Of a DNA stretch of 54,803 nucleotides, positions 1-54,803 are shown piece by piece (positions within the stretch are counted from its first letter, which is position 1; the number at the start of each line of letters is the position of its first letter). Position numbers and translations under genes: made by a program. The DNA lies in the NCBI GenBank assembly GCA_003220335.1, contig QHSB01000085.1, positions 1 through 54,803 on the forward strand, written 5' to 3'. The notes under the pieces are model-generated. The model did no database searches. It was not told the origin of the DNA and saw only the letters and a list, made by a program, of their open reading frames with translations. Origin of the DNA: Candidatus Rokuibacteriota bacterium. Lineage in GTDB: Bacteria > Methylomirabilota > Methylomirabilia > Rokubacteriales > CSP1-6.

Positions 1-1035
1 GAGGTTCACCACCTGCGCGACCTTCACGCCGGCCGCCGGCTCGAACTCGTAGGAGGTGATGATCGGGCCGGGGCTCACCTGCACGATGCGGCCGTCGACC
101 TCGAAGTCGGCGAGCTTGCGCCGGAGGATCTCGGCGTTGTCCTGCAGCTCCTCGCGCGTGCGCTTGAGCTCGGTGGCCGACGGCGCCTGGAGCAGGCCGA
201 CCGGCGGCAGCTGGAACGCCTCGGCGCCATGCTTGCCGAAGTCGAACGTCTCCTGCCACGACAGGCCCTTCTCCATCAGCGTGCTGTTGGCTCGCGCGGG
301 CTCCACGATCGTGGGCAGCGTCGGCTCCGCCGCCTCCATCGAGGCCTCGGCGATGATCGGCATCGCCGCATCGCCCTTCGCCCCCGGGGCCGGCCGCGCG
401 GCCGCCTGGCGCTTCCTGAGACGCGCCAGGCGCGCGCTCACCAGTCGCGTGACCGCGGCGTACGAGATCTGGGTGACGAGGAGCGCGCCGACGGGCACGG
501 CGGTCAGCAGCAGCAGCCAAGCGCCGGCGTTGCCGATCGTCGCGTGCAGCGCGGCCGCGGCCGCCCAGCCGGTGAAGCCGCCGGCCGGCACGATGCCGCC
601 GTGGGTGACGCGGGCGGCGGCGAACGCGTCGGTCGCCTGCTGCAGCAGGCCCGTCGCCGCGAGCAGGAGGACAAGCAACCCGGCGATCGGGGTCCAGCCG
701 CGCGCCGCCAGCGGGCGCACGAACGCGGAGACGCCCCACACGCCGGCGGCCAGCGGGAACAGGAACGCGGCGTAACCGAACGACCGGAAGCAAGCCCACG
801 CGAGCCAGATCCCGACCGGACCGACCATGGAGGACTGCTCGCCGGGCGCCACCGCCGGATCGAAGACGGCGAGGGCGATCAGGGCAAACACGCCCGCCGT
901 CAGCGCGACGATTCCCTGCACCTCGCGCACCCAGCGGCGCGGCGCCGCCCTCTTGCGTGCGCGCCGCCGTGGTGGCGGCGACGCCTCGGGTGCTCTCAGC
1001 TCCGACCTCACGTCCGCGGACACGCTGGCGGGCAT
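1..1035 (-). CDS. ftsK: DNA translocase FtsK, N-terminal part (gene runs off the left edge)
   Basis: Not in the ORF track (no stop inside the window). I translated the minus strand in the frame ending at nt 1. It is stop-free from ATG 1035-1033 (MPASVSADVRSEL...). It then shows several hydrophobic helices, an Ala/Pro-rich linker and ...ELKRTREELQDNAEILRRKLADFEVDGRIVQVSPGPIITSYEFEPAAGVKVAQVVNL, the conserved FtsK/SpoIIIE segment preceding the motor. The start shares one nt with the rnj stop (TGATG). Confidence 0.8.
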   Translation of the reverse strand, partial: MPASVSADVRSELRAPEASPPPRRRARKRAAPRRWVREVQGIVALTAGVFALIALAVFDPAVAPGEQSSMVGPVGIWLAWACFRSFGYAAFLFPLAAGVWGVSAFVRPLAARGWTPIAGLLVLLLAATGLLQQATDAFAAARVTHGGIVPAGGFTGWAAAAALHATIGNAGAWLLLLTAVPVGALLVTQISYAAVTRLVSARLARLRKRQAAARPAPGAKGDAAMPIIAEASMEAAEPTLPTIVEPARANSTLMEKGLSWQETFDFGKHGAEAFQLPPVGLLQAPSATELKRTREELQDNAEILRRKLADFEVDGRIVQVSPGPIITSYEFEPAAGVKVAQVVNL

Positions 1036-2690
1036 CAGACCTCCAGGATGATAGGCAGCACGATGGGCTTTCGCTGGACCCGCTGGTTGACGAACTGGCG
1101 CACCGCGGTGCGCACGCGGGCGGCGACCGCGTCGCGATCCCACGGCTCGGCGGGGTCGCGGGCGGCCAGCGCGGCGCGCACCGCCGCTCTCATCTCCTCC
1201 AGCAGGACCTCGTTCTCCTTGACGTAGACGACGCCGCGCGAGGCGATCTCCGGGCCGGCGACGACCGCGCCGCTCTTGTCGAACGTGAGCGCGACGGCGA
1301 TCACGCCGTCCTCGGAGAGGATCTGGCGGTCGCGCAGCACCACGGCGCCGATGTCGCCGATGCCCGTGCCGTCCACGAGCACGCGCCCGGTCGGATAGCC
1401 GGGGATCAGGCGCGCGGTCGTCGGCGTGACCTCGATGGCGGTGCCGTCCTCCACCAGCAGGACGCGGTCGGGACCGAAGCCCATTCCGGCGGCCAGCCGC
1501 GCGTGCCCGAGCAGATGGCGGTACTCGCCGTGGACGGGGACGAAGTAGCGCGGCTGCGTGAGCTTGAGCATCAGCTTCAGGTCTTCCTGGCTCGCGTGGC
1601 CGGAGACGTGGACGAAGGCGTTGTCCTCGTAGAGCACCTCGGCCCCCAGGCGGTAGAGCGCGTTGATCACTCGCCCGACCGTGCGCTCGTGGCCGGGAAT
1701 CACGCGCGCCGAGATCACCACCAGGTCGCCGCGCGCGATCTGCACGTACTTGTGCTCGCCGGCGGCCATGAGCGCCAGCGCGGAGTTCGGCTCGCCCTGG
1801 CTGCCCGTCGACAGGATCACCTGGCGCTCCGGCGGCAGCGCCACCATCTCCTCGAGGGGAGCCAGCAGGCCGGACGGCACGCGGAGGTAGCCGAGCTCGG
1901 AGGCGATCGCGACGTTCTTTTCCATCGAGCGGCCGAGCAGCGCCACCCTCCGTCGCCGCGCGGCGGCCAGCGTCAGCACCTGCTGGATGCGGTGGATGTG
2001 GGAGGCGAAGGTCGCGAGGATGATCCGGCCGGTGGCGCGGTCGAAGCGCTCGGCCAGCGCGCCGCCGACCTCGATCTCCGAGCGGGTGTGGCCGGGGCGG
2101 TCGACGTTCGTGCTGTCCGAGCAGAGCACGGCCACGCCCTGCTCGCCCAGCTCCGCGAAGCGCCGCGTGTCGGCGGGCTCGCCGTCGAGCGGGCTCGGGT
2201 CGAGCTTGAAGTCGCCGGTGTGCACGATGGTGCCGGCGGGCGTGCCGATCGCCAGCCCCATGCCGTCGGCGATCGAGTGCGTGACGCGGATCGCCTCGAT
2301 GCTGAACGGCCCGAGCGTGAACGGCTCGCGCGGCCGCATGAGCCGCAGATCGGCCGGCACGGGCAGCACGTGCTCGCGCAGCTTCTCGGCGAGGAGGGCG
2401 CGCGTGAGGGGCGTGGCGTAGACGGGCACGTGCGCCGACTTCAGCAGATACGGCAGCGCGCCGATGTGGTCCTCGTGACCGTGCGTGAGCACGACGCCGT
2501 GAAAGCGCTCGCGCTTGGCGAGGGCGTACGAGAAGTCGGGGATGACGTAGTCCACGCCCGGCAGCTCGTCGTCGGGAAACATGAGGCCGCAGTCCACGGC
2601 GATGACGTCGTCGCCGGACTCGATCAGCATCATGTTCAAGCCGATCTCGCCCAGCCCGCCGAGCGGAATGAGCCGAACGGAAGGTTCCAC
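1035..2690 (-). CDS. rnj: Ribonuclease J
   Basis: 551-aa ORF with the metallo-beta-lactamase motif VLTHGHEDHIGALPYL plus beta-CASP-like and RNase J C-terminal regions. GTG start at 2690 with AAGGAG (2695-2700 on the minus strand) 4 nt upstream. Confidence 0.9.
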   Translation of the reverse strand: MEPSVRLIPLGGLGEIGLNMMLIESGDDVIAVDCGLMFPDDELPGVDYVIPDFSYALAKRERFHGVVLTHGHEDHIGALPYLLKSAHVPVYATPLTRALLAEKLREHVLPVPADLRLMRPREPFTLGPFSIEAIRVTHSIADGMGLAIGTPAGTIVHTGDFKLDPSPLDGEPADTRRFAELGEQGVAVLCSDSTNVDRPGHTRSEIEVGGALAERFDRATGRIILATFASHIHRIQQVLTLAAARRRRVALLGRSMEKNVAIASELGYLRVPSGLLAPLEEMVALPPERQVILSTGSQGEPNSALALMAAGEHKYVQIARGDLVVISARVIPGHERTVGRVINALYRLGAEVLYEDNAFVHVSGHASQEDLKLMLKLTQPRYFVPVHGEYRHLLGHARLAAGMGFGPDRVLLVEDGTAIEVTPTTARLIPGYPTGRVLVDGTGIGDIGAVVLRDRQILSEDGVIAVALTFDKSGAVVAGPEIASRGVVYVKENEVLLEEMRAAVRAALAARDPAEPWDRDAVAARVRTAVRQFVNQRVQRKPIVLPIILEV

Positions 2691-2838
2691 CGAACTCCTT
2701 TCAGGACAGCCGTTTCATCGTAGCACCCGACCTTTGCGCGCCCGAAGTTTCGCAGGCGGCGGGTCCACGCCCGCCCGGGCGGCTGCCGGTTGCGTCTCGG
2801 CGAGGCGGGCCACGCGCGTCGCGCGTGGCGTCTGACCG

Positions 2839-2868
2839 AGTATGACCCGAGTTATACTTCAGGCATAC
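2839..2868 (+). promoter_or_regulatory. Candidate operator/promoter of the toxin-antitoxin pair
   Basis: Inverted repeat AGTAT(2839-2843)-N10-ATACT(2854-2858). A third related half-site is ggcatac (2862-2868, reverse complement GTATGCC; compare GTATGAC at 2840-2846 and GTATAAC as the reverse complement of 2851-2857). TATACT (2853-2858) could serve as a -10. It lies about 20 nt upstream of the GGAGGG RBS. Autoregulation by RHH antitoxins is established; assigning this site to it is inference. Confidence 0.25.
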
Positions 2869-2885
2869 CACGACGGAGGGAAGGC

Positions 2886-3143
2886 ATGGCCAAGGCGGCG
2901 ACGAAGATCGCGATCAGCGTGCCGGACGAGCTCTATCGCGCGGTGGAGAGAGCGCGGCGCTCGACGGGCCTCAGCCGCAGCGCCGTCGTCCAGCGCGCGC
3001 TCCGTCTGTGGTTGGAGCGAAGCGTGCATGAGACCGCCGTGCGCGAATACGTCGCCGGCTATCGCGCGCGCCCGGAAGGACCTCGGGACGTCAAGGCCGC
3101 CGAGGCCGCGGCCGTGCGGTTGCTGGCCGGCGAAGACTGGTAG
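2886..3143 (+). CDS. Ribbon-helix-helix (CopG/MetJ-type) antitoxin
   Basis: Track ORF 2790-3143 trimmed to ATG 2886, which has GGAGGG (2875-2880) 5 nt upstream. MAKAATKIAISVPDELYRAVERARRSTGLSRSAVVQRALRLWL fits the RHH pattern. The stop TAG directly abuts the toxin ATG (TAGATG). Confidence 0.75.
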   Translation: MAKAATKIAISVPDELYRAVERARRSTGLSRSAVVQRALRLWLERSVHETAVREYVAGYRARPEGPRDVKAAEAAAVRLLAGEDW

Positions 3144-3473
3144 ATGCGCCGCGGTGAGGTGTGGTGGGCGGAGCTTCCCGCACCGGCGGGGCGGCGCCCC
3201 GTGCTCCTGTTGTCGCGCGACGAGGCCTACCTGGTCCGAGAGCTCGTCACCGTCGCGCCGCTGACGACGCGCGTCCGGCAGATCCCGAGCGAGGTGCCCC
3301 TCGGTCCGGGCGACGGCGTGCCGAAGACGTGCGTGGTGACCCTCGACACCATCACCACGATTCCGCGCCGGACGTTGACGGAGCGCCTGACAGCCCTCTC
3401 ACCCATCAAGCTGGCCGCGATCGATCGCGCCGTTCGCTTCTCCCTCGGTCTGGGCGAACCGGCCGCGCGCTGA
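3144..3473 (+). CDS. mazF: MazF/PemK-family endoribonuclease toxin
   Basis: 109 aa. RGEVWWAELPAPAGRRPVLLLSRD...VTVAPLTT...PSEVPL...VVTLDTITTIPRRTL matches the PemK/MazF layout. It sits immediately downstream of a small RHH gene. Confidence 0.85.
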   Translation: MRRGEVWWAELPAPAGRRPVLLLSRDEAYLVRELVTVAPLTTRVRQIPSEVPLGPGDGVPKTCVVTLDTITTIPRRTLTERLTALSPIKLAAIDRAVRFSLGLGEPAAR

Positions 3474-3509
3474 GCTCAGAGCCTGTCGGAGTATCGAGGG
3501 GTTGAGAGG

Positions 3510-3600
3510 AGCGCCACGGCTCCGCCGGGGCGCTCCGAACGCTGGGGGGTGGGGGGCCATCTCGGGGCCCCCCATAAAATTGGGGGGCCATTTCGGGGCC
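3510..3600 (-). repeat. Bipartite GC-palindromic intergenic element, copy A (inverted relative to copies C/D), plus an extra partial core
   Basis: Hairpin module agcgccacggctccgccggggcgct (3510-3534). Core ggggggccatctcggggcccccc (3551-3573) and a second degenerate core ggggggccatttcggggcc (3582-3600). The reverse complement of copy C aligns by eye over both modules and the linker. It lies in the convergent gap between mazF and the M23 peptidase gene. Confidence 0.8.
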
Positions 3601-3606
3601 TACCAT

Positions 3607-4854
3607 TTAGAACGGCGCAGCGGCCTCCAGACGGCGGACGAGCTCGCGGGCCTGGGCGGTGAAGGCGCCGCGCTCGGCGGCGGCGATCGGCTCGCCCGGG
3701 ATGAACTTCTCGCCGAGCGGGTTGACGAAGTGGCCGTTCTTCGCGACGCGATAGTCGAGATGCGGGCCGGTGGCCAGCCCGGTCGCGCCCACGTAGCCGA
3801 TCACCTGCCGCTGCGCCACGCGCCCGCCCGGACGGACGCCGGGGCCGAGCCGCGAGAGGTGGTTGTACATCGTCTCGTAGCCCGAGCGATGCTTGAGCGT
3901 CACCGAGATGCCGTTGCCGCCCGCCCAGCCCGCGGCGCCGATGCGGCCGTCGGCGACGGCGCGGACCGGCGTGCCCACGGGTGCGCCGTAATCGATGGCG
4001 AGGTGGGGCCGCACGCCGCCGAGGATCGGGTGCGGGCGCGCCCAGGTGAAGCCCGAGGTGATCCGCGTGAACTCGAGCGGCGACTTCAGGAAGCTCTTGC
4101 GCAGCGAGCGGCCCTCGGGGTCGTAGAACGCGTGACGCCCGTCGCCGGCGCGCTCGACACCGACGCCCGTCAGCACGCGGCCGTCGCTCACGTACTGCGC
4201 GACGAGGATCCGTCCGAAGTCGACGAACGTGTCGTTGGCGAAGCGCTTCTCGACCAGCAGGCGGAAGCGGTCACCCGCCCGCGTGTCGGCGGTGAAGTCG
4301 AAGTCCGACTCGAAGATCCCCGCGAGGTCGATCGCGAGCTGCGCGGCGCCGCCCGCCTCCTCCACGGCCTCGAAGAGCGAGCGCGCCACCTCGCCGTGCA
4401 CGACGTCCACGCGCACGTCGGGTCGCGTCTCGGCGCGGCGCACCTCCCAGCCACCGTCGGCGGGGATGACCGCATAGCCGAGCCACGGGCTGGGCTCATA
4501 GCGTAGCGCGACCGGGCGGCCGTCGAGCGTCCAGGTGACCTCCACGGTGTGGCGCGGCGAGAGCTTCCTGAGATTGGCGCCGCTCGCGGCCAGCGCGGCG
4601 GCGATGCCGGCGCTCGTCCCGCGCTTCATCCCCTGACGCTGCAGCGCGCGCACCAGGGTGTCGCCCCGGCGGACGTCCACCGCGCTCACGCGGGTGCTGG
4701 GCTGAGGCGGCGTGGGCGGCTCGGCGACGACGGTGGGCGACGGCGGGACCGCGGGAACGACCGGCGCGAGCGAGAGCCAGCCGCCGCGCTGCAGGGCGAC
4801 GGCGGACACCAGTTCCACGGCCAGCACGGCGAGCAACAGGTCGCGACGTCGCAT
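3607..4854 (-). CDS. M23-family peptidoglycan metalloendopeptidase, membrane anchored
   Basis: 415 aa with an N-terminal hydrophobic anchor. The C-terminal M23 domain has HLAIDYGAPVGTPVRAVADG and GYVGATGLATGPHLDYRVAKNGHFVNPL. Confidence 0.85.
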   Translation of the reverse strand: MRRRDLLLAVLAVELVSAVALQRGGWLSLAPVVPAVPPSPTVVAEPPTPPQPSTRVSAVDVRRGDTLVRALQRQGMKRGTSAGIAAALAASGANLRKLSPRHTVEVTWTLDGRPVALRYEPSPWLGYAVIPADGGWEVRRAETRPDVRVDVVHGEVARSLFEAVEEAGGAAQLAIDLAGIFESDFDFTADTRAGDRFRLLVEKRFANDTFVDFGRILVAQYVSDGRVLTGVGVERAGDGRHAFYDPEGRSLRKSFLKSPLEFTRITSGFTWARPHPILGGVRPHLAIDYGAPVGTPVRAVADGRIGAAGWAGGNGISVTLKHRSGYETMYNHLSRLGPGVRPGGRVAQRQVIGYVGATGLATGPHLDYRVAKNGHFVNPLGEKFIPGEPIAAAERGAFTAQARELVRRLEAAAPF

Positions 4855-4864
4855 CAGTTATCCA

Positions 4865-5650
4865 CTATAACCGGCGGGCGACCTCGGCAAACTCCTGAAT
4901 GCTCAAGGTTTCGGCGCGGCGCCCGGGATCGACCCCAGCGCTGGTAGCCGCGTCGCGGGTGGCCCCCACCGAAAGGCCCAGCCCGGTCGCCAGCGCGTTG
5001 GCGAGGGTCTTCCGGCGCCGGGCGAAGGCCGCCCGGACCACGGCCTCGAAGCGCTGCTCGTCCGGAAGGTCGACGCGCGGGCCCGGCAGGGGAGCCAGGC
5101 GGAGCACGGCCGACTCCACCTTCGGGGGCGGACGGAACGCGCCGGGCGGCACCCGCAGCGCCAGCTCCACGTGCCAGTGCAGCTGCACGTGCACGGAGAG
5201 GCTGCCGTAGACCTTGCTGCCGGGCGCCGCCGCCACGCGCTCGGCGACCTCGCGCTGCAGCATGAGCGCCATCGCGTCGATGGCGCGCGGCGCGCGCGTC
5301 AGCGCGGTGAGGATCGTGGTGCCGACGCTGTACGGCAGGTTGCCGACGACGAGCGCGCGCCCGCCCGCCGGCCGCGCGAGCGACGTCCAATCCCAGGCCC
5401 GCGCGTCGGCGGCGAGCACCTCGACCGCGGGAAACGCCGCGCGCACGCGCTCGACCAGCGTGCGGTCGACTTCCAGCGCCAGCACGCGGCCGGCGCGGCG
5501 TGCGAGCTCGCCGGTCAAGGCCCCCTGCCCGGGTCCGATCTCGACGGCGAGGTCGGCGGCCGTCGGCGCGACCAGATCCACGATCGCCCGCGCGATGCCT
5601 CCGTCGCGCAGGAAGTGCTGGCCGAGCGCGCGGCGCTTACCGCCCGGCAC
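4865..5650 (-). CDS. rsmA: 16S rRNA (adenine1518/1519-N6)-dimethyltransferase
   Basis: 261 aa. LGQHFLRD..., SAM motif VEIGPGQGALT and NLPYSVGT are typical of KsgA/RsmA. Confidence 0.9.
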   Translation of the reverse strand: MPGGKRRALGQHFLRDGGIARAIVDLVAPTAADLAVEIGPGQGALTGELARRAGRVLALEVDRTLVERVRAAFPAVEVLAADARAWDWTSLARPAGGRALVVGNLPYSVGTTILTALTRAPRAIDAMALMLQREVAERVAAAPGSKVYGSLSVHVQLHWHVELALRVPPGAFRPPPKVESAVLRLAPLPGPRVDLPDEQRFEAVVRAAFARRRKTLANALATGLGLSVGATRDAATSAGVDPGRRAETLSIQEFAEVARRL

Positions 5651-6278
5651 GCGCTCGCGCCGCGAGGTCGCGCACGAGGGCGGCGTGCACCTCGCGCGTG
5701 CGCGCCTCGGTGGCCGCGCGGTCGCCGGTGTTGTCGATGACGTAGTCCGCGAGCTTGGCCTTCTCGGCCAGCGGCATCTGGCTGGCGATGCGGCGCTCGC
5801 CGTCGGCGGCGTCGGCGTCGCGCGCCACCAGGCGGGCGCGCTGGATGACTTCGTCCGTGACGACGACGATGAGCCGATCCATATTCTTGTAACCGCCGGA
5901 CTCGATCATCACGGGGGCATCGAAGACGACGATCCCCTCGAAGCCCTCGCGCGTGAGCGCGTCGAGCCGCGCGTCGAACCGCGCGCGGATCGCGGGGTGC
6001 AGGATCGCCTCCAGCCGCTTGCGCCGGGAGGGCTCGGCGAAGACGATCGCGGCCAGCTTCTTCCTGTCCAGCGTCCCGTCGGGTCGGAGGACGTCACCGA
6101 ACTCCCGCACGACCTCGGCCAGCGCGGGCTCGCCCGGCGCGACGACCTCGCGCGCCAGCTGGTCGGCGTCGACGAGGACTGCGCCCAGGCGCGCCAGGAT
6201 CTCGGAGACCGTGCTCTTGCCGGTGGCGATGCCGCCGGTGAGACCGACGAGCAGGAAGCGCCGCGCGGGCGCCGTCAC
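5637..6278 (-). CDS. coaE: Dephospho-CoA kinase
   Basis: Track ORF 5637-7955 trimmed to GTG 6278, which overlaps the polA stop (GTGA). P-loop LVGLTGGIATGKST within 10 aa of that start, and the CoaE-like body ...FDAPVMIESG.... The rest of the long ORF is a shadow frame over polA. Confidence 0.85.
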   Translation of the reverse strand: MTAPARRFLLVGLTGGIATGKSTVSEILARLGAVLVDADQLAREVVAPGEPALAEVVREFGDVLRPDGTLDRKKLAAIVFAEPSRRKRLEAILHPAIRARFDARLDALTREGFEGIVVFDAPVMIESGGYKNMDRLIVVVTDEVIQRARLVARDADAADGERRIASQMPLAEKAKLADYVIDNTGDRAATEARTREVHAALVRDLAARARAGR

Positions 6279-8878
6279 ACCTGCGACCAGTCGTCGCCGG
6301 ACTTGACGTCCACCACGATCGGCACGTCGAGCGGCAGCGCCGCCTCCATGATCTCGCGCGCGAGCGCCTCCACCGCCGGCACCTCGGCGGGCGGCGCCTC
6401 GAAGAGCAGCTCGTCGTGCACCTGCAGCAGCATGCGCGCCTTCAACCCGCGCGCGACGACGGCGGCGCGGATGCGCACCATCGCGGTCTTGATCATGTCG
6501 CTCGCCGTGCCCTGCACGGGCGCGTTCATGGCCATGCGCTCGGCGGCGTTGCGCGCCACCGGGTTGCCGGAGCGCAGGTCGGGCAGGTAGCGGCGGCGGC
6601 CGAGCAGCGTCGACACGTAGCCGCGGTCGCGCCCCTCGACCAGCGTCCGGTCGATGAACGCGCGCACCCGCGGGTGCATCGCGAAATAGTCGCTGATGTA
6701 CTTCTGCGCTTCCTTCTGGTCGATCTTGGTGGCCTGCGACAGGCCGAAGGCCGAGACGCCGTACAGGATCGCGAAGTTCGCGCTCTTGGCGATCGTGCGC
6801 TGCAGCGAGGTCACCGTCTCCGGCGCCACCTTGAAGACCTCCGAGGCCGTGCGCCGGTGGATGTCCTCGCCGCGCCGGAACGACTCGATGATGGCCGGCT
6901 CCGCCGACATGTGGGCGAGGATGCGCAGCTCGATCTGCGAGTAGTCGGCGGCGACGAACTGCCAGCCCTCGGCCGGGATGAAGGCCGCACGGATCCGCCG
7001 GCCGAGCTCCGTGCGGATCGGGATGTTCATGAGGTTCGGATCCTGCGAGGACAGCCGTCCCGTCGAGGCCACCATCTGGTTGAAGGTGGTGTGGATGCGT
7101 CCGGTCTCGGGATTGACGAGCCCCGGCAGCGTGTCGGCGTACGTGCCCTTCAGCTTCGCGAGGCTGCGGTGCTCGAGGATCTTGGCGGGCAGCGCGTGAC
7201 CCAGCGCCAGCTCGGAGAGCACGTCGGCATCGGTCGAGTACCCGGTCTTTGTCCGGCGCAACGCCGGCAGCTTGAGCTTCTCGAAGAGGATCTGCGCGAG
7301 CTGCTTCGGCGAGGCGATGGTGAATTCCTCGCCGGCCAGGTTGTAGATCTCGCGCGTGAGATTGTCGAGGTTGCGCTCGAGCTCCTTGGCGAACGCCTCG
7401 AGCCGTGCGGGATCCACGCGGATACCGACGCGCTCCATCTCGGCGAGCACCGGCACCAGCGGCCGCTCGATCTCCTCGTAGATGTGCATGAGCCCGCGCT
7501 CGTCCAGGTCCTTGCGGGCGTGCTGCCAGAAACGGTGAAGCCAGCGCGCGCGATCGCCGACGGCGCGTGGCAGGTCGGCGGGGGCGACGCTGGTGAGCGC
7601 CTGCGGGCACTCGCCGAACACCTCCATGCAGACCTCGTCGAGCCGGTACGTCGCGCGCGCGGGGTTCAGCAGATAGGCGGCCACCGCCGTGTCGTCGACG
7701 GTCGGCGGCGGCGCGCCCGCGTCCATCCATGCCGCCAGCAGCGGCTTGGCGTCGTGCGCGACCAGCCGACGGCCGTCGAGCACGGGCGCGCCCGGGGGGA
7801 ACGCCGCCGGGAAGCTCGCGCGGCCCAGGGAGGCGGCGGCGGCGCCGGCGTCGGGATGAAAGAGGCCCAGCGCGTCGATGCGCGGCGCCGGCGGGCGCGG
7901 ATCGCCTGCCCAGTCGAGGGTGAGCCCGGCACCGGCGGGCACGCGCGCCGTCCACTCGGCGAGGCGCGCAGGGTCCGGCAGCACTTCCACCGGACCGGCG
8001 TCGGCCGCCGGCGGTGGCGCGGGCAGCTCCTTGACCAGGCGCGTGAACTCCATCTCCATCCAGAGCGCGCGCAGCCGCGTCCAGTCGGGCTCGACGCGGC
8101 GAAACGCCTCGAGGTCGAAGGCCAGCGGCACGCTGCGGCTGACCGTGGCCAGCTCGCGCGAGAGCAGGGCCTGCTTGCGGCCGAGCGCCAGCGTCTCGCG
8201 CAGCTTGCCGGGGATGAGCGTGAGGTTGTCGTAGAGGCGCTCGACGGAGCCGTACTGGGCGATCAGCTTCACGGCTGTCTTCTCGCCCACCCCCTTGACG
8301 CCGGGAATGTTGTCGATCGCGTCGCCCATGAGGGCCATCACGTCGGGGATCTGCGCGGGCCCCACGCCCCAGCGCTCGCGCACCTTGGCCTCGTCGTACA
8401 TGACGCGCTCACCCGTGCGCCCGAGCACGGACAGCACGCGCACGCGGGGGCCGACGAGCTGCAGCAGGTCCTTGTCGCCGGTGACGATGACGACGTCGAG
8501 GTCGGGCACGGCCAGCGCGTGCTCGACGAGGGTGGCCAGCGTGTCGTCGGCCTCGTAGCCCGACACCTCGAGGACCGGCGTCCGGAGCGCGTCGAACAGG
8601 CGGCGGACGTAGGGCAGCTGGCGCGCGAGGTCGTCCGGCATCGCCGTGCGCGTGGCCTTGTAGTCGGCGAACATCGTGTCGCGGAACGTCGGACCCGGCG
8701 GATCCAGCGCGATGCCGAGGTAGTCGGGCTGCTCCTCGCGGATGAGCTTCCAGAGCATCGTGCTCAGGATCAGCACCGCGTGGCTCGGCACGCCCTTCGA
8801 CGTCGAGAGGTAGCCGACCGCGTGGTAGGCGCGGAAGATGTGCGAGTGGCCGTCGACGACGTAGAGCGATTGGCTCAC
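6275..8878 (-). CDS. polA: DNA polymerase I
   Basis: 867 aa with a 5'-3' exonuclease N-terminus (VDGHSHIFRAYHA). Polymerase motifs DYSQIELRILAH, RTIAKSANFAILYG and QVHDELLFE. GTG start overlaps the glnE stop (GTGA). Confidence 0.95.
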   Translation of the reverse strand: MSQSLYVVDGHSHIFRAYHAVGYLSTSKGVPSHAVLILSTMLWKLIREEQPDYLGIALDPPGPTFRDTMFADYKATRTAMPDDLARQLPYVRRLFDALRTPVLEVSGYEADDTLATLVEHALAVPDLDVVIVTGDKDLLQLVGPRVRVLSVLGRTGERVMYDEAKVRERWGVGPAQIPDVMALMGDAIDNIPGVKGVGEKTAVKLIAQYGSVERLYDNLTLIPGKLRETLALGRKQALLSRELATVSRSVPLAFDLEAFRRVEPDWTRLRALWMEMEFTRLVKELPAPPPAADAGPVEVLPDPARLAEWTARVPAGAGLTLDWAGDPRPPAPRIDALGLFHPDAGAAAASLGRASFPAAFPPGAPVLDGRRLVAHDAKPLLAAWMDAGAPPPTVDDTAVAAYLLNPARATYRLDEVCMEVFGECPQALTSVAPADLPRAVGDRARWLHRFWQHARKDLDERGLMHIYEEIERPLVPVLAEMERVGIRVDPARLEAFAKELERNLDNLTREIYNLAGEEFTIASPKQLAQILFEKLKLPALRRTKTGYSTDADVLSELALGHALPAKILEHRSLAKLKGTYADTLPGLVNPETGRIHTTFNQMVASTGRLSSQDPNLMNIPIRTELGRRIRAAFIPAEGWQFVAADYSQIELRILAHMSAEPAIIESFRRGEDIHRRTASEVFKVAPETVTSLQRTIAKSANFAILYGVSAFGLSQATKIDQKEAQKYISDYFAMHPRVRAFIDRTLVEGRDRGYVSTLLGRRRYLPDLRSGNPVARNAAERMAMNAPVQGTASDMIKTAMVRIRAAVVARGLKARMLLQVHDELLFEAPPAEVPAVEALAREIMEAALPLDVPIVVDVKSGDDWSQV

Positions 8879-11808
8879 GCGAAGACCTCGGTGTAGGCGG
8901 CCCGCACGGCGTCGGTCGCCTCACGGTAGGCGGCGAGGAGCGCGTCGCGCGAGGACAAGCCGAGCGCGGCCGCGACGCGGGCGGGCATCGGCCCCGCCAG
9001 CTCGAGGGTGTCGGTCGGGCGCGCGCCCAGCAGGCGCAGTGCCGTCGACACGCGACGCAGGAAGCGATAGCGCGCCGCCAGCGCGTCGGCGGCCGGCAGC
9101 GCTCGGATGCGGCCGAGCGCGGCCAGGGCCGCCGTCGTCGACGCCGTGCGCACCTCGGGATGCGTGGCGCCGTGGACGAGCTGCAGGGCCTGGGCGAGGA
9201 ACTCGACGTCCACGAGCCCGCCACGCCCGAGCTTCACGTGCCACCGCCCCCGCGTCTCCTTGCCCAGCTCGACCTCCATGCGCCGGCGGACGTCGCGGAT
9301 CTCCTTGAGCGCCCCCGCCGGCAGCGGCGCACGATAGACGAGTCGACGGAGCGTGGCGCGCACCCGCCGCGCCAGGGCCCGATCGCCCAGGAGCAGCCGG
9401 GCCCGGGTCAGGCTCTGCCGCTCCCAGAGATCCCCGTGCTCCTCATAGTACCGTTCGAGCGCGTCGGCGCCCGCCGCGAAGCCGCTGCCCTTGCTGCCGG
9501 GACGCAGGCGCAGGTCGACGGCGAAGGCGAGGCCGAACGTCACGAAGAGGTCGAGGTCGGAGCCGGTCGTCAGCTCGCGGCCGCCGAGCTTGCCGAGGCC
9601 GACGATGACGGCGGGCACGAAGCGGCCGCGGGCGTCGCGCGGCACGCCGTGGCGCTCGACCTGCGCGCCGAGCGCCATGAGCCAGCCGGCGGCCAGCGTG
9701 GCCTCGGCCAGCGCGGTCATCTCGCGCGAGTAGCGATCGACGTCGGTCACGCCGAGCAGATACCGCCAGACCACGGTCAATTCCTGCGCCTGCTTGATCC
9801 GCCGCAGGCGGTCGCGCTGCTCCGCCGCGCCGAGCCCGGCCGCGAAGACCGGCGCCAGCGCCGCGCGAAAGTCGGCGCGCGTGCGCCGGCCCTCGAGCAC
9901 GGCGGGGTCGGCAAGCGAGACCAGCAGCTCGGGCTGCGCGACCAGCAGCTGCGCCAGGAGGTCGCCGCCGGCACAGACCCGCACGAGGCCGCCGAGCAGC
10001 TCGGGCCGTGCCGCGAGCAGCTCGACGTAGCCGGCGCGCGGCCCGGCCGCGGCCAGAAACCGCTCGAACTGGTTGAGGGCCTCGTCCGGATCGGCGCTCT
10101 TCCAGCACGCGTCCAGCAGCACCGGCTGAAGGCGCGCGAGCGCCGTCCGCAGGGCGCCGGGGTACGGCACCAGCGGCCGGCCCTCGACGATCATCCGGAG
10201 ATTCTGCAGGGCGCGCTCGGGATCGGCGAAGCCGGTGGCGGCGAGCGCCATGCGGCTCGGCAGCCGGGGTCGCGCGGGCGTCGCCGCCGGGCGCTCGCCG
10301 AAGAACTCCCGGAACGCGCGGTGCACGTCGCGCGTGACGGCGCGGTGCTCGGCCGTGAAGCGGCGCGCGGCGACGCGCGGCGGGGCGTCGATGGCGAGGC
10401 GACGCGCGAGACGGCCGAGCTCGATCGGATCGTCGGGCAGCGTGTGGGTCTGGAACTCGTGCAGGATCTGCAGCCGGTGCTCGACCGTCCTCAGATGGAC
10501 GAGCGCGTGCGACAGGCGGCGGCCCAGATCGGGCGCGAGGTACCCGCGCTCGGTCAGGCGGAAGAGCGCCTTCAGCGAGTTGCGCTCGCGCAGCCAGGGA
10601 TCGTCGCCGCCATAGAGGAGCTGCAGCGCCTGCACGAGGAACTCGACCTCGCGGATCCCCCCGCGGCCGAGCTTGACGTTGCGCGCCGAGGCCTCCGCGT
10701 GGCGGCCGCGCAGCGCGCGGTCGATCTCGCGCTTCATCCCGTGGATCGCGGGCAGCACGCGCTCGTCGATACCAGCGCGGTAGACCGTCCGGCCCGCCCA
10801 GTCCATGAACCGCGCACCGACGTCCTGATCGCCCGCCACGGCGCGCGCCTTGAGCAGTGCCTGCCGCTCCCACAGCTCGGCGCGGTCCCGGTGATAGGCG
10901 CCGTAGGCGTCGAGCGACATCGCCACCGGGCCCATGCGTCCCTCGGGCCGCAGCCGCAGATCCACGCGGAAGGCGTAGCCTTCCTCGGTGACCTCCTCGA
11001 TCATGGCCACGACGTCGCGGCACGCGCGCGCGAAGTACTCGCCGTTCTCGAGCCGGCCCTCCGGCCCGCCCGCCGTCTCGCCCTCGGCGCCGTAGACGAA
11101 CATGAGATCGACGTCCGACGAGTAGTTCAGCTCCTCCCCCCCGAGCTTGCCCATGCCGACGACGGCGAGCCCGGTCTCGCGGCCGGCGGCGTCGAGCGGC
11201 GCGCCGAACCGCGCGCGGGCGGCGTCCAGCGCGTCGGCCGTCGCCTGCGCCAGGCAGGCGTCGGCCAGCCGCGAGAGCTCCTCCGTGGTCACGGCCAGGT
11301 CGGCGTCGCCCAGCAGGTCGCGCGCGCCGATGCGCAAGATCTGGCGGTACTTGAAGCGGCGCAGCGCGTTCATACGCGCCTCGCGCGTCGTGAACGGCCG
11401 CACCGCCTGCGCGGCGTCGGCCGCGAATTCCTCGGCGAGCCACGCCCGCATGGCGCGCGGCTCGAGCAGCCAGGCGAGCGTGTTGGGTCGGCGGCGCAGG
11501 ACGTCGGCGAGGAACTGGCTGGCACCGCCCACCCGCGCCAGCAGCGCGGCGGCGCCGGGATGCTCGGCGAGGGTGCCGAAGAGGACGGCGCGGTCGACCA
11601 CGGCGGCGTAGCGCTCGAGGTTGTTGAGCGCCATGTCCGGATCGGGCGCCGCCGCCAGCTCGGCGAGGAGCCGCGGGAACGCCGGTGCGAGCAGCTCGGC
11701 GTCGCGCGGCGTCGGCGTCAGCGCTTCGAGGTTGGCGACGGCGGCCGCCGGGTCGGCGAAGCCGGCCTGGCGCAGCGTCCGCGCGAGGTCGCCGGCGCCG
11801 CCGAGCAC
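8875..11808 (-). CDS. glnE: Bifunctional glutamine synthetase adenylyltransferase/adenylyl-removing enzyme
   Basis: 977 aa with two nucleotidyltransferase modules: GMGKLGGEELNYSSDVDLMFVY...FRVDLRLRPEG and GLGKLGGRELTTGSDLDLFVTF..AVDLRLRPGS. The second module is abnormally short (see findings). Confidence 0.9.
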   Translation of the reverse strand: MLGGAGDLARTLRQAGFADPAAAVANLEALTPTPRDAELLAPAFPRLLAELAAAPDPDMALNNLERYAAVVDRAVLFGTLAEHPGAAALLARVGGASQFLADVLRRRPNTLAWLLEPRAMRAWLAEEFAADAAQAVRPFTTREARMNALRRFKYRQILRIGARDLLGDADLAVTTEELSRLADACLAQATADALDAARARFGAPLDAAGRETGLAVVGMGKLGGEELNYSSDVDLMFVYGAEGETAGGPEGRLENGEYFARACRDVVAMIEEVTEEGYAFRVDLRLRPEGRMGPVAMSLDAYGAYHRDRAELWERQALLKARAVAGDQDVGARFMDWAGRTVYRAGIDERVLPAIHGMKREIDRALRGRHAEASARNVKLGRGGIREVEFLVQALQLLYGGDDPWLRERNSLKALFRLTERGYLAPDLGRRLSHALVHLRTVEHRLQILHEFQTHTLPDDPIELGRLARRLAIDAPPRVAARRFTAEHRAVTRDVHRAFREFFGERPAATPARPRLPSRMALAATGFADPERALQNLRMIVEGRPLVPYPGALRTALARLQPVLLDACWKSADPDEALNQFERFLAAAGPRAGYVELLAARPELLGGLVRVCAGGDLLAQLLVAQPELLVSLADPAVLEGRRTRADFRAALAPVFAAGLGAAEQRDRLRRIKQAQELTVVWRYLLGVTDVDRYSREMTALAEATLAAGWLMALGAQVERHGVPRDARGRFVPAVIVGLGKLGGRELTTGSDLDLFVTFGLAFAVDLRLRPGSKGSGFAAGADALERYYEEHGDLWERQSLTRARLLLGDRALARRVRATLRRLVYRAPLPAGALKEIRDVRRRMEVELGKETRGRWHVKLGRGGLVDVEFLAQALQLVHGATHPEVRTASTTAALAALGRIRALPAADALAARYRFLRRVSTALRLLGARPTDTLELAGPMPARVAAALGLSSRDALLAAYREATDAVRAAYTEVFA

Positions 11809-11822
11809 ACCGTGCGCGATGA

Positions 11823-13772
<1,950 letters not shown>

Positions 13773-13776
<4 letters not shown>

Positions 13777-14426
13777 GGCGCGGGCTCGCCGGCGGCGAGA
13801 GAGGCGCGCGCGTGGGTGGCGGTGGCGAGCGCGCCCGGCAGGTGCGCGGTGTCGTTGAGCGACACGAGGCGCGGCGGCCGCACGACGGTCAGCGAGGCGT
13901 TGTCGACGCGTAACCGCCACAGCGAATTGAACGAGCAGCCGAGCAGCGCGCACGCATACACGCTGATCACGCCGCCGTGCGCCACCACCAGCACGTCCTC
14001 GCCGTTCGGGTGCAATGCGCTGATGTGATCCATGGCCGCGCGGACGCGCGAGCTCACCACGTCGAGCGGCTCGCCGCCGGGCGGCGGACAGTCTTGCGGC
14101 GCGAGGAGCCAGGCGCGATACGGATCGCCCTCGCGGCCGCGAACCTCGTCCACGGTGCAGCCCTCCCATTCGCCCAGCGACAGCTCGCGCAGCTCGTCGA
14201 GCGCGACGAGCGGCATGCCGGTGCCGGCGAGCGCCACCTCCGCCGTCTCCCGCGCGCGGCGGAACGGGCTCACGTAGACACGCGCGACGTTGAAGCGACG
14301 CAGCGCGACCCCCAGAGCCTCGGCCTGCGCGCGTCCGCGCGCGGAGAGCGCGATATCGGCGCGCCCCTGGAAGCGGCGCTCCGCGTTCCACACCGATTCG
14401 CCGTGACGCGCCAGGAGGAGTCTCAC
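13773..14426 (-). CDS. Histidine phosphatase family protein (phosphoglycerate mutase / CobC-like)
   Basis: 217 aa. LLLARHGESVWN (RHG motif) and VVAHGGVI (second catalytic His). GTG start overlaps the gltX stop (GTGA). Confidence 0.75.
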
Positions 14427-15838
14427 CCGGCCGTCTTCGCCGCCGCCGCGCGCGCCGCCCGCAGCCGCGCCAGCGTCTCCTCGCGCCCCAGGAGCGCGAG
14501 CACGTCGAACAACGGCGGCGAGGCCGTGCCCCCGGTCACCGCCAGTCGCGTGAGCTGCGCGAGATCGACGAGCTTGAGCCCCAGCGCCTCGGCCATCTCG
14601 CGGTAGAGCGCTTCGAGCGCGGCCGACGCGAACGGCGTGACCGCGCCCAGCCGCTCGATCAGCGCGCCGAGCCGCTCGACGCCGGCCGGCGTGAAGAGCT
14701 TGGCCGCGGCCTTGGGGTCATACTCGCGCGGCCGCTCGAAGTAGAAGCGCCCGACCTCGACGAGCTCGCGCAGGGTCTTGCCGCGCTCGCGCAGCGTGTC
14801 GAGCATGCCGACGAAGCGCGCGGCGTCGGCCGGCGGCGTCAGCCCGGCCTCGGCCAGGAACGGGCTGACCAGCGCCGCCAGCCGTCCCCCGTCGATCGTC
14901 TTGATGTACGCGTGGTTCAGCCACTCGAGCTTGGTCTGGTCGAAGATCGCGCCCGACGACGACACGTCCTTGATGTCGAAGCGCTCGACGAGCTCCGCGC
15001 GCGAGAAGATCTCCTGATCGCCGCTCGACCAGCCGAGCCGCGCCAGATAGTTCACCATCGCCTCGGGCAGGATCCCCTGCTCGCGGTACGCCTGCACCGA
15101 CGTCGCGCCGTGGCGCTTGGACAGCCGCGTGCGGTCGGGACCGAGGATCATCGAGACGTGCGCCATGGCGGGGACCGGATACTCGAGCGCCTCGTAGCAG
15201 AGGACCTGCTTGGGCGTGTTCGACAGGTGGTCGTTGCCGCGGATGACGTGACTGATGCGCATGGTCGCGTCGTCCACCACGACGCAGAAGTTGTAGGTCG
15301 GCGTGCCGTCGCTGCGCACGAGGATCCAGTCGTCGAGCTGGCGGTGGTCGAACGTCACCGGGCCATGGATGAGGTCGTCCACGACCGTGGTGCCCTCCTC
15401 GGGGATACGCAGCCGCAGCGCGCCCGACGTGAGCCCGAGGTTGCGGCAGCGGCCGGAGTACCGGAACGTCTCGTTCCTCGCCTGCGCCTCCGCGCGCTCG
15501 GCCTCGAGCTGCTCGCGCGAGCACGCGCAGTAATAGGCGCGCCCGGCGGCCACGAGGCGCTGCGCGTGCTCCCGATAGAGGTCGAAGCGCTCCCGCTGCC
15601 GGTAGCCCGGCGTCGGCGGCCCCTCGTCCCAGTCCAGCTCCAGCCAGCGCAGGGCGTCGAGGATCGCGTCGAGGTTGTCGTCGGTGGAGCGCGCCTGGTC
15701 CGTATCCTCGATGCGGAGGATGAACCTCCCACCGTGGTGGCGCGCGTAGAGCCAGTTGAAGAGCGCGGTGCGCGCGCCGCCGACGTGGAGGTGACCGGTC
15801 GGGCTGGGCGCGAAGCGCACGCGAACCGCTTGGCTCAT
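14423..15838 (-). CDS. gltX: Glutamate--tRNA ligase
   Basis: HIGH motif PSPTGHLHVGG and KMSKS-like LSKRHG. The track start is 15847 (MAPMSQ...). I prefer ATG 15838 (MSQAVRVRFAPSPTG) because 15840-15859 is a copy of the intergenic repeat core. Either start is possible. Confidence 0.9.
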   Translation of the reverse strand: MSQAVRVRFAPSPTGHLHVGGARTALFNWLYARHHGGRFILRIEDTDQARSTDDNLDAILDALRWLELDWDEGPPTPGYRQRERFDLYREHAQRLVAAGRAYYCACSREQLEAERAEAQARNETFRYSGRCRNLGLTSGALRLRIPEEGTTVVDDLIHGPVTFDHRQLDDWILVRSDGTPTYNFCVVVDDATMRISHVIRGNDHLSNTPKQVLCYEALEYPVPAMAHVSMILGPDRTRLSKRHGATSVQAYREQGILPEAMVNYLARLGWSSGDQEIFSRAELVERFDIKDVSSSGAIFDQTKLEWLNHAYIKTIDGGRLAALVSPFLAEAGLTPPADAARFVGMLDTLRERGKTLRELVEVGRFYFERPREYDPKAAAKLFTPAGVERLGALIERLGAVTPFASAALEALYREMAEALGLKLVDLAQLTRLAVTGGTASPPLFDVLALLGREETLARLRAARAAAAKTAG

Positions 15839-15839
15839 T

Positions 15840-15859
15840 GGGGCCATGTCGGGGCCCCC
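15840..15859 (-). repeat. Core-only copy (B) of the GC-palindromic element
   Basis: ggggccatgtcggggccccc is the exact reverse complement of the core gggggccccgacatggcccc seen at 45922 and 53296. It lies between the DUF362 stop (15864) and the gltX start. Confidence 0.6.
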
Positions 15860-15863
15860 ATGT

Positions 15864-16940
15864 TCAATACGCCTCGAAGAGCCGGCCCCATCCCGTACCC
15901 GCGAACGCGCGGATGCGCGCGCGGCCGACGGTCGGGTACCAGAGCAGGTCGTGGTAGACGTTCGACGCGAACGGCGCCCACACCATCAGCGGCGAGTGCA
16001 GGAGCAGGCGCTTGAGCGGCCGGAGCGGGCCACGCCGGATGAGCTGGTCGCCCCAGATCACCAGGCTGCGCGACGTCTTGAACCCCATGGTGGTGGCGGC
16101 GGCGGCGACGTCGCCGACGATCTCGATGTCGCGCGGATCGGCCACGCCGAGGCCGCGCTCGTGGCACATGGCGAGATAGCGGATGGCGAGCGGGTCGAAC
16201 CCCATGATGCGCGCCGCCGTCGCGTCGATGGCCACCTGGTCGGACGAGGCCAGGATGAGATTGCCCTCGCGCGGGATCATCGTGCGCGGCCCGGCGCCGT
16301 CGCCCATGACGGTGCCGTCCATCACCGCCAACACTCCGGGGTGCAATTCGCGCTGCATGTACATCAGGTCGACGAGGACTTCGTGCATGTACTCATGCGC
16401 GTAGTGACGAACTTCCTTCAGGAGGCCACCAAAACTATTCTTGATGGCGCCGGTGGTCTGGGAATGGCCGTGCGTCTTGATGGTTGGAAGCTGGCAGATG
16501 TTCTTGCCGACGTACATCTTCGGGATCTCGATGCCCTCGGGAAAGATGTCGTTCAGCTTGAGGAGCGGACTCTTGAACCGATGGACGGTCCACTCCACGT
16601 CGGGCAGCGGGATGAACGGCAGGCCGTGGCGCTGGAGCACGGGAGACCACTTGTTGTTCCGGCAGCCCTCCACGGGGTTCGTGACCACCGTCTTGTTCTC
16701 GACGGGGAAGATCCGGCGGCGCTCGTAGCCGTCCTCGAGCAGCGTCGTCAGCACGCCGTCCACCTGCCACGGCTGGCTGGAGCACGCCGGGAAGTACTTC
16801 GTCCACGAGAGGTTGAGCTTGACGATCAGGTCCTGCTCGCGGGGCAGCACCTGGTCGTACTTCACCAGGCGCATCAGGCGGCCGTAGTCGGCGACGACGG
16901 TCTCGGGACGGGTGCGGAGAACGGCCACCTGACTCTTCAC
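15864..16940 (-). CDS. DUF362 domain-containing protein (function unknown)
   Basis: 358 aa. LIVKLNLSW..., QLPTIKTHGHSQTTGAIKNSFGGL and AVMDGTVMGDGAGP resemble the DUF362 family. GTG start. Visibly lower GC than its neighbours. Confidence 0.7.
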   Translation of the reverse strand: MKSQVAVLRTRPETVVADYGRLMRLVKYDQVLPREQDLIVKLNLSWTKYFPACSSQPWQVDGVLTTLLEDGYERRRIFPVENKTVVTNPVEGCRNNKWSPVLQRHGLPFIPLPDVEWTVHRFKSPLLKLNDIFPEGIEIPKMYVGKNICQLPTIKTHGHSQTTGAIKNSFGGLLKEVRHYAHEYMHEVLVDLMYMQRELHPGVLAVMDGTVMGDGAGPRTMIPREGNLILASSDQVAIDATAARIMGFDPLAIRYLAMCHERGLGVADPRDIEIVGDVAAAATTMGFKTSRSLVIWGDQLIRRGPLRPLKRLLLHSPLMVWAPFASNVYHDLLWYPTVGRARIRAFAGTGWGRLFEAY

Positions 16941-16952
16941 GACCGAATCATT

Positions 16953-17831
16953 CTACTCCACGCGCGTGCCGTAGATGATCAGCAGGACGGCGGCGATCCA
17001 GCACGCGGTGTTGATCAGCAGCGCGCGGTCGTTGAGGAAGAGCTCCGACGGGTTGCCGCCGAGCTGGCGGCGGTACAGCAGATAGAGGTAGCGGAAGATC
17101 CCGTACAGGACGAACGGCAGCGTGGCCGGCAGGAGCTGCGTGTGGAACTTGGCCACCGTCTCCGGCGACATCGTGTAGAGCGCGTAGGCGGTCACCGTCG
17201 ACGCGGTGACCACCGCGATCATCTGGTCGAGCAGTCCCGCGCTGTACTCGGCGAGGATCGGCCGGTGCCGCGCGGCGTCGGCCTCCAGCGTCAGATACTC
17301 GTTGCGCCGCTTGCCCAGGGCCAGGAACAGCGCGCTGAGAATCGTGCAGATGAGCAGCCAGCCGGAGACGGCCACGTCGATGGCGAGCGTCCCCCCGAGC
17401 GCGCGCAGCACGAAGCCGAGGGCCACCGTGAGCACGTCGACGATGACCACGTGCTTGAGCCACGCGGAGTACGCGGTGAGCAGCACCACGTAGGCCACGG
17501 CCACCAGCAGGAAGCCCGCGGAGATGCGGGCGGCCGCCAGCAGTCCGACGGCGACGAGAACGGCGGCGACGCCGAGGGCCACGCGGACGGGCAGGCGGCC
17601 GGCGGCGATCGGGCGCCCGCGCTTCTTGGGGTGCAGGCGGTCCTTCTCGCGGTCGGCGACGTCGTTGACGAGGTAGATCGCGCCCGAGAGCCCGCAGAAG
17701 ATCGCAAAGGCGCCGAGGGCGGGCCAGACGGCGGGCGTGAACAGGCGCTGGCCGAACACGAGGCCGGCGAAGACGAAGAGGTTCTTCACCCACTGCCGCG
17801 GCCGCAGCGAGACGAGGACGGCGCGCAGCAT
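16953..17831 (-). CDS. UbiA-superfamily polyprenyl(decaprenyl)-phosphate phosphoribosyltransferase (Rv3806c-like)
   Basis: 292 aa, multi-TM. N-terminal RPRQWVKNLFVFAG and YLVNDVADREKDRLHPKKRGRPIAAGRL match the DPPR-synthase branch signature (NDxxDxxxD followed by HPxKRxRPIAxG). Confidence 0.75.
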   Translation of the reverse strand: MLRAVLVSLRPRQWVKNLFVFAGLVFGQRLFTPAVWPALGAFAIFCGLSGAIYLVNDVADREKDRLHPKKRGRPIAAGRLPVRVALGVAAVLVAVGLLAAARISAGFLLVAVAYVVLLTAYSAWLKHVVIVDVLTVALGFVLRALGGTLAIDVAVSGWLLICTILSALFLALGKRRNEYLTLEADAARHRPILAEYSAGLLDQMIAVVTASTVTAYALYTMSPETVAKFHTQLLPATLPFVLYGIFRYLYLLYRRQLGGNPSELFLNDRALLINTACWIAAVLLIIYGTRVE

Positions 17832-17837
17832 CGGCGC

Positions 17838-19139
17838 CTACAGGCGGATCACGCGGCCCGCGTCGGGTACGCCCGCGGTGGCGTTGCGCGTGTCGATGAT
17901 CACCGGCGCCGCGCTCACGATGGCGCCCCAGTCGTAGCCCGCGTGCGCCGTCAGCACGAGGACGAGATCGTATTCCCCCGCGCGCACGTCGGGGCGCGAC
18001 TCGAAGGTCACGCCGTTCACGCTGATGGCCGGCACATGAGGGTCGTGGTAGGCCACCCGCGCGCCCTTGACGAGCAGCGTGCCGATGATCTCCAGCGCCG
18101 GCGAGTCGCGCGTGTCGGACACGTTGGGCTTGTAGGCGACGCCCAGGACCAGCACGTGTGCTCCCCGCACGGCGCGGGCGCGGTCGTTGAGCGCGTCGGT
18201 CACCATCTGCACGACGTAGCCGGGCATGTGACGGTTGATCTCGTCGGCGAACGTGATGAAGCGCGGCTCGTACCCCTCGAGCCGCACCTTCCACGAGAGG
18301 TAATAGGGATCGGACGGCAAACAATGACCACCCAGGCCCGGGCCCGGCCAGAAGGGCATGAAGCCGAACGGCTTGGTGGCCGCGGCCGCCACCACCTCCC
18401 ACACGGAGATCCCGAGCTTCCTGCACATGATTGCGAACTCGTTGACGAGCGCGATGTTCACCGAGCGGAACGTGTTCTCGAACAGCTTGACCATCTCCGC
18501 CGTCTCGGGGCCCGACACCGGGACGACGCGCGGCGTGATCCGCGCGTAGAGCGCGGTGACGAGCTCGCGGCAGGCCGGCGTGAGGCCGCCCACCACCTTC
18601 GGAATGTCGCGCAGCGTCCACTGCCGGTTGCCGGGATCGATCCGCTCCGGCGAGAACGCCAGGAAGAAGTCCCGGCCGGCGGTCAGCCCGCGCGCCGCGA
18701 AGCGCGGCAGCAAGATCTCCTGCGTGGTGCCGGGATAGGTCGTCGACTCCAGCACGACGAGCTGGCCGGCGCGGATGATCGTGGCCACCGCGTCGGCGGC
18801 GGCCACGATGAACGAGATGTCCGGCTCCTTCGACTTGCCGAGCGGCGTCGGCACGCAGATGACGATGGCGTCGGCCTCCTTGAGCCCGCCCACCTCCCCC
18901 GTCGCCGCCAGCCGGCCCGCTCTCACCAGGGCCTGCAGGGCGGCCCCGGGGACGTCCTCGATGAAGGACGCGCCCGCGTTGACCCCGGCCACGCGGCGCG
19001 CGTCGGCGTCCACGCCGATGACCGTCGCGCCCGACTCGGCGAAGGCCACGGCCAGCGGCAGGCCGACGTAGCCGAGGCCGATGACCCCGACGGTCGGCTG
19101 TCCGGCCAGCCGCTCGCGCAGTCGCGCCGCCGCCGTCAT
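17838..19139 (-). CDS. Nucleotide-sugar dehydrogenase (UDP-GlcNAc/UDP-ManNAc 6-dehydrogenase family)
   Basis: Track ORF trimmed to ATG 19139 (ATGA overlap). Rossmann motif VGVIGLGYVGLPLA and catalytic-Cys motif GGHCLPSDPYYL. Confidence 0.85.
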   Translation of the reverse strand: MTAAARLRERLAGQPTVGVIGLGYVGLPLAVAFAESGATVIGVDADARRVAGVNAGASFIEDVPGAALQALVRAGRLAATGEVGGLKEADAIVICVPTPLGKSKEPDISFIVAAADAVATIIRAGQLVVLESTTYPGTTQEILLPRFAARGLTAGRDFFLAFSPERIDPGNRQWTLRDIPKVVGGLTPACRELVTALYARITPRVVPVSGPETAEMVKLFENTFRSVNIALVNEFAIMCRKLGISVWEVVAAAATKPFGFMPFWPGPGLGGHCLPSDPYYLSWKVRLEGYEPRFITFADEINRHMPGYVVQMVTDALNDRARAVRGAHVLVLGVAYKPNVSDTRDSPALEIIGTLLVKGARVAYHDPHVPAISVNGVTFESRPDVRAGEYDLVLVLTAHAGYDWGAIVSAAPVIIDTRNATAGVPDAGRVIRL

Positions 19140-20236
19140 CCGAGGTCCTCGCAGGCGCGGCGTACGGCGTCGATCACGCCGTCCACCTCCGCGTCGGTCA
19201 TCTCCGGAAAGCACGGCAGCGAGAGCACCTCGCGCGCCGCGCGATACGCCTCGGGCCAGCGCCGCTCGCCGTCGGCGGCGAACAGCGGCTGGTCCGGCAC
19301 CGCCCGCGGGTAGTGCACGGCGGTGCCGACGCCGGCGTCGGCCAGACGCTTGGCGAGCGCGTCGCGCTGGGGATGACGCACCGTGAACAGGTGGTAGACG
19401 TGACGCGCGCCGGGGCGTTCGACGGGCAGGCGCAGGGGCAGGCCGGCGAGCCCGGCGAGATAGCGCGCGGCGATGTGTCGCCGCCGCTCCGTCCACTCGC
19501 CGAGCCGTCGCAGCTTCACGCGCAGCCACGCGGCCTGCACCTCGTCGAGGCGGCTGCAGTAGCCGAGCTCCACGTGCTGGTAGCGCCCCGTGTCGCCGTG
19601 ATGGCGCAGGCGCCGCACGCGCTCGGCGACGTCGTCACGCGTGGTCACGACCATGCCCCCGTCGCCGCAGGCGCCCAGGTTCTTCGTCGGGTAGAACGAC
19701 AGGCAGGCCGCGTCGCCCCAGCCGCCGACGACCCGGTCGCCCCACGTCGCGCCCAACGCCTGCGCGTTGTCCTCGAGCACGGCGAGGCCCCGCGCCTGCG
19801 CGAAGGCCGCGATGCGGTCGACGGCCGCGGGATGGCCGTAGAGGTGCACGGGCATCACGACCTTCGTACGCGGCGTGAGCGCGCGCGCCATCGCCTCCGG
19901 GTCGATCGTGAGCGTGTCGGGCTGCACGTCCACGAAGACGGGCGTGGCGCCGGCCATCAGAATCGTGGTGGCCGAGGCGACGAAGGAGAACGCCGGCGTG
20001 AGGACCTCGTCGCCACGGCCGACGCCGAGCCCGGTGAGCGCCAGCCGCAACGCGTCGGTGCCCGAGCCGACGCCGACGGCGTGCCGCGCGCCGCACAGCT
20101 GGGCCAGCTCCGCCTCCAGCGCCCGGCCCTCGCCGCCGAGCACGAACTGGCTGGCATCGAGCACGCGCTCGGCGGCGGCCATCAGCTCGCCCTTGAGCGC
20201 GGCGTGCTGCCGGGTGAGGTCGAGGAACGGGATCAT
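19136..20236 (-). CDS. DegT/DnrJ/EryC1/StrS-family sugar aminotransferase
   Basis: Trimmed to ATG 20236 (MIPFLDLTRQH..., ATGA overlap with the lptD stop). PLP-lysine region SFYPTKNLGACGDGG. Confidence 0.85.
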   Translation of the reverse strand: MIPFLDLTRQHAALKGELMAAAERVLDASQFVLGGEGRALEAELAQLCGARHAVGVGSGTDALRLALTGLGVGRGDEVLTPAFSFVASATTILMAGATPVFVDVQPDTLTIDPEAMARALTPRTKVVMPVHLYGHPAAVDRIAAFAQARGLAVLEDNAQALGATWGDRVVGGWGDAACLSFYPTKNLGACGDGGMVVTTRDDVAERVRRLRHHGDTGRYQHVELGYCSRLDEVQAAWLRVKLRRLGEWTERRRHIAARYLAGLAGLPLRLPVERPGARHVYHLFTVRHPQRDALAKRLADAGVGTAVHYPRAVPDQPLFAADGERRWPEAYRAAREVLSLPCFPEMTDAEVDGVIDAVRRACEDLG

Positions 20237-22371
20237 CGCTGGCCGCCCGACTCGATGGCGCCCAGGCCCACGCTGGTGGTGATCGGCCCGGCGACGCCGA
20301 GGAGGTTGAGGGTGAAGCGGATCTCGTCGTCGCGCCTGGCCCGGTTGATGAGCTCGATGGCGAGCGCCCAGCACTGCCAGTGCAGCTCCATCGCGAGCCG
20401 ACTCTCCGCGAACGTGCTCGTACGCAGCTCCCAGTTGATGCTGCCGCGCGTGGTCAGCCACGCCCAGGGGCTCACGAAGAACCCCCCCTGCAGGAAGGTG
20501 TTGTGCGACGGGTCGCTGTAGGTCACGCCGAGGTCGACCTGGCCGCGGCGGATCGGGGTCGAGAACCCGGCCGACACCGCCGGGAAGTTGTGCGCGGCGG
20601 GGCTATACGACAGGTCGCTGCGAAAGCGCGCGTACGGCGTCGGCGCCACGATGAGGGTGCCGAAGGCGTCCGCCCACTGATCCTTGCGCACGTCGTAGGC
20701 GTGACCGAGGGTGAGCCGGAACATCTCCCAGCGCACGGGCTCGGCGTTCGCGAGCGCGACCGTGCGCCCCCGGATGCGGTTGGTCAGCGAGTACTCCAGC
20801 TGGCTCGAGTCCTGGATGTTGTCGACGGCGGCCGTCCACTGCGGCAGCCGGTCCTTGTCCTTGCCGGCGGTCCACGTGTAATTCACCCGCGGCTCGATCG
20901 TGTGCAGCATGGCGTCGATGTTCCAGACGCCGCCGGTGTCGAACACGCGCGACACCTTGGTCTCGAGGTCGGCGCCGACCTCGACCAGCCGGCGCAAGCG
21001 CGTGTCGTCGTTCGTGTCCTCGACGAGGCCGGCCACACCCACGGCGCTGTGATAGCCGGTGACGGTGCGGTCGTAGCCGGTGAGACGCCCCCCGACGAAG
21101 GGCGTGAGCGTCAGCACGTCGAGCGGGATCGGCCGCGACACCCGGGGGTGGAGGTCCACGCGGTCGCCGTCCGAGCCGATCACGCGCACGAAGCGGACGG
21201 CACTGCCGTCGAACTGCCACAGCACGCCGGGCACGTCGTGCAGCGGCTGGGGCGTGCCCACCAGGCGGATGTCGGGCAGGCGGTTGAGCTCGACGGGCCG
21301 CCGGGTCGTGAGGTCCTGGTAGGCGAACAGGTCACCGACGAGGTTCCACGTGTCCCAGCTGCGCGTCACGAACACGTTCGATTCCACCCGCTGCGCGCTG
21401 CGCTGGGCAAGGGCGTCGCCGTAGTCCTGGAGCACGCGATCCTCGGACACGCCGGTGGCGTCCACCTTGAGCCAGGTGCGGGGTCCGAGCTTCCAGTCCT
21501 GGCGCGTGGTGCCCACGAAGCGTGAGGCATCGTGCTTCGCTGTCTCCTGCATGAAGAACCCCCCGACCCGCCCGCGCTGGCTTTCCGGCAGGAGATAGCG
21601 GTACTCGAGGTTGAACCCCTCGCCCAGGTTGGAGTAGACGAGCGGCGAGAACGTCAGATCCTGGCTGTCGTCGATGGCCCAGAAGAACGGCAGCTCCGCG
21701 TAGAAGCCGCGGCGCGAGGACTGGCCGAATTTCGGGAACAGAAAACCCGTCTGGCGCTCGCGCCGGATGGCGGCGGCGAAGAATGGCACGAACGGGATGA
21801 GCGGGATGTTCCGCACCCAGAACGACGCGCCGGTCCCGTACAGGAACTCGTTGAGGTCCGCGGTGGCGGAGCCGAAATGGAAGGCCCAGTCGGGGGGGTC
21901 GCCGTCACACGTGGTGAAGACGCCCTTCTTCACGTGGTAGACGCTCTCGCCGAGGCGCTCCATTCTCTCGCCCATGATGCGGTAGTACGGCGCGCCGTGG
22001 GCCTCGGCCTGGTACACGACGCCGGCGCCCGTCTTCACGTTGTACTCGATACGCTGCCCCGTGAGCTGGTCCTCGCCGTCGTAGAAGATCACGCGGCCCT
22101 GGGCGACGGCATCGCCGGTGGCGCGGTTCAGCTCGATGCGATCGGCCATCAGGCGCGCGGCGCCCTTCGTCAGCTCGACGTTGCCGGTGGCGATGAACAG
22201 GTCCGGCGCCGCCTGCTCGAGCTGGTCGGCGATGATCGTCACGTCACCGGCCGCCGTCGGCACCGTGACGGGCACCTGGGGCTGCTGCGCCTCGGCGGTC
22301 GCCGCGACGGCCACGGCCAGCAAGAGTCCCGTCGCGACACGCCGGAGTCGACCGCGGAATCGCGTCCTCAA
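20233..22371 (-). CDS. lptD: LPS-assembly outer-membrane protein LptD
   Basis: 712 aa. Signal peptide ...LLLAVAVAATAEAQQ, OstA-like N-terminal domain (GNVELTKGAARLMADRIELN...GRVIFYDGEDQLTG) and a long beta-barrel region. The start codon is TTG at 22371, with no obvious SD and an in-frame stop 5 codons upstream. Confidence 0.85.
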   Translation of the reverse strand: MRTRFRGRLRRVATGLLLAVAVAATAEAQQPQVPVTVPTAAGDVTIIADQLEQAAPDLFIATGNVELTKGAARLMADRIELNRATGDAVAQGRVIFYDGEDQLTGQRIEYNVKTGAGVVYQAEAHGAPYYRIMGERMERLGESVYHVKKGVFTTCDGDPPDWAFHFGSATADLNEFLYGTGASFWVRNIPLIPFVPFFAAAIRRERQTGFLFPKFGQSSRRGFYAELPFFWAIDDSQDLTFSPLVYSNLGEGFNLEYRYLLPESQRGRVGGFFMQETAKHDASRFVGTTRQDWKLGPRTWLKVDATGVSEDRVLQDYGDALAQRSAQRVESNVFVTRSWDTWNLVGDLFAYQDLTTRRPVELNRLPDIRLVGTPQPLHDVPGVLWQFDGSAVRFVRVIGSDGDRVDLHPRVSRPIPLDVLTLTPFVGGRLTGYDRTVTGYHSAVGVAGLVEDTNDDTRLRRLVEVGADLETKVSRVFDTGGVWNIDAMLHTIEPRVNYTWTAGKDKDRLPQWTAAVDNIQDSSQLEYSLTNRIRGRTVALANAEPVRWEMFRLTLGHAYDVRKDQWADAFGTLIVAPTPYARFRSDLSYSPAAHNFPAVSAGFSTPIRRGQVDLGVTYSDPSHNTFLQGGFFVSPWAWLTTRGSINWELRTSTFAESRLAMELHWQCWALAIELINRARRDDEIRFTLNLLGVAGPITTSVGLGAIESGGQR

Positions 22372-22389
22372 GTGTCCCAGAAGTCACCG

Positions 22390-23700
22390 TCAGAAAAGGG
22401 AGTCTATGCTATCAGCCGCCTTTTCGATGGGGCAAGGTTTATCGCCCCTCGTCGCGCGCAGCACGTCGCCCAGCAGCGACAGCGATCCGGCGACACAAAG
22501 GATGGGGGTCCGCGGCTCGCGCGCGGCGAGGGCTAGTGCCTCGGGCGCCGAATCCGCGAGCTCGACGGCCGCGCCGTGGGGCGCCGCATCGCGCAGCGCC
22601 TCCGGCCGCGCCGCGCGCGGGCTCGACGAAGCGGTGAAGATGAGGCGCCGCGCGCGCGGGGCCAGCGCCGCCAGCATCCCGGGCGCGTCCTTGTCGCGGA
22701 GCGCGCCGAACACGAGCGTGAGCGGCGTGGTGCCGAACCACTCGGTGAGCGACGCCGCGAGCGCCGCCGCACCGGCGGGATTGTGCGCGCCGTCGAGCAC
22801 GACGATGCGGTCGCGCGCGCGGAGCACCTCGAAGCGCCCGGGCCAGCGCGCGCGCGCCAGCCCCTCGCGGCAGGCGGCGTCGCGCACGCCGAGCGTGCGC
22901 GCGGCGGCCAGCGCGACGAGCGCGTTCGAGGGCTGGTAGACGCCGAGGAGCGGCAGCCGAAGCCCCTCGAGCCGCCAGCCGGGGCCCGCGGCGTCGATCG
23001 TCTGGGCCTCGAGGTCGCGGGCCCGGACGCGCACGCTCAGCTCGCGTCCCTCCATGAGCAGCGGCACGCCGACGGCCGCGGCACGCGCGAGAAGCACGTC
23101 GGCCGCCTCCGGCGCCTGCGCGGCGGACACGGCGACGCCGCTGCGGATGATGGCGGCCTTCTCGGCGGCGATGGCGGCGAGGGTGGCGCCGAGCACCTCC
23201 TGGTGGTCGAGGTCGATGCGCGCGATCGCGGTCACCGCCGGCGTGCCGACCGTGGTGGCGTCGAGCCGCCCGCCGAGCCCGACCTCCAGCACGGCGACAT
23301 CGACGGCCTCCCGCGCGAAGTGATCGAGCGCGAGGGCCGTGCTGGCCTCGAACATCGTGGCGTCGAGGCGGGCCACCAGCGTGGCAATCGCGTCGAACCC
23401 GTCGGCGACGTCGTCCTCGGCGATGGCCTCGCCGTCGACGCGGATCCGCTCGCGGAACGACACGAGGTGCGGCGAGGTGTACAGGCCCACGCGGCGGCCG
23501 TCGGCCTTGAGGATGGCGGCGAGCATCGCGGCCACCGAGCCCTTGCCGTTCGTGCCGGCGACCTGGACGAGCGTATAGCGGCGCTCCGGATTGCCGAGCG
23601 CCTCCAGCAGCGTCTCGATGCGCTCGAGGCCCGGGCGCATGCCGGCGTGCTCGCCGCCGCGCAGGGCGAGGAGCCGGGCGACGGCCTCGGCGTAGGTCAT
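22390..23700 (-). CDS. folC: Bifunctional folylpolyglutamate synthase/dihydrofolate synthase
   Basis: 436 aa. Mur-ligase P-loop VAGTNGKGSVAAM and TSPHLVSFRERI. ATG overlaps the accD stop (ATGA). Confidence 0.9.
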   Translation of the reverse strand: MTYAEAVARLLALRGGEHAGMRPGLERIETLLEALGNPERRYTLVQVAGTNGKGSVAAMLAAILKADGRRVGLYTSPHLVSFRERIRVDGEAIAEDDVADGFDAIATLVARLDATMFEASTALALDHFAREAVDVAVLEVGLGGRLDATTVGTPAVTAIARIDLDHQEVLGATLAAIAAEKAAIIRSGVAVSAAQAPEAADVLLARAAAVGVPLLMEGRELSVRVRARDLEAQTIDAAGPGWRLEGLRLPLLGVYQPSNALVALAAARTLGVRDAACREGLARARWPGRFEVLRARDRIVVLDGAHNPAGAAALAASLTEWFGTTPLTLVFGALRDKDAPGMLAALAPRARRLIFTASSSPRAARPEALRDAAPHGAAVELADSAPEALALAAREPRTPILCVAGSLSLLGDVLRATRGDKPCPIEKAADSIDSLF

Positions 23701-24569
23701 GCGCGCTCGGGCGGCGGGTCGGTCGGCTGGTCGGCGAAGAAGGCGAGCAGGCGCCGCAGCGTTTCTTTGAGGTCGCGGCGCTCGACCACGAGGTCGAGCT
23801 GGCCGTGCTCGAGGAGAAACTCCGAGCGCTGGAAGCCCTCGGGCAGCGGCTGGCGAATCGTCTCGGCGATCACGCGCGGTCCCGCGAAGCCGATGAGCGC
23901 GCGCGGCTCGGCGACGTTGACGTCACCCAGCATGGCGAAGGAGGCGGTGACGCCGCCCGTGGTGGGATCGGTCAGGACCGACACGTACGGCAGCCCCGCC
24001 TCGGAAAGCCGCTCGAGGGCGGCCGAGGTCTTCGCCATCTGCATGAGCGAGAGGATGCCTTCCTGCATGCGCGCGCCGCCGGAGGCGGACACGATGATCA
24101 CCGGCATGTGCTTGTCGATGGCCAGCTCGATGGCCCGCGTGAGCTTCTCGCCCACCACGGAACCCATGCTGCCGCCGAGGTAGTCGAACTCGAAGACGCA
24201 GAGCACGGTCGGCAAGCCGCCGATGCGCGCGACGCCGGTGATGACCGCCTCCTCCAGCGTCGTCTTCTGCCGCGCCGACTTCACGCGGTCACGGTAGCGC
24301 TTGGAGTCCTTGAAGTTGAGCGGGTCGGCCGGCGTGAGACCGGTCTGGCGCTCCTCGAAGCTGCCGGCGTCGGCGAGCAGCCCGATGCGCTCGCGCGAGC
24401 CGATCCGGAACGGGTAGCGGCACTTCGGGCACACGCGCCCGCCGCGCTCGACCTCCGCGCGGTACACGATCTCCTTGCAGGAGTCGCACTTGATCCACAG
24501 GCCCTCGGCGATGTTGACCTTCTGGGGCCGGCCGGCCGTCTCTTCGGGCTTGCGTCTGAACCAGGCCAT
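23697..24569 (-). CDS. accD: Acetyl-CoA carboxylase carboxyltransferase subunit beta
   Basis: 290 aa. N-terminal zinc ribbon CDSCKEIVYRAEVERGGRVCPKC and a carboxyltransferase body (GGSMGSVVGEK, SGGARMQEG). Confidence 0.92.
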   Translation of the reverse strand: MAWFRRKPEETAGRPQKVNIAEGLWIKCDSCKEIVYRAEVERGGRVCPKCRYPFRIGSRERIGLLADAGSFEERQTGLTPADPLNFKDSKRYRDRVKSARQKTTLEEAVITGVARIGGLPTVLCVFEFDYLGGSMGSVVGEKLTRAIELAIDKHMPVIIVSASGGARMQEGILSLMQMAKTSAALERLSEAGLPYVSVLTDPTTGGVTASFAMLGDVNVAEPRALIGFAGPRVIAETIRQPLPEGFQRSEFLLEHGQLDLVVERRDLKETLRRLLAFFADQPTDPPPERA

Positions 24570-25487
24570 TTACGTCTCGGAGGGGGGCTTCGCCCCCCTT
24601 CCGACCGTCGTCGCGCGCCTCACGGCGCGCTCCTCCGTGCCTCCCGCCTCGATTGCGCGGGCAAAGCCCGCGCTCGAACTTGCGCGGAGGGGATGTTTGA
24701 GCATGGCGATGAATTCTCCCACCTTCTCCACCAGGGCGGCAGTGTTGGCGTGGGCTTCGATCGTGCGGACGATGGCGGAGCCGACGACGACGCCGTCGGC
24801 GAGCTTGCCGACGGCGGCCACCTGCTCGGGCGTGGAGACGCCGAAGCCCACGCAGACGGGCTTGGTGGTCACGAGGCGCAGGGTGCGGATCTGGACGTCG
24901 AGGTCCTTCGGCAGCTCACGCCGTTCGCCGGTGATGCCGGTCAGCGAAACGAGGTAGACGAAGCCGCGCGACAGCCGCGCAAGCGTCTTGACGCGCGCGG
25001 GCGTCGAGGTCGGCGCCACGAGCTGGATGATGTCGAGGCCGGCCGGCTCCGTCTCCGCGCGCAGCGGCTCGCACTCTTCGTACGGCAGGTCGGGCACGAT
25101 CACGCCGTCGGCGCCGGCGTCGGCGGCCGTGCGTGCGAAGCTCTTGAGCCCGAAGGCGAGCACGGGGTTGTAGTACGTCATCAGGACGAGCGGCACGCTC
25201 ACCTGCCCGCGCAGGGTCGACACCATCTCGAGCACCCGCGGCAGCGTCGTACCCCCCGCGAGCGCCCGGCTACCCGCGCGCTGGATCACCGGACCGTCGG
25301 CGATCGGATCGGAGAAGGCCACGCCCAGCTCGATCACGTCGGCGCCGCGGCGCTCCGCCTCGATCACGAGCCGCCCCGTCTCGGCCAGCGACGGGTCGCC
25401 GGCCATGAGGTAGGCGACCAGCGCCCGCTCGCCGCGGGCGCGCAGCCGCGTGAAGGTTTCGTCGAGCCGGGTCGCTGGAGCCTTCAT
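24570..25487 (-). CDS. trpA: Tryptophan synthase alpha chain (with about 40-aa C-terminal extension)
   Basis: 305 aa. [24 protein letters not shown] and [11 protein letters not shown]. The stop TAA directly abuts the accD ATG. Confidence 0.9.
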
Positions 25488-26683
25488 CGGAGCTCCATGC
25501 CGAGCGCCTTCGCCACGACGTGGACGTCCTTGTCGCCGCGCCCGGACAGACCGACCACGATGGCCTTCGACTTCGGCAGGGTCTTGGCCAGGCGCATCGC
25601 GTGGGCAACGGCGTGGGCCGACTCGAGGGCGGGCATGATCCCCTCCAGCCGCGTGAGCGCCTGGAAGCCCTCGAGCGCCTCCTCGTCGGTGATCGACACG
25701 AACGCGAAGCGGCCGGCATCCTTATAGTAGGCGTGCTCGGGGCCGACGCCGGGGTAATCCAGGCCGGCCGAGATCGAGTGCGCGACGGCCACCTGTCCGT
25801 CGTCGTTCTGCAGCAGGTAGCTCATCGAGCCGTGCAGCACGCCGACCGTGCCCGCGGTCATCGAGGCGCCGTGCTTGCCGCTGGCGATCCCGCTGCCGCC
25901 TGGCTCGACGCCGACGATGCCGACCCGGCGGTCGGCGATGAACGGGTGGAACAACCCGATGGCGTTGCTGCCGCCGCCCACGCAGGCGACGACGACGTCC
26001 GGCAGCCTGCCGAGTACGCGCCGGGCCTGAGCCCTCGCCTCTTTTCCGATCACGGTGTGGAAGTCGCGCACCATCATGGGATAGGGATGCGGGCCGAGCG
26101 CCGAGCCGAGCAGATAGTACGTGGTGCGGACGTTGGTGACCCAGTCGCGCAGCGCCTCGTTCACCGCGTCCTTCAGCGTCTTGCTCCCCGACTCCACCGG
26201 GATGACCTTGGCCCCGAGCAGCCGCATCCGGAAGACGTTGAGCGCCTGGCGCTCGATGTCCTCCGTGCCCATGTACACCTCGCACGGCAGCCCGAGCAGC
26301 GCGGCGGCGGTGGCCGTGGCCACGCCATGCTGGCCGGCGCCGGTCTCGGCGATCACACGCCGCTTCTTCATGCGCACGGCGAGCAGCGCCTGGCCGAGCA
26401 CGTTGTTGATCTTGTGGGCGCCGGTATGGCAGAGGTCCTCGCGCTTGAGCCAGATGCGCGCGCCGCCGCAGTGCTCGCTGAGCCGCGCCGCGAAGTAGAG
26501 CGGCGTCGGACGGCCGGCGTAATCGGCGAGCAGCCCGGCCAGCCGTCGCTGGAACGCGCGGTCGCGCCGCGCGGCGACGTACGCCTTCTCCAGCTCGATG
26601 AGCGGCGCCATCAGCGTCTCCGGCACGAACCGGCCGCCGAACCGGCCGAAGTGTCCGCGCGCGTCGGGGAGCCTCGGCGTCAT
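25484..26683 (-). CDS. trpB: Tryptophan synthase beta chain
   Basis: Trimmed to ATG 26683 ([28 protein letters not shown] overlap). PLP-lysine motif HTGAHKINN. Confidence 0.95.
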
Positions 26684-27348
26684 GCGCGCTTGGCCTCGGC
26701 GATGAAGCGCCGGAGCTTGTCGGGATCCTTCTTCCCCGGCCGCACCTCCACTCCGGAGTTCACGTCCACCGCAAACGGTCGCACGAGCTCCACGGCGCGC
26801 GCGACATTGTCGGGCGTCAGCCCGCCCGAGAGCACGATGGCGAGCCGGCCTTCGCCCGGCCTCATGGCGCCCATGAGGCGGATCGCCCGCCACTCGATGG
26901 GCTCGCGCGTCTCGCCCTCACTCCAGCGCGCATCGCTGTCGAAGAGGATGGCCGCCGCGGCCTTCTGCCAGTAGAGCGCGCCGATGCGCTCGCCGATCTT
27001 GTATTCCGGCAGCCCCTCGATCGTCGTGGCCGGCGGCAGCTTGATCGTCTTGATCACGGGCACCGGCGCGTCCTGCCAGTCCTCCGGCTTCTCGTCGCCG
27101 TGGAGCTGGATGGCGCGCAGCCGGCACGCCTCGACGACCGCCTTCACGTGGCCGACGGGATGATCCCAGAAGACCCCGACGGGCGTCACGAACGGCGGCA
27201 GCGCGCGGACGATCGGCCGCACCTGCTCGGGCGTGACGAAGCGCGGCGTGTTCTCGACGAAGATGAAGCCGAGCGCGTCGGCGCCGGCCTGCACCGCCTG
27301 CCGCGCGTCGTCGAGGTTGGTGACGCCGCAAATTTTCACGCGGGTCAC
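26680..27348 (-). CDS. trpF: Phosphoribosylanthranilate isomerase
   Basis: Track ORF 26680-29004 trimmed to GTG 27348 ([15 protein letters not shown] overlap with the trpC stop). C-terminal VDVNSGVE. Confidence 0.85.
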
Positions 27349-28127
27349 GCCAGCCTCAGCTCGCGAATCTTCGCGGCGACGTCGGTCGCCTTGACCAGAC
27401 CTTCGCCGACGAGCACGGCGTGGGCGCCGGCGTCGATCACCCGCCGCACGTCGGCGCCGGTGAAGAAGCCGCTCTCGCTCACGACGATGGGTCCGGGCGG
27501 GATCTGCGGCAGGAGCGCCAGCGTCGTCTCGATCCGCGTCTCGAACGTCGCCAGGTCGCGGTTGTTGATCCCGATGACGCGCGCGCCGGTGGCCAGCGCG
27601 ACGTCCAGCTCGGCCGCGGTGTGACACTCGACCAGCGCCGCGAGGCCGAGCCCCTTGGCGGCCGCCGCGAGGTCGCGCAGCCGCTCGGGCTCCAGCATCG
27701 CCACGATCAACAGAATCGCGTCGGCGCCGGCGGCGCGCGCCTCCCACAGCTGATACTCGTCGAGCGTGAAGTCTTTCCTCAGGAGCGGCGCATCCACCGC
27801 GGCGCGCACGGCGCGGAGGTCGTCGAGGCTGCCGCTGAAGTACTTCGCGTCGGTGAGGACCGAGATCGCGTCCACGCCGTGCCGCGCGTAGGTCGTCGCG
27901 AGCGACACCGGGTCGAGGTCCGCCTTGAGCACGCCGCGCGAGGGCGACGCCTTCTTCACCTCGGCCACGAGCCGCGCGCGGCCGGGCGCCGGCGCCAGCG
28001 CGCGCTCGAGATCGCGGGGCGGCGGCAGGGTCGCGCAGCGGGCCTCCAGCGCGGCGCGCGGCGTCGCCGTCTTGAGCGCGGCCACCTCCTGGCGCTTGTG
28101 TCGGACGATCTCGGCGAGGATGGACAT
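27345..28127 (-). CDS. trpC: Indole-3-glycerol phosphate synthase
   Basis: 260 aa. ILAEIVRHKRQEV, LVAEVKKASPSRG, IGINNRDL and SESG. Confidence 0.9.
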   Translation of the reverse strand: MSILAEIVRHKRQEVAALKTATPRAALEARCATLPPPRDLERALAPAPGRARLVAEVKKASPSRGVLKADLDPVSLATTYARHGVDAISVLTDAKYFSGSLDDLRAVRAAVDAPLLRKDFTLDEYQLWEARAAGADAILLIVAMLEPERLRDLAAAAKGLGLAALVECHTAAELDVALATGARVIGINNRDLATFETRIETTLALLPQIPPGPIVVSESGFFTGADVRRVIDAGAHAVLVGEGLVKATDVAAKIRELRLA

Positions 28128-28139
28128 CCGGAATAGCGC

Positions 28140-29348
28140 TCAGAAGTCCCGGCGCTGGGCCGAGCGCCGGAGGGTGTCGAGGGACACCGGCCCGAGCTGC
28201 TCCAGGACGACGTCGCGGATGGTACGCGGCGGGGGCAGGTCCCGCACGATCCGCCCCCCCGTCGTCAGCGGCTTGAGCAGCGCGTCCCAGGGACCGGCGC
28301 CCGGCGGCCGGGTGCCGGCGGGGAGCACGACCGTCTCCAGCGTGCCGCGGCGGCGGAACAGCTCCTTGGCGCCCGACCACTTGCCGCGCTTGGCCATCGG
28401 AGTCCCCTCGATCTCCATGATGTCGAGCGCGAAGCTGACGACCGGCGCGTTCGCGATCGACGTGCCGACGCCGTAGGCGTCCACGACGGGATTGAGGCGC
28501 AGGATCTCGTACTCGTCGATGCCACCGGAGGTGATGATCTTCACGTGGCCGAAGCCCCGGAGGTTCAGCTCCCAGCGGACCTCCTCGACGATGCGGTAGA
28601 GGTCGCCGCGGCGTGAGGACGGCGTGTCGAGCCGCACCGCGTAGAGGTCGTCGCCGAGCGCCTCGGCCACGCGGATCGCCTCGAACTTCTCGTCCTGCAG
28701 CGTGTCGATCAGGGCCACCCGCCGCACCTTGGGCTCGATCACCTGGTGGAACGCCTTCAGCGCCTCCACCGTGTCGCCGATCATCAGCACGAGCGCGTGG
28801 GGGATGGTGCCCGTCGGGTCGGCGTCGATCAGCTCGGCGGCCTTGGTCACCGCCACGCCGTCGCAGCCGCCGATGAACGCGTTGCGCTCGATCATCGGCG
28901 CCAGCGCCGGATGCATGCGGCGCGCGCCGAACGAGATGACCTGGCGCTCGCCCGCCGCCTTCTTGCAGCGGGCGGCCTTGGTGGCGATGCCGGACGCCTG
29001 GCACAGCACGCCGAGCAGCGCCGTCTCGTACCGCGCCCAGTCGACGTACACGCCTTCCAGCACCATGATCGGCTGGTAGGGCGCGAAGATCGTCCCCTCG
29101 TCCATCGCGCGCACATCGACGGGCACGCCCTCGAGCAGCGCCGCCGCCTCCTCGATGCCCGCCAGCACGCCCCAGTCCCAGTCCTCGGGCAGCGCCTTGA
29201 GATAGACCTCGGCCTTCACGCGCTTGCGGTCGCCCCGCGCCTTGAGGATCTGGACGGTGCGCTCGAAGTAGACGTCGTAGACCTCGCCGCCCTTGATCTC
29301 GGCGTCGGACGCGGTATGGAACGGTCGCCTGGGCTCTTTGGGTGTCAT
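28140..29348 (-). CDS. Nicotinate phosphoribosyltransferase, archaeal/Thermoplasma-type
   Basis: 402 aa. FHTASDAEIKGGEVYDVYFERT, YETALLGVLCQASGIATKAAR, RLDTPSSRRGDLYRIVEEVRWELNLRG and GVGTSI closely follow the pattern I recall for the short type-II NAPRTases. Confidence 0.8.
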   Translation of the reverse strand: MTPKEPRRPFHTASDAEIKGGEVYDVYFERTVQILKARGDRKRVKAEVYLKALPEDWDWGVLAGIEEAAALLEGVPVDVRAMDEGTIFAPYQPIMVLEGVYVDWARYETALLGVLCQASGIATKAARCKKAAGERQVISFGARRMHPALAPMIERNAFIGGCDGVAVTKAAELIDADPTGTIPHALVLMIGDTVEALKAFHQVIEPKVRRVALIDTLQDEKFEAIRVAEALGDDLYAVRLDTPSSRRGDLYRIVEEVRWELNLRGFGHVKIITSGGIDEYEILRLNPVVDAYGVGTSIANAPVVSFALDIMEIEGTPMAKRGKWSGAKELFRRRGTLETVVLPAGTRPPGAGPWDALLKPLTTGGRIVRDLPPPRTIRDVVLEQLGPVSLDTLRRSAQRRDF

Positions 29349-29372
29349 CGGATCAGCAGAAACGTGCCGTAA

Positions 29373-29401
29373 ATATTCGCAGAAGCGACGGAGCGAGTCA
29401 A
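29373..29401 (-). promoter_or_regulatory. Candidate sigma70-type promoter in the galU/NAPRTase gap
   Basis: Minus strand: TTGACT (29401-29396), a 17-nt spacer, then GAATAT (29378-29373). Alternatively an 18-nt spacer and AATATT. This is the only clearly AT-richer gap (70 nt) in the neighbourhood. No experimental support. Confidence 0.25.
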
Positions 29402-29418
29402 CGAAAGGACGTCGGTGG

Positions 29419-30285
29419 CTAGAAGTCGAGGCCCTTCAGATAGGCGCGGAACGCGTCCGCCAGGTCCGGCCGCGCGAGGGCGAACTCCACGGTGGCCTTG
29501 AGGAAGCCGAGCTTGTCGCCCGTGTCGTAGCGCTTGCCGACGAATTCCACCGCGTACATCGGCCGGCGCTTGCGCAGCGTGCGCAGGCCGTCGGTCAGCT
29601 GGATCTCGCCGCGCTTGTCGGCCGCCGTCTTCGCGAGGATCTCGAACAGGTCCGGCGTCAGCACGTAGCGGCCGATGATGGCGAGGTCGGAGGGCGCGTC
29701 CTCGGCGCGCGGCTTCTCGACGAGGTCGTCGATCTGCCAGACGTTGTCGCCGATGTTGCGGCCGGCGATGACGCCGTACTGATGGATGCGCTCGCGCGGC
29801 ACCCGCTCGACGGCGATGACCGGCCCCTCGTGGCGCTCGAAGACGTCGAGCAGCTGGCGCATGCAGGGCGTCGGCGCGCTGCCGATGATGTCGTCGCCGA
29901 GGAACACACCGAACGGCTCCTCCCCGACGAGGGCGCGGGCGCACAGGATGGCGTGGCCCAGGCCCAGCGGCTCCTTCTGCCGCACGTACGAGACGGACGC
30001 CAGCTCGGAGATCGTCTTGATCTGTGCCAGCTCCTCCACCTTGCCGCGATCGTTCAGGTAGTACTCCAGCTCGAAGGCGGCGTCGAAGTGGTCCTCGATC
30101 GCGCGCTTGCCGCGGCCGGTGACGATGATGATCTCCTGCAGCCCCGACGCCACCGCCTCCTCGACGACGTACTGGATGGTCGGCTTGTCGACGAGGGGCA
30201 GCATCTCCTTGGGCTGGGCCTTGGTGGCGGGCAGGAACCGCGTGCCGAGACCGGCCGCGGGGAAGACGCCTTTGCGGACGCGCAT
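29419..30285 (-). CDS. galU: UTP--glucose-1-phosphate uridylyltransferase
   Basis: 288 aa. AAGLGTRFLPATKAQPKEMLPLVDKPTIQY and VEKP. Confidence 0.9.
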   Translation of the reverse strand: MRVRKGVFPAAGLGTRFLPATKAQPKEMLPLVDKPTIQYVVEEAVASGLQEIIIVTGRGKRAIEDHFDAAFELEYYLNDRGKVEELAQIKTISELASVSYVRQKEPLGLGHAILCARALVGEEPFGVFLGDDIIGSAPTPCMRQLLDVFERHEGPVIAVERVPRERIHQYGVIAGRNIGDNVWQIDDLVEKPRAEDAPSDLAIIGRYVLTPDLFEILAKTAADKRGEIQLTDGLRTLRKRRPMYAVEFVGKRYDTGDKLGFLKATVEFALARPDLADAFRAYLKGLDF

Positions 30286-30300
30286 GGATGGCTCCCCCGA

Positions 30301-31068
30301 TCAGACGCCGACCGCGGAGAGATGCTCACGGTCGAACGCCGTTTTGATCCGACGTCGGAGGTCGTTCTCTGCGTCGAGACGGCGGGCGGCATCCACCCGG
30401 ACGGCGAGCCGAAGCACCGCGTCACCCCCGCTGAATCTCATAATACCCTCCACCGCCGGCGCGTCCAGCGCAGCCCCGGTCTCGCGCGCCCATTCCTCGC
30501 CGACCCGGCGCAACACCGCCAGCGCGCGATCGACGTCGACGTCGCGCGGCACGGCGACCTCCACGATGGCGCGCCCCCAGCCCACGCTGAAGTTCGTGAA
30601 CTCCGCCAGGGCGCCGTTGGGCACGATCCGGAGCGAGCCGTCCTGCAGTCGCAGCTTCACCACCCGCAGGCCGATGGACTCCACGGTGCCGGTCGCCGCG
30701 CCGACCTGGATCACGTCGCCCACGGCCACCAGGCCCTCGAAGAGCAGGAAGATGCCGGTGAGGAGGTCGCGGATGAGCGCCTGGGCGCCGAGCCCGATGA
30801 CGAGGCCGAGCACGCCCGCGGAGACGACGACCGCCTGCACGTCCACGCCCACCTCGCCCAGAACGAGCACCAGCACGACGAACGCCAGCACCCAGCGCAC
30901 GACGCTCGTGAGCAGCGAGCCGAGCGTGCGCGAGCGCGCGGTGTCGAGATGGTGGGCGGCCACGCGCTGCACGAGGCGGTTGATCAGCCGCAGCACGATC
31001 TGGTAGCCGATCAGCAGCAGCGCGATCGTGAGCCCGAGCCAGAGCACGTGCGTGACCGCGGGGTTCAC
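30301..31068 (-). CDS. Mechanosensitive ion channel (MscS) family protein
   Basis: Trimmed to GTG 31068 (GTGA overlap). Three N-terminal TM helices, then GDVIQVGAATGTVESIGLRVVKLRLQDGSLRIVPNG, the MscS beta-domain pattern. Confidence 0.8.
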   Translation of the reverse strand: MNPAVTHVLWLGLTIALLLIGYQIVLRLINRLVQRVAAHHLDTARSRTLGSLLTSVVRWVLAFVVLVLVLGEVGVDVQAVVVSAGVLGLVIGLGAQALIRDLLTGIFLLFEGLVAVGDVIQVGAATGTVESIGLRVVKLRLQDGSLRIVPNGALAEFTNFSVGWGRAIVEVAVPRDVDVDRALAVLRRVGEEWARETGAALDAPAVEGIMRFSGGDAVLRLAVRVDAARRLDAENDLRRRIKTAFDREHLSAVGV

Positions 31069-32213
31069 CGGCCCCGCCCCCGCGCCACGCCCTCGAGCAC
31101 CGCGATGATCGCCAGCACGCAGCCGGCCTGGATGAGGACGATCACGGCCTCGTGCTTGGTCGCGTCCTTGAGCAGCATGGCCGACAGGCCGAGCGTGGCC
31201 GCGATGAAGAGGATCAGCAGCACCGTCTCCGTCCGCGTCAGGCCGAGGGCCTCGAAGCGGTGATGGATGTGGTCCTTGCCCGTGTAGGCGAGCCACTCGC
31301 CGAACGAGTGCACCTTGCCGGTGGCGACGCGCACCGTCCCGACGAACGCGATGTCGAAGAGCGGCACCGCGAGGATCAGCACCGGCGTGAGCAGGCCGAT
31401 GAAGTCGTTTTCCGCCCAGTTGCCCATGACGGCGAGGCCGGCCAGCGTGAAGCCGATGAAGGAGGCGCCGGCGTCGCCGAGGAAGATCGTGGCCGGACGC
31501 CCGAAGCGGAAGTTGTAGGGCAGGAACCCGAGGCACGCGCCCACCAGCGGCGCGGCGAGGAACATCAGGTAGGGCTGGTTGGTCTGCAGCGCGGCGAGGC
31601 TGAAGAAGAGCGCGGCGACGGCGCCCAGGCCCGCGGCCAGGCCGTCCATGCCGTCGAGGAACTGCAGCGCGTTGGTGACCGTCACGAACCAGAGCAGCGT
31701 GAGCAAGACGTTCGCCGCCTGCGAGCCCGGCCAGGCGGCGGGTACCGTGTCGAGCACGACGCCGTACGCCATCGCCACCGCCACCGCCACGATCTGGCCC
31801 GCGAGCTTGAAGCGCGCCGCCACGTCGAAGAGGTCGTCGAGCACGCCGACGCCGACAATGATCGTGGCCCCCAGGGCCACGCCCTTGAGCTGCACCGAGA
31901 AGTTGAAGTTGAACAGCACGGCCGCGGCGAAGGCGGCGTACACGGCGGCGCCGCCGAGCAGCGGCGTGGCCACCGCGTGCACCTTGCGCGCGGCCGGCGT
32001 GTCGAGCACGCCCCACGCGCGCGCGAACGCGCGCACCAGCGGCACCCCGACGAGGGAGAGCGCGAAGGCGAGCGCGACGAGATAGGCCCACCCCAGGCCG
32101 GACGACGCGATGGCGCGGCGCACGGGCGGCAGCATGAGCGCGATGAGGACGACGCCGCGGGCGAGCGTGGCCCCGAGCGCCGCCGGCGTGCTGTCAGGGA
32201 GCGTTTCCGTCAC
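31065..32213 (-). CDS. MraY/WecA-family (GT4 polyprenyl-phosphate HexNAc-1-phosphate) initiating transferase
   Basis: Trimmed to GTG 32213 (an alternative is the internal Met of MLPPVRR). Multi-TM, with VLDDLFDV, NALQFLDGMDGLAAG and IFLGDAGASFIGF. Confidence 0.8.
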   Translation of the reverse strand: MTETLPDSTPAALGATLARGVVLIALMLPPVRRAIASSGLGWAYLVALAFALSLVGVPLVRAFARAWGVLDTPAARKVHAVATPLLGGAAVYAAFAAAVLFNFNFSVQLKGVALGATIIVGVGVLDDLFDVAARFKLAGQIVAVAVAMAYGVVLDTVPAAWPGSQAANVLLTLLWFVTVTNALQFLDGMDGLAAGLGAVAALFFSLAALQTNQPYLMFLAAPLVGACLGFLPYNFRFGRPATIFLGDAGASFIGFTLAGLAVMGNWAENDFIGLLTPVLILAVPLFDIAFVGTVRVATGKVHSFGEWLAYTGKDHIHHRFEALGLTRTETVLLILFIAATLGLSAMLLKDATKHEAVIVLIQAGCVLAIIAVLEGVARGRGR

Positions 32214-32221
32214 GGGCCGGC

Positions 32222-33259
32222 TCAGGTGAGCACCGTCCTGAGCGCCCGCGCGACGTGCTCGGCCTCGTCGTCGGTGAGCGCCGGATAGCACGGGATCGAC
32301 AGCGATTCCGCCCACAGCCGGTCCGCCTCGGGATACCCGCCAAGCCCGAGCGCGCGGTGGGCGGGACGGAACACCGGCCGCCGCGCGGCCACGCCGCGCG
32401 CGGCGAGGGCCTCGGCGACGGCGGCGGGATCGCGATCGAGCCCGAGCACGAAGCGGTGGTAGACGTGACGCGGTCCGTGCTCGGCGGGCAGCCGGGCCGG
32501 CGCGCCCGCGAGAAGGGCGCGGTAGCGCGCCGCGAGCGCACGGCGGCGCGCGACGAATGTGTCGAGCCGCGCGAGCTGGCCGCGCGCCAGCGCGGCGGCC
32601 ATGTCGGTGAGCTTGGCGTTGGTGCGCGGCGCCAGCGTCTCGCGCTCGTCGTAGTCGCGCGCCTCGCGCACGCGCGCGACGAGCGCGGCGACGCCCGCCA
32701 CCGCCCCGCCCTCGCCCGCCGCGATCATCTTCGTGGCGTAGAACGAGCCGACGGCGAGCGTCCCGCCCGAGCCCGCAGGCCGGCCGCCCTCGAGCTCGGC
32801 GCCCAGCGCCTGGGCGCAGTCCTCGATCACCGGCACCTCCAGCGCCTGGAAGGGCTCGAGGTCGGCGGCGAGACCGAAGGCGTGCGGGACGATCACGGCG
32901 CGCGTGCGTCGCGTGCGCCGGGCGAGCGCGTCCTTGGCCGACAGCGAGTGGGTCGCGGGATCGGCGTCCACGAGCACGGGCGTGGCCCCGGCACGGCGCA
33001 CCGCGTGGTGGAGCGCGTCGCACACGTAGGTCGGGATCAGCACCTCGTCGCCGGCGCCGATCCCCAGCGCGCCCAGCGCCAGCTCGAGGGCGACCGTGCC
33101 GGACGCCACCGCGACGGCGTCCTGCACGCCGAGGCGCGCGGCGAGCTCGCGCTCGAACGCGGCCACCTCCGGCCCCTGGGCGAGCCGGCCCGAGCGCACG
33201 ACCCGCGCGACGCGCTCGGCGTCGTCGTCGGTGACCGATGGTTTCGAGTGGGGGATCAA
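32222..33259 (-). CDS. DegT/DnrJ/EryC1/StrS-family sugar aminotransferase
   Basis: Trimmed to TTG 33259 (LIPHSKPSV..., the usual family N-terminus; TTGA overlap with the PIG-L stop). SFYATKMIAAGEGG PLP-lysine region. Confidence 0.8.
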   Translation of the reverse strand: MIPHSKPSVTDDDAERVARVVRSGRLAQGPEVAAFERELAARLGVQDAVAVASGTVALELALGALGIGAGDEVLIPTYVCDALHHAVRRAGATPVLVDADPATHSLSAKDALARRTRRTRAVIVPHAFGLAADLEPFQALEVPVIEDCAQALGAELEGGRPAGSGGTLAVGSFYATKMIAAGEGGAVAGVAALVARVREARDYDERETLAPRTNAKLTDMAAALARGQLARLDTFVARRRALAARYRALLAGAPARLPAEHGPRHVYHRFVLGLDRDPAAVAEALAARGVAARRPVFRPAHRALGLGGYPEADRLWAESLSIPCYPALTDDEAEHVARALRTVLT

Positions 33260-33870
33260 AGGTTCAGCAGCAGCCGAATGCTCTGGAAGGCCTCGGCGTA
33301 CTTCACGCGCGCCTGAATTCCACGAAAGTTCGCGGTCGAGACGGCCAGCTCGAGGATCGACAGGTCCTCGATGTTGGTCTTGGCCACCTGCGAACGGTGC
33401 GCCTCCAGGCACGCGAGCTTCTTGTCCAGCACCTTCTCGATGTCGGTGAAGCAGTTCGGCGTGAAGTTGACGGTGGTCGGCCCCTCGTAGAACAGGAAGT
33501 TCGGGACGTAGCGCGTCGCGGACAGCGTGCCCTGTGCGAGGTTGCGGTGGTCCTGGTGTGTGTCCTCCGGAAAGTTGACGAAGATCATGCGCGGCTCGAT
33601 CTGGCGGATCACGGCCTCGAGGCGGACGATCAGCTCACGGTTGAGCGGGATCTCGGTGTCCTGGTAGTCCCCCCAGAACACTTCACGGGCGCCGATGACC
33701 AGGGCGGAGTCCTGCTGCTCGCGGCGGCGCACGGAGCCATCGCCGCCCAGCGCGCCGTCGGAGGCCACGAACAGGTAGACGACGTGGCCCTTCTCCGCGT
33801 ACTTGGTGAGCATCCCGCCGCAGCCGAACTCGATGTCGTCGGGGTGGGCGCCGATGGCGAGGACGTTCAC
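33256..33870 (-). CDS. PIG-L/LmbE-family N-acetyl-sugar deacetylase
   Basis: 204 aa. VLAIGAHPDDIEFGCGG and HQDH metal-site motifs. Visibly lower GC than its neighbours. Confidence 0.8.
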   Translation of the reverse strand: MNVLAIGAHPDDIEFGCGGMLTKYAEKGHVVYLFVASDGALGGDGSVRRREQQDSALVIGAREVFWGDYQDTEIPLNRELIVRLEAVIRQIEPRMIFVNFPEDTHQDHRNLAQGTLSATRYVPNFLFYEGPTTVNFTPNCFTDIEKVLDKKLACLEAHRSQVAKTNIEDLSILELAVSTANFRGIQARVKYAEAFQSIRLLLNL

Positions 33871-34572
33871 TCAGGGCTCCTCGGTCCAGGCGTCGCCGCG
33901 GCGGAGGATGGCAAGGCTCTCATCGCCGTGCATCAATAATAGATCGAGGCCCGACAAAAACGGCACGAAATCGCCGTGTTGCTGAGCATAGACGGGGTGC
34001 GCGTAGGCCTGGTAGAGCACCCGGATCCCCGCCTCCGTGAAGCGCTTGGCGTCCATATATCTGGCGCCGTGGCCGCCGGCCAGGTACGTGTCGGCGCCCA
34101 CGGCGAGGCAGAGCGCGACCAGCCGCCCGGTCGGGTCGTCGTCGTCCACCGCCAGTGAGGACGCCGGCCGCGACGGGGTCGTCACGCCCGCCGCGCGCGC
34201 GAGCCACTCGGCGCTGGCGGCGGTGAGCGGCGCCAGCCGCTCCCAGGGCCGGGCGTAGAGACGCGCGAGCTCGTCACGCTGCGCTCGCCAGTACGGCGCC
34301 GCGCCGTACGCGGTCTCGATCGCGCGCAGGTGGCGCTTCGCCCAGGGCTGGTCGACGTCGAGGCTCACCTCGGCGACGCGGGTGCCCAGGTGCGCGTGGA
34401 CGGGCACGGTGAGCCAGCGCGCCCCGTCGGCCGTCTTGATGCGGTTGCGGTTCTGCCAGCCGTTCTTCTCGTACTGCACGGTGTCCAGGAACACGAAGAG
34501 GTCGGCCGCCGCCCACTTGGCGAGATAACCCAGCCACGGCAGGTATTGAGGCTGGTGGATCGCGACCCTCAC
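33871..34572 (-). CDS. WbqC-family protein (biochemical function unknown)
   Basis: Trimmed to GTG 34572 (GTGA overlap). VRVAIHQPQYLPWLGYLAKW...FVFLDTVQYEKNGWQNRNRIK matches the WbqC-like N-terminal pattern. Confidence 0.75.
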   Translation of the reverse strand: MRVAIHQPQYLPWLGYLAKWAAADLFVFLDTVQYEKNGWQNRNRIKTADGARWLTVPVHAHLGTRVAEVSLDVDQPWAKRHLRAIETAYGAAPYWRAQRDELARLYARPWERLAPLTAASAEWLARAAGVTTPSRPASSLAVDDDDPTGRLVALCLAVGADTYLAGGHGARYMDAKRFTEAGIRVLYQAYAHPVYAQQHGDFVPFLSGLDLLLMHGDESLAILRRGDAWTEEP

Positions 34573-36056
34573 TGCGCCCTCACGAAGATCGGGTTGGAGA
34601 GCAGGCGCGCGCCGCCGCCGCGCGCCTCGAGACGAAAGACGACGGGCCGCCCGTCCCACGCCTCACGGTGCGTCGCGCGGAACGGCGTGGAGCCGTTCCA
34701 GGCCGCGATCACCGAGCCATTGCGGACGAGCGTCACGCGCACGTCGGCGGCCCGCGGCTCGACGGTCTCGACGGCCGCCGTCACCTCGAGCGCCGCGCCG
34801 GGCGCGGCCCGCAGCGTCTCGCCGGAGATCGCGGTGGCGCCGCCGGCGGCGGCGACGAATTCCGCCAGCGCCAGGCCGGTGTCGCGCCCGCGCTGCAGCG
34901 CGTACATCCGCCCGGCGCGCAGCGCCTCCAGCACGCCCGCCTCGGTCCGCTCGCGGACGAGGAAGACCGTCTGAATCGGCCCCACGCTCTTGCCCGCGCT
35001 GTGCTCGTGGAAGGCCGCCTCGGCCAGCGCCCACGGCACCCGCGTGCGCTCACCGGTCGCGTACTCGCCGAGCACTCGGTCCCAGCCCTCGCCCGGTCGC
35101 TCGACGCGAGTCGTTTCCTCGTACACCGCACCGAACGCCGTGTAGCCGAACGTCTTCAGCAGGTCGTCGGGGTACGGCTCGGTCCCCCAGCTCACCCGCA
35201 CGGGCCCGACGGCCCGCTCCCCGGCGTCGGCGGCCTCCAGGAGCGACCACACGCTGACGCCGCCGCGACGCTCGACGTAATCGATGAGGTCCTGGAATGG
35301 CGCGCTGCCCGCCTCGGTCCAGGGGGGATAGACGGGCTGCGTGAACGGCCACGCCCGCGCGAGCGTGATCACGCCGAGCGCGACGAGGATCAGCCCGGGC
35401 AGCCACGCCCGGCGTCGCACGATCACGACCGCGCGTCCGAGCGGGCGCCGCCGCGTGCGCGGGCGCGCCAGCAGCACCACGCCGGGCACGATGAGGAGGC
35501 CGGGCAGGACGTCGAGCACGGACTGGAGCCCAAAGACTCCCGCGGAGGTGTTGCCGACGACGGGCAGGCCCTCGAGCGCCGCGCGGTCGAGCCCCCAGAC
35601 GAGCAGGTTTTTCTGCGTCCCGTGCACCGCCATCGCCAGCGAGAACGGCGAGCCAGTCCAGAAATAGTGGGGCATGACCTCCACGCCGGGCAGGATCAGC
35701 ACGCGCGGACGCGCGGCGCGCGCCTGCGCCACGCGCGCGAAGTACTCGCCGAGGCGGCCGTGGACGGAGCGCGATTCCTCGCTCACGCGCGTCAGGGCGC
35801 GGAACGGCGGCAGGCTGTACTCCACGCGGTTGAGATAGTTCTCCGACAGCAGCACCGCACCGAGCCCACGGCGCTCGGCCATGTCGGTCAGCTCCTCGAG
35901 CGGGAACTCGCCGCTCGAGAGGTCGGAGTGCACGTGGACGATCGCGGCCAGCCGCTCGTACGACTGCGCGGCGTGCGCCGCCCCGGCGCCGAGCGTCACC
36001 GCCAGCCACGCGGCCAGCAGCGCGACCCGGCACGCGGCGCGCGCGGGAGGCCTCAC
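34569..36056 (-). CDS. Membrane-associated protein with N-terminal PHP-like metal-dependent phosphoesterase motif
   Basis: Trimmed to GTG 36056 (GTGA overlap). Signal/anchor sequence RVALLAAWLAVTLGAGAAHA, then AIVHVHSDLSSGEFPLEELTDMAERRGLGAVLLSENY (PHP-like HxH...D). A central pair of hydrophobic helices (LPGLLIVPGVVLLA, LPGLILVALGVITLA) follows. The C-terminal domain is unrecognised. The CDS is solid; the function call is weak. Confidence 0.5.
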   Translation of the reverse strand: MRPPARAACRVALLAAWLAVTLGAGAAHAAQSYERLAAIVHVHSDLSSGEFPLEELTDMAERRGLGAVLLSENYLNRVEYSLPPFRALTRVSEESRSVHGRLGEYFARVAQARAARPRVLILPGVEVMPHYFWTGSPFSLAMAVHGTQKNLLVWGLDRAALEGLPVVGNTSAGVFGLQSVLDVLPGLLIVPGVVLLARPRTRRRPLGRAVVIVRRRAWLPGLILVALGVITLARAWPFTQPVYPPWTEAGSAPFQDLIDYVERRGGVSVWSLLEAADAGERAVGPVRVSWGTEPYPDDLLKTFGYTAFGAVYEETTRVERPGEGWDRVLGEYATGERTRVPWALAEAAFHEHSAGKSVGPIQTVFLVRERTEAGVLEALRAGRMYALQRGRDTGLALAEFVAAAGGATAISGETLRAAPGAALEVTAAVETVEPRAADVRVTLVRNGSVIAAWNGSTPFRATHREAWDGRPVVFRLEARGGGARLLSNPIFVRAQ

Positions 36057-37441
36057 GCCAGCCCCTTCTCGCGCGCCAGCTCGTCGTAGATCGCGCGCAT
36101 CGCGGCGTGGGCGACGCCGGTCGAGAACGCCTCGGCGCGCGCCGCGCCGGCGGCGCCGAGCTTCACGCGCAGCGCCTCGTCGCGCCCCAGCTCGATCAGC
36201 GCCGACGCCAGCGCGTCGACCTCGCCAGGCGGCACGAGCCATCCCGTCTCGCCGTCGGCAACGACCGCGGGGATGCCGCCGACCTCGCTTGCCACCACGG
36301 GCAGGCCGAGCGCCATCGCCTCCACGAGCGCCCGGCCCATGCCCTCGTTGCGCGAGGGCGCCGCCAGCGCGTCGGCGGCGGCGAGGCCGACGGCGATGTC
36401 CGGCATGGCGCCGGTAACGAGCAGGCGTCCGCGCACGCCGAGGGTCACCGCCTGGGCCTCCAGCGCCCTGCGCTCGGGCCCGTCGCCGACCAGCACGAGG
36501 CGGGCCGACGGCACCGCCGCGACCAGCGACGGCAGCGCCGCCACCAGCAGGTCGAAGCCCTTGACCGGCACGAAGCGCCCGAGACCGGCCACGACAAACG
36601 CGTCGGCGGGCAAGCCAAGCCGGGCGCGGGCGGTGGCGCGCGCCGGCGCCCGCGCGCGTAACTCGGCCGTCGGCACGCCGCTCGGCACCGCGCGGTACTG
36701 GGCGCGATGCCCGATGCCGCGCGCGAGGTGCTCGTCGATCCCGCGCTCGGTGAGGGTCACGATGCGATCGGTCCAGCGCGCGGCGAGACGCTCGAGCGCC
36801 ACGTAGAAGGCCGTGCGGCGGGCGCCGTAGTAGCCGTAGAAGATGTGGCCGTGCGGCTGGTGGATGATGGCCGGCACCCCGGCCAGCCGCGCCGCCAGCC
36901 GCCCGACGAAGCCCGCCTTGGACGTGTGGGTGTGGACGATCGCCGGCCGCCGCGCGCGTATCACGCGCCAGAGGTGGACGAGCGCGGACACGTCGCGCGC
37001 CCCGACCTCGCGGCCGAGCGTGGGCACGTCGAGCAGCGACACGCCGCGGCGGCGGGCGTCATCGTAGCCGTAGAAGATGTGGCCGTGCGGCTGGTGGATG
37101 ATGGCCGGCACCCCGGCCAGCCGCGCCGCCAGCCGCCCGACGAAGCCCGCCTTGGACGTGTGGGTGTGGACGATCGCCGGCCGCCGCGCGCGTATCACGC
37201 GCCAGAGGTGGACGAGCGCGGACACGTCGCGCGCCCCGACCTCGCGGCCGAGCGTGGGGACGTCGAGCAGCGACACGCCGCGGCGGCGCGCGTCATCCAC
37301 GCTGGCGGCGTCGGACTCGGCCACGCCCACGGCGAGCCAGCCCGGGTAGCCGGCGGCGAGCGCCACCATGCTCGCGACGGTGTTCTCCGCCGACCCCCCG
37401 AGGGTCAGCCGCGTGATGACGTGGAGGGTGGGATGTCTCAT
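36053..37441 (-). CDS. GT4-family (GT-B) glycosyltransferase carrying an internal 78-aa tandem duplication
   Basis: Trimmed to ATG 37441 (MRHPTLHVITRLTLGGSAEN, ATGA overlap). C-terminal E-x7-E region PSRNEGMGRALVEAMALGLPVVAS. The segment DDARRRGVS...HGHIFYGY occurs twice in tandem. Confidence 0.8.
   Translation of the reverse strand: MRHPTLHVITRLTLGGSAENTVASMVALAAGYPGWLAVGVAESDAASVDDARRRGVSLLDVPTLGREVGARDVSALVHLWRVIRARRPAIVHTHTSKAGFVGRLAARLAGVPAIIHQPHGHIFYGYDDARRRGVSLLDVPTLGREVGARDVSALVHLWRVIRARRPAIVHTHTSKAGFVGRLAARLAGVPAIIHQPHGHIFYGYYGARRTAFYVALERLAARWTDRIVTLTERGIDEHLARGIGHRAQYRAVPSGVPTAELRARAPARATARARLGLPADAFVVAGLGRFVPVKGFDLLVAALPSLVAAVPSARLVLVGDGPERRALEAQAVTLGVRGRLLVTGAMPDIAVGLAAADALAAPSRNEGMGRALVEAMALGLPVVASEVGGIPAVVADGETGWLVPPGEVDALASALIELGRDEALRVKLGAAGAARAEAFSTGVAHAAMRAIYDELAREKGLA
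36830..37297. repeat. 234-bp x 2 tandem direct repeat inside the GT4 gene
   Basis: 36830-37063 and 37064-37297 align base for base with two mismatches (37025 c vs 37259 g; 37055 g vs 37289 c). The plus-strand shadow ORFs 36843 and 37077 are identical for 74 aa and offset by 234 nt. The repeat is in frame (78 codons). Confidence 0.95.
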
Positions 37442-39522
37442 CGGCGTTTCGCGTAGACCTCGAGGGAAGGCCCGAGCAGCCAGCGGCCCCGCGAGGCCGC
37501 GGCGGCGAGCGCGGCCAGCGTGCGCACCGCCGCCCCGAGCGCGCGCCCCGCGCCGCCACCAGGCGCGCCCGCAAGATCGGAGTTGATCACGTCCACCACG
37601 TCGAAGCCGGCGCCGGTCAGCAGCCGCACGAGCGCCCCGCGGCCGAAGGCGAAGACGTGCACGATGGGAAACGCGTCGAGGCCGCGCAGTCGCGCGAGCG
37701 GCCCGAGTCGCGCGAGCGCGCTCGCCGCCGTCGCGTGAACGGGGCCGTTCGGCACCCGCACCACGAGCAGACCGCCCGGGCGCAGCACGCGCGCGGCCTC
37801 CTCGAGCGTGCGGCGCGCGGCCGCCGTGTGGTCGAGGACGTTGACGAGCGTGACCGCGTCGAGCGCGCCGGCGCGGAAGGGCAGCGCGGTCGCCTCGGCC
37901 TGGGCGATCGGCGCGGCCGCCGTGTCGCGCGCGGCGACACACGCCGCGTGAGAAAGATCGGTGCCGACGCCGCGCCAGCCGTCGCTCTGCGCCGCGCTCA
38001 GGAAATGACCGCTGCCGCAGCCGACGTCCAGCAGCCGGCCCGGCGCCGTCTGGCGCCGCGCCTGGGCGAGCACGCCCGCGAGCATCTCGCGGCGCGGCGT
38101 GCCGATGCGCGAGGGCGTGAACATCCGCGGATAGGCCGTCTCGTAGCGCAGCCGCAGCTCGGCGTCGGTCGGGATCGTCGCGAGCGCGCGCGCGCCGCAG
38201 GCGGCGCAGCGGCGGTAGAGCAGCCCGCGGTACGCGAGCCGCGCCGGACCGAGCGGTTCACCACAGGCCTCGCACGCCGCCGCGGGCAGCGGCGTCGCCG
38301 CGCCGTCCACGAGCCGCACCAGCTCGCTCTCGAGCGAGGCGATCGCGCGCTCCCAGCCGTAGTGCCGCTCGGCGTACGCCCGCGCCGCGTCCCGCAGCCG
38401 CGCGACGGCGCCCGGCTCGTGCTCGAGTCGCCGGAGGAATCCGACGAGGCGCTCGCCAATCGCCTCCGGCGTGGCGGCGTCGAACACGAGCCCCGGATCG
38501 AGCGGGTCGAGCAGCTCGGGCGTGGCGCCGACCGGCGTGCCGAGCACCGGGGTGCCGCACGCGAGGGCCTCGACGGTCACGAGCCCGAAGCCCTCCAGCT
38601 CGCGCGTGGGCAGCACGAAGCAATCGGCGGCCTGGTAGTAGAGCGGCAGGTCGGCGTCCGGCACGAAGCCGAGGAAGCGCACGTGCTCGGCGATGCCGAG
38701 CGAGCGGGCGAGCGCCTCGAGGTCGGCGCGCCGCGAGCCCGCGCCGGCGATGAGGAGCTGGGCATCCGCCCGGCGCGACACCACGAGCGGCATGGCACGC
38801 AGCAATGTGTCGAGTCCCATCCGTAGCTCGAGGTTGCGCACGGTGAGCAGGAGCGGCGCCTCCTTGGGCAGGTCGAGCCGCGCGCGGACGGCCGCGCGGT
38901 CGTCCGCGGGCCGGAAGAGCCTCAGATCCACTCCGCCCGGAATCTTCACGAGCCGGTCGGCGGCGATGCGGTAGAGCTGCCAGAGCTGCCCGGCCGCGTA
39001 GTCGCTGAGCACCTGGATTCGGCTGGCGCGCCGCAGGCACGCGCGCTCGAGACCCCAGAGGGCAGTGGCGCCCAGCCAGCCGGTCACCCCGCCGACGTGG
39101 TGCCGCGTCATTCGCTCACGCGAGCGATATTCGAGCGGCGCCGGGGACAGGAATGTGTAGAGCACCGGCCGCCCCCGCGCGGCCGGCAGGCCGAGCACGC
39201 CATAGCCGGCCAGCGGCTGGAAGACGTTGAGCACGTCGACGGGGGACTCCGCGAGGACGGCACGCGCGGCGCGGCGCGCCGCGAGCACCGCCTCTCGCAG
39301 GAAGCCGGCCCGCGTCCGGCGGCCGGCGGCGAAGAGGACCAGGCGTACGCCCTCACGCACGAGCGTCGTCGCCGGCGTGCCGTCGGCAGCGCGGCCGAGC
39401 ACCGTCACCGCGTGACCGCGGCGCGCCAGCCCGCGTGCGTGCTCCCACAGCAGCCGCTCCGCCCCGCCTCCCGTGGTGAGCGGCGAGACGTCGGAGACCA
39501 TCAGAAGGCTCAGCGCCCTCAC
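37438..39522 (-). CDS. Fusion protein: GT4 glycosyltransferase + Cys4 zinc-ribbon + class I SAM-dependent methyltransferase
   Basis: Trimmed to GTG 39522 (GTGA overlap; an alternative ATG is 7 codons in). N-terminal half: MVSDVSPLTTGGGAERL...PTRELEGFGLVTVEALACGTPVLGT. Linker: CEACGEPLGPARLAYRGLLYRRCAACG. C-terminal half: LLDVGCGSGHFL...LRPGGLLVVRVPN. Confidence 0.8.
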   Translation of the reverse strand: MRALSLLMVSDVSPLTTGGGAERLLWEHARGLARRGHAVTVLGRAADGTPATTLVREGVRLVLFAAGRRTRAGFLREAVLAARRAARAVLAESPVDVLNVFQPLAGYGVLGLPAARGRPVLYTFLSPAPLEYRSRERMTRHHVGGVTGWLGATALWGLERACLRRASRIQVLSDYAAGQLWQLYRIAADRLVKIPGGVDLRLFRPADDRAAVRARLDLPKEAPLLLTVRNLELRMGLDTLLRAMPLVVSRRADAQLLIAGAGSRRADLEALARSLGIAEHVRFLGFVPDADLPLYYQAADCFVLPTRELEGFGLVTVEALACGTPVLGTPVGATPELLDPLDPGLVFDAATPEAIGERLVGFLRRLEHEPGAVARLRDAARAYAERHYGWERAIASLESELVRLVDGAATPLPAAACEACGEPLGPARLAYRGLLYRRCAACGARALATIPTDAELRLRYETAYPRMFTPSRIGTPRREMLAGVLAQARRQTAPGRLLDVGCGSGHFLSAAQSDGWRGVGTDLSHAACVAARDTAAAPIAQAEATALPFRAGALDAVTLVNVLDHTAAARRTLEEAARVLRPGGLLVVRVPNGPVHATAASALARLGPLARLRGLDAFPIVHVFAFGRGALVRLLTGAGFDVVDVINSDLAGAPGGGAGRALGAAVRTLAALAAAASRGRWLLGPSLEVYAKRR

Positions 39523-41423
39523 GTCAATCTCCAGGCGGCCCGGCCATCGAGGTACTCGCGCATCCACAGCTCGAGGATGACGAGCGTCCAGATGCGGTCG
39601 CCGTGCGTGCGCGCACCGGCGAGGTGCTCGCGTACGAGCCGGGCGACGACCTCGGGCCTCCACAGGCCGCGCGCGCGCACGCGCTCCGGCGCCAGGGTGT
39701 CGTCGACCAGATCGCGCAGCGTCGTCCGCAGCCATCGGCTCAGCGGGATCATGAAGCCTTGCTTGCGCCGGTTGACCACCGTCGGCGGAAGGACGTCGGC
39801 GAAGGCGGCCTTGAGGAGCGCCTTGAGACGGAAGCCTTCGAGCTTGGCCGCCGCCGGGATGCTCAGGCTGAACTCGATGAGCCGGTGGTCGCAGAACGGC
39901 GCCCGCAGCTCGAGCGAGCGGGCCATGCTCATGCGGTCGGCCATCGTGAGGAGATCGTCCGGCAGGTAGGTGGCGAGGTCGATCCGCCACGCGCCGTCCA
40001 CCGCGTCGCCGTCACGGCGCCCCGCCCACGCCGCGCGATGCGGGGCCTCGACGTCGCTCCCGAAGTGACGGGCGAGCGCCGGCGTGGCCAGCGCGTCGAG
40101 GGCCTGCGCGTCGAAGAAGCGCGTCCAGCCGATGTAGCGCTCGGGCATCGGCCGGCCCGCGCCGTCGGCGAAGCGGCGCGCCCAGTCCCCGAGGTTGCGG
40201 CTCCCCGCCGAGTCCGGCAGCCACCGCGCGAGCGCCTCGGGCCCCGCGCGCAGCACGCGCGGCGCGCGCGCCCACGCCTCGGACAGGCGCACCCCGAGGT
40301 AGCGCGGGTAGCCGCCGAACGTCTCGTCGCCGCCGATGCCCGAGAGCGCGACCTTCAGGTGGCGCGCGGTGGCCTCGGCGACGACCAGCGTCGGGATGGC
40401 CGAGGAGTCGGCGAAGGGCTCGTCGACGTACCGCACGACCGCCGCCGCCAGGTCCGCCGCCTTGGGCTCGAGGACTTCCTCGTGGTGCTCGGTCTCGAAC
40501 CGCTGCGCGACGGCGCGGGCGTACGGCCGCTCGTCGTGCGAGAGGTCGGCGCCAAAGCCCACCGAGAAGGTGGCGAGGCGGCCGACGTTCAGCTCGCGCA
40601 TGCAGGCCACGATCACGCTCGAGTCCACGCCGCCGCTCAGGAATACCCCGAGGGGGACGTCCGCCTCGAGCCGCGCGCGCACGGCGTCGCGCACCTCGGC
40701 GCGCACGCGGCCGAGAAGCTCCTCGCGCGGCGCCGGGCGAGCGGCCGTCGCGGCGCCGGCGGGCAGCGTCCAGTAGCGCGCGACGCTCAGCACGCCGCCG
40801 GCCAGCGTCGCCGTGTGCCCGGGCGGCAGCTTCGCGATGCCGTCGAAGATCGAGCGCGCGGCGGGCGTGTAGCCGAAGGCCGCGTAGTGCTCGAGTGCCG
40901 TGAGATCGAGCGCGCGCCCCACGGCCGGATGCCGCAGCAGCGCCTTCGGTTCGGACGCGAAGACGAGCACGCCGTCACGGTGCCAGTAGTAGAGCGGCTT
41001 CTTGCCGACGCGGTCGCGCGCCAGGAACAGGCGCCGGCGGCGCGCGTCCCACACCGCGAAGGCGAACATGCCGCGCAGCCGGTCCACGCAGGCGGGACCG
41101 TACGCCTCCCACGCGCGCAGCAGCACCTCCGTGTCGCTGCGGGTGGCGAACCGGCGGCCGCGGGCCTGCAGCTCGCCGCGCAGGTCGCGGAAGTTGTAGA
41201 TCTCGCCATTGAAGACGAGCGTGACGGCGCCGTCCTCGCTTCGCATCGGCTGCTGGCCGGTGACGAGGTCGATGATCGACAGACGCGTCATCCCGAGCGC
41301 GGCCTCGCCGTCCAGATAGCGGCCGGTGTCGTCGGGGCCGCGGTGCTCGAGGATCTTCAGCATCGCGTCGAGGACCTCGCGGTTGCCGCCGCCCGCGCCG
41401 ACCCAGCCGGCGATGCCGCACAT
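39519..41423 (-). CDS. asnB: Asparagine synthase (glutamine-hydrolysing) family amidotransferase
   Basis: 634 aa. N-terminal nucleophile MCGIAGW and GEIYNFRDLRGEL. Synthetase domain SGGVDSS. Confidence 0.9.
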   Translation of the reverse strand: MCGIAGWVGAGGGNREVLDAMLKILEHRGPDDTGRYLDGEAALGMTRLSIIDLVTGQQPMRSEDGAVTLVFNGEIYNFRDLRGELQARGRRFATRSDTEVLLRAWEAYGPACVDRLRGMFAFAVWDARRRRLFLARDRVGKKPLYYWHRDGVLVFASEPKALLRHPAVGRALDLTALEHYAAFGYTPAARSIFDGIAKLPPGHTATLAGGVLSVARYWTLPAGAATAARPAPREELLGRVRAEVRDAVRARLEADVPLGVFLSGGVDSSVIVACMRELNVGRLATFSVGFGADLSHDERPYARAVAQRFETEHHEEVLEPKAADLAAAVVRYVDEPFADSSAIPTLVVAEATARHLKVALSGIGGDETFGGYPRYLGVRLSEAWARAPRVLRAGPEALARWLPDSAGSRNLGDWARRFADGAGRPMPERYIGWTRFFDAQALDALATPALARHFGSDVEAPHRAAWAGRRDGDAVDGAWRIDLATYLPDDLLTMADRMSMARSLELRAPFCDHRLIEFSLSIPAAAKLEGFRLKALLKAAFADVLPPTVVNRRKQGFMIPLSRWLRTTLRDLVDDTLAPERVRARGLWRPEVVARLVREHLAGARTHGDRIWTLVILELWMREYLDGRAAWRLT

Positions 41424-42538
41424 CAGCGCGTCGCCCCCACCGGCGCTCCGGCGAGGCTCTCGAGGAGGTCGAGCACGCGGCCGGCGGTGCGGTCGGGCGC
41501 AAAGTCGGACGCGCGCGCGCGGCCGCGGCGTCGCAGGGCGTCGCGATGCTCGGGCTCGAGGAGCACGCGCACCAGCGCCGCGGCGAGCGCGCCCTCGGCA
41601 CCCACGTCGACGACCGCCGCTCCCGGCCCCGCCACCTCCGGCAGCGCCCCCCGATCAGAGACGATCACCGGCGCGCCGCACGCCATCGCCTCCACCGCGG
41701 GCAGTCCGAAGCCCTCGTCGAGCGAGGGCAGCACGAAGGCCGCGCACGCGCTGTAGAGGCCCGGCAGGTCGGCGTCGCCGATCCGGCCCGGGAACACGAC
41801 GCTCGCCGTCACGTCGAGCACGCGCGCGAGGGCCTCGAGCCGCGGCCGGTGCTCGGTGTCGCCGCCCGCCAGCACGAGACGGTGCGCGGCGCGCAGCGTG
41901 GCCGGCAGCGATGCCCACGCGCGGAGCAGGCTGTCCACGTTCTTGTGCGGCTTGAAGTTGCCGACGAAGAGGACGTATGAGCCGGCGAGGCCGGAGCGCG
42001 CGCGCGCCGCGTCCGCGAGCGGTGTGGGGACGAACTCGGCGCCGACGGCCACGCCGATCACCGTCACCTTCGCCGGATCGACCTCGAGCCGCTGGATGAT
42101 GGCGCGACGCGAGTGCTCGGAGCCCGTCACGATCGCCCTCGCCCGGCGCGCGTAGAGGCGTGCGGCGGCGGTGAGCGCGGCGTCGCGCAGCGGCCGGCGC
42201 CGGCCGCCGTAGCCGATGAAGTAGAGGTCGTGGACGGTGAGCACGACCGGGCACGGCGCGACGACAGGCCCCTTGTAATAGGGCGAGAGAAATATGTCGG
42301 CGCCGGTGCGCCGGAGCGCGCGCGGCAGGGCCACCTGGTCCCACCAGCGCGTGCCGGGCGCCGCCAGCCGCGTGAAGGTGACGCCGGCCGGCGCGTCGGC
42401 CAGCACGGTGCGCGTGTCACCGTACACCGTCGAGCGCCAGCCGCGCGCGGCGGCGGCGCGCAGCACCTCGCGCACGTAGCGGCCGATGCCGGTGCGCGCC
42501 CCGGCCACCAGCTCGCGCCCGTCGAGGGCGAGCCGCAT
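41423..42538 (-). CDS. GT4-family glycosyltransferase
   Basis: Trimmed to ATG 42538 (MRLALDGRELVAGARTGIGRY, TGATG junction). PSLDEGFGLPAVEAMACGAPVIVS. Confidence 0.8.
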   Translation of the reverse strand: MRLALDGRELVAGARTGIGRYVREVLRAAAARGWRSTVYGDTRTVLADAPAGVTFTRLAAPGTRWWDQVALPRALRRTGADIFLSPYYKGPVVAPCPVVLTVHDLYFIGYGGRRRPLRDAALTAAARLYARRARAIVTGSEHSRRAIIQRLEVDPAKVTVIGVAVGAEFVPTPLADAARARSGLAGSYVLFVGNFKPHKNVDSLLRAWASLPATLRAAHRLVLAGGDTEHRPRLEALARVLDVTASVVFPGRIGDADLPGLYSACAAFVLPSLDEGFGLPAVEAMACGAPVIVSDRGALPEVAGPGAAVVDVGAEGALAAALVRVLLEPEHRDALRRRGRARASDFAPDRTAGRVLDLLESLAGAPVGATR

Positions 42539-43800
42539 CACGGCCGCCGCCGCGCGCGGAAGATCATCTCGGAGCCGCCGACGTAGCGGATGTCGAGCAC
42601 CGCGAAGCCGTGGCGGGCGAGGCTGGCCGCGAGGCCGGCACGCGTGTAGTGCGTGACGTGCTCGTGGGCGTAGGCGCCGGGCAGCACGCGGCCGTACACC
42701 CACTCGATCGCCCACCAGCGCCAGCGTCCGTAGTCGGGCGTGCCGGCGATCAGGGTCCCGCCCGGCCGCAGCACGCGTGCGGCCTCCGCGAGGTGGTCCT
42801 CGGCGTTGGTGACGTGCTCGATGACCTCGGAGGTGATGAGGGTGCCGACGCTGCCGTCGCGCAGCGGCAGCCCGTCGCCGCTCGCGCAGGTGAGCCGCGC
42901 GTGGTGCGCGCGCAGCCAGCGCAGCTTGCTGTGGCGGATGTCGATGCCCAGCGCCGTGGGCAGGTCCACGATGATCCGGCTCGAGCCGCAGCCGACGTCC
43001 ACCATCGGCCCCTCGCCCACCCAGCCCGTGATGATGCGATGGCGCGCGCGCTGCCAGTAGCGCTGCAGCCAGACGGCGCTGTCCCAGGCGCGGTAGTCGT
43101 AGTCGGCCGCGTCCACCGAGTTGCGCAGCTGCCACATCCGCGCCAGCGTGCGCGTCAGCGCCCAGCCGAACTTCACGAGCCGCGCGTGCGAACGACCCGA
43201 GCCGCGGGCCATGTAATGGAAGGGCACCTCGATCACCCGCCAGCCCCCGGCGTGGGCCCGGATCAGGACCTCCTCCAGGAAATCGAAGTCGCGCGCCGCG
43301 GGCCGGAGGCCCTCGAGCGCCTCGCGGCGATACATCCGAAAGCCGCTCGACAGGTCTCGCAGCGGCAGCGCCAGCACGCGCGCGTAGGTGCGGTTGAGCA
43401 CGTGGCTCAGCAGCCGGCGCAGGACGCCCATGTCCGCGCGGCCGCCGGGCACGTAACGCGAGGCGATGAGCACCTCGGCCTCGTGGCGACGCTTCCACAG
43501 CTCCTGCACGAACACGGGGCGGTGCGAGAGGTCGGCGTCCATCGTGAGGATCCACGGCGCCGTCGTCGCCGCGAACCCGGCCAGGAGCCCACCGCCGTAG
43601 CCGCGCTCGGTCTGTACGACCACCCGCGCGCCGCGCCGCGCCGCCACCTCGCGCGAGCCGTCGGTGGAGCCGCCGTCGGCGACGACGATCTCGGAGCTCA
43701 CGCCGAGGTCCTCCAGCACCTCGCGGAGCGCGGGCAGGAGCAGCGCGAGGTTCTCGCGCTCGTTCAGCGCGGGGATGACGACGGCGATCTGCGGCGTCAT
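42538..43800 (-). CDS. Fusion protein: DPM1/Ppm1-like GT2 polyprenyl-phosphate glycosyltransferase + SAM-dependent methyltransferase
   Basis: Trimmed to ATG 43800 (ATGA overlap). IAVVIPALNERENL...VVADGGSTDGS...TMDADLSH...RDLSSGFRMYRREAL is the DPM1/GtrB-like pattern. The C-terminal half has MVDVGCGSSRII...SEVIEHV...LRPGGTLIAGTPDY. Confidence 0.8.
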   Translation of the reverse strand: MTPQIAVVIPALNERENLALLLPALREVLEDLGVSSEIVVADGGSTDGSREVAARRGARVVVQTERGYGGGLLAGFAATTAPWILTMDADLSHRPVFVQELWKRRHEAEVLIASRYVPGGRADMGVLRRLLSHVLNRTYARVLALPLRDLSSGFRMYRREALEGLRPAARDFDFLEEVLIRAHAGGWRVIEVPFHYMARGSGRSHARLVKFGWALTRTLARMWQLRNSVDAADYDYRAWDSAVWLQRYWQRARHRIITGWVGEGPMVDVGCGSSRIIVDLPTALGIDIRHSKLRWLRAHHARLTCASGDGLPLRDGSVGTLITSEVIEHVTNAEDHLAEAARVLRPGGTLIAGTPDYGRWRWWAIEWVYGRVLPGAYAHEHVTHYTRAGLAASLARHGFAVLDIRYVGGSEMIFRARRRP

Positions 43801-45914
43801 CGGGTCGTCTCCCGGAGGCGGCGGGCGAGCAGCCACGCGAGGAGCGCGACGCCCGCCGTCTTGCCGGTCAGCAGCAGCGAGGGCACGCCCGTGTGCAGCG
43901 CCGGGAAGCGCTCGAGCGAGTAGCGCGCGCCCAGCAGCACGGCCGCCGCGACCAGCGGAGCACTCGCCCGCGGCGAGGCGTCCGGCGCCAGCACCAGCAG
44001 CGCCAGCGGCAGCAGGAGCACGACGAGATGGGGCTCCTCGGCGATGGGCGCCACGAGCGGCACCGCCGCCACGGCGAGGCCGAAGGCCCAGTCGAACGCG
44101 GGCGTCCCGGGCACCGGGCGACCGCGCACGGCGTACCCGAGCACGGCGACGATCGTCAGGCTCGCGGCCAGCGCGAGCGGCTCCACCGCCCGCGCGCCGA
44201 GCGCGCCGTCGAGCAGCCGGTGGAGGGCGGCGTGCGGCGTGAGATTCGGGCTCCAGGCGTGCAGGTATGCCGGCATCGCGAGCGCGTGGCGCGCCCAGTC
44301 GACGTGCGCGGGGAGACCGACGGCGGCCACGCCGATGGCGAGCCCGACGGCGGCCACAGCAGCGGCGCGATAGGCGACGGCGCGCTGGCCCATCCACCAC
44401 AGGGCGGCGATGGGAAGGCCGAACTGCGGTTTGATGTGAACGGTGAGGCCGAGCGCCAGCGCGGCCGGCCACGGCCGCTCGTTGCGGGCGCCCCACCAGC
44501 CGAGGGCCAGGAGAAACAACAGGGCGACGTTCGTCTGGCCGAGGTAGAGCGTCTCCACGAGCGGCTGGAAGAGCGCGATGATCGCGAGGATCGCGACGAG
44601 GCGCATGGGCTCGACCGCGCGCTGGCGCACCACGAGCGCCGCCGTCGCGACCAGCAGCGCCTGGCCCAGCGCGAGCCACGCGAGGGCGGAGGCGCGGAAC
44701 GGCAGCCACGTCCACGGCCGCATCGCGACGTAGAAGAGCGGCGGGTACTTCAGCGGCGCGCCGGCCGAGCGCAGGCCGAGCGCCTCGTTGAGCCGCGCGG
44801 TCGCCGAGGGATCGAACGGGTCGCCGCCGCGCGCGACGTGGATGGCGTAGGCGTAGTAGTGCGCGAAGTCGATGAAGCCGCTATCGGCGGCGATCCGTAG
44901 CACCGTCCCCGCATAGGCCGCGAGCAGCAGGGCGGCGACCAGCGCCAGCGCGGTGGCCGCCGGCACGCGCGCCCGCGGCGCGACCGCGACGTCGGCGCGG
45001 CAGGCGGCGCTCGCCTGCGCGCGGGCGGCGAGCGGCGCCGATCCCGTGAGCCGCGCCGCGAGGCCGAGCGTGGCCGTCCGCACGGCCAGCTCCAGCGAGA
45101 CGAGCGCGCCCGCCACCCCACCACCCCAGCCCGGGAAGTGCTTGTCGAAGTACGCGACGCGGCTCAGATACGCGTGGCGCAGCATGCGCCCCGGACTCCG
45201 GGCGGTCGAGGCGCCCCAGTGGTGCACGGCAACCGCGTGCGGCACGTAGCGCAGGCGGAAGCCGGCGGCGCCGAGGCGGGCACAGAGGTCGACGTCCTCC
45301 ATGTACATGAAGAAGCGCTCGTCGAAGCCGTTGACGGCCTCGAACGCCGTGCGGCGCACGAGCACGCAGGCGGCCCCGCCCCAGGCCACGTCGTGCGTCG
45401 TCGCGTGACGGCGCAGCGTGCCGCGCAGGAGGGCGCGCTTGAGCGCGGGGGCGCGGTAGAGCGCGTAGCGGAGCGACGACGCGAAGACGACGTCGCCGGC
45501 CTGCGTCCACGGCGTCGGCAGCGCTCCGTGGACGGAGGGCTGCAGGGTGCCGTCGGCGTTGACGAGCCGCGCGAAGACGCCGCCGAGCGCGGCCTCGGCG
45601 TCGAGCGCGCCGAGCAGCGTGGTGAGCGCGCCGGGGGCGAGCTCGCAGTCGCTGTTGAGCATCAAGATGGCGCGTCCCGTGCCCGCCGCCGCGCCCGCGT
45701 TGCTGGCGCGGCCGAAGCCGACGTTGTCGCGGCTCTGGATCAGGCGCGCACGCGGAAACTTCTCGGCGACCATCGCCTGCGAGCCGTCGGTCGAGCCGTT
45801 GTCGACGACGATCGTCTCCACGCGCAGGCCCTCGGCGGCATCCTCGAGCGCGGCCAGGCAGCGCGCGAGGTGCTCGCGCGTGTTCCAGGAGACGACGACG
45901 GTCGTCACGTCCAT
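43797..45914 (-). CDS. Fusion protein: soluble GT2 (WbbL/rhamnosyltransferase-like) + polytopic GT87/DUF2029-like membrane domain
   Basis: I start it at ATG 45914 (MDVTTVVVSWNTREHL...VDNGSTDGS...NVGFGRASNAG...YMEDVDLC). From about aa 340 there are 10 or more TM helices, with a first-loop motif DSGFIDFAHYYAYAIHVARGGDPFD. The track start 46073 (GTG) would add 53 aa encoded by the intergenic repeat (see findings). Confidence 0.75.
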   Translation of the reverse strand: MDVTTVVVSWNTREHLARCLAALEDAAEGLRVETIVVDNGSTDGSQAMVAEKFPRARLIQSRDNVGFGRASNAGAAAGTGRAILMLNSDCELAPGALTTLLGALDAEAALGGVFARLVNADGTLQPSVHGALPTPWTQAGDVVFASSLRYALYRAPALKRALLRGTLRRHATTHDVAWGGAACVLVRRTAFEAVNGFDERFFMYMEDVDLCARLGAAGFRLRYVPHAVAVHHWGASTARSPGRMLRHAYLSRVAYFDKHFPGWGGGVAGALVSLELAVRTATLGLAARLTGSAPLAARAQASAACRADVAVAPRARVPAATALALVAALLLAAYAGTVLRIAADSGFIDFAHYYAYAIHVARGGDPFDPSATARLNEALGLRSAGAPLKYPPLFYVAMRPWTWLPFRASALAWLALGQALLVATAALVVRQRAVEPMRLVAILAIIALFQPLVETLYLGQTNVALLFLLALGWWGARNERPWPAALALGLTVHIKPQFGLPIAALWWMGQRAVAYRAAAVAAVGLAIGVAAVGLPAHVDWARHALAMPAYLHAWSPNLTPHAALHRLLDGALGARAVEPLALAASLTIVAVLGYAVRGRPVPGTPAFDWAFGLAVAAVPLVAPIAEEPHLVVLLLPLALLVLAPDASPRASAPLVAAAVLLGARYSLERFPALHTGVPSLLLTGKTAGVALLAWLLARRLRETTR

Positions 45915-45921
45915 TCTTACT

Positions 45922-46054
45922 GGGGGCCCCGACATGGCCCCCAGACCCCCAGCGCTCGGACGCGCCCCGGCGGAGCCGGGGCGCGCCTCGGGGTTGGCCC
46001 CCAGACCCCCAGCGCTCGGACGCGCCCCGGCGGAGCCGGGGCGCGCCTCGGGGT
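45922..46054 (+). repeat. Bipartite GC-palindromic element, copy C, with perfect 60-bp tandem duplication
   Basis: Core gggggccccgacatggccccc (45922-45942). Hairpin module cgcgccccgg-cggag-ccggggcgcg at 45961-45985 and again at 46021-46045. 45935-45994 and 45995-46054 are identical. Confidence 0.9.
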
Positions 46055-46069
46055 CGCCCACAGGATGTG

Positions 46070-47200
46070 TCACCGCCGCCGCCTCGGCGCAAGCGCCTCG
46101 TCGTAGACGGCCAGGGTCCGCGCGACGTAACGCTCGATCGTGAATTCCGCGGCCACACGGGCGACGCCGGCGGCGCCGAGACGCGCCCGGCGTGGCGCGT
46201 CGGCCACGAGCGCGCCCACGGCGCGCGCGAGCGCCGCGGGGTCGCGCGGCGGCACGAGCACGCCCTCGAGGCCGTCCCGCACGATCTCGGGCGTGCCGCC
46301 GCTGCTGGTGGCCACGACCGCGGTGCCCGAGGCCATCGCCTCGAACAACACGCGGCCGCAGGGCTCGGCATCGGAAGCGAGGACGAGGACGTCGAGGCCC
46401 CGCATGACCTCGGGGACATCGCGGCGGTAGCCGACGAAGCGGATGCGGTCCTCCAGGCCGGCGTCCTTGACGGCGCGCCGGAGGGCGTCGGCGCGCCAGG
46501 CGTCCTCGTCGAAAAGGGGGTCACCGACGATCGCGAAATGGGCGTTGGTCCCGCCGCGCAGCAGGCGCACGGCGGCGTCCACGAAATGCTCGTGCCCCTT
46601 GCCCAGCCCGATGCGCCCGACGAGGCCGACGAGGGGCGACACGTCGGGCACGCCCAGCTCTTGCCGGAACGGTGCGCGCGGCACGCCCGGGTGGAACTCG
46701 TGGGTGTCCACCGCGTTGACGATCGTGACCGAGCGGTCCCAGCCGCGGCTGCCCGCGAAGCGCCGGCGAATCGCGTCGGCGTTGCAGATAATGCGTGTGG
46801 CGAGCGGCGCCAGCGCCCGATCCACGTCCCACATGTCGCCGGCGACGAGGTTGCGCGCGTGCCAGATCACGGGGACCCCCGTGAGCCGCCCGGCGAGCCC
46901 GGCCGGCACGTTGGTCTGGGGCCCGTTGGCGTGCAGGAGGTCCACGCGGTGCGCGCGCACGAGGCGCACGAGCCGCGCCACGGCGCCGAGCACCCCGTCC
47001 ACGCGGCGCAGCGGGGCGAATGCGAGCGGCAGCGTCGGCACGCCGTCGGCGGCAAGCGCCGCCGGGAACGCGCCGCGTACCGGGCCGGCGAAGAGCGGGG
47101 TCACGCGCGCGCGCGCGAGGTGGCGCAGCAGCAGGCGCAGGCTCCCCTCGGCGCCGCTCAGCGCGCCGACGTGGTGGAGATAGAGGACCCTAGCCGGCAC
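46070..47200 (-). CDS. GT4-family glycosyltransferase
   Basis: Trimmed to GTG 47200 (VPARVLYLHHVGALSGAEGS, 11-nt overlap with the upstream gene). ASDAEPCGRVLFEAMASGTAVVAT. Confidence 0.8.
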   Translation of the reverse strand: MPARVLYLHHVGALSGAEGSLRLLLRHLARARVTPLFAGPVRGAFPAALAADGVPTLPLAFAPLRRVDGVLGAVARLVRLVRAHRVDLLHANGPQTNVPAGLAGRLTGVPVIWHARNLVAGDMWDVDRALAPLATRIICNADAIRRRFAGSRGWDRSVTIVNAVDTHEFHPGVPRAPFRQELGVPDVSPLVGLVGRIGLGKGHEHFVDAAVRLLRGGTNAHFAIVGDPLFDEDAWRADALRRAVKDAGLEDRIRFVGYRRDVPEVMRGLDVLVLASDAEPCGRVLFEAMASGTAVVATSSGGTPEIVRDGLEGVLVPPRDPAALARAVGALVADAPRRARLGAAGVARVAAEFTIERYVARTLAVYDEALAPRRRR

Positions 47201-48368
47201 GGCGTGCCTCCGCCGCCCGCGCGAGCACACGCTCGTAGCCGTCGGCCACGCGGTCCCAGGCGTAGAGCGCGGCCGCGCGGCGACGCCCGGCCTCGCCCAG
47301 CTGCCGGCGTCGCGCCGGGTCGTGGGCCAGCGCAGCGATCGCGTCGCCGAGCGCCGCCGCATCGCCCGGCGGCACCAGCACGCCGGCGTCGCCGACGACC
47401 TCGGGCAGCGCGGTCGAGCGCACCGTGACGACGGCGCGGCCGTAGCTCATGGCCTGGGCGACGACGAGCCCGAACGTCTCGTACGTCGAATGGAACGCGA
47501 AGAGATCGCAGGCCTCGAAGTAGCCACCGAGCCCGGTGCGCGGAAGGTAACCCGCGAAGCGCACGTGCTTGTCGATGCCCAGCTCCGCGGCCAGCGCGCG
47601 CAGCGCCGGCGCCTCGGGCCCGGTGCCGCCGATCACCAGGGTGACGGCAACGCCGCCGTCGAGGCAGCGCCGCAGCGCGCGCAGCAGCGTGTCGACGCGC
47701 TTCTCAGGGGCCAGGCGCTGCAGCGCGAACACCAGACAGTCCCCCGGCGGCACCTCGAGCGCGGCCCGGACCGCGGCGCCGTCGCCGGGCGGCGGCGGGA
47801 TCTCGACACCGTTGGCGATCACCTCGCCCCGCCCGCGGCCGCGGCCGTAGATCGCGTCGCGGCAGTAGCCGGAGACGTAGGTGGCGTCGGTGGCCAGCGC
47901 GATGAGCGCGCGCTGCCACCAGCGCCAGAGCGCGGGCACACCGGGGCCGGGCACGTCGCGGCCGTTCATCGTGAGCACGGTCGGCACGCCGAGCCGGCGC
48001 TCGGCCACGACGCCGGCGAGTCCGGTGGGCATCGCGTAGTGCACGTTCAGCACGTCGGGACGCGCCGCGGCGACCGCGCGGCGCACGGCCGCCACCGCCG
48101 ACAGCGAGAAGGGCGGCAGGGCGCCGGCCGTCCAGCGATGACCGCGCACGCGCATCAGCGTCACACGGTCCTCGTAGTGCTCGACGGGGAACGTCACCAG
48201 CGCGTCGTACTCCGACGAGCCCTGCTCGCGGTGCAGCGACGCGGGCAGCACCGGCGTCAGCAGCCGGACGGCGTGGCGGAGGGCCAGGCGGCGGTAGACC
48301 TCCAGCACCACCAGCTCCGCGCCGCCGACGACGGGCAGGAACGTGGGCGTGAGGACGAGGATCTTCAC
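47190..48368 (-). CDS. GT4-family glycosyltransferase
   Basis: 392 aa. (V/M)KILVLTPTFLPVVGGAELVV and HSTYETFGLVVAQAMSYGRAVVTV. GTG start overlaps the upstream stop (GTGA). Confidence 0.85.
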   Translation of the reverse strand: MKILVLTPTFLPVVGGAELVVLEVYRRLALRHAVRLLTPVLPASLHREQGSSEYDALVTFPVEHYEDRVTLMRVRGHRWTAGALPPFSLSAVAAVRRAVAAARPDVLNVHYAMPTGLAGVVAERRLGVPTVLTMNGRDVPGPGVPALWRWWQRALIALATDATYVSGYCRDAIYGRGRGRGEVIANGVEIPPPPGDGAAVRAALEVPPGDCLVFALQRLAPEKRVDTLLRALRRCLDGGVAVTLVIGGTGPEAPALRALAAELGIDKHVRFAGYLPRTGLGGYFEACDLFAFHSTYETFGLVVAQAMSYGRAVVTVRSTALPEVVGDAGVLVPPGDAAALGDAIAALAHDPARRRQLGEAGRRRAAALYAWDRVADGYERVLARAAEARRAG

Positions 48369-49456
48369 ACGAGCACCCGGCGGTAGACCGCGCGCGTCTC
48401 TTCCGCGATGGCCGGCCAGGCGACGCGCGCGGCGAGCTTGCGCGCGCCCTCGGCGAGCCGCGTCCGCGCGGCCGGTGCGGCGAGCAACGCGGCCAGCCGC
48501 GCGGCCAGGGCCGCCGCGTCGCGCGGGGGCACGAGCGCGATGTTGTCGCCGTCGCGCAGATACGGCGACGGCACCGCGGCCGACGTGGTGACGACAGGCA
48601 GGCCGTGGGCGAGCCCCGCCATGAGGCTGCTGCGACGGAGCGACGCGCCGCCGTCGAACGGCGCCACGAACACGTCGGCGGCGCCGAGGATCCGCGAGAC
48701 ATCCGCGGCCGGCCGGCGGCCCGTCCAGGTCACGGCGCGCGCGACCCCGAGGCGGACGGCGAGCGCCTCGAGATCACCGCGATACGCGCGCTCGGACTCG
48801 CGGGTGTCCCCGACCACGACCAGGCGAGCGTCGGGCTGCGCGGACTTCAAGATGGCCAGGGCCTCGAGCAGCGTCTCCAGCCCCTTGCCCGGGTACACGA
48901 GGCCGAAGTGCGCGAGCAGCGGCGCGCGCGGTTGCACGCCGAGCGCCGCGCGCGTGACGCGCCGATCGCCGGCCGGCGTCGTCGCGATGTTGGAGCCGAT
49001 GGGGATCTCCGTCATCCGCCGCGCCAGCCACGGCAGCCGGCGCCGCACCATCCCGCTGACCTCCTCGTTGGCGGCGACGACGTGGCGGGCGCTCGTGAGC
49101 AGCCAGAGCGCCGCCGCCCCCGAGGCGAGCGTCGCGTCGACCAGGGTGTGGAACGTCACGACGGCCGGCGTGGCGAAGGTCGCGCGCAGCGCGCGGCGCC
49201 GACCGCGATAGAGGTCGGGCGTGTACTGGAGGTTCACGACGTCGGCGGCGACCACCCGCCACCATGGCGCCGGCTCGTCGAGGATCGGCAACACACTCAC
49301 GCCGCCGTCCGCGGGGCCGCGCCACGCCGCGGAGGCGACGACCGTCACCTGCTCGCCCTGGCGCGCCAGCTCCTCCGCGAGACAGCGCGTGTAGTCACCG
49401 ACTCCACACGTCACGTCCTGGGGCGGATACGACGGGCAGGCGATCAGGATGCGCAC
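48365..49456 (-). CDS. GT4-family glycosyltransferase
   Basis: Trimmed to GTG 49456 (VRILIACPSYPPQDVTCGVGDY, 13-nt overlap). C-terminal GT-B half ...VVVGDTRESE...LAHGLPVVTT. Confidence 0.8.
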   Translation of the reverse strand: MRILIACPSYPPQDVTCGVGDYTRCLAEELARQGEQVTVVASAAWRGPADGGVSVLPILDEPAPWWRVVAADVVNLQYTPDLYRGRRRALRATFATPAVVTFHTLVDATLASGAAALWLLTSARHVVAANEEVSGMVRRRLPWLARRMTEIPIGSNIATTPAGDRRVTRAALGVQPRAPLLAHFGLVYPGKGLETLLEALAILKSAQPDARLVVVGDTRESERAYRGDLEALAVRLGVARAVTWTGRRPAADVSRILGAADVFVAPFDGGASLRRSSLMAGLAHGLPVVTTSAAVPSPYLRDGDNIALVPPRDAAALAARLAALLAAPAARTRLAEGARKLAARVAWPAIAEETRAVYRRVLV

Positions 49457-50904
49457 GCCGCCACCTCCACCGCGCGCGGCCGCCATACCCGCGCGATGAG
49501 CCGGCTGATGCCGAGCAGCATCAGCGCGTTGAGGAGGAAGAACAGCACCTGGTGCAGCGTGAGCGTCAGCCCCTCGGGCGTGGGCAGCCGCGCCAGCAGA
49601 TCGCGCGCGCTCACCTCCGGCCGGGCCACCACCGTGTGCAGCGTCTCGAGGCCCGTCCAGGCGGGCAGCGCTTCCTTGAACAGCACGCCCATCCCCGTCC
49701 CCGACACGAACGTCTTGAGCGCGTACGGCAGCGCGTTCGGCACCGGCGCGAAGCCCGCCTGGGCGCCGAGATAGCCGCAGACGAGCGACGGCACGACCAA
49801 CGCCAGCAGCGCGCGGCGGCCGAGCTGCTCGAGCACGGCGCCCGTGAACGCGGCCAGCAGCGGCAGCGCGGGGAACAGGTAGCGCGCCCCGAGGCCGTGC
49901 GACCACGACGCACGGTCGGCAAACTGTGACTGCCACGAGGCGCCGATGACGACGAGGGCGACCAGGAACGTCGCCGTCAGCGCCGCCTCCGCGCGCCGCG
50001 CGCCGCGTGCCGCCGCCACGAGCGCAGGCAAGGCGGCCAGCAGAAACGGCGCGTAGAGGAAGAGCCCGCCGCGCGGGCCGACGAGGAGGTCGGCGACGAT
50101 GGCCGGCTTGGGCATGACGAACCGCGTGTCGAGCCCGGTGATGGCGGAATAGGACGTGTGCCAGGGGGCACCGAAGAGCCACGTGTCATAGGTGCCGAGC
50201 ACGAGCGCCAGGGGCGCGCCGCCCAGCGCGAACGCCGCCGCCTCGCGCGGGCCGCCGCGGACGAGGACGATGAGCCCCAGCAGCAACGGCAGCGGCACGA
50301 CCGAGTGCGTGAGGAGCACCGCGGCGGCGGCCACCGTGCCCGCCGCCGCCCGGCGCCGCGCGCCGCCGCCGCCCAGCGCCAACCGCGCCGCCGTGGTGAT
50401 GGCAAGCGCGGTGAGGCTCTCCTTCGTGAGCATCGTGCCGAACTGAAACGCCTGCGTGCCGAGGGCGAACAGCAGCGCCGCCAGCACACGCCCGCGCCGC
50501 GACGCGCCGAGCCAGCCCGCGAGCCAGGCCACCTGCACCGCCGTCAGCGCCATGGCCGGCGCGCAGAGAAGAAGGATGACCACGGCGTTGACGGTCTCGA
50601 GCCCCGTCCAGCCCTCGACGCGCGCGCCACCCGCGAGGCGCCAGGCGGCGTAGGCCGGCGCGATCACCAACGACATGCCGAACGGCACGCCGGGCACGAT
50701 GCGGCCGTCGCGTGCCGTCGCGTTGTCCTTGCCCCCGTACAGCCGCCAGTGCACGAGCTCCCAGCGGCCCGTGTCCACCAGCGAGACGGCGCCGTCCACG
50801 AAGTTGTCGGTGTTGGAGAACTGCAGCCACGGGTTCCAGAACGCGACGTAGACGAGCAGCGCGGTGACGAAGATCCGCCCGGCGTCGGCGCGGATGGCGC
50901 TCAC
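49444..50904 (-). CDS. Large polytopic membrane protein, unclassified (possible GT-C-type transferase or polymerase)
   Basis: Trimmed to GTG 50904 (GTGA overlap). About 486 aa with many hydrophobic helices. The first predicted loop is acidic (FSNTDNFVDGAVSLVDTGRWE). I recognise no specific family. Confidence 0.5.
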   Translation of the reverse strand: MSAIRADAGRIFVTALLVYVAFWNPWLQFSNTDNFVDGAVSLVDTGRWELVHWRLYGGKDNATARDGRIVPGVPFGMSLVIAPAYAAWRLAGGARVEGWTGLETVNAVVILLLCAPAMALTAVQVAWLAGWLGASRRGRVLAALLFALGTQAFQFGTMLTKESLTALAITTAARLALGGGGARRRAAAGTVAAAAVLLTHSVVPLPLLLGLIVLVRGGPREAAAFALGGAPLALVLGTYDTWLFGAPWHTSYSAITGLDTRFVMPKPAIVADLLVGPRGGLFLYAPFLLAALPALVAAARGARRAEAALTATFLVALVVIGASWQSQFADRASWSHGLGARYLFPALPLLAAFTGAVLEQLGRRALLALVVPSLVCGYLGAQAGFAPVPNALPYALKTFVSGTGMGVLFKEALPAWTGLETLHTVVARPEVSARDLLARLPTPEGLTLTLHQVLFFLLNALMLLGISRLIARVWRPRAVEVAACAS

Positions 50905-52166
50905 GTCGCCTCCGCCGGCCGCCGCGGCAGCAGCGTCAGCGTCAGCGCGGTCAGGATCGCCAGACCGTAGGTCTTGATGCCGGCCAGCAACACGGGGACA
51001 CCTATGGCGAGGCCGGGATGCTGGTAGTAGTCGTCGATGGCGCCGATCAGCACGATGGCGAGCGCCAGCCACGCGGCGCGCACGATCGAGCCGTCGCGCA
51101 GCGTCGCGTCGACGAGGACGGCGAGCGGCAGCAGCGCGAAGACGAGGTGATTGATCGTGGTGTTCGGCGTGATGAGCAGCAGCACGAGCGCGATGAATGA
51201 GAGCTCCGGCACGAGGCGCGCCGGCGCGATCGGGCCCGGCGGTCGCAGGGCGACGATGGCCGCGGCCAGGGCCGCGACCGAGGCGACCACGCCGACCGTG
51301 CGCCAGGCACCGAGTGGCACCGACGGCGAGAGCCCGTGGCCCGTGGCGACGATCCAGCCGGTGAGCGAGAGGTTGCCGAGCTGGCCGGACACGCGGCCGT
51401 AGCCGTACTGCGGCGCCACCTGCGTGACGTACTCCACCGTCGCCGCCCAGCCGACCGCCGCGGTCGCCAGCGCCGTGCACGCCACGGCGGTGAGGCAGGC
51501 GGCGGCGAAGGCCCGCCACTTGCCCCGCCACGCGAGCCAGCCGATGAAGAGCGCGGGATGAAACCGCAGCGCCGTCGCCACACCGAGGGCGGCGCCGCCG
51601 AGCACGGCGCGGCCGGAGGCGAGCGACCAGACGAACAGCGCGAGCAGCGCCAGCACGAGCTGGTTGATCTGGCCGAGGCCGAGCGAGTTCTCGAGCGGTT
51701 CCCACGTGAGGAACAACGCGGCCGTCGTCAGGGTCGCCGCCGCGCCGAGGCGGGCCGCGCGCGTGATCCAGAGGAACGCGGCGACCAGCAACACGACGCT
51801 GAGGGCCAGCCACACCTCGACCGCGTGACGCCACGAGAGCGCCGTGAACGGCACGAAGGGCAGCACGGCCAATGGCGGGTAGGAGAAGGCGTGGATGTGC
51901 ACGAAGCCCTCGTGGGCGTGCAGCGTGCCGAGGCGGGCCGCCTCCGCCACGAGCGCGGCGCTCTCGTTGACGCCCTTGGCGTGGTCCATCCCCGGGTCAT
52001 AGAACGAGGTCCCGGCGCGATAGAGGTGCGCGCCCGTGTAGAGGATGGCGAAGTCGCGCGCATCACCGTGGCGCGCCGTCTGCAGCGTGCGCACGGCGAC
52101 GCGGCCGGCCAGCCCGGCGACGACGAGCGCGAGCGCCACGACGGCGACGGGCAGGCGGCCGTTCAT
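50901..52166 (-). CDS. GT87/DUF2029-like polytopic membrane glycosyltransferase
   Basis: 421 aa, about 10 or more TM helices. First-loop motif GDARDFAILYTGAHLYRAGTSFYDP is typical of the PimE/DUF2029 family. ATG overlaps the upstream stop (ATGA). Confidence 0.7.
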   Translation of the reverse strand: MNGRLPVAVVALALVVAGLAGRVAVRTLQTARHGDARDFAILYTGAHLYRAGTSFYDPGMDHAKGVNESAALVAEAARLGTLHAHEGFVHIHAFSYPPLAVLPFVPFTALSWRHAVEVWLALSVVLLVAAFLWITRAARLGAAATLTTAALFLTWEPLENSLGLGQINQLVLALLALFVWSLASGRAVLGGAALGVATALRFHPALFIGWLAWRGKWRAFAAACLTAVACTALATAAVGWAATVEYVTQVAPQYGYGRVSGQLGNLSLTGWIVATGHGLSPSVPLGAWRTVGVVASVAALAAAIVALRPPGPIAPARLVPELSFIALVLLLITPNTTINHLVFALLPLAVLVDATLRDGSIVRAAWLALAIVLIGAIDDYYQHPGLAIGVPVLLAGIKTYGLAILTALTLTLLPRRPAEAT

Positions 52167-53284
52167 TGGGCCCGCGCGCGCGCGTAGACCTCGAGCGTGC
52201 GCCGCGCCGTGACGTCGATCGACTGCGTCGCCGCATAGGCGCGCGCCGCCGCCGCGAGCCGCGCGCGCGCCGCCGCGTCGTCGAGGAGCGCGGCGAGCGT
52301 CTTCGCCAGGTCGTGCGGGTCGTCGGGCTGCACCAGCGCGATGCCGTGACCGCGCTCCTCCAGCTCGCGCAGCGGGGCGACCGCGGTGGCGACGACAGGC
52401 CGTCCCTGGGCGAGGGCCACGTGCAGCGAGTAGGAGACGCTGTCCTCGGTCGCGTAGGGCACGACCACGACGTCCATCGCCTCGAGCGCCACCGCCACTT
52501 CGGCCGGTGGCACGTAGCCGGTCACCACGAGACGATCGGCGAGGCCGGCGCGGGCGGCGTCGGCGCGCACCCCGGCGAGCACCGCCTCGTGCTCGGGCAG
52601 GCGCGGCCCGCCCGCCACCAGCAACGTCGGCGCGTCGCCGCGTCCCAGCGCCTCCAAGGCCTCGAGGACCAGCGCGAAGCGCTTGGAGCGCTCGACGAAG
52701 CCGAAGACGCCCACCACGGGTCGCCGGCCCAGCCCGTGGCGCGCGCGGAACGCGTTCACGGCCGCGGCCTCGACCGGCACGCGGCGCGGGACCGGCGGCG
52801 GGACGACGACGCAGCGGTCGGCCGCCACCCCGCGCGCGAGCAACCGGTCACGATGCAGGCCCGCGTGCACGATCACCGCCTCCGCGCGGCGGAACGTCTC
52901 GACATCGTGCCAGGCGGGGGCGCCGACGGCGTTGGCGAGGGCGCTGCCCAGGCCGCCCGCGTAGCGCGCAGGGCCGTCCGGACGCACGGTGTGCGCGGTC
53001 ACGACCAGCGGCGCACGGATCGCGGCCCTCAACACTCGCCACGCCAGCGTGTAGGTCAGCGCGTCCACCCCGAAGAACGAGTAGGTGTGCTGCACGTGGG
53101 CGACGTCGGCTCTGCCCAGGCGGCGCGCATCGGCGGCCAGCGCGAGCGGATTCAGACGGTTCGGCCGGAGGACGACGGTCTCGAGCTCGATGTGGTGGCG
53201 CAGCGCGACGCTCAGCGCGGCGCTGTAATCGGCGATGCCGCAGCGCTCGCGCACCGTCGTGTACATCGCGACGCGGAGGCTCAT
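52163..53284 (-). CDS. GT4-family glycosyltransferase
   Basis: 373 aa. MSLRVAMYTTVRERCGIADYS and VPYATEDSVSYSLHVALAQGRPVVAT. Confidence 0.8.
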   Translation of the reverse strand: MSLRVAMYTTVRERCGIADYSAALSVALRHHIELETVVLRPNRLNPLALAADARRLGRADVAHVQHTYSFFGVDALTYTLAWRVLRAAIRAPLVVTAHTVRPDGPARYAGGLGSALANAVGAPAWHDVETFRRAEAVIVHAGLHRDRLLARGVAADRCVVVPPPVPRRVPVEAAAVNAFRARHGLGRRPVVGVFGFVERSKRFALVLEALEALGRGDAPTLLVAGGPRLPEHEAVLAGVRADAARAGLADRLVVTGYVPPAEVAVALEAMDVVVVPYATEDSVSYSLHVALAQGRPVVATAVAPLRELEERGHGIALVQPDDPHDLAKTLAALLDDAAARARLAAAARAYAATQSIDVTARRTLEVYARARAQ

Positions 53285-53294
53285 CGATTGTCGT

Positions 53295-53416
53295 GGGGGG
53301 CCCCGACATGGCCCCCAACGCCCCCCAACGGATTCATCGCAGGCTCGCCTCGGCCGTCGAACGGCCTGCGGCTTCGCACTCCCACGCGCCCCGGCAGAGC
53401 CGTGGCGCGCCTCGGG
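53295..53416 (+). repeat. Bipartite GC-palindromic element, copy D (longer linker)
   Basis: Core ggggggccccgacatggccccc (53295-53316). Hairpin module cgcgccccggcagagccgtggcgcgcctcggg (53385-53416). Compare copy C cgcgccccggcggagccggggcgcgcctcgggg. The roughly 68-nt linker contains another small hairpin ggccgtcgaacggcc. Confidence 0.75.
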
Positions 53417-53432
53417 CTTGACACGCGATGGC

Positions 53433-54560
53433 TCATCGAATCAGCCCCTTGCGCTCGAGCTCGTCGCGGGCCTGCGCGACGTGGTCGTCGGCCCGCTGCT
53501 GCCGCGCCCACGTCACGAGGTCCTCGACGCCCTTGGCGAGCCCCATGCGCGCGCTGAAGCCGAGCGCGCGGCGGATGCGCGAGACGTCGGCCACGCAGTG
53601 GCGGATGTCGCCTTCGCGGAACCGGCCGACGATCTCCGGCGCCAGCGCCACGCCCATCGACCGCGCGATCGCCTCCGCGAGCGCGGCCACCGAGGTCGAG
53701 CGCCCGGTGCCCACGTTGAGCGCCACGTCGACGACGTCCGGGCGCTCCAGCGCCAGGCAGAAGGCCTCGACGATGTCGCTCACGTGGACGAAGTCGCGGC
53801 TCTGGCGGCCGTCCTCGAACACGAGCGGCCGCTGGCCGTTGAGCAGGCGCGACGAGAAGATCGCGCCGACGCCGGTGTACGGGTTGGAGAGCGCCTGGCG
53901 GGGGCCGTACACGTTGAAGAGCCGGAGGGCGACGGTGCCGATGCCGTACGCGCGGCCGACGCAGAGGCAGAGATCCTCCTGGTCGCGCTTGGTCACCGCG
54001 TACACCGACGTCGGCGCGATCGGCTTGTCCTCGTCGCACGGCGCCGGCGTGGTGGTGGTCCCGCACGCCGGGCAGAGCAGCTCCCAGTCGCGCGCCTGCA
54101 GCTGCGCGAGCGGGCGCGGCGCCGGCGCCACGGGGCCGCACGACGGGCAGCGGTACCGGCCCTCGCCGTAGATCGACATCGACGACGCGACGACGAGGCG
54201 CCGAACGTGATGGCCACCGTTGGCGAGGCGGTCGAGCAGGACCGCGGTGCCGCGCACGTTGTCGTCGACGTAGGGCACGATCGCGTACATGGACTGCCCC
54301 ACCCCGACCTGCGCCGCGAGGTGGACGACGGAGCCCACGCCCGCCAGCGCGCGGTCGACGGCCGCGGCGTCGCAGACGGAAGCGTGCACCAGCTCCACGC
54401 CGGCCGGCAGGTGGCGCGCGCGGGTGGCGCCGACGCCGTGCACCTGGGGCTCGAGCGAGTCGAGCACGCGCACGCCGGCGCCGCGCGCGAGGAGCGCCTC
54501 CACGAGGTGGGAGCCGATGAAGCCCGCGCCGCCGGTGACGAGAACGGGGGAGGCGATCAT
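53433..54560 (-). CDS. NAD-dependent sugar epimerase/dehydratase (extended SDR) with Cys4 insertion
   Basis: Trimmed to ATG 54560 (MIASPVLVTGGAGFIGSHLV, ATGA overlap). Catalytic YAVTK, and the insertion YRCPSCG...LLCPACG between the SS-x-YG strand and YxxxK. Confidence 0.85.
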   Translation of the reverse strand: MIASPVLVTGGAGFIGSHLVEALLARGAGVRVLDSLEPQVHGVGATRARHLPAGVELVHASVCDAAAVDRALAGVGSVVHLAAQVGVGQSMYAIVPYVDDNVRGTAVLLDRLANGGHHVRRLVVASSMSIYGEGRYRCPSCGPVAPAPRPLAQLQARDWELLCPACGTTTTPAPCDEDKPIAPTSVYAVTKRDQEDLCLCVGRAYGIGTVALRLFNVYGPRQALSNPYTGVGAIFSSRLLNGQRPLVFEDGRQSRDFVHVSDIVEAFCLALERPDVVDVALNVGTGRSTSVAALAEAIARSMGVALAPEIVGRFREGDIRHCVADVSRIRRALGFSARMGLAKGVEDLVTWARQQRADDHVAQARDELERKGLIR

Positions 54561-54803
54561 GGCGCGGTGAACCTCCGGACGACGGCGGCGTGGTCGTGGC
54601 GCGCGCCGTCGCGGACGCGGCGGCGGGCGGCCAGCGTGTCGGGCAGCCGGCGCGCGTTGTGGGCGAAGGCCAGGACGATCGAGAGCGCGAGCTTGAGGTT
54701 GCGGCGGCTCACGTGCCACGCGATGCGCGCCACGAGCGCCGCGATCAGCCGTGCGGCATCGCGCGCCGGCAGCACCTTGAGGCCGAAGCGAAGAAGATTG
54801 GTG
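54557..54803 (-). CDS. C-terminal end of an upstream CDS that starts beyond the right edge (possibly a GT2-type glycosyltransferase tail)
   Basis: The minus-strand frame is open from the window edge (…TNLLRFGLKVLPARDAARLIAALVARIAWHVSRRNLKLAL…) to the stop at 54557-54559, which overlaps the epimerase ATG (ATGA). The helical, Arg-rich tail resembles the C-termini of WbbL-like GT2 enzymes. This is a weak call. Confidence 0.4.
   Translation of the reverse strand, partial: TNLLRFGLKVLPARDAARLIAALVARIAWHVSRRNLKLALSIVLAFAHNARRLPDTLAARRRVRDGARHDHAAVVRRFTAP

Follow-up and report, generated by a model that had tools for sequence, protein, structure and literature searches.

A Rokubacteria polysaccharide locus with Wzx, Wzy_C and Wzc genes and three GT-C membrane glycosyltransferases, which probably add sugars in the periplasm

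GT-C enzymes that branch glycans in the periplasm are well known from Gram-negative bacteria, in Gtr, ArnC/ArnT and three-component systems. Examples of the latter reportedly are GtrA/GtrB/Gtr*, ArnC/ArnT and the C. youngae ORF12-15/GT136 system, said to have been set out by Mann & Whitfield in 2016. Three-component periplasmic glycosylation systems are widespread in Gram-negative bacteria, and GT-C enzymes acting with polyprenyl-phosphate sugar synthases modify Wzy-dependent glycans in these organisms (reviewed in PMC11127046). The original prediction made for the locus analyzed here, that a periplasmic route based on lipid-linked donors was not described for such organisms, does not stand in the light of these systems.

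The window, a DNA stretch of 54,803 nucleotides from an uncultured soil Candidatus Rokuibacteriota (Methylomirabilota) bacterium, carries from 31065 to 54803 one uninterrupted run of minus-strand genes, as monitored by GC3 frame analysis, most junctions being 4-nt overlaps. Single strand and start/stop coupling had both been anticipated, and every domain named in the earlier gene list was recovered by Pfam and NCBIfam searches. Wzx, Wzy, Wzz, Wza and ABC genes were not found within the window by domain searches, a result matching the prediction for the window but not for the locus, as this absence reflects where the window ends. Metagenome contig L061 is 99.62% identical at the nucleotide level to window positions 53743-54803 (the final 1,061 nt) and extends 10,021 nt further; contig L062 matches 48002-54803 at 98.1-99.1% and extends 7,379 nt further. 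Both encode a GT2, a methyltransferase, Wzx (PF01943/PF03023), a Wzy_C protein (PF04932) and a Wzc-like protein made up of Wzz, GNVR, AAA_31 and SPOR domains, and L061 alone reaches an HD protein, an AAA_22 ATPase and an SLBB/Wza-like fragment. Wzx ends about 1.55 kb past 54803, and Wzx, Wzy_C and Wzc lie within 1.5-7.7 kb beyond the window, the continuity being that of near-identical metagenome contigs, not of the window's own molecule. Gene order is the same in nine more distant Rokubacteria contigs (L003, L004, L006, L009, L010, L011, L012, L017 and L023; 50-93% protein identity). A 486-aa window protein has orthologues adjoining Wzc-Wzy_C in distant Rokubacteria (L025-L032); that of L028, the only one of these contigs annotated in full, resides between Wzy_C and Wzx. 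The locus had been proposed to differ in kind from capsule and O-antigen loci; the Wzx/Wzy set found past 54803, which had been named beforehand as evidence against this view, contradicts it, as do the nine syntenic contigs, where Wzx, Wzy_C and Wzc are likewise upstream.

The window holds about 24 kb of a co-directional polysaccharide locus of at least 33.8 kb (~34 kb), namely the two-thirds at its downstream (distal) end; the upstream boundary is past 54803. Genes are ordered as Wza-like, AAA_22 ATPase, HD protein, Wzc-like, Wzy_C, Wzx, methyltransferase and GT2, followed by the window genes from the GT2 tail to a WecA-family initiating transferase, the last gene; all may belong to a single operon. 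An MscS gene separates the locus from GalU UTP-glucose-1-phosphate uridylyltransferase (29419..30285, minus strand; TIGR01099, 367 bits vs. a cut-off of 327), which lies immediately beyond the locus, may supply it with precursor, and has the same position in contig L005. LptD (20233-22314) lies ~9 kb downstream of the locus, in line with the predicted LptD-encoding host.

The locus likely directs the synthesis of a WecA-initiated, Wzx/Wzy-dependent, Wza/Wzc-exported heteropolysaccharide, branched in the periplasm by GT-C enzymes, a reading built on homologues recognized by sequence comparison and structure prediction. The three large polytopic proteins are GT-C enzymes, as predicted, and not Wzy or flippase proteins, two being GT87 by Pfam and the third identified by AF2 and Foldseek. 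The GT87-family membrane glycosyltransferase at 50901..52166 (minus strand; PF09594, 107.6 bits vs. a cut-off of 25) features ~11 TM segments by hydropathy and the acidic first loop GDARDFAILY. It scores only 31 bits against the PimE-type equivalog of NCBIfam (cut-off 413), and no match was found in a PDB sequence search. The second GT87 call is borne out as well, by a GT2::GT87 fusion (43797..45914, minus strand; PF00535, 75.6 bits; PF09594, 79 bits) in which a cytoplasmic GT2 domain precedes a GT-C membrane domain with the loop motif DSGFIDFAHYYAYA. Starts at 45914 and 46073 are alternatives, the former being favoured because homologues are ~707 aa long; homologues with as little as 46% identity retain the fused architecture. 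In this protein the GT2 domain is generic (MftF/EpsD/WbbL-like) and not Ppm1-like.

The 486-aa protein (49444..50904, minus strand) has no Pfam match. Its AF2 model (pLDDT 92.6) shows a polytopic GT-C fold, the top 14 Foldseek matches being all GT-C folds, with ArnT (5f15, E 2.9e-5) as the best; further matches are Pmt4, STT3, ALG3/6/9/12, AftA and PimE. Identification as Wzy or flippase was rejected on these grounds. Its first periplasmic loop contains two invariant residues, D37 and D60. The protein belongs to a large unannotated GT-C family lacking a Pfam or CAZy model, some distant relatives matching PMT_2, PMT or GT87. The novelty of the locus resides in this family, in GT87 enzymes outside Actinobacteria, and in the GT2::GT87 fusion.

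The locus combines three GT-C proteins with a DPM1-like synthase, and no exporter lies inside the window; its product could thus be a glycolipid or lipoglycan that GT-C enzymes assemble for the most part extracytoplasmically from polyprenyl-phosphate sugars, as in PIM/LM/LAM synthesis, with no need of Wzx/Wzy or ABC export. This is highly improbable, being already contradicted by Wzx, Wzy_C and Wzc upstream on two near-identical contigs, by the Wza-like gene reached on L061, and by the same order in nine syntenic loci. Moreover, a WecA-type initiating enzyme leads to a diphosphate-linked intermediate, the GT87 enzyme is far below the PimE cut-off, and the cytoplasmic domains (seven GT4 and three GT2) dominate the locus.

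Donors for periplasmic branching may be provided by a GT2::SAM methyltransferase fusion (42538..43800, minus strand; PF08241 for the methyltransferase). The GT2 domain, featuring the motif MDADLSH, is of the DPM1/ArnC/GtrB type, as the predicted DPM1/Ppm1 likeness implied: PDB sequence matches are DPMS (5mlz, E 1e-21), ArnC (1e-16 to 1e-14) and GtrB (4e-7), NCBIfam matches AglJ, Dol-P-hexose transferase, ArnC and PpgS, all below cut-off. The domain is a candidate polyprenyl-phosphate sugar synthase. A distant homologue of the 486-aa GT-C has, in Myxococcota contigs, a GT2 matching this domain as its immediate neighbour; the GT2 in L044 matches ArnC at E 1e-54, and AsnB comes next in both L035 and L044. 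Some data count against the branching proposed. The fusion has no TM segment by hydropathy; neither the window nor L061 shows a GtrA, SMR or MATE-type flippase to move a monophosphate-linked donor; and no DPM1/ArnC-like GT2 is recognizable near the GT-C orthologue of L028, so that the donor may be made elsewhere, or the GT-C may have a different core role.

The remaining glycosyltransferases are all encoded on the minus strand. A GT2 cut by the window end (54557..54803, C-terminal 81 of 332 aa) is 99% identical to the gene ends at L061:9270-10268 and L062:6628-7626, and the full-length 332-aa protein from these contigs matches PF00535. GT4 enzymes are found at 52163..53284 (PF13692 and PF00534; best NCBIfam model stp3, an XrtA-system GT, below cut-off), 48365..49486 (PF13692 and PF00534; the start may be at 49456), 47190..48368 (PF00534, E 4e-32), 46070..47362 (PF13692, E 2e-33; best NCBIfam model stp2, 141 bits, below cut-off; start uncertain, orthologues being 376 aa) and 41423..42541 (PF00534, E 6e-36). 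A GT4 at 37438..39522 (PF00534) is fused through a Cys4 linker (CEAC417...CAAC439) to a SAM methyltransferase (PF13489/PF08241). In the GT4 at 36053..37441 (PF00534, E 9e-39; stp2-like in NCBIfam, 217 bits, below cut-off) the N-terminal segment is duplicated: the 14-aa repeat DDARRRGVSLLDVP occurs at residues 49 and 127, and Pfam matches the N-terminal domain in two stretches. The locus totals seven GT4 and three GT2 (10 Leloir domains) plus three GT-C. Up to 13-14 glycosyl-transfer domains are unusually many for a Wzy repeat unit, and this weighs against the favoured reading.

Tailoring and initiating genes are also on the minus strand. An NAD-dependent sugar epimerase/dehydratase of the SDR type (53433..54560; PF01370, E 5e-50, in two stretches around an insert) carries the inserted Cys4 motif CPSC138...CPAC163, and is GalE- and LegB-like below curated NCBIfam cut-offs. 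An AsnB-family glutamine amidotransferase (39519..41423; PF00733, E 3e-98), best matched in NCBIfam by TIGR03108 (XrtA/PEP-CTERM amidotransferase, 558 bits vs. a cut-off of 817), probably amidates a sugar carboxylate. A 495-aa membrane-anchored protein with no Pfam match (34569..36056) resembles PHP metal phosphoesterases in its AF2 model (pLDDT 79; Foldseek matches 3e38 and 2anu) and, below cut-off, NCBIfam CehA/McbA metallohydrolases (E 1e-14). Predicted to be periplasmic, it carries a signal peptide, its PHP domain is interrupted by a TM hairpin, and its C-terminal region forms a beta-sandwich resembling by Foldseek the Wzt carbohydrate-binding domain. A WbqC-family protein (33871..34659; PF08889, E 4e-66) belongs to a family of uncharacterized function, typical of O-antigen loci. 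It is followed by a PIG-L family de-N-acetylase (33256..33870; PF02585, E 6e-25; BshB1-like, below cut-off), a DegT/PseC-type sugar aminotransferase (32222..33259; PF01041, E 3e-73; PseC- and ArnB-like in NCBIfam, below cut-off), and a WecA/MraY-family polyprenyl-phosphate HexNAc-1-phosphate transferase (31065..32213; PF00953, E 4e-30; best NCBIfam model TIGR02380 WecA, 125 bits, below cut-off; ~11 TM segments), by homology the initiating enzyme of the locus.

LPS O-antigen loci typically encode a WecA-family initiator, Wzx, Wzy_C, WbqC, DegT and PIG-L, as this locus does; LptD lies 9 kb downstream, and the 486-aa GT-C is structurally closest to ArnT, an enzyme which modifies lipid A. An O-antigen locus, with Wzy_C acting as polymerase or as WaaL ligase and seroconversion-type O-antigen or core/lipid A modification falling to the GT-C enzymes, is nonetheless unlikely. 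The Wzc-type co-polymerase (1,087 aa, with a kinase-like AAA_31 domain), the Wza/SLBB exporter and the AAA_22 ATPase indicate EPS or capsule rather than Wzz-controlled O-antigen, and there is a single Wzy_C-family gene, too few for an O-antigen route, which requires Wzy as well as WaaL. The Wzy_C protein may be a polymerase or a ligase-family protein. PF04932 also covers O-oligosaccharyltransferases, distant relatives of the 486-aa GT-C match PMT and PMT_2, and XrtA/PEP-CTERM-system models are the best match of several genes; protein O-glycosylation by a PglL-like Wzy_C protein, PMT/ArnT-like GT-C enzymes glycosylating secreted (e.g. PEP-CTERM) proteins, seems more doubtful still, as Wzc and Wza argue for a free polymer, and no exosortase or PEP-CTERM gene is found across the 44 kb covered. 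XrtA-related matches are all below curated cut-offs, which counts also against the heteropolysaccharide reading.

In the exported heteropolysaccharide pathway, undecaprenyl phosphate would receive HexNAc-1-phosphate, possibly a modified amino sugar, from the WecA-family enzyme. Nucleotide sugars would be tailored by SDR, DegT, PIG-L, WbqC and AsnB to amino, de-N-acetylated or re-acylated, and amidated uronic forms, and seven GT4, two or three GT2 and the methyltransferase domains would assemble, on the cytoplasmic side of the membrane, a large lipid-linked repeat unit to be flipped by Wzx, polymerized by Wzy_C and exported by Wzc/Wza. In parallel, the DPM1/ArnC-like GT2 domain would load undecaprenyl phosphate with sugar, and the monophosphate-linked donors would be used by the three GT-C enzymes, which probably add extra residues as branches in the periplasm. 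Sugar identities, donor-acceptor pairing and the branching step are those we infer.

As with actinobacterial PimE and MptA-C with Ppm1, the GT87 domain occurs twice, with an acidic first loop and a DPM1-like synthase nearby. Yet there is no PimE orthology, the host is an LptD-encoding diderm, and the context is Wzx/Wzy, not a phosphatidylinositol-anchored lipoglycan; we know of no description of a GT2::GT87 fusion for mycobacteria. Gram-negative three-component systems (PMC11127046) similarly place a DPM1/ArnC/GtrB-type GT2 and a GT-C in one Wzx/Wzy-dependent locus. In contrast to these, the Rokubacteria locus has no dedicated small flippase (window and L061), the synthase-like domain is joined to a methyltransferase in a soluble protein, and the GT-C enzymes are three instead of one, belong to GT87 and an unannotated family and not to Gtr, GT83 or GT136, and include one fused to a cytoplasmic GT2. 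XrtA-type EPS loci share the AAA_22 ATPase and the AsnB amidotransferase, but no exosortase was seen in 44 kb and matches to XrtA-system HMMs are below curated cut-offs. The resemblance extends to Wzx/Wzy-dependent EPS and group-1-capsule-type pathways with Wza/Wzc (Myxococcus EPS, colanic acid, XrtA/PEP-CTERM-associated EPS), which share the initiating transferase, many GT4 and GT2 enzymes, a MOP-family Wzx, a Wzy_C-family polymerase, a kinase-like Wzc co-polymerase and a Wza/SLBB exporter; the Rokubacteria locus differs from them in its unusually large glycosyltransferase complement (10 Leloir and three GT-C domains), in having two methyltransferase domains fused to glycosyltransferases and a PHP-like phosphoesterase predicted to be periplasmic, and in the SPOR domain that its Wzc-like protein carries.

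All genes in the window (G+C 70-77%) lie on the minus strand, and third-position GC frame analysis follows a gene series without break from 54803 down to 31065. Stop and start overlap by 4 nt at most junctions, true gaps being found at 53285-53432 and 45915-46069. Pfam and NCBIfam scans return, item for item, the genes listed in the original prediction: in transcription order, the tail of a GT2, an SDR epimerase, a GT4, a GT87 protein (50901-52166), a 486-aa protein without matches (49444-50904), three GT4, a GT2::GT87 fusion (43797-45914, with a longer start at 46073), a GT2::methyltransferase fusion (42538-43800), a GT4, AsnB, a GT4::methyltransferase fusion, a GT4, a 495-aa protein without matches (34569-36056), WbqC, a PIG-L protein, a DegT protein and a WecA-family initiating transferase (31065-32213; PF00953 at E 4e-30, WecA being the best NCBIfam match). 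Finer details hold as well: the SDR insert (CPSC/CPAC) and the linker of the GT4::methyltransferase (CEAC/CAAC) each carry a Cys4 motif, the three acidic first-loop motifs are exactly those quoted, LptD is encoded at 20233-22314, and the GT4 at 36053-37441 (minus strand) carries a 14-residue segment twice. The two copies of this segment (DDARRRGVSLLDVP, at residues 49 and 127) are identical and reside in the N-terminal region of a protein of 462 aa, vs. ~385 aa in orthologues, which suggests either that the segment was duplicated recently within the gene or that the assembly is at fault here.

The low-coordinate boundary of the locus is real, because its neighbours below 31065 are MscS, GalU, trp genes, accD and folC; the homologous contig L005 has the same downstream end, MscS-GalU-trp flank included. 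The region 1-29348 is otherwise ordinary housekeeping DNA, coding for RNase J, an M23 peptidase, PolA, GlnE, PII, a Na/Pi-PhoU transporter, a histidine phosphatase, GltX, DUF362, FolC, AccD, trpA/B/F/C and a phosphoribosyltransferase. Neither tRNAs nor Rfam families were found in the window, and promoter and terminator scans of 35000-54803 performed no better than on shuffled sequence.

At the other end, the locus runs past 54803. Looking up the SDR protein gave short contigs only; two near-identical extension contigs, L061 and L062, were obtained from a metagenome scan with the methyltransferase adjoining the window end. L061 is 99.62% identical at the nucleotide level to 53743-54803 and runs on for 10,021 nt; L062 is 98.1-99.1% identical to 48002-54803 and runs on for 7,379 nt. 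Going away from the window, L061 has genes for the remainder of the GT2 (332 aa, 9270-10268), a methyltransferase (267 aa, 8479-9282), a Wzx flippase (467 aa, 7065-8468; PF01943, PF13440, PF03023), a Wzy_C protein (484 aa, 5614-7068; PF04932), a Wzc-like protein (1,087 aa, 2347-5610; Wzz, GNVR, AAA_31 and SPOR domains), an HD-domain protein (HD_5; 364 aa, 1242-2336), an AAA_22 ATPase (268 aa, 427-1233) and a partial Wza-like fragment with an SLBB domain (1-423). The PF04932 protein is the candidate Wzy-type polymerase, in a family which also covers ligases and O-oligosaccharyltransferases. No Wzx gene resides inside the window; the one found would lie at ~56357-57760 in window-equivalent coordinates, ~1.55 kb past 54803, and has counterparts in L062 and nine other syntenic loci. 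Nine contigs of Rokubacteria, more distant than L061 and L062, share the gene order (L003, L004, L006, L009, L010, L011, L012, L017 and L023). Outer-membrane exporter genes are found as full Poly_export+SLBB genes in L028, from a distant member of the Rokubacteria, and as a Poly_export gene in L004.

The claim that the locus has no Wzx, Wzy or Wzz is thus overturned, Wzx, Wzy_C and Wzc-like genes standing just past 54803 on both L061 and L062; a Wzx/Wzy or ABC set immediately beyond this position, which the original prediction itself had named as contrary to its reading, was looked for and found. The apparent lack of export machinery is the effect of the window edge cutting a normal Wzx/Wzy/Wzc/Wza system. 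The whole locus measures at least 33.8 kb and, judged from its gene content, is built like a polysaccharide system with Wzx/Wzy-dependent synthesis and Wza/Wzc export.

The Wzc-like co-polymerases are unusually long (1,049-1,087 aa; L061:2347-5610, L028:5347-8496), and carry at the C-terminus, behind the AAA_31 kinase-like domain, a SPOR (peptidoglycan-binding) domain. The AAA_22 ATPase and the HD_5 protein (L061:427-2336) are placed between the Wza-like and Wzc-like genes, which hints at regulation of export. The best match of the L028 counterpart of the ATPase is the XrtA/PEP-CTERM-associated ATPase, under cut-off. Across 31065-54803 and L061 we counted, besides the initiating transferase, ~10 Leloir domains (7 GT4, 3 GT2) and 3 GT-C. 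A typical Wzy repeat unit has 3-8 sugars, and this complement is far above what it needs; possible explanations are a very large repeat unit, or synthesis of more than one product by the locus.

The 486-aa protein matches no Pfam family, and a profile of its family matches no PDB sequence. It was through structure prediction with Foldseek and through a profile search of a large library, and only through these, that it was linked to GT-C enzymes. The AlphaFold model, built with 44 homologues, has a pLDDT of 92.6 and a pTM of 0.92. GT-C enzymes take each of the first 14 places in the Foldseek ranking against the PDB (probability 0.97-1.0, TM-scores 0.28-0.49); they include ArnT (E 2.9e-5), Pmt4, STT3, ALG3, ALG6, ALG9, ALG12, AftA, DPY19, GPI mannosyltransferase I and GPI transamidase; three further Pmt entries rank 15-17, and PimE ranks 43 (E 1.0). 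Wzy, WaaL and MOP flippases are absent from these matches. Two aspartates of the first extracytoplasmic loop, D37 and D60, are invariant. Searching 1.84 billion representative proteins with the family profile returned 2,458 representative clusters at E<=1e-10, most of which lack a Pfam domain; among 60 distant relatives sampled, 15 family matches were obtained (8 PMT_2, 3 PMT, 3 GT87, 1 Alg9-like). Model, structural matches, invariant aspartates and relatives together place the protein, as predicted, among GT-C enzymes and not among Wzy proteins or flippases, in a large unannotated branch of the superfamily without a Pfam or CAZy model.

Both GT87 assignments hold at the Pfam level, PF09594 scoring 107.6 bits for the 50901-52166 protein and 79 bits for the fusion (43797-46073) against a cut-off of 25. 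Neither is an orthologue of the characterised PimE or Mpt mannosyltransferases; the GT87 protein scores 31 bits with NF009915 (cut-off 413), and a phmmer search of the PDB gave it no match, PimE included, at E<=1. To our knowledge, the GT87 enzymes characterised to date are all actinobacterial. In L004, a relative at 51% identity, the GT87 gene is replaced by one for a 530-aa protein without Pfam match, and an extra PMT_2 GT-C of 604 aa is inserted behind the GT2::GT87 gene (variant sites L004:8337-9929 and L004:17102-18916); the GT-C complement therefore differs between lineages.

Which gene may supply lipid-linked donors to these enzymes was judged from the GT2 domains of the two fusions, both tentatively taken as Ppm1-like. 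The idea stands for the GT2::methyltransferase (42538-43800), a protein without TM segments. Its GT2 domain matches the solved structures of Pyrococcus dolichol-phosphate mannose synthase (5mlz, E 1e-21), ArnC (1e-16 to 1e-14) and GtrB (4e-7); the best NCBIfam models, all under cut-off, are AglJ, dolichyl-phosphate hexose transferase, ArnC, PpgS and PgfS, and the domain contains the motif MDADLSH, which we take to resemble the DPM1 signature. It is a candidate polyprenyl-phosphate glycosyltransferase of the DPM1/GtrB/ArnC type. The idea falls for the GT2::GT87 fusion, whose GT2 is generic (MftF, EpsD, WbbL-like) and a paralogue of the upstream 332-aa GT2; the more probable role of this domain is cytoplasmic extension of the lipid-linked oligosaccharide. 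Hydropathy analysis covering all genes called in the locus, and most of the remaining window, revealed no dedicated small flippase (GtrA, SMR, MATE), and neither the window nor L061 contains a small polytopic ORF, Wzx being the only flippase-like gene. A UbiA-family protein at 16953-17831 (minus strand) scores 277 bits with the decaprenyl-phosphate phosphoribosyltransferase model, above the curated NCBIfam cut-off of 234; it adjoins LptD and genes for a nucleotide-sugar dehydrogenase and a second DegT aminotransferase (17838-19139 and 19136-20236). The model describes the Rv3806c type, which makes polyprenyl-P-ribose-5-P donors for GT-C pentofuranosyltransferases, and the UbiA enzyme could be the source of a second lipid-linked (pentofuranose) donor for the GT-C enzymes, at a distance of 13-35 kb.

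A distant homologue of the 486-aa protein is found in Myxococcota (30% identity over 326 residues, E 2e-10), and in Myxococcota/Polyangia MAGs the GT-C gene is directly followed by a GT2 matching the DPM1/ArnC-like domain of the window, an adjacency seen in at least 10 contigs (L034, L035, L036-L038, L040, L042, L044, L047, L060). In the two of these loci annotated with Pfam, AsnB comes next, to form a GT-C/GT2/AsnB module (L035:9374-13914, L044:9788-14277); the L044 GT2 is a strong full-length ArnC homologue (E 1e-54). In the window, one GT4 lies between the DPM1-like gene and AsnB. GT-C, ArnC-like GT2 and AsnB make up a conserved gene module, apparently not described before. Because the GT-C/GT2 neighbourhood is kept across phyla, gene order supports the idea that the 486-aa family uses a polyprenyl-monophosphate sugar donor, with the caveat that no convincing DPM1/ArnC-like GT2 lies beside the GT-C orthologue in L028. 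In the distant Rokubacteria contigs L025-L032 the orthologue (43-47% identity) adjoins Wzc-Wzy_C. The simpler L028 locus (2052-20127) reads Wza, AAA_22, HD, Wzc, Wzy_C, GT-C, Wzx, GT2, GT4, GT2, GT2, AsnB, GT4, the GT-C orthologue lying between Wzy_C and Wzx, a placement which suggests a core rather than an accessory role.

The 495-aa protein has no Pfam match either. Its model (pLDDT 79) matches the PHP-family metal phosphoesterases 3e38 and 2anu, NCBIfam gives a sub-threshold match to CehA/McbA metallohydrolase, and the C-terminal beta-sandwich is like the carbohydrate-binding domain of Wzt. The signal peptide, and a TM hairpin whose loop is rich in arginine, predict a periplasmic location for the two halves of the PHP domain. 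A family of metallophosphoesterases is known to free undecaprenyl phosphate from lipid-linked polymers (PMC11898649); that the 495-aa protein is analogous to these enzymes is only an idea.

Close homologues of the 486-aa and 495-aa proteins all come from soil or groundwater metagenomes or from Candidatus Rokuibacteriota/Methylomirabilota MAGs, and are annotated as hypothetical proteins in every case. The nearest genome is MAG AR7 (QHRU01000050.1), with 81-93% protein identity over the locus. A search of the literature library found no description of the locus or its homologues, and nothing specific on WbqC function, Rokubacteria EPS or GT87/DUF2029 in EPS loci.

The check is mainly of corrective value, a locus seemingly devoid of export machinery being a normal system. 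The GT-C and Ppm1-like parts of the earlier interpretation are retained; the absence of Wzx/Wzy and the novelty for diderms are not. A joint reading, which we hold to be improbable, is that the GT-C enzymes and both fusions make up a substantial periplasmic elongation stage, not a minor decoration, and that the 486-aa protein founds a new GT-C family or module; in such a stage a diderm would use monophosphate-linked donors to attach branches of methylated hexose, uronamide or pentofuranose to a backbone made by Wzy. If this were true, the GT-C family so founded would be widespread, and the 486-aa GT-C, the ArnC-like synthase and AsnB would form a module, not recognised before, which adds amidated sugars on the extracytoplasmic side. 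The function of the family is open to experiment, because Myxococcota include cultivable, genetically tractable species. The remaining interest is mainly for glycobiologists, and lies in GT87 enzymes in an EPS locus of a diderm phylum without cultured members, in a GT87 fused to a cytoplasmic GT2, in a DPM1-like synthase domain fused to a methyltransferase, in the large GT-C family of the 486-aa protein, and in the pairing of a distant member of this family with an ArnC-like GT2 in Myxococcota.

Among known systems, the extended locus matches the Wzx/Wzy pathway in having the initiating transferase, Wzx, a Wzc-like co-polymerase and a Wza-like exporter. It differs from the actinobacterial PIM/LM/LAM pathway, as it has no PimE orthologue in the window, WecA-type initiation, and a Wzx/Wzy_C/Wzc block upstream. 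The XrtA/PEP-CTERM EPS class was considered and rejected, because the markers TIGR03108 (558 vs. 817), stp2 (217 vs. 409) and pepcterm_ATPase (228 vs. 324), best matches though they are, all score less than their curated cut-offs demand, and the region covered showed no exosortase gene. The locus resembles three-component periplasmic glycosylation in its candidate synthase-type GT2 and its GT-C with an acidic first loop, both present in the window; the dedicated small flippase is missing. Systems in which a DPM1-like synthase, a flippase and a GT-C act on Wzy- and ABC-dependent glycans are described as widespread in Gram-negatives (PMC11127046 and reviews cited there), and therefore periplasmic GT-C logic is not new for diderms, contrary to the suggestion that a lipid-linked-donor route was new for such organisms. 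What is unusual here is the absence of a dedicated donor flippase, the occurrence of a GT87 outside Actinobacteria, and the gathering in one EPS locus of three GT-C enzymes, of GT2::GT87 and DPM1-like::methyltransferase fusions, and of ~13 glycosyl-transfer domains in all.
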